From: Chiloscyllium plagiosum
Lineage: Eukaryota
Direction of reading: 5' to 3'
Assembly: GCF_004010195.1 (NCBI RefSeq)
Contig: NC_057758.1
Location: 5,216,972 to 5,280,971, forward strand
Length of the DNA: 64,000 nt
The translations under genes and the position numbers were made by a program. The notes under the pieces were generated by a model. That model did no database searches. It saw only the letters and a list, made by a program, of their open reading frames with translations, and was not told the DNA's origin. This document shows, piece by piece, positions 1-64,000 of this stretch (its first letter is position 1; each line of letters starts with the position of its first letter).

Positions 1-179
1 ACCAGGCTGCAGGCATCTGTTTCTATGACTTGTGCATTTGTACTTTCTGGAAACGTTATCACGAAGAAAGAGGACCACACCATAGCCTGACAGAATCCTA
101 TGATTAGAAAAGCCAATATAGTGTACCTAAACATTCTTCCCATTTTCCAGTGGTATTGAAGCACCGAGAGACTCAGCAT
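1..179 (-). pseudogene. env: N-terminus of retroviral env (signal peptide and start of SU); continues outside the window
   Basis: Open frame from ATG 179/143 to the window edge: MGRMFRYTILAFLIIGFCQAMVWSSFFVITFPESTNAQVIETDACSL. Hydrophobic leader plus DAC motif, directly after the integrase end. Confidence 0.7.
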
Positions 180-262
180 GCAACACGACAGAAACTATCC
201 TGCGCTCGTGCCACTACTGTATAATCAGTTATTTGAAGTCTTTTTAGCTTAAGGTTAAGCAG

Positions 263-3200
263 TTATTTTGTCAATTCGGTTGTCCAGACTTCTCTCCCAA
301 CTGGAGATTCCACTGGCCCTTTAATCCGAGTGTAGTGAGTCCAGCCTTTCTCTGCCATTCTTATCGCCGTTTCAGTGTTTAAGAGTGCTTGGTACGGGAC
401 CTCCCAGTCTAGTTGCAATTTGGTCTCAGTCCATGATTTGACTGGGACCCAATCCCCCGGTTGGATCGGATGGACGGTGAACTCAAGGGTTGGAGTCTGT
501 GCTAACAAACTCTGTTCCCTGAGGAAAGACAAAGAGGAGGACAAGCCCAGTGTATACTTCTTTAAGAAGATGTCTTTGATAGCCAGGATTGGCAGTTCAC
601 CTTTCGTTCCCAGATCTGCAGACCAGAAAATATCTCATAAGGGGACAGCCCCATTTCTTTCCTTGGGGCCGTTCGCACTCGCGAAAGGGTTATAGGTAAA
701 CACTTAGTCCAAGCGAGTCTGTTTTCTCCTACTAATTTAGATAACTGCTTCTTGAATGTCTGGTTCGTTCTCTCAACCTTTCCTGATGAAGTTGGGTGCC
801 AAGGGGTGTGGAAATCCCAGGAGATTCTTCACCCGTTCATCACTCGCTGGAGTACTCTGGAAGTAAAATTTGTTCCCTGAACTGAATCCATGCATTCCAT
901 TATCCCGTATCTGGGGATTATGCGTTCAAGTATTATCTTGGACACCACACTTGTGGTGGCAGTGACTAACGGGGGTACGCCTCCACCACTCCAGATAGGT
1001 GATCAACGATTACCAACATACACCACAGTCTTCCCACTCCGCGTAATTCGGTATAATCTACCTGAATTCTCTGAAATGGTTTTAGCCCAGGTTTGTCCCT
1101 CCTGTGACTTGTTTCTTTAATACCTTTTTGGCTTTTTTTTTACGTTATGCATCCCTCACATATCTGTTTGGTTAATGTATATAGCCTTTTGCATCCATGT
1201 TTCCTTCAGACTAAATCACACATTGATTGCATTCCCCAGTGACTCCCCTGATGTACGACCGCCATAGTCTCTCGCATCATCATTTCATTCAACATTTCCC
1301 TCCCATCGGGTAACATCCAGCGACCAAAGGCTGCCTTTGAATCTCCTAAACGTCTTAGTTTCTTTTCCTGCTTGGCACTAAACAATGGGGCACCCTGAAG
1401 ATCTGGAATTGCAGGTATTATGGAGTATATCAATGCTCTCTGTGGACTCAGGGCTGCTAATTTAGCTACCTCATCGGCCAGTTTATTTCTCCTTACTTCC
1501 GGTTCATTCCCCTTCTGATGTCCGTTTATATGAACTGCCATTATTTCTGTCTGTTGTAACAGAGATTCCAGCACTTGGTTGATCAATTCCTCATGTGCTA
1601 GTTCTTTTCTTCTGCTGTTTATTAGTCGTCGTTCTTGCCAAAATTTTCCGAAGGTGTGTACCACTCCAAATGCACATTTGGAGTCTGTGTACACCGTTTC
1701 CTTCCTTGTCTTCTTGGGCTCTGAGAGCTCTTTCTCGGGCATAAAGTTCACAAGTTTGGGCTGAGCAGCCGATAGGCAGTCTTTCAGCCTCGAAAACGCT
1801 TCCCTCTATACCGTCTACTACAGCATATCCAGTGTGCCTTTTACCCTCAATCACCCGCTCGGACCCGTCGGTAAACAGCCGAACTGCAACGGTACATCAC
1901 TTACGTCCATCGCACTTTAGTCTGCTATTCAATAATATCAAGGCAGTCGTGTTCTAGATTGCCACGAGCCACCCTCTCTCCCGGCAAAAGAAATGCAGCT
2001 GGATTGAAGCAACTCTCTGTGACTAACGCAAGGTCATTCTGCTCTATTAAGATTGTCTCATATTTAAAGTCCCTAGAGTCTGTGAGCCATTGTCTTGCTT
2101 TCTGATTTAATATGCTCCATACCTGATGTGGGGTGCAAACTATTAAGGCTCTCCCATACCAATAAGGCTGTTACTGCCATTTGTCTGCACACACAAACCG
2201 TCCACCTGCTTGAGAGTCGGTTTAATAATTTAGGCAAGTAGGCGACCGGCTGCTTCTTCTCTCCCACCCCTGGCCCCCATTGCTGGGTTCGGACCCATAG
2301 AGCAACTCCCCGTCTACTGTGACACACAAATGGAAGGGCTTGTCTAGAGAAGGTAATGCAAGAACAGGGGCATGGATTACGTTCCTCTTAAGTTCTTCAA
2401 CAACTTCCCTCTCTTCACCTGTCCAATTCCATAATTTAGGCTCTTCCTCCAATAGTTTCAAATATAACTTATTTTTCTTCTGTACATATGAGTCTATCCA
2501 AAATCAGCAGTACCCTGCTTATCCCAGGGATTTTCGTAATTCCTTATGGTTTTAGGGACTGGCATTCCCACAATTCCCTCAATTCTTTCTGGGCTTAGTT
2601 TTCGTTTTCCTTCACTGATAATAAGTCCTACATATCCGACTTTCTTCTCATCGTACTGCAATTTATTCTTGGAGACCCTCAATCCTTGTAATCGTAGAAA
2701 GTATAGTAATTCGTTTGTGGCTTCTATTGTTTTGTCCCTTTTCTCGCCTGTTAGCAGAAGATCATTTACATATTCTAACAGAGTAGTTCTTTTGGGGCTA
2801 TTGAACTTCCCCAAGACTTGTTCCAACACCTGACCAAAGAGATTCTGGGATTCAGTAAATCCCTGCGGGAGTACCGTTCATGTTGAATGCTGTTTTCGCC
2901 CTGTTTTTGGAACTTCCAACCCGAAGGCAAACATATTCCTACTCCCCTCCACCAGGGGACATGCCCAGAAGGTATCCTTCAGATCCACTATACTGAATCA
3001 TTTATCTTCATGGGGAATCTTACTCAGTAGTGTATAGGGATTAGGGACCATAAGGTTGCGGGCTTGTACTATTTTATTCAATGCCTTTAGGTCTTGTACC
3101 AGACTATAACTTCTGTCCGAATATCTTTACTGGCAGTATAGGGGTATTGGAAGGGGATGTGCAGGGCTGTAGTAATCCATCTTTAATCAATCCCTCACTT

Positions 3201-3732
3201 ACTGTCCGCAGTCCCCTGCGTCCCTCTATTGAAATAGGATTTTGTCTTTTGCAAACCACGTCTCTCACTCTCTTTAAACTGATCTCCAAAGGAGGTAATT
3301 GTAATCCTCCGCGATCCCTTCCCGTGCCCACACTCTGGGTTCCATTTCCTTCTATGCTTCCTCAGTCAGGATGGCAATTCGTATCAGTCATCTTTGGCCC
3401 CATACTCCAATCTCCAGTCACAGGGGTATGATTAAAACCCTCCACAATAAATTACTTCCGATATCAGGAATATATAACAGTTAACTTTCGACTATCTCTT
3501 CCCAACTTCCGTTTACCATAGGTTCAAAAACTGGAACTGTAAATCCCTCCTCTTTTACTCCAGAAACAGTTAACATTCATTGCGAGATTTCCACTCCCTT
3601 GGATTTAAAACTTAAGGATGATCTTGCTGCCCCCGTATCGAGTAGGAAAACTACGCCCTCTTTGTAAGGTCCCACTTTTAAATTTATCAAGGGTTCCTGG
3701 TGGGTCACCGGGGGCAGGAACCCCTGACACCC
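263..3732 (-). pseudogene. pol: ERV pro-pol (protease, RT, RNase H, integrase), fragmented
   Basis: DTG at 3631-3639; YVND (degenerate YVDD) at 2761-2772; ORF fragments 3104-3331, 2494-2829, 2222-2461, 1591-1854, 1206-1751 and 263-544 carry consecutive Pol motifs. Confidence 0.93.
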
Positions 3733-5399
3733 CTATTCTTCATCAAGGCTCATAAACGTTACTACCTTTGCTTCCTTTTTCAGATCTGGACATTGTTTTT
3801 TAAAATGATCTGTCTCTCCACAGTAATAACTTCCCGCCTGTGGGGATTTCGACTTTGATCCTTGTTCCTGTCCACCAGACCCATTAACATCTCTCCCGAT
3901 CTCTTCTCCTCCCGTTAATTTCAACATTCTATCCGCCACATTCCGGTTTCCTTCTCCTTTTAGTTTTGTCCTTCGCTTTATTACCTCATCAACCGTGGCT
4001 GTCATTATTTTTGCCTTTTGTTTCTGTTTCTCATGTTACGGTGCCAGGTCGCTTGTTTAGCCGATTTAACCAATTGAACAGCGTTCGGGCCACCTAATGG
4101 CCATTCTTCATCACCCAATGTTTTGTTTGGAACTCGATTTTTATTCAAGAAATATTGCAATATTTCCTATTTCCTGTAACATCAAATACGGATTCATCAG
4201 TTTATGCTTGTCTAACTTTAAATCCTGTACCTGACTATATATTTTGGAATTTTATGTGCAAATATATATTTATGTATTATAAATTCATTTATTCAGTATT
4301 TAATGTTGAATATGTAGCATTCGTACAGTTCTCAACTTCGAAATCCACTATATTTATCCAGTTTTAGCTCCTTAATCGAAAGCCAAAATTAGTTTTCTTA
4401 AGTAGCCCAGAAAGTCATTGCTCAATTACAATGCTATAGGTGGTGAAATAACCGGAGCTGCCTTAAAACGATTTGCCTATTCAAGTTAAAAAACACTTCC
4501 ATGCATGAATAATGGTCGAATCCAAGGTCACATATATTAACCATAGCATTTTGTTATGATTTATTACAATCTCATGTTGAACTGAAACCTCAACTGTCCT
4601 CTATAAATCGCTTTTGTGTAAGGATAAAAGAGATTAGTTAGAAATTGATAGTAAGGAAGTCATGACCTGTAAAAATAACAGCAGTTAACATTTTATTTCA
4701 TAATCACTGTAAAAATCCTTAACTTTAAAATAAATCATGTTAAATTTACACAATAGTAATCAGATTCAAAACAGTCCCAGATCTCGAGCTCCAGGGAACA
4801 AAGCAACAACATTGAATCACCAACAAACAAATGTGCATTCTAACCGAATCACAAAGGGTTAAACTTTCCATTAGCTGTGTAACTCTTTTCTTTCTCTCTC
4901 TCTCACACACACACACACCGTATCTCACGGACACTTTCTGAACTTGCCGCAACAACACCTCTAGAGGCTTCTCTCTCCACCCCTCTATCTTTTGAATCTT
5001 TTTCTGGTTGTCTGGCCATGATTTAGTTACGAATTGCACCCTCAGTAGCCCTTCAGCTACGAAACTTCCGACAGGAAGCATAATCTGATTTCTCCTGACT
5101 GTAACGCTGTTTTCCGTTGACATTTAAATTCAAATATTTTCAAACACAGTCTTCATCCGATCCGTACTTTGGCCAGAAGACGGCGGGACAAACAATCGAT
5201 TCCTTAGTCCATAGAAAGCATCAATAGTAATCATCTTTTTCCTGTCTTTTCACCTTCTACAAGTATTATTTTTCCAATTCCACAACATCCTGCCCAACGG
5301 AATATCTGGAGATATGTTCTCAGGGACCCCGCCTCCATTTCCATTTCCATTTCCTTTTTTACTTTCCGGTAAGCTTTTTCCTTCCACTCGGCACACCAT
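3733..5399 (-). pseudogene. gag: ERV gag, internally deleted and interrupted by an insertion
   Basis: MA-like PENISPDIPLGRMLWNWK (about 5270-5330) jumps to the CA C-terminus (4925-5070), then KQKQKAK and the NC knuckle. Ends in TAG at 3733-3735 followed by GGGTGTCAGGGG. Confidence 0.88.
4034..4922. mobile_element. AT-rich solo-LTR-like (or TIR) insertion inside ERV gag
   Basis: Begins TGTTACGGTG and ends CACCGTA (inverted termini); TCTCA on both flanks; splits the gag frame between ...QKVSVR and EKQKQKAK. Confidence 0.75.
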
Positions 5400-5689
5400 A
5401 TTGAGTTCCTTCGTTAGACATTTATTAACTACTAGAACAAAATCCCAGCCTCCAACGCAATACTTAAAAGTCAATTTTCCATTCCTTGGTCTGTGCACGG
5501 AGTTGCCTGGCTCGATGTCACCCTGTGCGTTCTTGCAACCTTTCGCCTGATTGAGATAGACTCTCATCGGATCTCGATCAGTCAACCAGAAGATGGAACA
5601 CAACACCGAGGAACACGGGACAATTCGAAATGGAAAGGGATGCGTCTTCCCAGCCGTCGACAGTGCCTACCCGGCTGGTGATGATGGAC

Positions 5690-5707
5690 ACCCCGAACGA
5701 AGGCCCA
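5690..5707 (-). promoter_or_regulatory. Degenerate primer-binding site, most like tRNA-Pro
   Basis: Minus-strand TGGGCCTTCGTTCGGG, 3 nt after the LTR end ...CTCACA; 12/16 match to the tRNA-Pro PBS TGGGGGCTCGTCCGGG. Confidence 0.6.
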
Positions 5708-5710
5708 AAA

Positions 5711-6601
5711 TGTGAGAAACAGAGCTCACAATATAATAAATATTGAAACGTTCTTGCAAGATGGGTGTCTAATAAATAGGCACTCCGATCCAAAAATTAC
5801 TTCACAATTTATACATTTTAATTGAGTCTCTCTCAGTACTTCCCCGTTAATCTCATTGGCCTTCAATATTCCTTGTTGTGTTCTGCCCCGCCGAGCTGCG
5901 CTCCGCCTTTGTTTACTTCTCCCCTACTCCAGAACGGACGGCCCTTCCTCTTACTTACCCTGTAACTAACTTGGTTCGTTTCAGTGCCTACATGAGAGCA
6001 AAGTGTCAAGTTTGGCATAACACAATGTTCTTTGCACCTTGTTTGTTTGTCTTTCACATATTCCATTCCTTGCAAGCATATTTCATTCTTGTATGCACAT
6101 TTCAGCGAATGAAAAACAATCATGCATTTCCTTCAAAGAGTTTCCATTCTCGTATGCACATTTCAGCTAATGAACAGCAATTATGTATTTCATTCCCATA
6201 GTTTGCTTTCTTGGCTGAAACAATTATACACTGATGTTCGTTCATTTACCTTGCATAAGCAATTATGGGTTGCAGAAGTAACACTGCTTTACCTACATCC
6301 CACAGCATGTCTAACCACAGCCAGGCTCCCACCCTCTCCCTCATTATTGATCAATTACACTTTCAGTCGCAACACACTCCTCGCTTGTCATTGGCCAATC
6401 CCCATTGCTTTTCCGCATTTGACAGTTCCACATTTGCCTCGACATTCTACAATCCCTCATTGGCTGTCTTGCTTTCCATAAAGGTTTCAAAGAAGCGGGA
6501 AGCCGATCGTTCAAAGATTCTTGCTTTCCCATTCGCGCATTCTAGTCAGTCAGATCAATCTTCGCCCAATTCAGGCTATTTCTGGAAAATCTATCCCCAC
6601 A
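5711..6601 (-). repeat. ERV 5' LTR (~890 bp)
   Basis: Minus-strand termini TGTGGG...CTCACA; CCAAT near 5857 and TATAAA near 5810; internal ~60-bp duplication at about 6065-6190; PBS follows. Confidence 0.75.
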
Positions 6602-7270
6602 ATTGAGTAAGCAACAGGAGCTGGGACTGCCATCACCCCTCCCCCATCATCCACAAGGGAATGAGCAACAGGAGATGGGTTTGCCCTCTCCCCATTCCTA
6701 TCATCAACAAGTGAGTGGGCAATAGGAGATGGGTCTGCCCTCTCCCCATTCCTATCATCAACAAGTGAGTGAGTAACAGGAGATGGGTCTGCCCTCTCCC
6801 CATTCCCATCCTCCACAAGTGAGTGAGCAACAGGAGCTGGGACTGCCCTCTTCCCTGCCACATCATCCACAACGTAGTGAGCAACAGGAGATGGGTCTGC
6901 CCTAACCCCGCCGTCATCATCCACAAAGGAGTGAGAAACAGTAGCTGGGACAGCCCTCTCCCCTCCGCCAGCATCCACAAGGGAGTGAGCAAATTGATCT
7001 GGGACTGCCTTCTCCAATCCCCCTCCTCCACATGGGAGTGATCAACAGGAGCTTGGTCTGACATCTCCCCAATCCCATCATCCACAAGGGAGTGAGCAAT
7101 AGGAGCTGGGCCTGCCCTCTCCCCATTCCCATCATCCACCATGGAGTGAGCAACAGGTTCTGGGACTGCTCTCTCACCTCCTCCATCATCCACAAGGGAG
7201 TGTGCAACAGGAGCTGGGATTGATCTCTCCCTCCCCACCCCGCCGATCATCCACGAGGGAGTGAGGAATT
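6602..7270. repeat. 54-bp minisatellite, about 12 copies
   Basis: Unit core (caacagg or variant) recurs at 6612, 6666, 6720, 6774, 6828, 6882, 6936, 6990, 7043, 7097, 7151 and 7205. Confidence 0.95.
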
Positions 7271-7582
7271 ACTGTTTGGGTTTCAAGTCTGGTGCATGTG
7301 TATGTGCGTGTCAGCGGAGAGAGGGATGGAAGGGCCAGTCAGTGGCAGTCCTCAATCAACTGTTGTGCTGCTTTCTCCCTCAACAGTTAACTGCCTCCCA
7401 CACTCATCCGGCCCATCATGCATTCATCGGGACCGTTTGAAAGAATACCAATTTATGAAGCAAACCGACAGGTATTCTGCAGGAAAAGCAAGTTCCAATG
7501 GTCATAGGGCAGACACAGAGACGCAAAGTCGGCAGCACTTCAAGTAGCTGATTGACACACCATGACATTTCAGGGACAAAGA

Positions 7583-8229
7583 TAAAAATCACACAGCACC
7601 ACGTTATAGTCCATCAGGTTTATTGGAAAGTACGAGCTTTCAGAGTGCAGTCCTTCAGGTAACTAGTGCAGCAGGGTCATAAGACACTGAACTTATAGTA
7701 AATGATCGCAGTGGTATGCAATTGAAATCATATATTAAACAAATCTAGATTGCTATTAAGTATTTCATCTTTTAGAATTTATTGCAGGTTTAGCTTCATT
7801 AATATGCAGTCCCAGAACTTCTTTTAAGTCACATTCTCGAAATAACTGAAGGTTTTATGAAACAAAGCGACATCTCAGCTCAAACAACGTATTAAAGGTG
7901 TGAGGTTAAAGTCTGTCTGTATCCCAATCTTGAGTCAGACTGGTTCAATTTCCAAAGCAGGAATTTATAAAATGTGATAGGGATTGACTTTCTGGGCTGT
8001 GTGGTTTTTGAGCAAAAATAGAATGTGTTTGAAAATGCAAATTCACCAGGTAGACATATATATGTGTATGTGCCTGTATGGAAGAGTGTTTGAGTGTGTG
8101 TTTGTGTGTGTGCATGCTTGGTAGAATGTGCTCATGAGTTGATAAAGTTTAAATCTGTTCGACTACAACCTGGTGTTGTGTGATTTTTAACTTTGCCCAC
8201 CCCAGTCCAACACCAGCTCCTCTACATCA
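7583..8229. mobile_element. Penelope-like element terminal fragments in inverted arrangement
   Basis: AAAATCACACAGCACC...TTATAGTCCA at the left and its reverse complement at the right; same family as 19293-20977. Absent from paralog B. Confidence 0.8.
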
Positions 8230-8551
8230 TTTTCTGGGATAATTAGAGATGGGCATCTACTTTTGGCCTCGCCAGTAACACTCCCGTTCAAACATTTTCC
8301 AAAATGTTCAGACATGCTCCCTGTGTTAAAAATAAACAACTGAATCACACTGTCTCCGTTGTAATTTGAATATGTGCGTTATCTGCTCATGACTTCCTGA
8401 ACCAGCCTGACTTCTGCGGCCTCCCTATGTGTGGGGATTCTCACTGACTAACCCTGCTCACCTTTTGTCCCCATGGAACAAGAATCCTGCAATCTTTGTC
8501 AGGAGAGTTAATGTTTAAACATACTTTCAAACAGCTCGTGAGTTACGCCAG

Positions 8552-8865
8552 GCCGGGACCGTGGCTAGCGTTGCTGCCTCACATCGCCATGGACCTGGGT
8601 TCGATTCCAGCCTTAGGCGAAAGTGTGGAGTTTGGTCATTTTTCCCATGATTGCGTGGGTTCCTTCCTGGTGCTCCGGTTTTCTCTCACAATCCAAAGAT
8701 GTGAGCTTAGGTGAATTGGACATGGTAAATTGCCCCGTGATCATGGATGTGTAGGTGAGGTATATCAAGGGTAAATATAGGGTAAGGGAATGGCTCTGGG
8801 TGGGTTACACTTCCGCGGATCGGTGTGGACTTGGTGGACCGAAGGGCCTGAAGGAATTCTATTCT
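8552..8865 (+). mobile_element. tRNA-derived SINE (HE1-like)
   Basis: B box GGTTCGATTCC, shark SINE core, CR1-like tail GGACCGAAGGGCCTG..ATTCT. Confidence 0.8.
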
Positions 8866-9899
8866 ATCTGAAAGACGCACAGTACCACAGGTCACACTAT
8901 TTAACAAAAATGAACTTTATTATGTGAATGAAAAGTAAAACGAAGAAGCATACTAACATAGAACAATGTTTGCTTAAAACAATTTCTGCAATGTTTGGAA
9001 TTTGTTTTACTTTTATAGCCCAGGATGATTATCTCATGAAGCCTTGAAGATCTTCATTGGTGACATTGTTCCAATGCATTTTATATGTAAGGGGCTGCTT
9101 TGATTTTTTTTCCCTGATCCCCAGTCAGAATAAACACTATTTAATTCTCAGTCAACAGCTTCCTCAATTTGGCTTTTCAGTTTCCTTGCCAACACTTTGT
9201 TTCTTCCACAACATGCTGAGGTTTAATTTGCTCTTTTCTGAACTGGTAACTGACTGTTTTAGTCTGTATTAATTCAGTAGTGGCGGGCACATTTAATGTT
9301 TGATGTCATTTAATGCCTAGTTGCTGATGCCTTTGTCTACTCTATTGAAAATTTTTGCATTGAGATTTTGTCGGTAGTTTCTCCAGCTTCTGCACTGTCC
9401 AATACTTCAATTTATGAATTTCAAATCAGTTCCATGCTGGGCTGGAGTCCAAATGTAGAGGACTTCTCACTCACAGGCATTACTTCAGAACTGTGACTCT
9501 CCATTCAAGGTTGCGAAAACAGTAAAGTGCCCACAAAATCATTTCCCTGTGTTGAATTCACATGATTAGTAAGTAACGAGCAAACAAAACAATAATAAGA
9601 GACTGTACTCCCAAAGTGAAATGTCAATTCACTCTGAACAACGGACAATAAGTCATAGGTGCAGAAGTAGACCATTCAGCGCATCAAGTCTGGTCAGCTA
9701 TTCAATCAGGTCACCACAATTGATCTGATAACCCTCAACTCCAATGACTTGCCTTTTCTCTTAAAACGTTGATTTCCTTCCTGATTAAAACCGGTCCATC
9801 TCAGCTTTCAGTACACTTAATACGCCAGCCTCAATAGTACTCGTTGATAACAAGAAAGTATCTCGTTCATACACAAACGACCAAATATTATGAGATTAC

Positions 9900-10765
9900 G
9901 CACTGTGGTGCTCGACTGGGGGCCTGTGACAAGTGGAGTGCCACAAAGATCGGTGCAGCGTCTAGTAGTTTTCGTCATTTATATAAAGGATTTAGATGTG
10001 AACATAAGGAGTATAGTTAGTAAGGACAAGGGACTAGTTAGTAAGACTTATTCACTTAATGGAAAGGTCCTAAGGAGTGTTGCTGAACAAGGAAAACGTA
10101 GAGTGCAGTTTCATAGCACTTCGAAGGTGGAGTCGCAGGTAGATAGATAGTGGTATGCTTTTCTTTATTGGATAGAGTATTGAGTACAGGAATTGAGAGG
10201 TCATGTTGCGCTGTACAGGACATTGGTGTGGCTTCTGTTCGAAAATTGCAATTCTGGTCTCCTTCCTATCCGAAAGATATTGTGAAACTTGAAAGGGTTC
10301 AGAAAAGATTTACAAGGATATTGCCAGGTTTGGACGACTTGAGGTATAGGGAGAAGCTGAACAGTCTGGGCCTGTATTCCCTGGAGCGTCAGAGGCTGAC
10401 GGGTGACCTTACAGACATTTCCAAAATGATGAGGGGCATATATAGGAAAAATAGACCAAGTATTTTTCCATGGGGTGGGGGAGTCCAAAACTAAAGGGCA
10501 TAGGTTTAGGTTGAGAGAGAAAAGATATAAAAGAGACCTAAGAAGCAACTTTTTCATACAGAGTGTTGTACTTGTATGGAATGAGCTGTCAGAGGAAGGG
10601 GTGGAGGCTGGTACGATTACAACATTTAAAAGGCAGTTGGATAGGTATATAAATAGGAAGAGTTTGGAGAGATGTGGTTCTGGTGCTGGCAGGTGGGACT
10701 AGTTTGGGATGGGATATCTGGTTGGCATGGATGGGTTGGACATTTCTATGACTGTATGACTCTAT
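9900..10765 (+). mobile_element. CR1 LINE 3' fragment
   Basis: VTSGVPQ.S, QFWSP.Y.KDIVKLERVQKRFTR and VWNEL motifs; ATGACT-type tail. Confidence 0.92.
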
Positions 10766-12229
10766 CACTCAAACTGACTTTAATTTAATGCCTCATCATA
10801 TGTCAGCTCTCGCCTGGAAATCCCTCCTTTGAATTGTGAACATGAAGACAGGAAGCCATTCTGTAAGCCAGAATGTGCCAGGCTGAGTGAGGAAAAATGT
10901 CATCAGCAAAAGTAGAAATTGCTGGAAAAGCTCAGCGGGTCTGGCATCATCAGTGGAGAGAAATCACAATTTAAAGTTTCAAGTCGAGGGACTCTTCCTC
11001 AGAACATTAATCGATGTCACTGTCTTTTACAGAGCAGGATACCTCACTTTCCAGAAAATGTCCCCTTCCCTAGATTCACTTCCCGAACGTGCAATCCTTG
11101 AAAGTCATCAATTTAACCCCGAATGAGAAAAGAACAGAAAAACAATAAAATGCTCCCAGATGATTTCCCACAGGAGTATGGTTCAGTGTGGGTGAGTCTC
11201 CATCTTCATTCAGAGAGAGATGAGGAGCAGCAGCACCTTCTCTGGACACCAATCAGCAGCTTCATTGTCCCAATTCCGCATTCAGACAAGAGGGGAGCGC
11301 TGAGTAGCTGGAGGACCAGCTTTCTTCCAGTCCTCCAGGGTTTCCCATTGGCCAACAGTGAGGCTAGTCACTGGAGGGCTCAAACTCCTCCTGGGAGTGC
11401 GCTATTCTGATTTGTAGCTCAGTCAAAATATTGATTTGTTTGTAAGTAAATCAACTCATCGAGGTTATCCACCCCAGCACATCCACATTATTTTCTTGTA
11501 CAAGTGGGGCCTTGCATCTTGCCAACCCTCTGTATTCAATCGTCCAGATCAATGAATTCAGGAACAGTTTCATATAAAGCTGAAGGGTGCCAAGATGTGG
11601 AAACAAGTGTTTCTTTTGATTGAAACATTTGTCTGAAGTTAATCTGGGATATAGCATTGAGGGACAGCTTTTAATCAAATGGGGAGGAGAGTTTCTGCAC
11701 TTTGCATCTATTGTACTGGCTCATGTACACACCAAAGATAATTCACAGTCCTTTTTGGAACGCCTATATGTCCCTAGGTTTGTCGCTCAAACAGATCACT
11801 GGTTCACAACTCAGAACTCATTCAAGCAGCTCTCACATGCTGGATTTCAACTTTCCCTGGAGTTGGCCAATACAAGATTAAACGATTGTGCAATTAGGAA
11901 AAAAGCTCCATCTCCTTTTCTCTCCCATTTCACCTACATACGACTGTAGGAACATGAAATTAAGGAGGATGAATGAGCACTTCAACCTCTCCAGCCTGCT
12001 CCTCCACTTGACCATGGTTGATCTCATCTCGACCTTAACACCACTTTTTTGCCTATAAACTTCAAACAGTTACAAATTAGAAATCTGTCTGTATCCTCCT
12101 TTCAACTTATTAAATATCCTGTCATCCACCACACTGTGGGAAATGAATTCCAGCCTTTTGAGAACACTCGAGAGAATAATTACTCTTCATCCTTCTTTTA
12201 AATCTGATACCCATTATTCTCATTTTTTA

Positions 12230-13125
12230 AAACATTCTCTCATGGTACATGCGCATTGCATGCTCAGGTAGTATACATTCCCCATTCCTAATTGCCATTG
12301 AGAATAATGGGTGAGTTGCTGTCTTGAACAGCTGCACCCGATGTGCTATAGGTTAACCCACAATGTCCTTCGTGAGGGAATTCGAGGAATGGAATTGAAT
12401 TGAATTGAATTTATTGTGATGTGTACCGAGGCACTGTAAAATTCTTTATCTTGCGAGCAATACAGGCAGATCACGTAATTAAGTCGCATAGATAAGTAAA
12501 AAATTGGTAACCAGCGGCAAAAACAGAAACACAGGTCCATGCGAATGTTAAAGATTTGAGAGAGGATTCAGGATTCTAACAAGAGTAGGGTAGAAAAGGT
12601 TTCGACACCGGCTGGTGCTTGTGTTCAGGCTTCTGTAGGTTCTCCCCGATGCGAGCGTGTATAGAAAAACATTGACAGTTTGGGATGGATCTTTGAGAAT
12701 GCTGGCGACCTTTCCTTGACAGCGGGCCTGGTAGATGGATTCTACAGATGGGACTTCGGCCTTTGTGATTGTCTGGACTAAGTATACCACACTCTGTAAA
12801 CCAGCGACACTGAAGGAATGGCTGATATATTTCCAAGTCAGAATGATGAGTGTCTTGGAGGGGAGCTTGAAGTGGATGACGTTCCCATGTATCTGGTTCC
12901 CTTATCATCCTAGGTGGAAGAGGTCATGAATTTGGAAGTTACTGTCGGAGAATCATTCATGACTTTCTGCAGTACATCTTGTGCGTAGTACCCACTGTTG
13001 CTTCTGAGTGTCAATGGTGGAGGGAGTGGATATGGTGCTAATTGAGCAGGCCTGGTCGGTGTCAAGCGTTTTAAATGTTGTCGGAGCAGCAACCGTCCAG
13101 GCAAGTGGGACACCACACTCCAGAG
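12230..13125 (-). mobile_element. L2/CR1-clade LINE 3' fragment with a nested Rex1/Babar-type LINE 3' end (about 12392-12798); mirror at about 60810-61700
   Basis: Insert encodes PSVESIYQARC..K..SILKDPS...L.SGR.YRSL.T.TSR.RN.FYP and has a (CAATT)n tail; flanks are the common shark LINE 3' end. Confidence 0.75.
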
Positions 13126-13334
13126 ACGCAACAGCAAGACACAAACATCTGTGACCTGTGTTTCTCTGTTACTCCCCTGGCTCTTTCTATTTCCCCTGCT
13201 GTCTCTCAATCACAAAGTGCCTTGACTCTCTCTCTCTCTCGCACAAAAACACACGCACACACACAGACACACCATTTCTATCCTTCCACTCTCTGCCTGT
13301 CTTGAGCTCTCTGACAGTCCCTCTCTCTCGATAA

Positions 13335-14085
13335 ATGGGAGGTATTGCACAAACAAGGATAGGTCTCATACAATTCATGGGTAGGGCCTTGGGTCGTGTT
13401 TTTGAACAGAGGGACCTTGGAGGCCAGGTACATAATTCTTTAAAGTTTGTGCCACACTTGGACAGGATGGTTAAAACGTTTTTGGCACACTTTCCTTTAT
13501 TGCTAAGTCCTTTGAGTATAGGAGTTGCGATTCCCATAAATGTTGAGATTGTACAGGATATTAGTGAGGCCTATTCTGGAATAGTCTGTCCAGTTCTGGT
13601 CGCCCAGTTATTGGAAGGATATTATCACACTAGAGATGGTTCAGAAGATAATTACCAGGGTTCTGCCAGGTACGGAACGTTTGAGTTAAAACGAAAAGCT
13701 TGATAGTGCTGGGACATTTTTCACTCGAACATAGGAGGTTGAGAGGATACCTGACACAAAACAATGAAGGATATAGGTGTAGTTGATGGTAGTTATCTTT
13801 TCCTTAAATGGGGAATTTCAAGACTGGGAGCACATTGTTAAAGTTGGAGGTGAGAGATGTATAAAATACATCAGAGGCAACTTTTCTTTATACAGAGAAA
13901 ACTTTCTAATGAAATGGTACAAGTAGGTACAATGACAAACTTTAAAAGACCTTTGGGTGGATATATGACTAGGAAAGGTTTGGAGGGATATGAGCCAGGA
14001 GCAGGCAGCTCAGACTCGTTTAAAGTCGGATTATTATCAGGATGTAATAGGTGGAACAATGGTCTGTTTCCATCCTATAAAACTC
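13335..14085 (+). mobile_element. CR1 LINE 3' fragment (mirror about 59935-60600)
   Basis: EQRDLG.QVHNSLK and CR1 3' motifs. Confidence 0.85.
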
Positions 14086-14434
14086 TCAGTCTCTCTGTCC
14101 ATCTCTCTCTTTCAATACCTGCATTTCTGTCTCATGTCTCTCTCTCTCTCTCTCTATCCCCCAGGGAACAACAGTGCCAGTGTTGTTCTGACAGGGATCT
14201 CAAAAGTCCAGATACCACCATCGCTGCTTCCTTGCCTGAGCAGACCTGGGCTGGAGTCCAGATCCCCAGGTTGCATGCGTACTCATTTCTCATTGGCAAA
14301 GGCTGGAGCACGGGGTCTAGGGTGAAATGAAGCAGTGAATCCCGGACTGTTACATAATACAGCTCATTACACATGGAGCGTCTGTATATGAAAACACAGC
14401 AAACAGGTACCAGCAAAACCTACTGGTTTGTGAT

Positions 14435-14832
14435 CTGGAGCATCGGAGGCTGAGGGGTGACCTATCCAGATTTACAAAATTATGAGGGGCATGGAGAGCA
14501 TAAATAGACAAAGTCTTTTTCCTGGGATGGGGGAGTCCGAAATTAGAGGGTATAGGTTTAGGGTGAGGGGGGGGAAGATACAAAAGAGACCTAAAGGGCA
14601 ACGTTTTCACGCAGATGGTGGTACGTGTATGGAATGAGCTGCCAGAGAAGCGGTGAAGGCTAATACAATTGTAACATTTAAGAGGCATTTGGATGGGTAT
14701 ATGAATAGGAAGGGATTGGAGGGATATGGGCCGGGTGTTGGCAGGTGGGACTAGATTGTGTTGGGATATCTCATCAGCCTGGACGAGTTGGGCTTAAGGG
14801 TCTGTTTCCATGCTGTACATCTCTATGACTCT
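14435..14832 (+). mobile_element. CR1 LINE 3' end (mirror about 59185-59580)
   Basis: RRLRGDL..VWNELP motifs, ending CTCTATGACTCT. Confidence 0.9.
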
Positions 14833-14927
14833 ATTTCTCTCACTGCCTATCCCCAATCTGTTTCAATCACTAAGTCTCTCTCTCTCTCTGTTGCTGTCAC
14901 TATTTCAAACCTTCACTCGTTGTCTGT

Positions 14928-15589
14928 TGTTATGAAATTGAAGGCATGTGCTGTATCTTTAAGAGAGAGATAATGTTGTTCTGAACCGAGAGCTTGTAAG
15001 CATCTGTCGAAATGATTAGGTGGCAGTGCCAGAGTGTACCGGAAAATTGAAAATATATAATTTTTGGCTGTGACATGGAAACCTGAATTTTGGTTGCTGT
15101 TTTGACAACAATTCGAATTTAACCAAAAAGTTTAAAGTCTCCCCCAGGATACTAAAATCCAATTGAGTTTGAATTCATTGTTTTGCCAACATTGATCCAA
15201 TGAGATGATCCGATGCATTTCCATGTGAAACATAAAAAGAGGATGACTGAGGGAGACGCTCAGCCAATAGAAGATAGACACGAAAGAAGACAGTCGCTTT
15301 GTTGTCTTGAAATTAAGTTGATGTATTTTAATTAAGTACCTTATTGGAACACTATATAGTTTTACAGTTGGAGCCAGACAGTAAGTAGTTAAAAGAAGTG
15401 GGGTGGTTAGAGTTATGAATAATCATTTATTGTTCACTTTTTGAGTTGAAAAATAGATTGATGTTACTTTCTTTAAATAGTGGAATTTAGAAGTTCTCTG
15501 TCACTCCTATTTTAACAGATTATGAAGCGAGAAAAGCGTTTCATGTTGTTTGGTTTAAATAACAGAAGGGTTCACCTCTGTTCGTAACA
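14928..15589 (+). mobile_element. Solo LTR with 4-bp target-site duplication
   Basis: Termini TGTTATGAA...TTCGTAACA; CTGT on both flanks. Confidence 0.88.
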
Positions 15590-15768
15590 CTGTCTTGATC
15601 ATTGTCACCGTACGTCTTCCTTTTTTCTCTCTGCCCTTCTCTCTCTCTCTCTCTCAATAGTTGTCTTTTTTTCTCTCTCTCCCTTCGCTTTCTGTCTCAC
15701 AGTCTGTCACTGTTCTCTCACTATGTGGATCACGACCTCTTTCTGTGTCTCACATGTTCTGTCCACCT

Positions 15769-16340
15769 TATTTGTTCTCTCTGTTTCATCGCCCCCGTTG
15801 AGTAAATTGATCTATCTGCAGCAATGTCACCATCTGTCACTTTTTGTTTCATTAGCCGTCCAGATGCAGTGGTCCCAGGTCCAAGAGAGGGGAAAGGACA
15901 GTATTTCTAGTGTACCGTAACCCCGGTCCCCAAGTGGGAGAAGAAGAGTGTGTCTAACACGTTGTGAACCTATTTGTTCTCTCTGTTTCATAGTCTCCGT
16001 TGAGTAAATTGATCTATCTGCAGCAATGTCACCATCTGTCACTTTTTCTGTTTCATTAGCCGTCCAGATGCAGTGGTCCCAGGTCCAAGAGAGGGGAAAG
16101 GACAGTATTTCTAGTGTACCGTAACCCCGGTCCCCAAATGGGAGAAGAACAGTGTGTCTAACACATTGTGAACCCCGGTCCCAGAGTAGGGACAGTGTAT
16201 CTAATGCACCATGGCCCCAGTCGCAGAGTGGGGAAAGGATAATGTATTTAATGCATTTTGATCCGCAGTCCTAGAGCGGGGCATTTTATGTAATGCAGCA
16301 TGACGTCTATTTCCAGATGACGGAAAGGACAGTGTAATTC
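15769..16340. repeat. ~202-bp near-perfect tandem duplication (15769-16173) overlapping a degenerate ~45-bp minisatellite
   Basis: 15769-15970 is repeated at 15971-16173; single copy in the right arm (about 58045-58240). Confidence 0.9.
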
Positions 16341-18418
16341 ACTATGAATGTTGTTTCTGTTTTTTCAAATGTCAAATATGGACTCAATGAATGAGACCCT
16401 TGGGAGATCTTACAATCTGTCAGTAGGATTAGATAATGAAGCCATCTTTCTTCTTGACCTCAATCTTATTACATCTCAAAGAACAATATAGCACAGGAAC
16501 AGGCCCTTCAAGCCTGCACCGCCACATTTTTCTCTCCCTTACTAAAGCTGTCTTCTCTTACAGGATCAGTATCCCTCCACTCCCAGTTATGCTTTCACCC
16601 AGGTACTTGTTGATTCATAAAAGTGCTTCAATCACCTCCTCTGGCAATGTGTTCCACTCCTCACCCCTGATGTCAAAACATCGACTTGCGCATCTCTTTT
16701 GAACTTCCTCTTATCACACCTTGAACCTGCGTCCCCGAGTAATTGACGCCTCTCCCCTGGGAAAAAGCCTCATACATTCCACTCTATCACGCCACTCACA
16801 ATCCTGAAAATTTCTCTTAGGTCGTCCCTGAACCTCCTATAATCGAGTGAAAACATACCCAGTTCAGGCAACCTTTCTTCAAAGCTCCAATCTTTCACAC
16901 TCGGCAACATCCTGGTAAACCTTTAGTGCACCCTTTCCAAAGGATCCACATCCTGGTAGTATGGTGACCAGAATTGGGAGCATCATTCCACGTCTGGCCG
17001 AACTAAAGTTCTATAAAGCTACAGCATAGTTTCCCTACTCTTACACTCAATGCGCCTTGCACTGAAATCAAGCATGCCATATACCTTTTTTACTGCCGAA
17101 TCTATCTGCACTGCTACCTTCAGTGATCTGTGGACCTGCACACTCAGAGCCCCCTGCATGTCAATACTCTTAAGGGTTCTGTCATTCACTGGATAATTTC
17201 CACCTGTAGGTGGCCTTACAAGATACATCACATCACATTTGGCAGATTAAACGTCATCTGCCATTTTTATGCCCACGCCTCCAACTGATGAACATCCTGC
17301 TGCATCTTCTGACAATCCTCCTCACTATCCGCAACTCCACTGACATTTGTATCATCCACAAACTTACTAAACAGATCAGTTACATTTCCCTCCAAATCAT
17401 TAACTTGATCACGAATAGCTGAGGTCCCAGCACTGATCCCGATGGAACACCACTAATCATAGAGTCATAGAGATATGCAGCACAGAAACAGACCCTTCGG
17501 TCCAACTTGTCCATGCTGACCTGATATTCCAACCCAATCTAGTCCGACCTGCCAACACCCGACCACTATCACTCCAAGATTAGAGTGTTGATGGAAAAAC
17601 ACAACCCCACTCTAATCTTGACTCAAATCTCCAGCATTTTCAGTACCCACTTCTGCCATATTCCTACAAACCCTTCTTATTCGTTAAACCATCCAAATGC
17701 CTTTTAAATGCTGTCACGAACCAGCCTCCACTACTTCCTCTGGCAGCTCATTCCACATACGCGCCACATTCTGTGTGAAAAGTTGCCCCTGAGATCTCTT
17801 TTGTATCTTTCCCCTCTCATCGTAAACCTATGCCTTCTAATTCTGGACTCCCCGACTCCAGGGGAAAAAAGAACGTTGTCTATTTATCCTATCCATGCCC
17901 CTCATGGTTTTATAAACCTCTATAAGTTCACGACCATCCATTCCGAAAAGAACCTTCCCCAGCTACCTTCTGTCTCCTATGACTGTGCCAGTTCTGCATG
18001 TGCCTTGCCAGCTCTCCCTAATCCCAAGTGACTTCCCCTTTTTGACAATCTGCCATGGGGGATCTTGTCAAGGGCTTTACTGAAGTCCATGTGGACAACA
18101 TCAACTGCTTTTCCCTGATCAATCATCTTCGTTACCTCCTCAAAAAACCCGATCGATTTTGTGTTGCATGACCTCCCCTGCACAAAACCATGATGTCTAT
18201 CTCTATCCAGTTTGGTTACTTCGAAAAACATATAGACCGTGCCCCAGAGAATCTTTCCCAATAATTCGCCTCCCATCGATGTGAGACACATAGGGTGTAA
18301 GTTCTTAGTTTATCCTTGCGGTCCTTCTTACATGGTGGGACGATGTGAGTAGTTAGTTTTGGACTAGAGTGGACAATGTTAAAAATCACACAACACCAAC
18401 AACAGGTTTAATTGGAAG

Positions 18419-18453
18419 CACTAGCTTTCAGAGCGTTGCTCCTTCATCAGGTG
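18419..18453 (-). ncRNA. Minimal type I hammerhead ribozyme motif in a Penelope terminus (host fragment about 18360-18763)
   Basis: CAC-CUGAUGA-A-GGAGC-AAC-GCUCU-GAAA-G-CUA-GUG. Confidence 0.7.
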
Positions 18454-19292
18454 GTTGTGGAGTAAAAGATCATAAGACACAGAACTTATGAAATGTCATA
18501 AAACATTGAACAAACCTGGATTGCTAAGTCTTTCATAGTTTAGAATGATTTGCAAATTTCAGTTCATTAATATGTAAATCCCAGAACTTCTTTTAGTCAC
18601 CTTCTCGAGATAACTTTAGGTTTTGTAACAAATGGTGACATCTCAGCTCAAACAATGCATCAAAGATGTAAGGTCAAAGTCTGCATGTATCCCAATCCTG
18701 AGTCAGACTGGTTCTATTTCCAAAGTAGAATTTATGAAATATCACATGTATTAACTGCCTGTATAGGCCGTGAGTTATTCAGCAGTCCTCTGGGACATCA
18801 CCTATGGCCAAAGAGGATAAAACGATGTCTGCCAATGCTCCAATAATTTGTTTTCTTGCCTCCCTCAATATTCTGGGACAGATCCCATCAGGACCTGGGG
18901 CTTTGTCTACTATAATATGTTTTAAAATGCAAAACACCTCTTCCTTTTTAACAGTAACTTGGCTGAGAAATTCCCCATTCCCCTCCCTGAGATCATCACC
19001 CACCAATTCCTTTTCCTTGATGTGTACCGACATAATTTATTCATTTGGGCCTCACCTACCTCTTCTGACTCTACACATAATTTCATTCCTTTATCCTTGA
19101 GTGGGTGACCTCTTGCCCTGGTTACGTTCTTGCATTTCTTTTAAAAAGCCTTGGGATTCTTCTTAATCCTGTTTACTAATTGCTTTTCACGACCCATTTT
19201 AGCCCTTTTAATTCCTTGAATAATTTCTTTCCTAATTTCCTTCTTTGCTTCTAGAGCTTTGGCATGTCCCATCCTCCTAAACCTTAGGAAGT

Positions 19293-19743
19293 GAAAAATC
19301 ACACAACACCAGATTATAGTCCAACAGGTTTATTTGGAAGCACAAGTTTTCTGCGCACTGCTCCTTCATCAGGTGATTGTGGAGAATAAGATCGAAGGAC
19401 AAAGAATTTATTGCTAAAGTTTGCAGTGTGATTTAACTGAAATTATTTATTGAATAAGACTTGGATTGTTTGTTCAGTCTGTCATCTTTTATAATGGACA
19501 TGTTGGTTTTAGTTCTTTCATATGTAAATCCCAGAACTTTCTTGAAGTTATATTCTCAAATGAACTTTATCATGTTGGTCCAGATAATACATTGAAGGTG
19601 TAAGGATCCACCTGTGAGGCTGTCTGTGCCCCAGTGATCAGACTGACACTAATATAAAAAAGCGATCTCCAGAATCTTACATGGGTTTAAGCCGTTTTTG
19701 GTCAAAATAAAATGAAATTCTGCAAGTGCAAGTTCACCCCGCA

Positions 19744-19793
<50 letters not shown>

Positions 19794-20977
19794 GTGGGTC
19801 ACCTGTAGTGTGACATGAATCCAAGGTTCCAGTTAAGGCCATCTCCATTGGTACCGAATTTGGCTGTAAGCCTGTGCTCGGCCACGTTTCATTGTTGCCT
19901 GTCCCGAAGTCTTCCTTTGAGGATGGTCACCCGAAGGTCTGTGATCGAATGTCCCAGACCGCTGAAGTATTCTCCGACTGGAAGGGAACACTCCTGTCTG
20001 TTGATTGCTGTCTGGTTCCCATTCATCCATTGCCGTAGCCTCTGCTTGGTCTCACCAATGTACCATGCCTCAGGGCATCCTTGCCTGCCTTGCCTGGGAT
20101 GAAATAGACAATGTTGGCGGAGTCACATTATTACCTGGCACATACTCAGGGGAATGGCCTCAACCGGGAACGTGGGTTCATCTCACCCGACAGGTGACCT
20201 CACTGCACTACACACACACACAAACAAACACACACACACACGCACACACACAATCACACACACACTATCACAGATAGACACTACTAAAGACACGCCTGCA
20301 GACTCATACACTCACGCATACACTCTCTTATAAGCTCACACATATGCTCCCACCCTCTCATAAGCACGCTATCTCCGACTTATTCCCCGTTACACTCACG
20401 CACACACATACACTTATACACAGTCTCTCACAGACAATCATAACCCCTCTCCACCCACTCCCACACCACATGCACGCACGCACATATAAGTTTGTGGGGT
20501 GAATTTGTCCTGGAGGAATTACCTTTTATTTTGCTCAAAAACAGCTTAAACCCATGTAGGATTCTGTAAATTCCTTTTTAAGGTTAGAATCAGTCTGAAC
20601 ACTGGGGCACAGACAGTCTCACACAGGACACCTCCCACCTTCATTGCATTATCTGAGCCAACATGGCAGCGAGAGTTAAAGTTCACTTGAGAATGTAACT
20701 TTAAGAAAGTTCTTGAATTTACATATGAAAGAACAGACACCAACATGCCCATTCTAAAAGATGAAAGATTTAACAATGCAGGTCTCTTTCAATATATAAG
20801 CCCAGTTACATCACGCTGTAAACTTTTGCTATAAGATCTGTGTCCTACGATCTTATATCCCACAACTAGCTGATAAAGGAGCAGTGCGCAGAAGCTAATG
20901 CTACCAATTAAACCTGTTGGACTATTATAAGCTTTTTAACTTTATACACCACTGTCCAACACTGGCATCTCCAAATA
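19293..20977 (-). mobile_element. Penelope-like element with GIY-YIG remnant and inverted terminal copies (mirror about 53210-54905)
   Basis: Minus strand 19800-20135 encodes QGCPEAWYIGETKQRLRQ.MNG...LPVGE.FS...E.RL.AKFGT..DGLN; 19293-19800 and 20170-20977 are inverted copies with (CA)n tracts. Confidence 0.9.
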
Positions 20978-21852
20978 CAAACTGAGGAAGGCCTTTCTTT
21001 CTCTTTCTGGCCATTGTCTTAACATCCCTGGCCATCTGAGGTTCACGTATCGTGCGATATGCATCCCTCATTCACCCAGGAACGTGCTGCTCCAGAACTA
21101 TTATCAACTGCTGTTTGAAATGCTCCCACATGTCTGATGTAGATTTACCCTCAAACAGCCCCCTCCGATCAATACTCTCCAGCTCCTGCTTTGTTGCAGT
21201 TCCCGTTCACCTAATTTAAGGCCTTCACCTGAGGGCTGCTTATCCTCGAGCTTCTTAAAACTCACGGTATTACGGTCACTACTCCCGAACAGCCCGCTCA
21301 CTGAAACTTCACTCACCTGGCCGGGCTCACTTCGCAAAACTAGCTCCCATATAATCCCTTCTCTGGTCGGACTGTTTACATATCGTGTCAAGAATCCCTC
21401 TTGAATGATCCTTACAAATTCTGCACCATCCAAGCCCCAAGCACATAGTGAGCCCCAGTAAATATACGGGAAACGAAAATCACCCAAAACAGCAACCCTG
21501 CTATTGTTACGTCTTTCCAAGACCTTTCTACATGTTCTCTCCTCTGTCTCCCGCTGGCTGTTGGGTAGCCTGTCGTACAGTATTGTGCTTTCATCTTTCC
21601 TATTCCTGAGTTTTAAGCGATTAATCTCTGCCCTTGATCATTTATATTATTCCTGTAATTGTTGTTTTTCCAGGAATTAAATCCTCCTCCCATCTTGAGA
21701 TGCACAGGAACAACTCGCATTTCTCCATCCACGGCCCAGCACTGATTTTCCAAATTTCACCCAGTGTGGGATGTTCGAGCCCCATGTTGGGAAATGTGGG
21801 CCTCAGCCTCCATCTTGGACCTAGTTCTGAATTTAACAATTCCACCCAATGT

Positions 21853-22179
21853 CGCATGACGGCTCAGTGGTGAGGTGGCGCGGTGGTTAACACTGCTACC
21901 TTCAAAGCGCCAGGAAGCCAAGTTTGATTCCAACTTCAGGTGCCTGTCTTTGTGGGGGTTTCATGTTCGCCCTGTGTCTGCGTGGGATTGGTCCGGGTTC
22001 TTCCCCAGTTCAAAGATATGGAGAGTATGTGAACTGTTCACAGATTTCAGGTGCATTAGTCACATTAAATATAGAGTAAGAGGCGACCGGCATGGGTCTG
22101 CGTGAGATATTGTTCAGAGAATCAGTGTAGACTCTTTAGGCCGAAGGATCTGTTTCCTCCCAAAAGGATTCTATGATTT
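21853..22179 (+). mobile_element. tRNA-derived SINE flanked by AATGT direct repeats (mirror about 52011-52345)
   Basis: A/B-box-like GGCTCAGTGG and GTTTGATTCC; ATTCTATG tail. Confidence 0.8.
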
Positions 22180-23219
22180 AATGTTGGAATTTTGGAGCCC
22201 CATGCAGAGAAACGTAGGCCTCAGGCTCCATTACAGGTATAGCAAAGAATTCAATAATTCCACCCAATGTGGGACTTCTGGAGACCCAGACTATGAAATT
22301 TAGGAGCAGGAGCAGGGTCAGTCTCAGGCCAGTGCTTGCTGATCCTTCACCAGATCTGGGACTGAGAGGCCCCACAAACATGTTGTGCATAGCACGGAAT
22401 TTCCAGCTTCCATCTTGCCTTAATACTGCAGAGATTACCAATCTCATTCCTAGCCAAAAGTAGCAAAACCCTGTAATACTTGGAAATAAACAGACCGATC
22501 CTCTGCTTTGAAGTCGACCAGTTAACCCAGATCACTATGCCTCATCCGCCAGTTTTCCTGACTTTTTCTTCTGGAACTGAGCAAAACCCACAATGTAAGC
22601 AAACATAACCTTAGGCTTCGTCTTGGGCCTAGAGTTAGTTGATCTGATGGAATAATGTGAAACGAAGGTTCTTCACCCTCCCAGCAAGATCCAGGTGTAC
22701 ACAGAGCAGGAGAGTCCCAGGCTCTATTCTGGGGCACATTCCTACACTGATCTCACGCTCGATGATCTGGAATGAATCGAGAAGCACAGTGTGGGAACAT
22801 TTCGCCCTAGAATCCAGATTCTGAGCCAGGTATTTACTGTTGATCGAGGGCGAGTTTAACCCCACAGATCAGGGTTATGTAGCCCAGGTTGAATCGTGGG
22901 CTGAACGCTGGATTATCCAATTTCATTCCCGGTGTCAGATGAGTGATCATCTCCACCAGCCATACACCCAGAGCAGGGAAATAAAAGCTAAAGCTGTATA
23001 ATTGGCCACGTCAGCCAATGTGATTCATGGTGGTGGAATAAATGAACCAAATCCCACTCCCACCCGGGCCATGATGCAGGTCCAGGTTGCATCTCCCTCC
23101 GAGTGCTGAGTTAGTCAACTAGCCAATATCTCCACAATGCAGGAATACTTCGGCTCAGGATGCCTCAAGGAACTCGAGCTGGGTTAGCCAATTTCATACC
23201 CAATTATGGACTTAGAAAA

Positions 23220-23876
23220 TAGAACATCGAACAATACAGTGCAGAACAGGCCCTTTTACCCTCAATGTTGCGCCGACCTGTGATCTATTCTCAGCTCACC
23301 CCCCTACACGACCCCAAAATCATCCATGTGTTTATCCAAGAATTGTTTAAATTTCCCCAATGTGGCAGAGTTGACGACATTGGCAGACAGGGCATTCCAC
23401 GCCCTTACCACTCTCTGCTTTAAGAACTTGCCTCTGACATCTGTCTTAAATCTATCGCCCCTCAATTTGTAGTTATGCCCTCTCGTACAAGCTGACGTCA
23501 TTAGCTTAAGAAAAGACTTTCACTGTTTACCCTATGTAATACTCGATCATCTTGTATATCTCTATCAAATCCCCTCTTAGCCTTCTCCTTTCCAAAGGGA
23601 ACAGACCTAAGTCCCTCAGCCTTTCCTCATAAGACCTTCCCTCCAGCCCAAGTAACATCCTGGGAAATCTGCTTTGCATCTTTTTCCAATGCTTCCACAT
23701 CCTTCCCGAAATTTGGCAACCAGAACTGTACACAATATTCCAAGTGCAGCCGCACTAGCATTTTGCGTAATTGCAGCATGACAATGCGGCTCTGGAACTC
23801 AATCCCTCTACCAATGAAAACCTAACACACCGTATGCCTTTGTAACAACACTATCAACCTGGGTGGCAACTTTCAG
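23220..23876 (-). mobile_element. CR1 LINE 3' fragment (mirror about 50326-50985)
   Basis: SYEERLRDLGLF.LERRRLRGDLI; TRGHNYKL; AWNAL. Confidence 0.92.
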
Positions 23877-24926
23877 TGATATAACGTGGTGATTTAATGC
23901 AGGGAAATATTGGACCAGACTGTATAACAGTCCTAGTGCTGCCTGAGCCAATCCGAGCGCAGGCTGATTGAGTAGCTCAGTGCAGGAAAATTGACGCTCA
24001 TGCTCCATTTTGGAATTGCTTCACCAATCACGTGCATCTGTGATTGAGGCCGCGACGTGGCCTACTTGGCATGGTGGACCACGACGGTGCCACGGGTGAG
24101 AGCAGCCTCCCCAGCCCTGAGACCTATCATCCTTCCTTCCCAGCAGACGGATCAGCAGGAGTCGCTAACGGCCCTTCAGGGTCCCCAGATGCCCACCTCC
24201 AGCTACCCACAAGCCCAGCCCTGACAATGACACCGATGGTTGGGAGCCCGCCCGGTGTCAGCATCGTGCCCCCTGTTGTCCTTTGGCTGCCCTTCTGCAC
24301 CGTGTCCTGGGTGAGTGGGGGGAGCTGAACAAGATCCGGCACAACCTCCACCAGCAGCTGCAGTGAACCATCACAGGCTTCCAGGGCCTGGATGCCGAAC
24401 TCAAATGCGTCGTGACCTCGCTGCGCTTGGCCTCCAGCAAGCAGCTAGGCACCAGGTAGCACCAGGAACTCTCCGTCCCTTCCTCGGGCATGGCACACTG
24501 GGGGGGGGGGGGCATGTCAATTGCTACTACATCATCACCCATTGGATGGGCCGGGGTATCAAGGATCTGGAGAGACTGAAGCGTGAGGCCTAGCTCCTAG
24601 TCATCAACTGGAACAATCACAATGCGTAAAGGTGGCCAAAAGGCCTGGGCCGAGCTCTTAGTAATTCATAAGAAGAATTTGCATGAATGAAAAGCCTATG
24701 GCCTAGCACTTTGGACCAGTAGGCAAAATTAGCAAGAGTCTTTTAAAGTTGAGATTTTATTTGGCCCAGGGAATCTCTTGTGGACTCAGATCTATAAAGA
24801 CCCTCTCTCAGTTCGTCCTGGGGTTCGTACTCTTTGGATGCCTGTAATAAAAAAAAAAACTCTTATAAACAGTTCAGTTTAATTTTAGTCATTCCCTTTT
24901 GGACCAAGACTATCGCTGTTACAACA
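23877..24926 (+). mobile_element. Unclassified ~1.05-kb LTR-like segment containing a decayed GC-rich ORF
   Basis: Termini TGATATAAC...GTTACAACA; TATAAA at 24793 and AATAAA at 24846; CCAAT boxes at about 23950-24030. No TSD or clear PBS seen. Confidence 0.55.
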
Positions 24927-26954
24927 TAACTCTTACAACTCTAAGCTTAATTAACTAGGTTCTACTAACATTGGAGAGTCGGGTACCAGCTCTTCACGTA
25001 CCCCAGCAGGCTACTCTGATGTACTGATACAAAGTGGCTGCCTTTGTATGAAAGTTTACAAAAACATTGCATGTTCTTAATTAGACAGACAACAGAGAAA
25101 GACAATAATTCATAAGGAAGAAAATATAATTGACAGGTCTGTATCCGCTTGACTAATTACTGGTACAGGCCCTAAGCCATTCATCAGGTGAGACATTTCC
25201 ATTTTAGAAAATTCTGTCTTCCCCACTGCTCACCGACTCCCTTTTCTGCTGAACTCTGAGTTTAAAAGAGCACGTTTCCTCTTTTCCAACTCTGCTTTTC
25301 CAATCCTGGTAATTCTACAATGCTTGATAACAACATGAACCAACATTTTCCTGAGGAAAGGCCACTCAATCTAAAGCATTAACAAACATTTCTCTCCACA
25401 GATGCTACCAGACCTGCTGAGCTTTACCAACAATTTCTGTTTTTGTTTCTGATTTCAAGCATCCACAGATTGTTTAGTTTGTACAAATGATTCAGATGCC
25501 CAGTTGGTATATTCAGGTCGAGTGACCCTCCCATTCCCACAGATGCTAACTAACATGCAGAGCTTTTTTACAGCAAATTAGGCCCTGATGTTTTAGGCCC
25601 TGAATTTAACAGAGTCGTTTGTCAAGAACAGTGGGCCGTGACAGGCAAATCAGATGACTACTTTTTTCGGATACATCAGGGTATCTTCGCACAACTTATC
25701 AAATTTCCAACATTGTCTCAAAAAGTTGAAGATTCGGCTCCCACCCCATCATGGTGCTGAGACAGACGACAAAACCCTGTGCCTTTGAGAGTGATCTGTC
25801 GCCGCACAGCAGGCAGTGGGAATGGCACACGTGCACGTGCCGCGTGATCAGCTTCACCTTTCTCCAATGGGAGACCCTGGAGGACTGGAATCAAACTGGA
25901 CCACCAGCTCTCCACTCGTGCTTTAATGCGGGAGGTGGATAATGTGGCTCATTCCTGCCCACCAAAGTTGCTGCTGTAAGTCATCTTTCTGAATGACGAC
26001 TGAGCTTCATTCTGAATGAAACATCCTCCTCTGTGAAGTAACTTGTGAGCATTCGACTGTTTTTTTTCAGTTCTTTTCTCATTCCGGGTAAAATTGCTGA
26101 CTTGCATGAATTGAAAGTAAGGACGTGAATCCAGGGAAGGGGCAGATTCTGGAAAGGTTGGCCCAGGTCTCCCGTTCGGTAAAATTCGGTGACATTGTTT
26201 ACTGTTCTGAGGATGGGTCACTCGACATGAAGTATTAGTGTTGATTTCTCTGCACTGATGCTACCAGACCCGCTGAGTTTTTCCAGCAATGCCCATTTTT
26301 GTTTGTGCCATCTTTTACTCACTCAGCTTGGTACAGTTATTTAGAAGAAAGTGAGGACTGCAGGAGGTCAGAGTTGAAAGTGTTTGCTGGAACCCCTTCA
26401 TCAGGAAGACAGCACTTCCTGCTGCCCCCTTCACCAAGACCTCATCTCCCATCAACAAACCATCATCTCCCAGACTGTACACAACATTATCACCTCAGGG
26501 GATCTCCCAGCCACTGCTTCCAACCTCTTAGTTCAGGAACCCCATTCTGCCCAGTTCTACCTTCTACCAAGATTCACAAGCCTGATGAAATGCAGTGGTT
26601 AGTTGTGTTAGATTACATTAGATGATATTATTTACAATGTGGAAACAGGCCTTTCAGGTCAACACATCCACACCGACCCTCCGAAGAGTAACTCACCTAG
26701 ATCCATTCCCCAACCCCTATATTTAGCCCTGACTAATGCACATAACACTATGGGCTGCTCAGGCTTATGATCAAAATGTAACTGGACAATGAGAAAACCT
26801 GGTTTGTGTTTAAAAATGTCGCTGCAACCGCCTGTGTCAGACTCGTTCCCCCCATCCACCCCCCACCCTGCTGAGCGACTATCCTTGCATGCGAGTAACA
26901 AAGAATACGTTGCGCAGCATACAGCCATCTGACTGGTTGTTTCTACCACATACA

Positions 26955-27565
26955 CTTTCCTTTATTGGTCAGAGTATTGAGTACAGGAGTTGGGAGGTCA
27001 TTTTGCGGCTGTACAGGACACTGGTTAGGCAACTGTTGAAATATTGCGTGCAATTCTGGTCTCCTTCCTATCGGAAAGATGTTATGAAACTTGAAAGGTT
27101 TCAGAAAAGATTTACAAGGATGTTGCCACGGTTGGAGGATCTGAAATACAGGGAACGGCTGAACAGGCTGGGGCTGTTTTCCCTGGAACGTCAGAGGCTG
27201 GGCGTTTACAAAATTATGAGGGGCATGGATAGGATAAATAGGCAAAGTCTTTTCTCTGAGGTCAGGGAGTCAAGAACTGGAGAGCATAGGTTTAGAGTGA
27301 GAGGGGAAAGATATAAAAGAGACCAAAAGAACAACTTCTTCACGCAGAGGGTGGTACGTGTATGGAATGAGCTGCCCGAGGAAGTGGTGGAGGCTGGTAC
27401 AGCTGCAACATTTAAGAGGCATTTGGATGGGTATATGAATAGACAGGGTTTGGAGGGATATGGGCCGGGTGCTGGCAGGTGGGACTAGATTGGGTTGGGA
27501 TGTCTGGTCGGCATGAACGGGTTGGACCAAAGGGTCTTTTTCCATGCAGTACATCTCTATGACTC
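26955..27565 (+). mobile_element. Relatively young CR1 LINE 3' end
   Basis: ORF 26889-27488 encodes the CR1 ORF2 C-terminus (RLYRTLVR..YCVQFWSP..VWNELP). Confidence 0.95.
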
Positions 27566-29084
27566 TTTGACCTTCCAGATCAGGTACAATGGTCTGAAAC
27601 CAACTATGGATGGACTTTGGAGAGGAGACGATGTATAGATTGGGACTGCGCTTTTTGGAACATGGAAGTAATACGTGGTATCATACGTTACATTATGGAA
27701 ATCGACAAGATTACTCAGAGATTGGACAGAGCAGCTATCTAAAGGTTGCTTCCAATTGCACACTTGGTGTTTAGGACCAATCTGTAATGCAAAAATATTT
27801 GGTCATTTATTTAAGACAGAGATGAGGAACAATTTCTTCTCAAGCATAGTGAATCTGGAATTCTTATCACCAAAGATATTGAGGATGGCTTATTAAGAAT
27901 ACTGAAGGCTGAAGTAAATAGCTTTATAATCTTTAAAGCAATCATAGATTTTGGAAAAAAGCAGGGTAGTGGAGTTGAGGATAATCAGATCAGTGGGGAG
28001 TTTGTTGAATACCTGACCAGACTTGATGGGCTGAATGCTTCTGCACCATAGCCATTATTGTCTGTACTCAGATTGCATTGAAATTAGACTCTGGACATTG
28101 CTCATTAATCACATGAATCCACCAGAGGAAAATAATTTTGCGGGCTGTTTGCTGTTTTGACAAGTTTGGGCAGAGAGCAATGGTTCAGAATTTGCTCCTG
28201 TGAGTAAAATCTCCTCGACATTTGGAATCCTGCTCAGCTTGGAAATCTTTCAAATAAAAGAAAACAAAAACACCTAATCCGCGAACGGACAGTGCAGAAG
28301 GTGCAAACCTACCTGCAGAATCTCAAGTTCAAAGCTTCTGACAGAATACACAAAGGCGTAAGCAACTGTGCGTGAATAACATTAAATGTACCTGAAACGA
28401 TACAGAATAGAACAGGCAATGACCAGGTCATAAAGTGCATTTAAACCACAGCATGATGTTAAAGCATTAAAGTGTTTAAAATAAAATTTAAACATCTGGA
28501 TCGAGAAATTTGGTGGTGTTACAGAGAGTTAAGTAATTTTTATTCTGAATGGGGATTATGAACTACAACTACTGGAAGATTGCAAATTGTACAAAAATCA
28601 GACCAAACAAGAATTCGAATTGTTACCTTGAACATAAAAATGCAGTATATTAATATCACCAATGCATCCAACTATGCACTGCTGGCTGGTCTTTCGACAG
28701 ATAAACTGTTTTATTTAGTCATTTCTGACAACACAGACATTAGAGCATTTGCAGACAAATCTTCTCCAATCAAAAACAAAATCTGGAGAGAAATCAACTT
28801 AAATTCCATTGGGCATTGGCATACTTTCGGATGCACTCCTGAAGCACGTTAATAAACTTTCAAGGTTTTATCAGGTAAGGGAAATGCTGAGGTGTAAAAG
28901 TAAAACTGAATTCAAAACATTACATTGATGTTTCTGACTATGTCAAGTTAGGACGTCTTCATCTTTAATTTCTCCTTTACACAATACCCTTTGTTTCTGT
29001 TAAACAATGTAAAATGTGATGGCGTGCATCGTTCAATTACTTACTGGCAGCTTTAAAGTTTCTTTAATCATTCACTGTCCTAAC

Positions 29085-29584
29085 NNNNNNNNNNNNNNNN
29101 NNNNNNNNNNNNNNNNNNNNNNNNNNNNNNNNNNNNNNNNNNNNNNNNNNNNNNNNNNNNNNNNNNNNNNNNNNNNNNNNNNNNNNNNNNNNNNNNNNNN
29201 NNNNNNNNNNNNNNNNNNNNNNNNNNNNNNNNNNNNNNNNNNNNNNNNNNNNNNNNNNNNNNNNNNNNNNNNNNNNNNNNNNNNNNNNNNNNNNNNNNNN
29301 NNNNNNNNNNNNNNNNNNNNNNNNNNNNNNNNNNNNNNNNNNNNNNNNNNNNNNNNNNNNNNNNNNNNNNNNNNNNNNNNNNNNNNNNNNNNNNNNNNNN
29401 NNNNNNNNNNNNNNNNNNNNNNNNNNNNNNNNNNNNNNNNNNNNNNNNNNNNNNNNNNNNNNNNNNNNNNNNNNNNNNNNNNNNNNNNNNNNNNNNNNNN
29501 NNNNNNNNNNNNNNNNNNNNNNNNNNNNNNNNNNNNNNNNNNNNNNNNNNNNNNNNNNNNNNNNNNNNNNNNNNNNNNNNNNNN
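29085..29584. other. Assembly gap (500 N)
   Basis: Run of N; the round number suggests a placeholder length. Confidence 1.
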
Positions 29585-29589
29585 GCTAA

Positions 29590-31420
29590 CCACATTTCCG
29601 TGCATTTGACTCACATCCTTCTAAAACTTTCACATCCATTCATTTGTCCAAATGCCTCTTAAATGTTGTTAAGGTATCCATCTCAACCACTTCTGCTGGT
29701 AACTCATTGCGGATGTGTACCACCCTCTGTGTACAAGAGTTTCCCCTCAAGTTCCTTTTTATTCTTTCCTCCATTAACTTAAACTGATGCCTATAGTCTT
29801 CGATTCCCCAAACCTGCTAAAAAGACTGAACGCATTTACCGTTCCATGCCTTAACTGATCTCACACACTTCTACAAGTTTCGCTCTCAATCTCCTATACT
29901 CTAAAGAGGTAAACCCGAGCTTGTCCAACCTCTCCGTATAACTCAGATCGTTTGGTCTTGGCAACATGCTTCTCAGTTTCTACAGTACTCTTTCTCGTTT
30001 AATAACATCCTTCCACTCACAAGGTGGCCCATACAGAACACAGTAGTCCACGTGCAGCCTCACCAACATTTTTTGAAACTGTAACATAACTTCCCAACTT
30101 CTTTACTCTATACCCTGACTGACGAAAGCCTTCTTCACTGCCCTGTCTCTCTGTGACCCCACTTTCAAAGAACCATGTTCTTGAACTCGTAGGTTTCTCT
30201 GTTCCACCGCACTCCTTAAGGCCCTCCCATTCACCATGAAATTCCGACCTTGATTTGACATTCCAAAATGCAGGACCTAATACTTATCTATACTAAACTC
30301 CATTTGCCATTTCTCTTTCCACTTCCCCAGCTGATCAAGGTCCTGCTGCAATTTCTGATAATCTTCTTCACTGTTCACGATAACGCTTGTTTTGGTACCA
30401 TTTGCTAACTCACTCATTTTGACCGCCCTCCCCTCATCAACTTTGCTGGTCACTTAATCAAAGAACGCTAACAAACTAAGAGGCATGATCTCCCACACGC
30501 AAAACCATGCTGAGTATTCTTAATTATACCCTGCCTGTCCAAATTGATGTTTGTCTTATCTCGCGGAACCTTCTTAAGTAACTTACCTACCACACATCTC
30601 AGGCTTGCTAGTCAATAGTTCTCAGGATTTTCTTTGCAGCCATACTCGATTGAGGGCACAGCATTCGCTCTCCTCCTGTCTTACAAGAACTCACGCATGG
30701 CGAACGATGATTCAAGAATACTGCCTAGGGTCCCCGCAATGTCTTCTCTGGATTCCTGCAGTGTAATTGGATATATCTGATCAGGGTGGGGAGAGTTATC
30801 CACCTTCTTACATTCTAATATAATCAACACCTCCTCTAATTTGATATGGACTGTCCCTAAGACATGAACACTACCTTTCTCAAGTTCCCAACTTTTCATG
30901 TCTTTCTTCACAGTAAGTACAGAGTAGAAATATTTATTGAGGACCTCGCCCATCTTCTGTGGTTTTACGTATGCATGTAAACTTAGGCCCTTTCGGGGAC
31001 CTTTTCAACCACAGTGTGGATTTGTATTCAACGGGGTTTAGTAAGATGAGGTAGTATTTACTTGAAACATACAGAATACTGAATGGCCTGAAAAACGCAG
31101 ATGTTGGGAAGATGCTTGCATTGGTAGGGGAGACTCGGAACCGAGGGCATAGGATTAGAGTAAACAGAAGACCTTTTGGAATGGAGATAAGGAGAAGCTT
31201 CGCGAGCCAGAGAGCGATGAATCTATGGAATTTACTGCCACAGAGGCAGGGGAGACCATGTCATTTAAGACTTTGATAGATAGGTTCTTGAATATCAAGG
31301 GGATCAATGGTTATGGGAAGGAAGCAGGAGAATGTGTTTGAGAAACCTATCAGACATTATTGAATAGCAGAGCAGTCTCGTTGGGCTGATGGCGAATTTC
31401 TGCACGTGTGTATAATGGTC
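29590..31420. mobile_element. Decayed CR1 fragments: minus about 29590-30990, plus about 31020-31420
   Basis: MGEVLNKYF.SV.T and DNSP.PDQIYP motifs; CR1 3' UTRs. Confidence 0.85.
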
Positions 31421-31780
31421 TTTCTGCCTTCAGTCGCATGTTGTTCTGCATTTTCTCTTCTAAGTGCAGTTTCACAGTCAGAAATTCCATGCATTATTGG
31501 TTTATCATGTCTTTGATCTGCTGATCATTTGTGTCAACCAATCTTGTAATTTCCTTGTTAAGTGACCAACCACGTTTCTGCGGACATTGATGACCAGTGG
31601 TTGTGTGAAACTTACAAGCTTGAGTTATCGAAGATTGCAAGGCTTGGAGGGAGTAACTGGTGATCGGGGTCTTCAATGTTGAACTTCTCAGGGCACTGAT
31701 TCTATTTTTCCGCTCTGCGCCGGGGCCAAATTAATGTTGACCCTCGTTCGGACCAGGTGATAGTCCTTGCAGTAGTCATC
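31421..31780 (-). mobile_element. RTE-clade LINE fragment
   Basis: Translation ...D.NDQQIKDMIN...RLKAE resembles the RTE linker motif WFDEND.EI..LI...RLKAE. Confidence 0.55.
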
Positions 31781-31829
31781 GACTCCTATCCCAGATATCC
31801 TAGATTCATCTTCTTCCATTTGTCGGCAC

Positions 31830-33300
31830 TTGACCCTTATCCCTCTAAACCCTTAACATTCATATTCCCATCCAGATCCTGTTCAAATATTGTCTTTGTA
31901 CCAGCCTCCACCACTTCATCTGGCAGCTAATTCCATATGCCCACCACCCTCTATGTGAAAAAGGTTACTCCATTGGTCCCTTCTAAATCTTTCCACTTTC
32001 ACTTTAAAGGGATGCCCTCTAGCCTGGAATCCCTAACCCCAACTTAACTATTTAGCCATGATTTTATAAACCTCTATGAGGTCACCCCTCTGCCTCCGAT
32101 GCTCCAGCGAAAACAGACCCTGCCTATTCAGTCAATTGGGAGGAAGCGGAGAAGACAGGAAGGAGAGCGGGGCTGTGGCCATTGTGCCTGTTGTGTGTTG
32201 GTCACTCTCGCTCTGTGATCCAATCTCTCACACACTCGTTCCATTGACACTCAACAAACACGTGCAGGAGATACCGGGGCAGTGGTCTGGCATACAAACC
32301 AGAGTGGGGTGAATTATCCACTGCTGTTGGTCTCCCTGTGTCCTTTCAGATGTTGTTACCACCGCTGTGGTAATTGCCATGTTGTCCAGGACAATCGCAC
32401 TGGCAATAGGAATCTCACAGGAAAGTTTGTGGAATGTCTAAATTGTCAGTGTTTCTTTGAACAAATTATTGTGCGATTGACGAGGGATGTGTGTATCATA
32501 GATTCCAGCATTATGTCAACAGACCGAGCAAGTGCGTAACATCAGTAAAAGATCCTCAGTTAAATCGCGGTAAAATGGAAATCAAATGGTTTATGGAGTT
32601 TTGCAGTGACCTCTCGATGTACAACTAACAATCTAAACTTGAAACTAAGCAAATTACATGTGCCTGAGAGGTGATGAGAGCAACGGTAAATTGGTAAACA
32701 GACTGAAATGCATTGTGTTAAAGTGACAGTCAGAAAATATTCATCCTAAGGACATTGCAAGAACGTTCGAGTTCAGGTGCATGGTTCTCTAAAAGTGGAG
32801 TCACAGGGGGACAGATCAGTGAAAAAGTTGTTGTCAAACTGGCTTTCATTATCAGTCAGGGTATTAAGTGAAGAAGTTGGGAAGTTACGTTGCAGTTTTA
32901 CAGGACATCGGTGAGGCTACACTTGGAGCATTGTGTTTAATTTTGCTACAGGAAGGATGTTCTTTAACTGGAAAGAGTGCAGTGGAAATTTACAAGGATG
33001 TTGCCAGGACTCAAGCGTCTGAGTTGCAGAGAGAGGTGGGAAAAAGTAGGAGTAGTTTTCTTTCCAACGTAGGACACTGAGGGAGGATCTTACAAAAGTG
33101 GATAAAATAAAAAAAAATGGTTAGGGTGAATGCATTCTGCCTTATTTCCACATTAGCGGAATCAAGGATTAGTAGATATCAGTTTACTGTTAGAGAGGAA
33201 AAAAATAAAAGGTGCAACTGATTTACACAGATGTTGTTATGCATATGGAATCAGCTGCCATCGCAAGTGGTTGAAATGGGTGCATGAACAACTTTTAAAA
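31830..33300. mobile_element. CR1 fragments (minus about 31830-32130; plus about 32340-33300)
   Basis: CR1 3' end sequence; GKFVECL..CF.EQ; LYRT.VR..LE motifs. Confidence 0.75.
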
Positions 33301-34985
33301 AGCCAAAGGCCCTCTATCAGTCCTATAGAACTCTATCAATTCCAATCTGCGAGGAATAGAGATATATGGGGTAAGAGAGATTCTCACGGGGTAAGAGAAA
33401 AGTAGACCTCATTGAACATAATAAAGATTACCACAGGGTATAAAGGAAACCCATGAATGGGAAAGAGATGTAAACAAGCTCAGAAAATTTAACTACCATA
33501 GAGTGAAATCAGTGAGTTGGTGTGTTAGAAAAAGCACAGGGAAGATGGAGGTTGAGAAACAGGATAAGCCAGTGAATTGTGTTAAAGTGGTAAAGGAAAG
33601 GAGACTGAAGACTCAAAAGCTGAACCAGGATGTACAATCTGGGCGGTGGTTGGTTGAGAAGGAAGTTTCAAATCTTCTCAACGATCTACTTGGGAGGGTA
33701 GATACCAGGAGCAGCAGGCAAAGAATTTGCAGTTTTAAGAGATAGGAGATTATTTCAGTCATTGCTATTGGGAATGAGCGATCTGCCTGAGAATTTTTGC
33801 GAACGGAGCTACACTGTTTGTGTTACTTCCAGTGATCGGCGAATGTTTAAAAGCAAGGTTTAGTGACCTTCATTAAAATAATAGACGATTGGGTGAGGTG
33901 AATTGTTTGATTAGAACTCCAGATAGAAAGGAATTTCAGAGACTGAGCCAAATGAATATGCTGAAAGGTATTTTGACCAGGACGGAACTGGTTGTGAAAC
34001 AGAAAGAAGAACCAAGTTCAGAGAATTCTCAATTGGACATTCCTCAAATTGAATTGGACAATGAGGAAGTTCTCAAAAATTTAAATAAATTATTAAGTTA
34101 TCTTCCAGAGAAAAATCGAAAGGATCCGAAAGAGGTCTTACTATCACATGGGAGATATGTGGGAATAAGATGGCAAGTACTAAATTAATTATGCATGATG
34201 TAGATACAATAAATGCTATTCCAATATAGCAACATCCATATGGATATAAACCTCTAAATTTGGCACAGGGATTGAACGCTTCCTCAAATACAATATAATC
34301 GAAATGAATTGCAACGACTGGAGCTTAGCCATATTTACACGTGCCAAAATCATATGGCACCCAAACATTATGTGTGGGCGACCACAAAGTCAGTATGGTT
34401 GCACAGTCTGATTCATATCTGGTTCCATATTTGGAAGACTGTACTGAAAAGGTGGTGCAAGCAACTTATATTTCTAAGTTGGACCTACACAGACAAAATT
34501 GGAAGGTACCTTTATCCAAAACAAGGAAGACAATTTTAGCTTTCATAATATACATCAACGACCTGGAGATTTCTAGTCACATATGGAAGGAACATTTTCA
34601 GCAGGTACTGGGATTCTCCGAGCGACTTCAGGAGCCAGGCCTGATGATAAAACTGGCTCAGAGTATTTTCACCAAAGTCCAAGTCACATTTCTGAGCCAC
34701 GATATTGGACACGGACTGTTGGCCTCATAGGATGCAAAAACAAAGGAGTTTCCCATAGTGAGGATTTCCCCATACCATCCATGAAGAGAGGAGTACTACA
34801 ATTCTTGGGTTTGGGTGGCCTTTATCAGAAATTTGTAACAATGTTTAACAGTGTGGTTGATCCACTTCCTGACATATTGAAGAAGTGCAGAAAATGTCAG
34901 TGGACAGCAGACTTTCAGAATGTGTTTGTCATGCCTCAAACCTATCTTCACTACTGCCCCAGTATTAGCCACAACTAATTACACA
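33300..34985 (+). mobile_element. Decayed Ty3/gypsy internal region with integrase C-terminus upstream of RT (Gmr1-like)
   Basis: VN.LIRTPDRK..RL..MNMLK (33889-33970) precedes P.LEDC.EKV..ATYISKLDL..W.VPL, YINDL, VTFLSH and FLGL.GLY.KFV. Confidence 0.8.
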
Positions 34986-34994
34986 AAGCTAGTG

Positions 34995-36075
34995 TTGGAC
35001 AAGGATTTTGACAAAACTCACCTCCACAGACATGTTCAACTGTCATTTTTTTCTGTCGCAACCTTCACTACAGCTCTTCCAACTGCACGTCTTCCATTGA
35101 TTGTATACCCTTCTCCTTCACCTGCATCACATATGTTTGAATAAGGCCACTTTCCAGAACAATGGTGCTGACATGGATTCCCTTTGTACAGCCCACTGTA
35201 GTTGACAGGACCCTCAACTGCACGCGAACTATGACCAGTGCTTCCACCCTTGCCCCTTCCCATCACTCACAGCAGCATGATTGGTTTCCCCGTTCCTCTC
35301 ATTTCATCCCACCAGCCTCTGAATTGAAGGAATCATTCTCTGCCATTCCAAACAACTCCAGCAAAACGCCACGCCCTGCCTCCCCCATCTGCAATTTGCA
35401 GTGTCCTCTGGACACCCTAGTCCATGACACGACCGGAAACAGCACCCCTCGTCCTCTGGCACCTTCCCATTTGACTGCAGAAGACGCAACACCTGCCCCT
35501 TCACCTCCTCCCTGTCCACCATCCAAGGGCCTAAACAAAGGTCTTTTCAGGTGAAGCAGCATTTCACCTGCACCACCTCCAACCTTGCGTTTTGTATTCA
35601 CCTCAACTAGGCAGAGGTGAGTACTACTGTTGGTGGAGCTTAGAGTCAAGATTAGAGTGGTGTTGGAAAACTACAGCAGGTCAGACAGCATCTGAGGAGA
35701 AGGAGAATCGATGTTTCAGGCAAGACCCTTCATCAGAAATGAGGCTATCCGGAATGTCCTCGTTACTGATGAATGCCTTTTGCCCCAAAACGTCGATTTG
35801 CCTGCTCGTTGGATGTGGCCTGACCTGCTGTGCTTTTCCTTCACCGCAGCCAACACAATGTAGCCGACTCTACCTTTGAGAAACCGAATGTAGCCTTAGT
35901 GACGGCTTTGCCGAACACTTTTGGCCTGTGCGCCAGACACCAGTCATATTAACACAGTGTTGCCCTGATCACATGCCGACTCATCTGTTCTCAGCATATT
36001 GCAATCAGTATTCCCGTGAATCACAGCACAAATTATGGGAACAACATCCCACTTTGAGACTAGGCATCTTATAGC
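34995..36075 (+). mobile_element. Penelope-like RT/GIY-YIG remnant with nested inverted short Penelope-derived ends (about 35640-35875)
   Basis: FTCT.SNL.FVF..N and YLGETECSLSDGFAEH-like motifs; hammerhead-like CTGATGAAGGG..GAAAC at 35706-35738 (minus). Confidence 0.7.
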
Positions 36076-36099
36076 CTTCTGGAATTAATATTTCTTTTA

Positions 36100-36420
36100 G
36101 TGGTGCCAAGGTGGCTGAGTGGTTAGCAATGCTGCCTCACAGCACTCGGGACTAGGATTCAATTCCATACCTGTGTCGATTCTCCACATCCTTTCCTTTC
36201 CTGCACAGGCTTCCTCCCACAGGACAAAGGATTAAACCTGTGATGGATTGGCCATGTTCAATTGTCAATTGTGAATAGGGATTTGCCATGGATTAGCCAT
36301 GGGAAACACAAGGCTATAGTGATAGTCTACTAGTGTGAGTCTGCGTGGGACGTTCTTTGGAGAGTTAGTCTGGACTTTAGGGCCAAACAACCTGTTTCCA
36401 CACTGTAGTGATTCTAAATT
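36100..36420 (+). mobile_element. tRNA-derived SINE, degraded
   Basis: GGTGGCTGAGTGGTTAGCAATGCTGCCTCACAG head; CCTGTTTCCACACTGTAG tail. Confidence 0.75.
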
Positions 36421-36479
36421 TTTTACTTGTTGCATCTTTCCATGTCTTCCTTTTCGTTTAATGTTACTTTTTACATGCT

Positions 36480-37110
36480 TTGGAGATGCCGGTGTTGGAG
36501 TGGTGAGTACAAAGTTAACAATCACACAACGCCAGGTCATAGCTCAACTGGTTTATTTGGAAGCACTAGCTTTCTGAGCGCTGCTCCTTCATCCAGTGAT
36601 TGTGGAGTACATAACTGTAAGACACAGAATTTATACCAAAGTTTTACAGTGTGATGCAACTGAAATTATACATTGAAAAATACCTTAATTGTTTGCTCGT
36701 CTCCCATCTGTAAGAATGACCATGTTAGTTTCACTTATTTCAGATGTAAATTACAAAACTTTTTTTTTTTTTTAAGTTGCAATGTTTTTAAAGTCAACAC
36801 ATTATCTGGGCGGTCACCAACTGTTTAAGTTAACCTGAGAATGTAAATTGTTCAAAAATGTTTTGTGATTTATGTCTGAAAGAAGTGAAACTAACATGGT
36901 CATTCGAGCAGATGAGAGAGTTAACAAACAATGAAAGCATTTTTTAATGTGTAATTTCAGTTACGTCACACTGTAAATCTTTGCAATAAATTATATGTCT
37001 TACAATTGTGTAGTTAACAACCACCTGATGAGAGAGCAGAACTCCGAATGCTAGTGCCTCCAACTAAACCTGTTGGACTATAACCTGGTGTTGTGTGATT
37101 TTTAACTTTT
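36480..37110. mobile_element. Penelope terminal fragments as an inverted pair
   Basis: 36520-36780 is mirrored by 36850-37110; degenerate hammerhead cores at both ends. Confidence 0.85.
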
Positions 37111-37949
37111 TCCATGCTAATGTTTACATGTCCTCTCCCCCGACCCCAACCCGAGTAGGATAGGTCTGGCTGGTAGGCACGCCATTGATTTGGCACACGA
37201 TTGTTTTGTCATTCTAACTTTCTGGATCACTTAATCTGAACTAAGAACATATTTCCTTCACCACCACTCCCCTCCCTTCCCCACATGTAGGACAAATATT
37301 GTCCTGACCACATTTCACTTCAGCTTTGATAAAGAGTCACCGGTATTGGAAACATTAGCTTGTTCTCTCCATGGATACTGCCTGACCCGTTTGAGTCCTG
37401 AAGGTTTATACCCGAAATGTCGACTTCTCCACCTCATGGTGCTGCCTGGCCTGCTCTACTCTTTCAGCCTCCTGCTTGCCCACCTTGGATTCCAGCATCT
37501 GCAGTTTTCTTTTCCTCCAACTACTGCGATCTCCAACATTTGTGGTTTTCAATCTTTTCTCACCCCATCATCCTCAAGTATTGTAATGGTCAATCTGCAC
37601 TGTTCACGTCTCACCTATTCTTGTTCCAATTGGAGGAGACGTGGACCACGGCCTCTCATTATTATCCATTGGTCCTGAACAAGGAGTGGCGCGCATTGCT
37701 ATTGAACTGTCCGCCTGTCCCTCACCGCCCTCGTACCCAACCAGTGGTGTTCCTGCCTGTCCATCAAGGAAAACACAGTGAATTGGCAGAGGGGCAGCTC
37801 TGAATCAGTTGCCCAACTTGCCCTGAGCTTACTTCATTGGATGGCCTGCTCGCTGAGTGCCTTCTCCCTTGGCCCAACCAGTGAATGCTCACATATCATA
37901 TCCCACACCTCTTCATTCAGAGCTCAATATGTTCCCTATTATCCCTAAC

Positions 37950-38172
37950 TTGGAGATGCCTGTGTTGGACTGGGGTGTACAAAGTTAAAAAGTCACACAA
38001 AACCACGTTATGGTCCAACATGTTTATTTGGTAGAACGAGCTTTTAGAGCTCTACTCCTTCATCAGGTGGCTGTCAGGTCCACAACCACCTGATGAATGA
38101 GCAGTGCTCCAGATGTTAGTGTTTCTAAGTAAACCTGTTGGACCATAACCTGGTGTTGCGTGATTTTTAGTT
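37950..38172. mobile_element. Short inverted pair of Penelope termini
   Basis: 37980-38072 is mirrored by 38081-38172. Confidence 0.8.
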
Positions 38173-38174
38173 TT

Positions 38175-41100
38175 GTACATCCGTTGTCCCCAAGGGATTG
38201 AGGAACAGTGGCTGGGACTGACTCGTACTCTTGCCATTATTAACAAGGGATTGAGCAATTTCCGAATGGATGTCAGTTCTGGGTCCTGTATGTGGATGTA
38301 TGTCTGGGGACGGGCTCGGAGGACAGGACAGTGGCAGGGACAGTCTGGACTCAACTGTTCCCTTCTGTTTTCTCTCTCACCAGATAATTGATCACCACTC
38401 CCGCAACCACTACCCCCGCCCCCAACATAACATCATGCATATATCAGGATTATTTGTAAGAATACTAATTTAAGGGGGAAACCAACGTTTATTCTGCATG
38501 AGAGGCAGGTTCCAGCGGTCGCAAACTACATACAAAGTCTGCAGCGCTTCAAGGAGCTGTTCAAGGAGTTTTCATGCACAGTTAGAGATGGTCATCCAAT
38601 AACGGCATCGCTAGTGACACTCCCATTCAGACGTTTTCAAAACATTTCTTCTGACATGTTCCCTGTGTCAATCAAACAGACTTCCATCATGTTGTGCCCT
38701 TTGGAATGCAAACATGTAATTCCCTGGCTTTTTGAGCCTGCCTGGCTTCTGCTGCATCACTCTCAGTGGAGATTCTCACTGAGTGACCATGGTCACCTTT
38801 GTACCCAGGGAACAAGTTTCTTGCAAACTTTGTTAGGACAGTGAATGATTAAAGAAACTTTAAAACTGTAAGTAAATAGTTGAACGATGCACGACATCAC
38901 ATTTCACATTGTTTGACAAATAGAAATGGTATTGTGTAAAGGAGAAATTAAAGATGAAGACGTCCTAACTTGACATAGTCGGAAACATCAATGTAATGTC
39001 TTGAATTCAGTGTTACTTTTACACCTCAGCATTTCCCTTACCTGATAAAACCTTGAAGGTTTATTAACGTGCTTCAGGAGTGCATCCGAAAGTATGCCAA
39101 TGCCCAATGGAATTTACGTTGATTTCTCTCCAGATTTTGTTTTTGATTGGAGAAGATTTCTCTGCAAATGCTCTAATGTCTGTGTTGTCAGAAATGACTA
39201 AATAAAAACAGTTTATCTGTCGAAAGACCAGCCAGCCGTTCATAGTTGGATGCATTGGTGATATTAATATACTGCATTTTTATGTTCAAGGTAACAATTC
39301 GAGTTCTTGTTTGGTCTGATTTTTGTACAATTTGCAATCTTCCAGTATTTGTAGTTCATAATCCCCATTCAGAATAAAAATTACTCAACTCTCTGTAATA
39401 CCACCAAATTTCTCGATCGAGATGTTTAAATTTTATTTTAAACACTTTAATGCTTTAACATCATGCTGTGGTTTAAAATGTACTTTATGACCTGGTCATT
39501 GCCTGTTGTATTCTGTATTGTTTCAGGTACATTTAATGTTATTCACGCACAGTTGCTTACGCCTTTGTGTATTCCGTCAGAAGCTTTGAACTTGAGATTC
39601 TGCAGGTAGTTTTGCACCATCTGCACTGTCCGTTCGCGGATTAGGTGTTTTTGTTTTCTTTTATTTGAAAGATTTCCAAGCTGAGCAGGATTCCAAATGT
39701 CGAGGAGTTTTTACTCACAGGAGTAAATTCTGAACCATTGCTCTCTGCCCAAACTTGTCAAAACAGCAAACAGACCGCAAAATTATTTTCCTCTGGTGGA
39801 TTCACGTGATTAATGAGCGACGTCCAGAATCTAATTTCAATGTACCCTGAGTCTGGACAATATGGCTATGGTGCAGAAGCATTCAGCCCATCACGTCTGG
39901 TCAGGTATTCAACAAACTCCCCACTGATCTGATTATCCTCAACTCCACGACCCTGCTTTTTTCCAAAATCTATGATTGCTTTAAAGATTATAAAGCTATT
40001 TACTTCAGCCTTCAGTATACTTAATAAGCCATCCTCAATATCTTTGGTGATAAGAATTCCAGATTCACTATGCTTAAGAAGAAATTGTTCCTCATCTCTG
40101 TCTTAAATAAATGACCAAATATTTTTGCATTACACACTTGGTCCTAAACACTCATGCAATTGGAAGCAATCTTTAGACAGCTGCTCTGTCCAATCTCTGA
40201 GTAATCTTGTCGATTTCCATAATGTAACGTATGATACCATGTATTACTTCCATGTTCCAAAAGGCGCAGTCCCAATCTATACATCGTCTCCTCTCCAAAG
40301 TCCATCCATAGTTGGTTTCAGACCATTGTACCTGATCTGGAAGGTCAAAGAGTCATAGAGATGTACTGCATGGAAAGAGACACTTTGGTCCAACCCGTCC
40401 ATGCCGACCAGACATCCCAACCCAATCGAGACCCACCTGCCAGCACTCGGCCCATATCCCTCCAAACCCTGTCTATTCATGTACCCATCCAAATGCCTCT
40501 TAAATGTTGCAGCTGTACCAGCCTCCACCACTTCCTCTGGCAGCTCATTCCATACACGTACCACCCACTGCGTGAAGAAATTGCTCTTTTGGTCTCTTTT
40601 ATATCTTTCCCCTCTCACCCGAAACCTATGCCCTCCAGTTCTTGACTCCCTGACCCCAGAGAAAAGACTTTGCCTATTTATCCTATCCATGCCCCTCATA
40701 ATTTTGTAAACGCCCAGCCTCCGACGTTCCAGGGAAAACAGCCCCAGCCTGTTCAGCCGCTCCCTGTATCTCAGATCCTCCAACCCTGGCAACATCCTTG
40801 TAAATCTTTTCTGAAACCTTTCAAGTTTCATAACATCTTTCCGATAGGAAGGAGACCAGAATTGCACGCAATATTTCAACAGTTGTCTAACCAGTGTCCT
40901 GTACAGCCGCAAAATGACCTCCCAACTCCTGTACTCAATACTCTGACCAATAAAGGAAAGTGTATGTGGTAGAAACAACCAGTCAGATGGCTATATGCTG
41001 CACAGCGTATTCTTTGTTACTCGCATGCAAGGATAGTCGCTCAGCAGGGTCGGGGGGAAGGAGGGGGACGAGTCTGACACAGGCGGTTGCAGCTACATTT

Positions 41101-42140
41101 TTAAACACAAACCAGGTTTTCTTATTGTCCAGTTACATTTTGATCATAAGCCTGAGCAGCCCATAGTGTTATGTGCATTAGTCAGGGCTAAATATATGGG
41201 TTGGGGAATGGATCTCGGTGGGTTACTCTTCGGAGGGTCGGTGTGGATGTGTTGACCTGAAGGGTCTGTTTCCACATTGTAAATAATCTCATCTAATGTA
41301 ATCTAACACAATTAACCACGGCATTTCATCATGCTTGTGAATCTTGGGTAGAAGGTGGAACTGGGCAGAATGGGGGTCCCGAACTAAGAGGTTGGAAGCA
41401 GTGGTTGAGAGATCCCCTGAGGTGATAATGTTGTGTACGTCTGGGAGATGATGGTTTGTTGATGGGAGGTGAGGTCTTGGTTAAGGGGGCAGCAGGAAGT
41501 GCTGTCTTCCTGCTGAAGGAGTTATGACAGAAATGTCGATTCTCCTGATCCTTGGATGCTAACTGACCTACTATGCTTTTCCAGCAAACACTTTCAACTC
41601 TGACCTCCTGCAGTCCTCACTTTCTTGTAAATAACTGTACCAAGCTGAGTGAGTAAAAGATGGCACAAACAAAAATGGGCATTGCTGGAAAAGCTCAGTG
41701 GGTCTGGTAGCATCAATGCAGAGAAATCAACACTAATACTACATGTCGAGTGACCCATCCTCAGAACAGTAAACAATGTCACCGACTTTTACCGAACGGG
41801 AGACCTGGGCCAACCTTTCCAGAATCTGCCCCTTCCCTGGATTCACGTCCTTACTGTTCAATTCTTGCAAGTCAGCAATTTTACCCGGAATGAGAACAGA
41901 ACTGAAAAAAAAACAGTGGAATGCTCACAATTTACTTCACAGAGGAGGATGTTTCATTCTGAATGAAGCTCAGTCGTCATTCAGAAAGATGAGTTACAGC
42001 AGCGACTTTGGTGGGCAGGAATGAGCAGCTTCAGAAACACATTATCCGCCTCCCGCATTAAAGCACGAGTGGAGAGCTGGTGGTCCAGTTTGATTCCAGT
42101 CCTCCAGGGTCTCCCATTGGAGAAAGGTGAAGCGGATCAC
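38175..42140 (+). other. Ancient paralogous unit B (inverted copy B' at about 25840-29084)
   Basis: Collinear with 7200-11370; starts with about 1.5 degenerate units of the 54-bp repeat. Confidence 0.88.
40345..40965 (-). mobile_element. CR1 LINE 3' end (mirror of 26955-27565)
   Basis: ORF 40277-40978 encodes the CR1 ORF2 C-terminus. Confidence 0.95.
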
Positions 42141-42927
42141 GCGGCACGTGCACGTGTGCCATTCCCACTGCCCGCTGTGCGGCGATAGATCACTCTCAAA
42201 GGCACAGGGTTTTGTCGTCTGTCTCAGCACCATGATGCGATGGGAGCCGAATCTTCAACTTTGTGAGACAATGATGGAAATTTGATAAGTTGTGCGAAGA
42301 TACCTTGATGTAGCCGAAAGAAGTTGTCATCTGATTTGCCTGTTACAGCCCGCTGTTCTTGACAAGAGACTCTGTTAAATTCAGGGCCTAAAACTTCAGG
42401 GCCTAAATTGCTGTAAACAGCTCTGCATGTCAGTTAGCGTCTGTGGGAATGGGAGGATCACTCGACCTGAATATACCAACTGGGCATCTGAATCATTTGT
42501 ACAAACCAAACAATCTGTGGATGCTTGAAATCAGAAACAAAAACAGAAATTGTTGGTAAAGCTCAGCAGGTCTGGTAGCATCTGTGGAGAGAAATCTTTG
42601 TTAATGCTTCAGATTGAGTGGCCTTTCCTCAGGAAAATGTTGGTTCATGTTGTTATCAAGCTGGGTAGAATTAACAGGATTTGAAAAGCAGAGTTGGAAA
42701 AGAGGAAACGTGCTCTTTTAAGCTCAGAGTTCAGCAGAAAAGGGAGTCGGTGAGCAGTGAGGAAGACAGAATGTTCTAAAATAGAAATATGTAACTGTTG
42801 GCTCCGTTAGTGGATACCTGAGATTCGCTGCTCTTTTAATGACAAGTCGAAATTGACCAATTAATTTGAACCAAACACTCAGCCATTCAAAGCCAACCGA
42901 ACTTGAAAACTGACGGTGTTTATTGAT

Positions 42928-45034
42928 TGTTAGAACACGGAGGGTGAATCTTGCTGTTAGTTGAACCAACACCCAGAAAAGGACACCTCGCCTCACAATC
43001 TCTTAAAATATGAGTGACAGAGAACTCATAAATTGCACGATTTAAAGAAAATAATGCCAATTTACTTTTTAACTCGAAACATGAACATTAAACAACAACT
43101 ATTCACAACTCTAAGCCCCTCTTCCTCTGCTTATTACCTGCCTCCAATGTGGTAACAGTATGCTGTTCCAGTAAGACACATATTAAATCAGGTTGTAAGT
43201 TTGCTTGCTGAGCTGGTAGATTTGTTCTCAGACCTTTCGTCACCATGCTAGGTGACACTATCAGTGATCCTCAAGTGAAACTCTGCTGCTCTGTCCCACT
43301 TGCCATTTGTGTATCTTAGTCTGTTGTGATGGGTGGATTAATTCCGGTTCTTTTTTTGGGAGTTTGGTAAATGGGGCCCAAACCGATATGTTTGTTTCTG
43401 GAGTTCCGGTTTCAATGCCAGGCATCTAGAAACTCCTGAGCATGTCTTTCTTTAGTCTGTAACAGGGTGGATGTCTTGTCCCAGTCGAACTGATGTCCCT
43501 CTTCGTCTGTTTCCTGCCCGTCTGCACAACAAAATGTTTCTGCAGTCCTTGCCGATTCCCACACAACAGAATGAAACAAGAAGACTCTAGACACCCTGCC
43601 ATACATTGAAGGCATCTTGGAGATGTTGACCAGACTACTCGAGTCCCTCGGTATAATGCTCGCCCACAAATCTACCACCACAATGAAGCAGTGTTTGATT
43701 AATTAACGTATCCTACACCAACAACCAGCAGAGCGAGTGTCATATAAAAATACCCTTCAAGGACTGCAAATAACATTATGTTGGACAGACGGGCAAGAAA
43801 CTAGCCACCACATGAGTCAAGATTAGAGCGGTGCTCGAAAGGCACAGCAGGTCTGGCAGCATCCGAGGAGCAGGAAAATCAAAGGTTCAGGCAAAAGCCC
43901 TTCATTAGGAATGAGGCAGGGACCCTCCGGGGTGGAGAGATAAATGGGAAGGGGGTGGGGCTGGGGAGAATGTAGCTACCAAAAGACATGACCAACTATC
44001 ACCCGTATCCACTCACACAGACAAAGAGGGACACCAATTTGACTGGGACAATACAACCACCGTGGGACAGGATAAAGAAAGGCTTGCAAGGAAATTCCTA
44101 TAGACCTGGCATTGAAACCGAAACTCCATTAACAAACATATCGATTTGGACCCCAATTAGCAACCTCGCAGAAAAAGAACAGGAAGTGATACCACCCATC
44201 ACGGCAGACCAAGATACAAAAACAGCAATTTGGAGAGAACACCAGCGCTTCACTGGAGGCTCACTAGCACAGTGACGAAATATCTAAGAACAAATCCACC
44301 AGCTCAGTGGACAAATTTAATACCTGATCCACAACCTGAGATACTAATCTTCTTCAAACACTTATTAAAGTTACGCAAACCTAGTTTCAAAACCACACAG
44401 CCACTGTCATCTTCTGTAACTTCAAGCCGCTGAATTACCTGGGCCATCTTTCGTTTTACTGTAAGTATGTTTTGAATGACAAGGTACCCTTGATAGAGTA
44501 TTTCCTAATTTCTTGGGACTGTCCCGATGGCAATTGCTGTCTCTCCAATTTTCAATATGCCTGCATTTTCATACTCCCAACAACAGATCATCTCTTTGAT
44601 TCCATGTTGGCAAAATAATAAATTCAAATTCGATTGGGTTTTAGTAATTTAAACTGATTATTAAATCCAAATCGTTATCAAAACAGCAACCAATACTAAG
44701 GTATCCATTTGGAGAAAGTGGAGACTGCAGATGCTGGAGATCAGAGTCGAAAATTGTGATGCTGGAAAAGCTCAGCAGTTCAGGGATAATAAAGGCCGAT
44801 GCCCTAAAGATCGACTCTCCTGCTCCTCAGATGCTGACTGACATGCTGTGCTTTTTCACTGCCTCACTTTTCAACTCAGACATCCATTTTGCAGCCAAAT
44901 ATTGCTTATTTTCAATTTTCCAGTACACTCTGGGACTGCCATTTCGTCATATATACAGGTGTTTGCAAGCCCTAAGTTCAGAGTAGTGTTCGCTCTTTTG
45001 TAAAGGCACAGTACACGCCTTCAACTTCATAGCA
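42928..45034 (-). mobile_element. LTR related to 14928-15589, interrupted by Penelope insertions
   Basis: 42940-43110 and 44620-45034 align with the two ends of 58428-59088; ends TTCATAGCA. Confidence 0.75.
43188..44358 (+). mobile_element. Penelope element 3' part with inverted terminal copy and 11-bp TSD
   Basis: LPYI.GI.E...RLL..LGI..AHK, IP.KDC..HYVGQTG.KL and H.FDWD motifs; 43188-43510 is inverted relative to 44015-44340; CACATATTAAA/CACTTATTAAA flanks. Confidence 0.88.
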
Positions 45035-45609
45035 AGACTGAAAGCAATCATGTTGTAAGAATCTGGTGCATCATCAAGAACATATTAAAAAACAGGATTT
45101 ATGAAAATCAGAGACAGAGCTAACTGCCTCTCTGACATGAAAAGCTATGAAAGAAATCTCTAAGAAGACTCCATCTATTTAAAGGGTGCAAGGAATTTGA
45201 TCACTAACAATAATCTTCGTAAAAAGTAAGAAGACTGCCCAGGAGAAGACAGCAGATTCGGGGAAAGAATGAAGGCTTAAGGAAGGCGATAAGGCATTAA
45301 ACGATTAATTGCATTTAAAGATTAATGTGGACATTAAAAGATTATTTGCAAGTTACCATTGCCTATTGCTGTGATCCTGGAGCAGCATATTCATAGAATT
45401 GCGCTTATCTCAGGGATAGTGGATAGCTAGGGTAAACAGTGTTCGCTTTGTTAATAGTTTTGATAATGTTCACTGTTAGAGCTAAATAAGTAAATTGTAA
45501 TCTTTTCTTCATGCAAAGGATATCATGGATCTTCTTACATTCACACATTTTTAAAAGATTGACAAATTTAAAGATGGAGTAAAACCTTGTGACGTCCCAT
45601 AAGGAGGTG

Positions 45610-46740
45610 AAGCGTATTTAAGAAAATAGAATATAGTATAGCGCAGTACAAACCCTTTGACCTCTAGGATGTTTTTATCGAAGATCATACTAACCAACAT
45701 AGCTGTCACAGTACTATCTTCCATGTGCCTGTCCAAGAGTCTCTTGACTGTCCCTAATGTTCTGACTACAACCACTGCTGGAGTACATTCCTAACGCCCA
45801 CCAGTCTCTGAGTAAAAAACTTACCTCTGACATCTCCCCTAAACATTTCTCCAATCACATTAAAATTATAACCCCTCCTGGTAGACATTTCCACTGTGGG
45901 AAAAAAAAATCTCTGACTATCCACTCAAAGCCTTTCAATATAATGCACACCTCTATCAAATCACAATAGACAATAGACAATAGGTGCAGGAGTAGGCCAT
46001 TCAGCCCTTCGAGCCTGCACCGCCATTCAATATGATCATGGCTGATCATTCCTAATCAGTATCCTGTTCCTGCCTTATCTCCATAACCCTTGATTCCACT
46101 TTATTTGAGAGCTCTATCCAACTCTTTCTTAAATGAATCCAGAGACTGGGCCTCCACTGCCCTCTGGGGCAGAGCATTCCAAACAGCCACCACTCTCTGG
46201 GTGAAGAAGTTTCTCCTCATCTCTGTCCTAAATGGTCGACCCCATATTTTTAAGCTGTGTCCTCTGGTTCAGCACTCACCCATCAGCGGAAATATGTTTC
46301 CTGCTGCCAGAGTGTCCAATCCTTTCATAATCGTATACGTCTCAATCAGATCCCCTCTCAGTCTTCTAAACTCAAGGGTATACAAGCCCAGTCACTTCAG
46401 TCTTTCAGTGGATTGAAAATTGGTTGGCTGATAGGAAACAAAGGGTTTGAAAACCCTTTGAAAAAAGGTTTGAAAAACCTTCCATCCTTCTTCACTCCGA
46501 GCCCCCTCAACCATTCTTCATAAGAAAGAACCCCTAGTCCAGGCACCATTCTGGTAAATCTTCTCTGCACCCTCTCTAAAGCTTCCACATCCTTGCTATA
46601 ATGAGGCGACCAGAAGTGAACATAATATTCCAAGTGTGGTCTAACCAGGGCTCTATAGAGTCATAGAGTCATAGAGTACAGCATGGAAAATGACCCGTCG
46701 GTCCAACCCATTCATACCGACCAGATATCCCAACCCAATC
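45610..46740 (-). mobile_element. Nested CR1 3' fragments, including a well-preserved copy with (ATAGACA) tail at about 45965-46410
   Basis: EYYVHFWSP.Y.KDV.ALERVQRRFTRM; CR1 3' UTRs. Confidence 0.85.
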
Positions 46741-48329
46741 AAAGGGAAGGGATGGGGGCAGGTAAAGACTGGGGTTGGGGAATTGAGGGGTGAGGGAAGT
46801 TCGTGGCGCTGGAGAAGGAAGCAGGGCTAAGGAGGGGGCAAAGCTTGGCGAAGAGGCCGGGCAAGGGCAGGATGCGGGGGTGTGCTCGGGTCAGGGTTTT
46901 CTGGGTTGGGATGTGTGTTAGCGAAGGGCGTCAGGGTGCGGGAGTTACCTGCCCCACCACCATTCGATTCATGTGGATGGAGTGTTTTTGCTGTTTATGG
47001 TCGCTGTGCGGGTGGATCGCGTGGGACGTACTGATAATCCTTAATCACATCCTAGGAATATACACTCTCATCCACTTATGCATGAAATCAACCATACATT
47101 GCTTTTCACCTGAGCCAAAGAGAAATCTATAAATCGACCCTTGTCTCCATCTCTTCCTCCATGCCCGACCTTCCGTGCTGAAATCCAGTTTGTTCCAGAC
47201 TCTGCTTCTCACCAGAGGAGGCATTTGACTTATTGAGAATCCAAATCGACTGAATGGAAGAATCATACTTATATAATCCAAGTAGTTGCCATGAAATGAC
47301 AAAAGAAGGGAATAAGAAAGTCTATCGCCTTAAAACTTTTGAACATTTAGACTAAAATTAAAAATCACACAACACCAGGTTATAGTCCAATAGGTTTATT
47401 TGGAAGCACTAGCGTTCGGAGCGCTAACTAGTTGTGACTAAAATGTAATGCAGAATTACCGAACACATTTACTGAACGAGAAAATAGCCAGGCAATAAGG
47501 CTTAGAAAAACGGGGGAACTCAGGAATGCAGAAGATCGGGACATCTGGGCTCACGCAGTGATAACAGGATGCTGTAAGGGAATTCTGAATATGTGTCTTA
47601 GTATCAATGAATCTGTGTGAACAGGACACCAAGTGATAACATTCACAGCCGTTCCCTTGTGTCATTAATGAATGTTTGATTCTGACTCTGAAACGAAACT
47701 CAGTCCTTTCAAAAATCTTGTAAATAAGGGTCAGAACCTGTCAATTATAAGGGATTCTTATTATCCGTTGCAATCGGGGCAGACACAGTGAGAAAAACAT
47801 ATGTGCTGTTACAAGACCCTGACATGAGAGTTCAAAACGACACGAGAGAGAGAGCGAGAAAACATTTTAGCGCTGACACTATTGAAGCCAATAGAAAATT
47901 AACTCTTAGTGCTTACCTGCTATGGATTGAATTTAATTGCATTTTGGGACTTTATGATGGTAATGGGTAGCCATTACTGGTTATTAAGTACAAACTCTGT
48001 AAAAGGTAATCTTAATGAAGCTTTAACTTACTTGCTGTTCTTGCAGACCACTCTACAGACCTAACAGACTGTCCCAATCTTATGTCTTCTTTGAATTTGA
48101 ATCACAACCCTGAAAAGAAAGCACATTTATTTAGAAGACTAATGGGTTAATTTAAATGCAACCTCAGGTAAAGAATGATTCAGTTTTAAAAAGCAAGAGT
48201 TTGCAACTAGTTTTTAAAAAATCCCAAGCCTAACATTGAAGAGGTTCTGGCACAAATCTGTAAGGAAGGCATTTGGAGAAAAAAAGATTGCCCTTCTTGC
48301 TAAGGGGCTATTTTGTAAAATACTTGTAC

Positions 48330-48974
48330 CTGCCATGGACTCTCTGCCGCACCGCACGCTGCCCTCGAATCGGCTGTGGAGGGGACGAGACTGTCACACA
48401 CCTCCTTCTGGAATGTGTTGACGCAAAGCAAGTCTGGAGAAGAATTCAATAGTGTTTGTCGAGGTTCGTCCCAAGCAGCTCCGTGACGCGGGACTCCGTG
48501 CTCTACGGCCTGTTCCCCGAGACGCACAGTGCGACTAACATCAAATGTGCCTGGAGGATCATCAACTCGATCAAAGACGCTCTTTGATCTGTCCGAAACC
48601 TGTTGATCTTCCAGCTGAAGGAGTTGACCCCGACGGCGTGTTGCGCACTGGCACATTCCAAGGTCCAGGACTACGTGTTGAGGAACACGCTGAAGCTTGG
48701 GGCAGCTGCCGCCAAGGCGTGGTGGGGAAAGACCACCGTGAAAAGTCTGCCTGCCAAAGAAGATAGGGGGGCCACTCAGTAAGTGCGCTTCGCTAACGCC
48801 TCAGGTAAACATATGGATATATGGATGGTAAACGTACAGACCTTTATATACAAATCATTAATTCCGATCTCTTTTTGCAAAGAAATGGAATGTTTACGTA
48901 TGTACGGCATGGCCAATTGTACAGATCATCAAAATATTTTATGAATGAAGTATATTTTTGAAATTAAGAAAAAA
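48330..48974 (+). mobile_element. Tx1/L1-clade LINE 3' end
   Basis: CPR.GCGGDETV.HLLLEC..A..VW..., KDAL.S.RN and A.AWW motifs, then 3' UTR and A-rich tail. Confidence 0.88.
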
Positions 48975-49361
48975 GTATCTGACATGGGAGCTGTGCAAGT
49001 TTACCTTATGAATCTCCAATTAGCGCAGACTAGTACCTCTTTATGAGACGAGTTTATCTTGCTAGCAGATGCCTAACTTCGCTGGGTATGTTTGTCTCAC
49101 CTGATGAATGGCTTAGGGCCTGTACGAGTGATTCGTCAAGCGTATACAGACCTGTCAATTATATTTTCTTCCTTACGAATTATTGTCTTTCTCTGTTGTC
49201 TGTCGAATTAAGAACATGCAATGTTTTTGTAAACTTTCATACAAAGGAAGCAACTTTGTATCAGTACATCAGAGTAGCCTGATGGGGTACTTGAAGAGCT
49301 GGTACCCTACTCTCCTAGGTTATTTGAACTCAGTTAACTTAGCTTAGAGGTGTAAGAGTTT

Positions 49362-50325
49362 TGTTGCAACAGCGATAGTCTTTGTCAAAAAGGGGATGAC
49401 TAAAATTAAACTAAACTGTCTATAAGAGTTTTTTTTTATTACAGACATCCAAAGAGTACGAACTCCAGGACGAACCGAGAGAGGGTCTTTATAGATCTGA
49501 GTCCACAAGAGATTCCCTGGGGCCAATCAAAACTCTACTTTAAAAGACTCTTGCTAATTATGCCAACTGGTCCTAAGTGCTAGGCCATAGGCTTTTCATT
49601 CATGCAAATTCTTTTTATTAATTACTAAGAGCTCAGCCCAGGCCTTTTGGCCATCTTTACCTGTTGTGATTGTTCCAGTGATGACTAGGAGCTAGGCCTC
49701 ACGCTTCAGTCTCTCCAGATTCTTGACACCCCAGCCCATCCAATGGGTGATGATGTAGTAGCATTTGACATGCGCCCCCAGTGTGCACTGCCCGAGGATG
49801 GGACGGAGAGTTCCTGGTGCTGTGATGGTTCACTGCAGCTGATGGTGGAGGTGGTGCCGGATCTTGTTCAGCTCCCCCCTCTCACCCAGGACACGGTGCA
49901 GAAGGGCAGCCAAAGGACGACAGGGGGCACGATGCTGACACGGGTGATGAGCGGGCTCCCAACCATCCGTGTCATTGTCAGGGCTGGGCGTGTGGGTAGC
50001 TGGAGGTGGGCATCTGGGGACCCTGAAGGGCCGTTAGAGACTCCTGCTGCTCCGTCCGCTGGGAAGGAAGGATGATGGGTCTCAGGGCTGGGGAGGCTGC
50101 CCTCACCCGTGGCACCGTCGTGGCCCACCATGACAATTAGGCCATGTCGAGGCCTCAATCATAGACCCAGGTGATTGGTGAAGCAATTCCAAAATGGAGC
50201 CTGAGCGTCAATTTTCCTGCACTGAGCTACTCAATCAGCCTGCGCTCGGATTGGCTCAGGCAGCACTAGGACTGTTATACAGTCTGGTCCTATATTTCCC
50301 GGGATTAAATCTCCACGTTATATCA
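49362..50325 (-). mobile_element. Mirror copy of the LTR-like segment at 23877-24926
   Basis: Reverse-complement match; lacks about 80 bp present at roughly 24378-24459. Confidence 0.55.
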
Positions 50326-53300
50326 CTGAAAGTTGCCACCCAGGTTGATACTGTTGTTACAAAGGCATACGGTGTGTTAGGTTTTCATTGGTAGAAGGAT
50401 TGAGTTCCAGAGCCGCATTGTCATGCTGCAATTACGCAAAATGCCAGTGCGGCTGCACTTGTAATATTGTGTACAGTTCTGGTTGCCAAATTTCGGGAAG
50501 GATGTGGAAGCATTGGAAAAAGGTGCAGAGGAGATTTCCCAGGGTGTTACTTGGTCTGGAAGGAAGGTCTTATGAGGAAAGGCTGAGAGACCTAGGTCTG
50601 TTCACATTGGAAAGGAGAAGGCTAAGAGGGGATTTGATAGAGATACACAAGATGATCGAGTATTAGATAGGGTAAACAGTGAAAGTCTTTTTTAAGCTAA
50701 TGACGTCAGCTTGTACGAGAGGGCATAACTACAAATTGAGGGGAGGTACATTTAAGACAGATGTCAGAGACAGGTTCTTTACGCAGAGAGTGGTAAGAGC
50801 GTCGAATGTCCTGCTTGCCAATGTAGTTAACTCTGCCACATTGGGGAGATTTAACCAATCCTTGTATAAACACATGGATTATTTTGGGGTGGTGTAGGGG
50901 GATGAGCTGAGAATAATTCACAGGTCGGCGCAACATTGAGGGCCAAAGGGCCTGTTCTGCACTGTATTGTTCTATGTTTTATTTTCTAAGTCCATTGGTG
51001 TGAAATTGGCTAAACCAGCTCGAATCCCTTGAGATATCCTGGGCCGAAGTTTTCCTTCATTGTGGAGATATTGGCTAGCTGACTAACTCAGCACTCAGTT
51101 TGAGATGCAACCTGGACCTGCATCATGGCCCGGGGGGGAGTGAGATGTGGTTCATTTCATCCACCACCATGAATCACATTGGCTGGCGTGGCCTATTATA
51201 CAGCTTTAGCTTTTATTTCCCTGCTCTGGGTGCATGGTTAGTGGAGATGATCACTCATCTGACACCGGGAATGAAATTGGCTAATCCAGCGCTCAGCCCA
51301 AGATTCAACCTGGGCTACATAACCCTGATCTGTGGGGTTCAACTCGCCCTCGATCAACAGTAAATCCCTGGCTCAGGATTTGGATCCGAGGGCGAAATTT
51401 TCCCACACTGTGCTTCTCGATTCATCCCAGATCATCGAGCGAGAGATCAGTGTAGGAATCTGCCCCAGAATAGAGCCTGGGACTCTCCTGCTCTGTGTGC
51501 ACCTGCATCTTGCTGGGAGGGTGAGGAATCTTGGTTTCACATTATTATATCAGATCAACTAACACTCGGCCCAAAACGAAGCCCAAGTTTATGTTTCCTT
51601 ACATTGTGGGTTTTGGTCAGTTCCAGGAGAAAAAGTCAGGAAAACTGGCGGATGAGTATATTGATCTGGGATACCTGGTCTACATCAAAGCAGAGGATCA
51701 GTCTGTTTATTTCCAAGTATTACTGAGTTTTGCTGCTTTTGTTTAGGAATGAGATTGGTAATCTCTGCAGCATTAAGGCAAAATGGAAGCTGGAACTTCC
51801 GTGCAAGGCACAACATGTTTGTGGGGCCTATCAGTCCCAGATCTGGTGAAGGATCAGCAAGCACAGGCCTGAGACTGAGCCTGCTCCTAAATCTCCCGGT
51901 CTGGGTCTCCAGAAGTCCCGCATTGGGTGGAATTATTAAATTCAGTGCTATACTTGTAATGGAGCGTGAGGCATAAGTTTCTCTGCATGGGGCTTCAAAC
52001 TTCCAACATTAAATCATAGAATCCTTTTGGGTGGAAACAGATCCTTCGGCCTAAAAAGTCTACACTGATTCTCTAACAGTATCTCACCCAGACCCATGCC
52101 CGTCACCTCTTGCTCTATATTTAATCTGACTAATGCACCTGACCCGCTCGTCCCTGAACTCTATGAGCAGTTCACCTACTCTCCATATCTTTGGACTGGG
52201 GAGGAACCGGAGGAATCCCACGCAAGACACATGCAAATTCCACACAGACAGTCACCTGAAGCTGGAATCGAACCTGGCTTCCTGGCGCCTTGAAGGCAGC
52301 AGTCCAACCACCGTGCCACCTTACCACTGAGCCGTCATGCCACATGGGGCCGAATTGTTAAATTCAGAACTAGGTCCAAGGTCGAGGCAGAGGCCCACAT
52401 TTCCCAACATGGGGCTCGAACATCCCACACTGGGTGAAATTGGGAAAATCAGTGCTAGGCCGTGGATGGAGAAATGCGAGTTGTTCCTGCGCATCTCAAG
52501 ATGGGAGGAGGATTTAGTTCCTGGCCAAACAATAATTCCAGGAATAATATAAATGATTAAGGGCAGAGATTAATCGCTTAAAACCCTGGAATAATAAAGG
52601 TGAAAGCACAATGCTGTACGACAGGCCACCCAACAGCCAGCGGGAGACAGAGGAGAGAACATGTCGACAGGTCTTGGAAACATTAGCAGGGTTGCTGTTT
52701 TGAGTGATTTTCATTTCCCGTATATTGACTGGGACTCATTATGTGCTTGGGGCTTGGATGGTGCAGATTTTGTAAGGATCATTCAAGAGGGATTCTTGAC
52801 ACGATATGTAAACAGTCCGACCAGGGAAGGGATTATATGGGACCTAGTTCTGAGATATGAGCCCGGCCAGGTGAGTGAAGTTTCAGTGAGGGGGCTCTTC
52901 GGGAGTAGTGACCATAATACCGTGAGTTTTAAGAAGCTTAAGGATTATCAGCCCTCAGGTGAAGGCCTAAGATTAGGTGAATAGGAACTGCAACAAGGCA
53001 GGAGCTGGAGAGTTATGATCGGAGGGTGCTGTTTGAGTGTAAATCTACATCAGACATGTGGGAGCATTTCAAACAGCAGTTGATAATAGTTCAGGAGCAG
53101 CACGTTCCTGGGTGAATGAGGGATGCATATCGCACGATACGTGAACCTCAGGTGACCAGGGATGTTAAGACAATGGCCAGAAAGAGAAAGAAAGCCTTCC
53201 TCAGTTTGAATTTGGAGATGCCAGTGTTGGACAGTGGTGTATAAACTTAAAAATCACACAATAGTCCAACAGGTTTAATTGGTAGCATGAGCTTTCTGCG

Positions 53301-54417
53301 CACTGCTCCTTCATCAGCTAGTTGTGGAATATAAGATCGTAGGACACAGATTTTATAGCAAAAGTTTACAGCGTGATGTAACTGGACTTATGTATTGAAG
53401 GAGACCTGCATTGTCAAATCTCTCATCTTTTCGAATGGGCATGTTGGTGTCTGTTCTTTCATATGTAAATTAAAGAACTTTCTTAAAGTTACATTCTCAA
53501 GTGAACTTTAACCCTCGGTGCCATGTTGGCTCAGATAATGCATTGAAGGTGGGAGGTGTCCTGCGTGAGGCTGTCTGTGCCCCAGTGTTCATACTGATTG
53601 TAACCTAAAAAAAGGGATTTACAGAATCTTACATGGGTTTAACTGTTTTTGAGCAAAATAAAAGGTAATTCCTCCAGGACAAATTCACCCCACAAACTTA
53701 TATGTGTGTGTGTGCATGTGGGTGTGGGAGTGGGTGGAGAGGGGTTATGAGTGTCTGTGAGAGAGTGCGTGTATGTGTATGTGTGTGCGTGAGTGTACCG
53801 GGGTATAAGTCAGAGAGACCGTGCTTGTGTGAGCGTGGGAGTACATGTGTGAGCTTATAAGAGAGGGTATGCGTGAGTGAATGGGTCTGCAGGCGTGCGT
53901 GTTTGTCTTTAGTAGTGTCTGTCTGTGATAGTGTGTGTGTGATTGTGTGTGTGTATGTATGTGTGTGCGTGTGTGTGCGTGTGTGTGTGTGTATAGTGCA
54001 GTGGGGTCACCTGTCGGGTGAAATAAACCCAAGTTCCCGGTTGAGGCCATTTCCCTGAATATGTGTCAGGTAATAATGTGACTCGGCCACCATTGTCTCT
54101 TTCTTACAAGTCAAGGCAGGCAAGGATGCCCTGAGACATGGTACATTGGTGAGACCAAGCAGAGGCTACGGCAATGGATGAATGGGCACCACACAGCAAT
54201 CAACAGACAGGAGTGTTCCCTTCCAGTCGGAGAATACTTCAGCGGTCTGGGACATTCGATCACAGACCTTCGGGTGACCATCCTCAAAGGCAGACTTCGG
54301 GACAGGCAACAATGAAACGTGGGTGAGCACAGGCTTACAGCCAAGTTCAGTCCCAATGGAGATGGCCTTAACTGGAACCTTGGATTTATGTCACACTACA
54401 GGTGACCCCACTACACA

Positions 54418-54471
<54 letters not shown>

Positions 54472-55746
54472 GGGGTGAACTTGCACTTGCAGAATTACAT
54501 TTTATTTTGCTCAAAACGGCTTAAATCCATGTAAGATTCTGTAGATATCTTTTTTAGATTAGTGTCAGTCTGAAAACTGGGGCACAGACAGCCTCACAGG
54601 TGGATCCTCACATCTTCAATGTATTATCTGGGCCAACATGACAAGGTTCGTTTGAGAATATAACTTCAAGAAAGTTCTGGGATTTTCATATGAAAGAACT
54701 GAAACCAACATGTCCATTCTAAAAGATGACAGACTTAACAAACAATCTAAGTCTTATTCAATAAATAATTTCAGTTAAATCACAGTGCAAACTTTTGCAA
54801 TAAATTCTTTGTCTTTCAATCTTATTCTCCACAATAACCTGATGAAGGAGCAGTGCGCAGAAAACTTTTGCTTCCAAATAAACCTGGTGTTGTGTGATTT
54901 TTCACTTCTAAGGTTTAGGAGGATGGGAAATGCCAAAGCCCTCGAAGCAAAGAAGGAAAGTAGGAAAGAACTTATACAAGGAATTAAAAGGGCTTAAATG
55001 GGTCATGAAAATTAATTAGCAAACAGGATTAAGGAGAATCCCAAGGCCTTTTCTTTTAAAAAAAAAGCAAGGACGCAACCAGGGAAAGAGTTCACCCACT
55101 CAAGGACAAAGGAATGAAATTATGTGTAGAGTCAGAAGAGGTAGGTGAGGCCCAAACGAATAATTTATGTCGGTACACACCAAGGAGAACGAATTGGTGG
55201 ATGATGATCTCAGGGAGGGGAATGGGGAATTTCTCAGCGAAGTTACTGTTAAAAAGGAAGAGCTGTTTTGCATTTTAAAACATATTAAAGTAGACAAAAT
55301 CCCAGGTCCTGATGGGATCTGTCCCAGAATATTGAGGGAGGCAAGAGAACAAATTACTGGAGTATTGACAGACATCGTTTTATCATCTTTGGCCATAGGT
55401 GATGTCCCAAAGGACTGGTGAATAACTGACGGCCTATACAGGCAGTTAATACATGTGATATTTCATAAATTCTATTTTGGAAATATAACTAGTCTGACAC
55501 AAGGTTGGGATACATGCAGACTCTGACCTGACACCTTTGATGCATTGTCTGAGCTGAGATGTCACCATTTGTTACAAAACCTAAAGTTATCTCGATAAGG
55601 TGGCTAAAAGAAGTTCTGGGATTTACATATTAATGAACTGAAACTTGCAAACCATTCTAAAACATGAAAGACTTAGCAATCCAGGTTTGTACAATGTTTT
55701 ATGACATTTTATAAATTCTGTGTCTTATGATCTTTTACTCCACAAC

Positions 55747-55781
55747 CACCTGATGAAGGAGCATCGCTCTGAAAGCTAGTG
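55747..55781 (+). ncRNA. Minimal type I hammerhead ribozyme motif in a Penelope terminus
   Basis: CAC-CUGAUGA-A-GGAGC-AUC-GCUCU-GAAA-G-CUA-GUG. Confidence 0.7.
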
Positions 55782-58427
55782 CTTCCTAATAAACCTGTTG
55801 GAGTATAATTTGGTGTTGTGTGATTTTTAACATTGTCCACCCTAGTCCAAAACTAGCTATTCACATCGTCCCACCATGTAAGAAGGACCTCAAGGATAAA
55901 CCAGGAAATTACAGCCTATGTGTCTCACATCGATGGGAGGCGAATTATTGGGAAAGATTCTCTGGGACACGGTCTACATGTATTTCGAAACAACCAAACT
56001 GGATAGTGATAGACATCATGGTTTTGTGCAGGGGAGGTCATGCAACACAAAATCGATCGGGTTTTTTGAGGAGGTAACGAAGATGATTGATGAGGGGAAC
56101 GCAGTTGATGTTGTCCACATGGACTTCAGTAAAGCCTTTGACAAGGTCCCTCATGGTAGATTGTCATAAAGGGGAAGTCACATTGTTTTAGGGGAGAGCT
56201 GACAAGGCACATATAGAACTGCCACAGTCATGGGAGACAGAAGGTAGCTGTGGAAGTTACTTTTCAGAATGGATGATCGTGACCTTATAGAGGTTTATAT
56301 AACAATGAGGGGCATGGATAGGATAAATAGACAAAGTTTTTTTACTCTGGAGTCGGAGAGTATAGAACTAGAGGGCACACGTTTAGGGTGAGAGGGGAAA
56401 AGTGTAAAAGAGATCTCAGGGGCAACTTTTCACACAGAAGGTGGCGCGTATGTGGAATGAGCTGCCAGAGGAAGTGGTGGAGGCTGGTTCGTGACAGAAT
56501 TTAAAAGGCATCTGGATGGGTTAACGAATAAGAAGTGTTTGGAGGGATATGGCAGAAGTGGGTATTGCAAATGCTGGAGATTTGAGTCAAGATTAGAGCG
56601 ATGTTGTGTTTTTCCAGCACCACTCTAATCTTGGAGAGATAGTGGCCGGGTGCTGATAGGTGAGACGAGATCGGGTTGGGATATCAGGTCAGCATCGACA
56701 ATTTGGACCGAAGGGTCTGTTTCTGTGCTGCACATTTCTATGACTCTATGATCAGTGGTGTTCCATCGGGATCAGTGCTGGGACCACAGTTATTCGTGAT
56801 CAAGATAAATAATTTGGAGGGAAATGTAACTGATCTGTTTAGTAAGTTTGCAGATGATACAAAGGTCAGTGGAGTTGCGGATAGTGGGGAGGATAGTCAG
56901 AAGATGCAGCAGGATATTTATCAGTTGGAGACATGGGCAGAAAAATGGCAGGTGACGTTTAATCTTCCAAATGTGATATGATGTATCTTGTAAGGCCACG
57001 TACAGGTGGAAATTATCCAGTGAATGTCAGAACGCTTAACAGTATTGACATGCAGGGATGTCTGGGTGTGAAGTTCTACAGATCATTGAAGGTAGCAGTG
57101 CAGGTAGATAAGGCAGTAAAAAAAGGCTTATAGCGTGTTGACTTTAGTGCAAGACGCAGTGAGTATAAGGGTCAGGAAATTATGCTGTAGCTTTATAGAA
57201 CATTAGTTCGGCCACACGTGGAATGATGCTCCCGATTCTGGTCACCACACTACCAGGATGTGGATCCTTTGGAGAGGGTGCACTAAAGGTTTACCAGGAT
57301 GTTGCCGAGTGTGGAAGATTGTAGCTTTGAAGATAGGTTGTCTCAAGTGGGTTTGTTTTCACTCGTTCATAGGAGGTTCAGGGACGATCTCAGAGAAATT
57401 TCCAGGATTGTGAATGGCGTGGATAGAGTGGAAAGTATGAGGCTTTTTCCCAGGGCAGAACGGTCAATTACTCGGGGACGCAGGTTCAAGGTGTGATGAG
57501 GGGAAGTTCAAAAAGAGATGCTCAAGACGAGGTTTTGACACCAGGGGTGGGGAGTGGAACACATTGCCAGAGGGGGTGATGGAAGCACTTTTATGAAACA
57601 ACAAGCACCTGGGTTAACACATAACTAGGAAGGGAGTGGAGGGATACTGATCCGGTAAGTGAAGACAGCTTTAGTAAGGAAGAGCAAAATGTGGCGGTGC
57701 AGGCTTGAAGGGCCTGTTCTTGTTCTATGTTGTTCTTTGAGATGTAATAAGATTGAGGTCAAGAAGAGAGATGGCTTCATTAGCTAATCCGACTGACAGA
57801 TTGTAAGATCTCCCAAGGGTCTCATTCATTGAGTCCATATTTGACATTTGCCAAAACATAAACAACATTCATAGTGAATTGCACTGTCATTTCCCTCTTC
57901 TGGAAACAGACGTCATGCTGCATTACATAAAATGTCCTGGTCTAGGACTGGGGATCACAGTGCATTAAATACATTATCCTTTCCCCACTCTGCGACTGGG
58001 GCCATGGTGCATTAGATACACTGTCCATACTCTGGGACCGGGGATCACAATGTGTTAGACACACTGTCCTTCTCCCGCTCAGGGACCGGGGTCACGGTCC
58101 ATTAGAAATACTGTCCTTTCCCCTCTCTGGCACCACTGTATGAGGACGGCTAATGAAACAGAAAAAGTGACAGATGGTGGCATTGCTGCAGATAGATCAT
58201 TTTACCCAACGGGGAATATAAAACAGAGAGAACAAATAAGGATGGACAGAGCATGTGAGACACAGAAAGAGGTCGTGATCCACAGAGCAGGAGCCAGTGA
58301 GAGGACAGTGACAGACTGTGAGACAGAAAGAAAGGGGAGAGAGAGAAAGATAGACAACTATTGAGAGAGAGAGAGAGAGAAGGTCAGAGAGAAAAAGGAA
58401 GAGGTACTGTGACAGTGATCAAGACAG

Positions 58428-59088
58428 TGTTACGAACAGAGGTGAACCCTTCTGTTATTTAAACCAAACAACATGAAAAGCTTTTCTCGCTTCATAATCT
58501 GTTAAAATAGGAGTGACAGAGAACTCCTAAATTCCACTATTTAAAGAAAGTAACATCAATCTTTTTTTCAGCTCTAAAAGTGAACATTAAACGATTATTC
58601 ATAACTCTAACCACCCCACTTCTTTTAAATGCTTACTGTCTGGCTCCACTTCTATAACTATATAGTGTTCCAATAAGGTACTTAATTAAATTACATCAAT
58701 TTAATTTAAAGACCACACAGCGACTGTCTTCTTTCGTGTCTTTCTTCTACTGGCTGAGAATCTCCCTCAGTCATCCTCTTTTATGTTTCACATGGAAATG
58801 CATCGGATCATCCCATTGGTTCAATGCTGGCAAAACAATAAATTCAAACTCAATTGGGTTTTAGTATCCTGGGGGAGAATTTAAACTTTTTGGTTAAATT
58901 CGAATTGTTGTCAAAACAGCAACCAAAACTCAGGTATCCATGTCACAGCCAAATATTATATATTTTCAAATTTCCAGTACAATCTGGCACTGCCACCTAA
59001 TCATATAGACAGGTGCTTACAAGCTCTCGGTTCAGTACAACATTCTCTCTCTCTAAAAGGTACAGCACATGCCTTCAATTTCATAGCA
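58428..59088 (-). mobile_element. Solo LTR (mirror of 14928-15589) with ACAG TSD
   Basis: TGTTACGAA...TTCATAGCA; ACAG on both flanks. Confidence 0.88.
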
Positions 59089-62000
59089 ACAGACAAAGAG
59101 TGAAGGTTTGAAATAGTGACCGCAACAGAGAGAGAAAGACTTAGTGATTGAAACAGATTGGGGATACGCAGAGAGAAAAATAAAGTCATAGAGATGTCCA
59201 GCATGGAAACAGACCCTTAAGCACAGCTCGTCCATGCTGGCCAGATATCCCAACACAATGTAGTCCCACTTGCCAACACCCGGCCCATATGCCTCCAATC
59301 CCCTTCCTATTCATATACCCATCCAAATGCCTCTTGAATGTTGCAATTGCACTAGCCTCCACCACTTCCTCTGGCAGCTCATTCCGTACACGTACCACAC
59401 TCTGCGTGAAAATGTTGCCCCTTAGGTCTCTTTTGTATTTTCTCCTCTCACCCGAAACCTATACCCTCTAATTTCGGACTCCCTCATCCCAGAAAAAAGA
59501 CTTTGTCTATTTATCCTCTCCATGCCCCTCATAATTTTGTAAATCTGTGTAGGTCACCCCTCAGCCTCCGATGCTCCAGATCACAAACCAGTAAGATTTG
59601 CTGCTGCCTGTTTGCTGTGTTCTCATCTCCAGGCTCTCCATGTGTAATGAGCTGTATTATGTAACTGTCCGGGATTCACTGCCTCATTTCACCCTATACC
59701 CCGTGTCCCAGCCTTTGCCCATGGGAAATGAGTACGCATGCAGCCTGGGGATCTGGACTCCATCCCAGGTCAGCTCAGGCCAGGAAGCAGCGATGGTGGA
59801 ATCTGGCCTTTTGAGATCCCTGTCAGAACAACACTGGCACTATTGTTCCCGGGGGGGAGAGAGAAAGAGAGACATGAGACAGAAATGCAGGTATTGAAAG
59901 AGAGAGATGGACAGAGAGACACATTTTATAGGATGGAAACAGACCATTGTTCCACCTATTCTATCCTGATCATAATCCGAATATAAACGAGTCTGACCTG
60001 CCTGCTTCTGGCCCATATCCCTCAAATCTTTCCGAGTCATATGTCCTCCCAAAGGTCTTTTAAAGTTTGTCATTTTAACTACTTCTACCATTTCATCAGA
60101 AAGTTCTCTCTGTATAAAGAAAAGTTGCCTCTGATGTATTTTATACATCTCTCACCTTAACCTTAACAAAGTGCTCCCCGTCTTGAAATTCCCCATTTAA
60201 GTAAAAGATAACTACCATCAACTACATCTATGTCCTTCATTGTTTTATGTCAGGTCTCCTCTCAACCTCCTTTGTTCAAGTGAAAAATGTCCCAGCACTC
60301 TCTAGCCTTTTGTTTTAACTCAAACGTTCCGTATCTGGCAGACTCCTGGTAATTATCTTCTGAACCTTCTCTAGCGTGATAATATCGTTCCAATAACTGG
60401 GCGACCAGAACTGGATTTCTGGTCCAGTAATGAAGGAAAGTGTGCCAAAAAAAAATTAACCATCCTGTCCATGTGTGGCACAAACTTTAAAGAATTATGT
60501 ACCTGGCCCCCAAGGTCCCTCTGTTCAACAACACTACCCAAGGCCCTACCCATGAATTGTATGAGATCTATCCTTGTTTGTTGTACCAAAACGCAAAACC
60601 TCACATTAATCGAGAGAGAGGGACTGTCAGAGAGCTCAAGACAGGCAGAGAGCGAAGGATAGAAATGGTGTGTCTGTGTGTACGTGCGTGTGTGAGAGAG
60701 AGAGAGAGTCAAGGCACTTTGTGATTGAGAGACAGCTGGGAAAATAGAAACAGCCGGGGGAGTAACAGACAAACACAGATCACAGATGTTTGTGTCTTGC
60801 TATTGCGTCTCTGGAGTGTGGTGCCCCACCTGCCTGGACGGATGCTGCTCCGACAACATTTAAGAAGCTTGACACCGACCAGGCCTGCTAAATTAGCACT
60901 ATATCCACTCCCTCCATCATTGACACTCAGAAGCAATAGTGGGTACTACGCACAAGATGTACTGCAGAAAGTCATGAATGATTCTCAGACAGTAACTTCC
61001 AAATTCATAACCTCTTCCATCTAGAATGGTAAGGGAACCAGATACATGGGAACATCACCGACTTCAAGCTCCCATGCAAGACACTGATCATTCTGACTTG
61101 GAAATATATCAGCCATTCATTCAGTGTCGCTGGGTTACAAAGTGTGGTGTACTCAGTCCAGACAATCACAAAAGCCAACGTCCCTTCTGTAGAATCCATC
61201 TACCAGGCCCACTGTCAAGGAAAGGCCGCCAGCATTCTCAAAGATCCATCCCAACCTGTTAATGTTTTCTATACCCGCTAGCATCGAGGAGAACCTACAG
61301 AAGCCTGCATACCAGCACCAGCCGGTTTCGAAACATTTTCTACGCCACTGTTGTTAGAATCCTTAATGTTTACTCAAACTTTTAACATTTGCCTGGACCT
61401 GTGTTTCTGTTTTTGCAGCTGTTTACCAATTATTTACTTATCTATGCAACTAAATTACGTGATCCGCCTGTATTGCTCGCAAGATAAAGATTTTTACAGT
61501 TCCTTGGTACACGTGACAATAAATTCAATTCAATTCAATTCCAATCCTCGAATTTCCTCACTAAGGACATTGTGGGTTAACCTATAGCACATCGAGTGCA
61601 GCTGTTCAAGACAGCAACTTACCCCCTAATTCTCAAGGGCAATTAGGAATGGAGAATGTATACTTGCTGAGCATACAATGCTTATGTACCATGAGAGAAG
61701 TTTTAAAAATGATGATAATGGGTATCAGATTAAAAAGAAGGATGAGGAGGAATTATTCTCTCAAGTGTTCGCAAAAGGATGGAATTCACTTCCAACAGTT
61801 TGGTGGATGACAGGATATTGAATAGGTTGAAAGGACGACACAGACAGATTTCTAATTTGTACCTGATTGAAGGTTTATGATGGATAGGCAAAAAAGTGGT
61901 GTTAAGGCCGAGATGAGATCAGCCATGGTCAAGTGGAGGAGCAGGCTGGAGAGGTTGAAGTGCTCACTCATCCTCCTTAACGTCATGTTCCTACAGTCGT

Positions 62001-63174
62001 ATGTAGGTGAAATGTAGAGGAATGGAGATGGAGCTTTTTTCCTAATTGTTCAATGGTTTAATCTTGTATTGCCCAACTCCAGGGAAAGCTGAGATCCAGC
62101 TGGTGAGGGCTGATTGGATGAGCTCTAAGTTGTGAATCAGTAATATGTTTGAGAAACAAACCTCGGGACGTATAGGCGTTCCAAAAAGGACTGTGAATTA
62201 TGTTAGGTGTGTACATGAGCCATTACAATAGATGTAAAGTACAGAAATGCTCCTCCCCATTTGATTAAAAGCTGTCCCTCAATGCTACCTCTCAGATTAA
62301 CTTCAGACAAATGTTTCAATCGAAAGAAACACTTAATTCCACATCTTGGCACCCTTCAGCTTTATATGAAACTGCTCCTGGATTCATTGATCTGGATGAT
62401 TGAACACAGAGGGTTAGCAGGATGCACAGCCCCACATGTACAAAGGAATAATGTGGATGTGCTGGGGTGGATAACCTCGATGAATTGCTTAATTTACAAA
62501 CAAATCAATATTTTCACTGAGCTCCAAATCAGAATCGCGCACTCGCAGCAGGCAGTTTGAGCCCTCTAGTGACTAGCCTCACTGCTGGCCAATGGGAAAC
62601 CCTGGAAGACCGGAAGAAAGCTGGTTCTCCAGCCAATCAGCGCTCCCCTATTATCTGAATGCGGAATTCGGACAATAAAGCTGCTGATTGGTTCCCAGAG
62701 AAGGTGCTGCTGCACCTCATCTCTCTCTGAATGACGATGGAGACTCACCCACACTGAACCATACTCCTGTGGAAGATCATCTGGGAGCATTTTATTATTT
62801 TCATGTTCTTTTCACATTCGTGCTTAAATTGATGACTTGCAAGGATTGCACGTTCGGGAAGTGAATCTAGGGAAGGGGACTGTTTCTGGAAAGTGATGTA
62901 TCCCGCTCTGTAAAAGACAGTGACATCGATTACTGTACTGAGGAAGAGTCCCTCGACTTGAAACTTTAAAATGTGATTTCTCTTCACTGATTATGCCAAA
63001 CCCGCTGAGCCTTTCCAGCAATTTCTACTTATGCTGGTGACATTTTTTCCTCACTCAGCCTGGCACATTCTGGCTAACAGAATGACTCCCTGTCTTAATG
63101 TTCACAATTAAAAGGAGGGATTTCCAGGCAAGAGCTGACATGTGATGAGCATTAAATTAAAATCAGATTGAGTT

Positions 63175-64000
63175 ATAGAGTCATACAGTCATATAAATGT
63201 CCAACCCATCCATGCCGACCAGGCATCCCAACCCAATCTAGTCCCACCTGCCAGCACCAGAACCTCATCTCTCCAAACCCTTTCTATTCATATACGCATC
63301 CAACTGCCTTTTAAATGTTGTAATTGTACCAGCCTCCACCACTTCCTCTGACAGCTCATTCCATACACGTACCACCCTCTGTATGAAAACGTTGCTCCTT
63401 AGGTGTCTTTTATATCTTTGCTCTCTCGACCTAAACCTATGCCCTTTAGTTCTGGACTCGCCAATCACATGGAAAAATACTTTGTCTATTTATCCTATAT
63501 ATGCACCTCATCATTTTGTAAATCTCTGTGAGGTCACCCGTCAGCCTCCGGTGCACCAGGGAATACAGCCCCAGACTGTTCAGCTTCGCCCTATACCTCA
63601 AGTCCTCCAAACCTGGCAATATCCTTGTAAAACTTTTCTGAACCGTTTCAAGTTTCACAACATCTTTCCGATAGGATGGAGACCAGATTTGCAATTTTCG
63701 AACAGAAGCCTAACCAATGTCCTGTATAGCCGCAACACGACCTCCCAATTCCTGTCCTCAATACTCTGTCCAATAAAGGGAAGCATACGAAATGCCTTCT
63801 TCACTATCTCTCTACCAGCGACTCCACCTTCAATGTGCTATGAAACTGCACTCCAAGTCTTCCTTGTTCAGTCACACTCCTTAGGATCTTACCGTTAAGT
63901 GAAGAAGTCTTGCTAACTAGTCCCTTGTACTTACTAACTATACCTCTTATGCTCACATCTAAATCATTTATATAAATGACGAAAACTACTGGACGCTGCA
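63175..64000 (-). mobile_element. CR1 LINE 3' fragment (mirror of 9954-10765)
   Basis: ORFs 63265-63468 and 63446-63694 carry CR1 motifs. Confidence 0.92.

Follow-up and report, generated by a model that had tools for sequence, protein, structure and literature searches.

Layered inverted copies of a low-copy unit in Chiloscyllium plagiosum suggest a duplication cluster formed in three events

In the window, the 64,000-nucleotide stretch of the Chiloscyllium plagiosum genome analyzed here (43.6% GC, repeat-rich, vertebrate DNA), one unit occurs in four copies that fall into three layers of divergence, at 25–29%, 8%, and 4%. The explanation that we favor, with moderate confidence, is that the locus is a stratified, low-copy segmental-duplication cluster that grew in three events around a decayed, noncoding unit, whose arms are drifting apart neutrally and in which the unit is a passenger. 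Self-BLAST combined with sensitive re-alignment bore out the order originally proposed, namely A forward, B′ inverted, a gap, B forward, and A′ inverted, with B′ (25844–29084) an inverted copy of B, the homology of which already starts at 25195, and A′ (62589–64000) an inverted copy of A. As had also been stated, A and B′ lie within one contig and B and A′ within the other, the only N run in the window being the 500 N at 29085–29584. The symmetry of A with A′ and of B with B′ spans this gap, and the outer palindrome therefore relies on scaffolding: the arms are inverted in the scaffold but lie on two contigs, and none of the read-contig pieces listed spans both. The evidence from beyond the window comes from four public runs aligned to 35000–50000, three of DNA (X1, X5, and organism B) and one of single-cell RNA. 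The features discussed below are the following.

6597–11371, plus strand: unit A, including the 54-bp array at its left end (blocks collinear with B, 65–73% identity)
6597–7268, plus strand: 54-bp tandem array (TRF period 54, 11.8 copies)
9954–25195, plus strand: outer left arm, comprising the end of A and the spacer U (inverted match to 64000–49093)
11003–11371, minus strand: block 1 of A, unique and CCAAT-bearing, present in all four copies (counterparts: B, 41765–42140; B′, from 25844; A′, from 62589)
25190–25200, no strand: derived junction, U joined directly to the end of B (alignment of the three ends)
25195–29084, minus strand: inner left arm with B′, ended by the gap (inverted match to 42788–38832)
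29085–29584, no strand: scaffold gap, 500 N
35124–38180, no strand: part of the spacer likely to belong to a multicopy B-type segment (high-depth variant contigs)
38180–42788, plus strand: unit B with its upstream flank, the part homologous to A being 38180–42140 (self-BLAST, re-alignment)
42788–49093, no strand: segment V, old repeats nested over 6.3 kb, right arm only (no left-arm partner)
49093–64000, minus strand: outer right arm, comprising U′ and, from about 62570, A′, running off the window (inverted match)

The oldest layer is the paralogy of A and B. The two are collinear over five blocks with identities of 65–73%, in agreement with the original prediction; the 66% of its counted block (35 of 53 positions identical) falls within this range, but that block itself could not be located.

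7182–7550 in A, 38180–38559 in B: 65% identity
8230–8532 in A, 38569–38866 in B: 71% identity
8869–9049 in A, 38881–39058 in B: 66% identity
9103–9853 in A, 39347–40056 in B: 66% identity
10874–11371 in A, 41636–42140 in B: 73% identity

When bases matching elsewhere in the window, two CR1-like copies, and the 54-bp array were masked, four collinear blocks remained (1,491 columns, 65–71% identity, E values of 4e-25 to 3e-58), whereas 17 of 20 control windows scored no higher than 28.3 bits, and each of the remaining three overlaps B′, B, or A′. No further matches to the unique blocks lie in the window outside the units. In a block shared by all four copies, 101 sites support the pairing of A with A′ and of B with B′ and none supports either other topology; in this block A and A′ differ by 7.3%, B and B′ by 2.8%, and the A types from the B types by 24.9–28.1%. 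Shared old repeat remnants, which we take to be of the CR1 and Penelope kinds, are also present as described, at about 9640–9850/39856–40056 (23.5% diverged) and at 10900–11002/41664–41764 (21.1%), and the flanking unique blocks are comparably diverged (26.0% and 28.9%). The younger insertions in A and B differ, again as noted before. Thus the CR1-like stretches 10158–10741 and 40960–40388, with an 81% match, stand in opposite orientation and so represent two separate insertions, and this match was discarded as evidence of paralogy. In the upstream flanks of A and B, LTR-like matches (73–75%) were likewise set aside as unit homology because of their opposite orientation and repeat-level depth, and re-alignment of the DNA to the left of A (5700–6600) with the spacer gave no homology.

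A dispersed repeat, hitting hundreds of loci or losing its A/B similarity on masking, had been named as the outcome that would overturn the original prediction. In the unique B bins (38507–39508), the summed contig depth, which is a proxy and gives no copy number, is 43 and 50 in X1, 61 and 131 in X5, and 64 and 40 in organism B, while CR1 bins sum to 1–14 million across the three DNA runs (1–4 million in X1); the unique B depth therefore lies four to five orders of magnitude lower. Since the blocks persist on masking and the depth is low, the dispersed-repeat reading fails: the unit is low-copy and is not a high-copy dispersed transposable element. It is highly improbable, too, that A and B arose as separate insertions of some rare mobile element or composite cassette and were later caught in one duplication. 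The depth of block 1 exceeds that of the other parts of B, as could be the case for a low-copy repeat, but A and B hold old repeat insertions in common, at matching positions and with equal divergence, no terminal repeats, transposase, or reverse transcriptase were found in the unique blocks, and the depth contrast with CR1 applies here as well. Collectively, these results support the proposed local, low-copy duplication with inverted copies.

The four copies terminate a pair of long inverted arms, which self-BLAST identified as 9954–29084 against 64000–49093 plus 42788–38832, such that the stretch of 14 kb separating A from B′ is mirrored as well (9954–25195 against 64000–49093). The arms are not of one age. 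The outer arms differ at 1,172 of 14,788 aligned sites (7.9%; BLAST identity 90.1–91.6%) and the inner arms at 152 of 3,884 (3.9%), a highly significant step (Fisher's exact test, P = 3.7e-20), and the best change point in divergence, 25040 (interval 23431–25349), has the junction at 25195 within its interval. Two nested rounds predict equal divergence of A from A′ and of B from B′, so that the observed 7.9% and 3.9% call for a third event; the statement that there were at least two rounds is literally true, but a clean two-round model fails. Moreover, the arrangement of A facing B′ does not represent an old inverted pair: it is chimeric, with 8% divergence on one side of the join at 25195 and 4% on the other.

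At 25195 the left arm lacks the 6.3 kb that is present on the right as segment V, and the two sides of the join have a microhomology of one base, or of three if a loss of two bases is allowed. Two repeats are whole on the right across 42788 and 49093 and are cut on the left, which polarizes the junction as derived on the left. At 42788, LTR-like homology (15030–15173/42767–42907, E = 4e-12) spans the position, with the family resuming at 45441–45560, and, among the records listed, an X1 contig with one difference bridges it in the right-arm form. At 49093, an organism B contig, again among the records listed, bridges the position in the right-arm form; this contig may represent another copy of the repeat, in which case the repeat would still be whole on the right. 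The left-arm form of the junction is absent among the 15 of 8,634 joints listed. V itself differs from X1 contigs at 6 letters in about 2,250 bases among the records listed. Its surroundings at 42650–45600 form an insertion nest in which an LTR-like repeat is broken by a related one in opposite orientation (42928–45035), itself interrupted, and at 48300–48975 lies the 3′ end of a non-LTR retroelement, with an A-rich tail and a weak zf-RVT match (E = 0.012), inside a moderately repeated element.

Microhomology-mediated template switching is an established source of joins of this kind. We propose the following history, in which an old duplication would first have given rise to the A and B types, the homology of which, at 25–29% divergence, is observed. 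The window does not show that this oldest round was inverted, as had been predicted: A and B have the same orientation there, and an inverted first event is only suggested by B and A′ lying head to head in the right contig, where examination of two places revealed no junction. The alternative is a direct duplication with inversions at a later stage. A second duplication, inverted and covering at least 15 kb, would then have produced the outer arms (7.9%), the adjacency of which depends on the scaffold join. In a third event, a B-type copy in inverted orientation, now 3.9% diverged from B, would have taken the place of the inner end of the left arm, possibly through repair of a break by template switching or microhomology-mediated break-induced replication, with either the mirror arm or another B-type copy as template; a template switch at one to three bases of microhomology would explain by a single event both why V was lost and why the age changes at the junction. 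Judging from contig depth, the B-type segment probably has further similar copies, either collapsed or lying in the gap.

A two-round history can be retained if a head-to-head block of B, V, U, and A was inverted and duplicated once, V was then deleted on the left, and gene conversion homogenized the inner arms. This gives the same anatomy, and it draws on conversion between palindrome arms, which is established (PMC8600007, in the text available), and on a weak gradient in outer-arm divergence (rho = −0.55, P = 0.026), which falls mildly from 9% to about 6.6% nearing the junction and allows for some conversion there. However, the conversion boundary would have to coincide with the deletion junction (interval 23431–25349), and the divergence of the inner arms is even, at 2.7–6.3%, without long identical tracts, the longest identical run between the arms being 113 bases. 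We regard this alternative as unlikely.

A second alternative, to which we attach a low probability, is that the outer symmetry is an assembly product, in which paralogous loci or X/Y gametologs were joined through scaffolding links drawn by similarity. All A/A′ and B/B′ matches do cross the 500-N gap, V is at low depth, and the outer-arm identity of 90.1–91.6% is close to the 89.5% of the young X–Y stratum that the available part of PMC11406177 gives for the white-spotted bamboo shark, the Y of which carries autosomal segments at 85–100%. Against this, each contig alone has an A-type and a B-type copy, 7.9% is far above the allelic level (a plain allelic false duplication was rejected on the same ground), and derived changes are evenly distributed between the arms in a symmetric test (167 left, 175 right, P = 0.71). 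The available text of PMC11406177 also reports that no amplicons were found on the bamboo shark Y. An apparent arm-wide asymmetry in rate (155 left, 246 right) had reversed when the other arm served as query (251 versus 172) and was gone in the symmetric test, which identifies it as alignment bias; an argument from male-biased mutation fell with it, and there is no GC-direction bias between the arms (440 versus 463).

Several smaller features of the arms were recorded. Substitutions between the outer arms (9954–25195 against 49093–64000) comprise almost as many transitions as transversions (583 and 589), a ratio that is low for vertebrate neutral DNA. The left arm alone carries a 204-bp tandem doubling at 15769–16174 (96%) and stretches of 74 and 83 bases at 13510–13584 and 24375–24458.

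Contig depths, taken from 24 listed pieces of about 667,000, suggest that B has more relatives than the window displays. Among the records listed, five near-identical X1 contigs in or at V have depths of 6.8–8.8 and three B-like contigs 25.6–30; in X5 the corresponding values are 8.1 and 13 for V against 46.5–52.5 for B-like contigs. Two copies 4% apart would be expected to reach about 1.3 times the depth of one, and because the observed ratios are higher, there are likely about four or more B-type copies, or half as many if V is hemizygous. The further copies are probably collapsed or inside the gap at 29085–29584. Among the records listed, B-like contigs extend past 38832, where B′ meets the gap, into 35124–37435, with high-depth variant contigs at 35124–35436, 36158–36481, and 37113–37435 (coverage of the runs began at 35000). 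The duplicated segment would thus be longer than B, probably comprising at least 35.1–42.8 kb. In the overlap of B and B′, four of the seven variants listed match B′ and three match neither. The B-like records listed differ from B by 2–3 letters in about 300 in X1 and by 9–26 in X5; hence X1 and X5 may differ in their dominant B type, and unseen B-type copies may be closer to B than the visible arms are to each other. A Penelope-like hairpin at 37973–38182 cuts B at its left, and high-depth paralog contigs among the records listed carry the same cut (rows 38180–38225), which would place the cutting of the unit before the multiplication of the B-type copies. Over V and U′, eight listed records of organism B are about 6–12% from the window; if these are orthologous, the outer duplication would be roughly as old as the split from organism B and the inner one younger. 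For 6400–11500, the fraction of sampled words present in the best DNA run is 0.43, though V matches that run almost exactly, which would fit A having several close paralogs.

Tests of the unit itself point away from a present coding function. Block 1 is its best-kept unique part (71% between A and B after masking), and CCAAT motifs occur in block 1 of all four copies, three of them in A′, which makes block 1 a candidate old promoter. On the minus strand of A, the CCAAT block, splice-like sites at aligned places (found by eye), and the 54-bp array follow a layout that suggests a decayed gene. B retains about 75 bases of the array, at 38187–38261, and variability within the array is equal across the three codon positions. 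The possibility that the unit is coding was rejected: codon periodicity was absent in six of six tests (P = 0.32–0.62), of 24 indels in the four main blocks only 4 have lengths divisible by three, and no protein match was found. The searches behind this last point were phmmer with the read-through of block 3 against 1.84 billion representatives (0 matches), protein word searches with the unit, which were empty and constitute weak evidence, and Atlas, in which the array frame reached a best score of 0.77, at chance level. Pfam returned only retroelement domains at or near significance, Lipase_C, PhnJ, and Cullin_Nedd8 being weak and under the cutoff, and no immune domain in the frames scanned (P0001, the array frames, and 12 read-through frames of four short regions); Rfam returned 0 matches. 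RNA depth on the unique B bins is 0–0.06 in one single-cell run (about 2 in 100 read, tissue unspecified), and no RNA run was among those listed as containing sampled words. Neither the ampliconic nor the immune-cluster analogy drawn in the original prediction thus has a gene, a codon signal, or RNA behind it, and an immune-type gene cluster is not what these frames contain.

It is doubtful, but compatible with the proposed duplication history, that the unit represents the 5′ end of a fast-evolving family of genes, either long noncoding or coding and lineage-specific, that is still live or died recently and whose promoter serves as a core duplicon. The CCAAT motifs and the splice-like sites would fit this, and block 1 is both the best kept and the deepest unique part, with depths of 57–73 in X1 and 200–262 in X5, exceeding the rest of B, and of 283–921 in organism B at 41897 and 42052. 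Block 1 has also changed less in A than in A′ (7 versus 21, P = 0.013; 8 versus 18 in the symmetric test, P = 0.076); its depth and this slower change are the only hint of function, and were noted post hoc. Set against these are the lack of a protein match or codon signal, the absence of a CpG island over block 1, the near-zero RNA depth on the unique B bins in the single-cell run, and a truncating insertion common to the B-type copies. More speculatively still, the window could be the outer shell of a copy-number-variable carpet-shark amplicon that grew by fold-back around a CCAAT-rich core-duplicon promoter of an unannotated, lineage-specific transcript, with live copies hidden in the gap or outside the window and with further, independent amplification of the block in a related species; if so, sharks would have an equivalent of the ampliconic loci of mammals, but we judge this quite improbable. 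The decayed, noncoding unit of the three-event cluster remains our preferred reading.

Segmental duplications are defined by a length of at least 1 kb and an identity of at least 90%. The two arm pairs, one of 15.2 kb with 7.9% substitutions and the other of 3.9 kb with 3.9%, fall within these bounds, and the copies combine unique DNA with inherited repeats at low copy number, for which depth serves as a proxy; the A/B layer (65–73%) lies below the cutoff and counts as an ancient duplication. In the available portions of the papers cited here, the closest analog is SD12A1 on mouse chromosome 12 (PMC13688818), which likewise has inverted arms around a spacer, about 93% identical there, with younger blocks inside (97.1% and 98.6%), and which, like the shark locus, gives no sign of ongoing arm-to-arm conversion in the text available. 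SD12A1 extends over megabases and bears genes, whereas the visible shark arms are 19 kb and no gene was found in them; in addition, the shark arms each nest a far older layer (25–29%), and their center is a gap. The red amplicon of the primate DAZ cluster (PMC2322974, as far as available) is similar in having four copies in two head-to-head pairs that arose by successive duplications at one locus, but there an inverted duplication was followed by a direct one and the gene is an expressed Y gene, whereas the second shark round was inverted, the shark pairs are of unequal age, and no gene or sex linkage is established. Palindromes of the Y and X (PMC8600007 and PMC13616518, in their available parts) share the inverted arms and spacer, and the probable collapse of near-identical copies; their ampliconic families have identities of at least 97% and are expressed in testis, a level of identity that the shark arms, at 92.1% and 96.1% with a longest identical run of 113 bases, do not reach. 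Finally, as in core duplicons such as that at 8p23.1 (PMC5088589, in the text available), one sub-block, block 1, is found in every copy, seemingly with the most copies. The core at 8p23.1 marks breakpoints, and the mapped shark breakpoint (25195/42788) sits about 650 bases upstream of block 1, within repeats. Block 1 is at most a candidate core, present in all four copies and the deepest unique part of B, but with no RNA in one run and with the mapped junction outside it.

No description of such a shark locus was found in the literature searched, in which coverage of the group is thin; the word "palindrom" is absent from the main text of PMC11406177 and from the available part of the main text of 10.1101/2025.02.26.637739. 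This silence reflects thin coverage rather than new biology. The locus is a small, clear example of the layered growth of a duplication cluster, with three ages and one mapped breakpoint of known polarity, and its gap is the place where young copies have probably collapsed. It also serves as a warning that, where the arms are mosaic, mirror symmetry across a scaffold gap can pass for a palindrome built neatly in two steps. Its importance would be greater if block 1 drives a transcript or if the locus is sex-linked.

The neighborhood of the units contains further elements. Within the spacer, frames at 31400–31800 on the minus strand look exon-like by eye and have 0 Pfam matches. Beside unit A, positions 1–5800 on the minus strand hold a decayed endogenous retrovirus-like element with stops and frameshifts and with Pfam matches to RVT_1 (E = 1.9e-9), RNase_H (3.5e-9), and MLVIN_C (8.6e-7); it has no second copy in the window. 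Short hairpin insertions at 36511–37109, 37973–38182, and 35659–35845, presumably of the Penelope-like kind, have arm identities of 72–77%.
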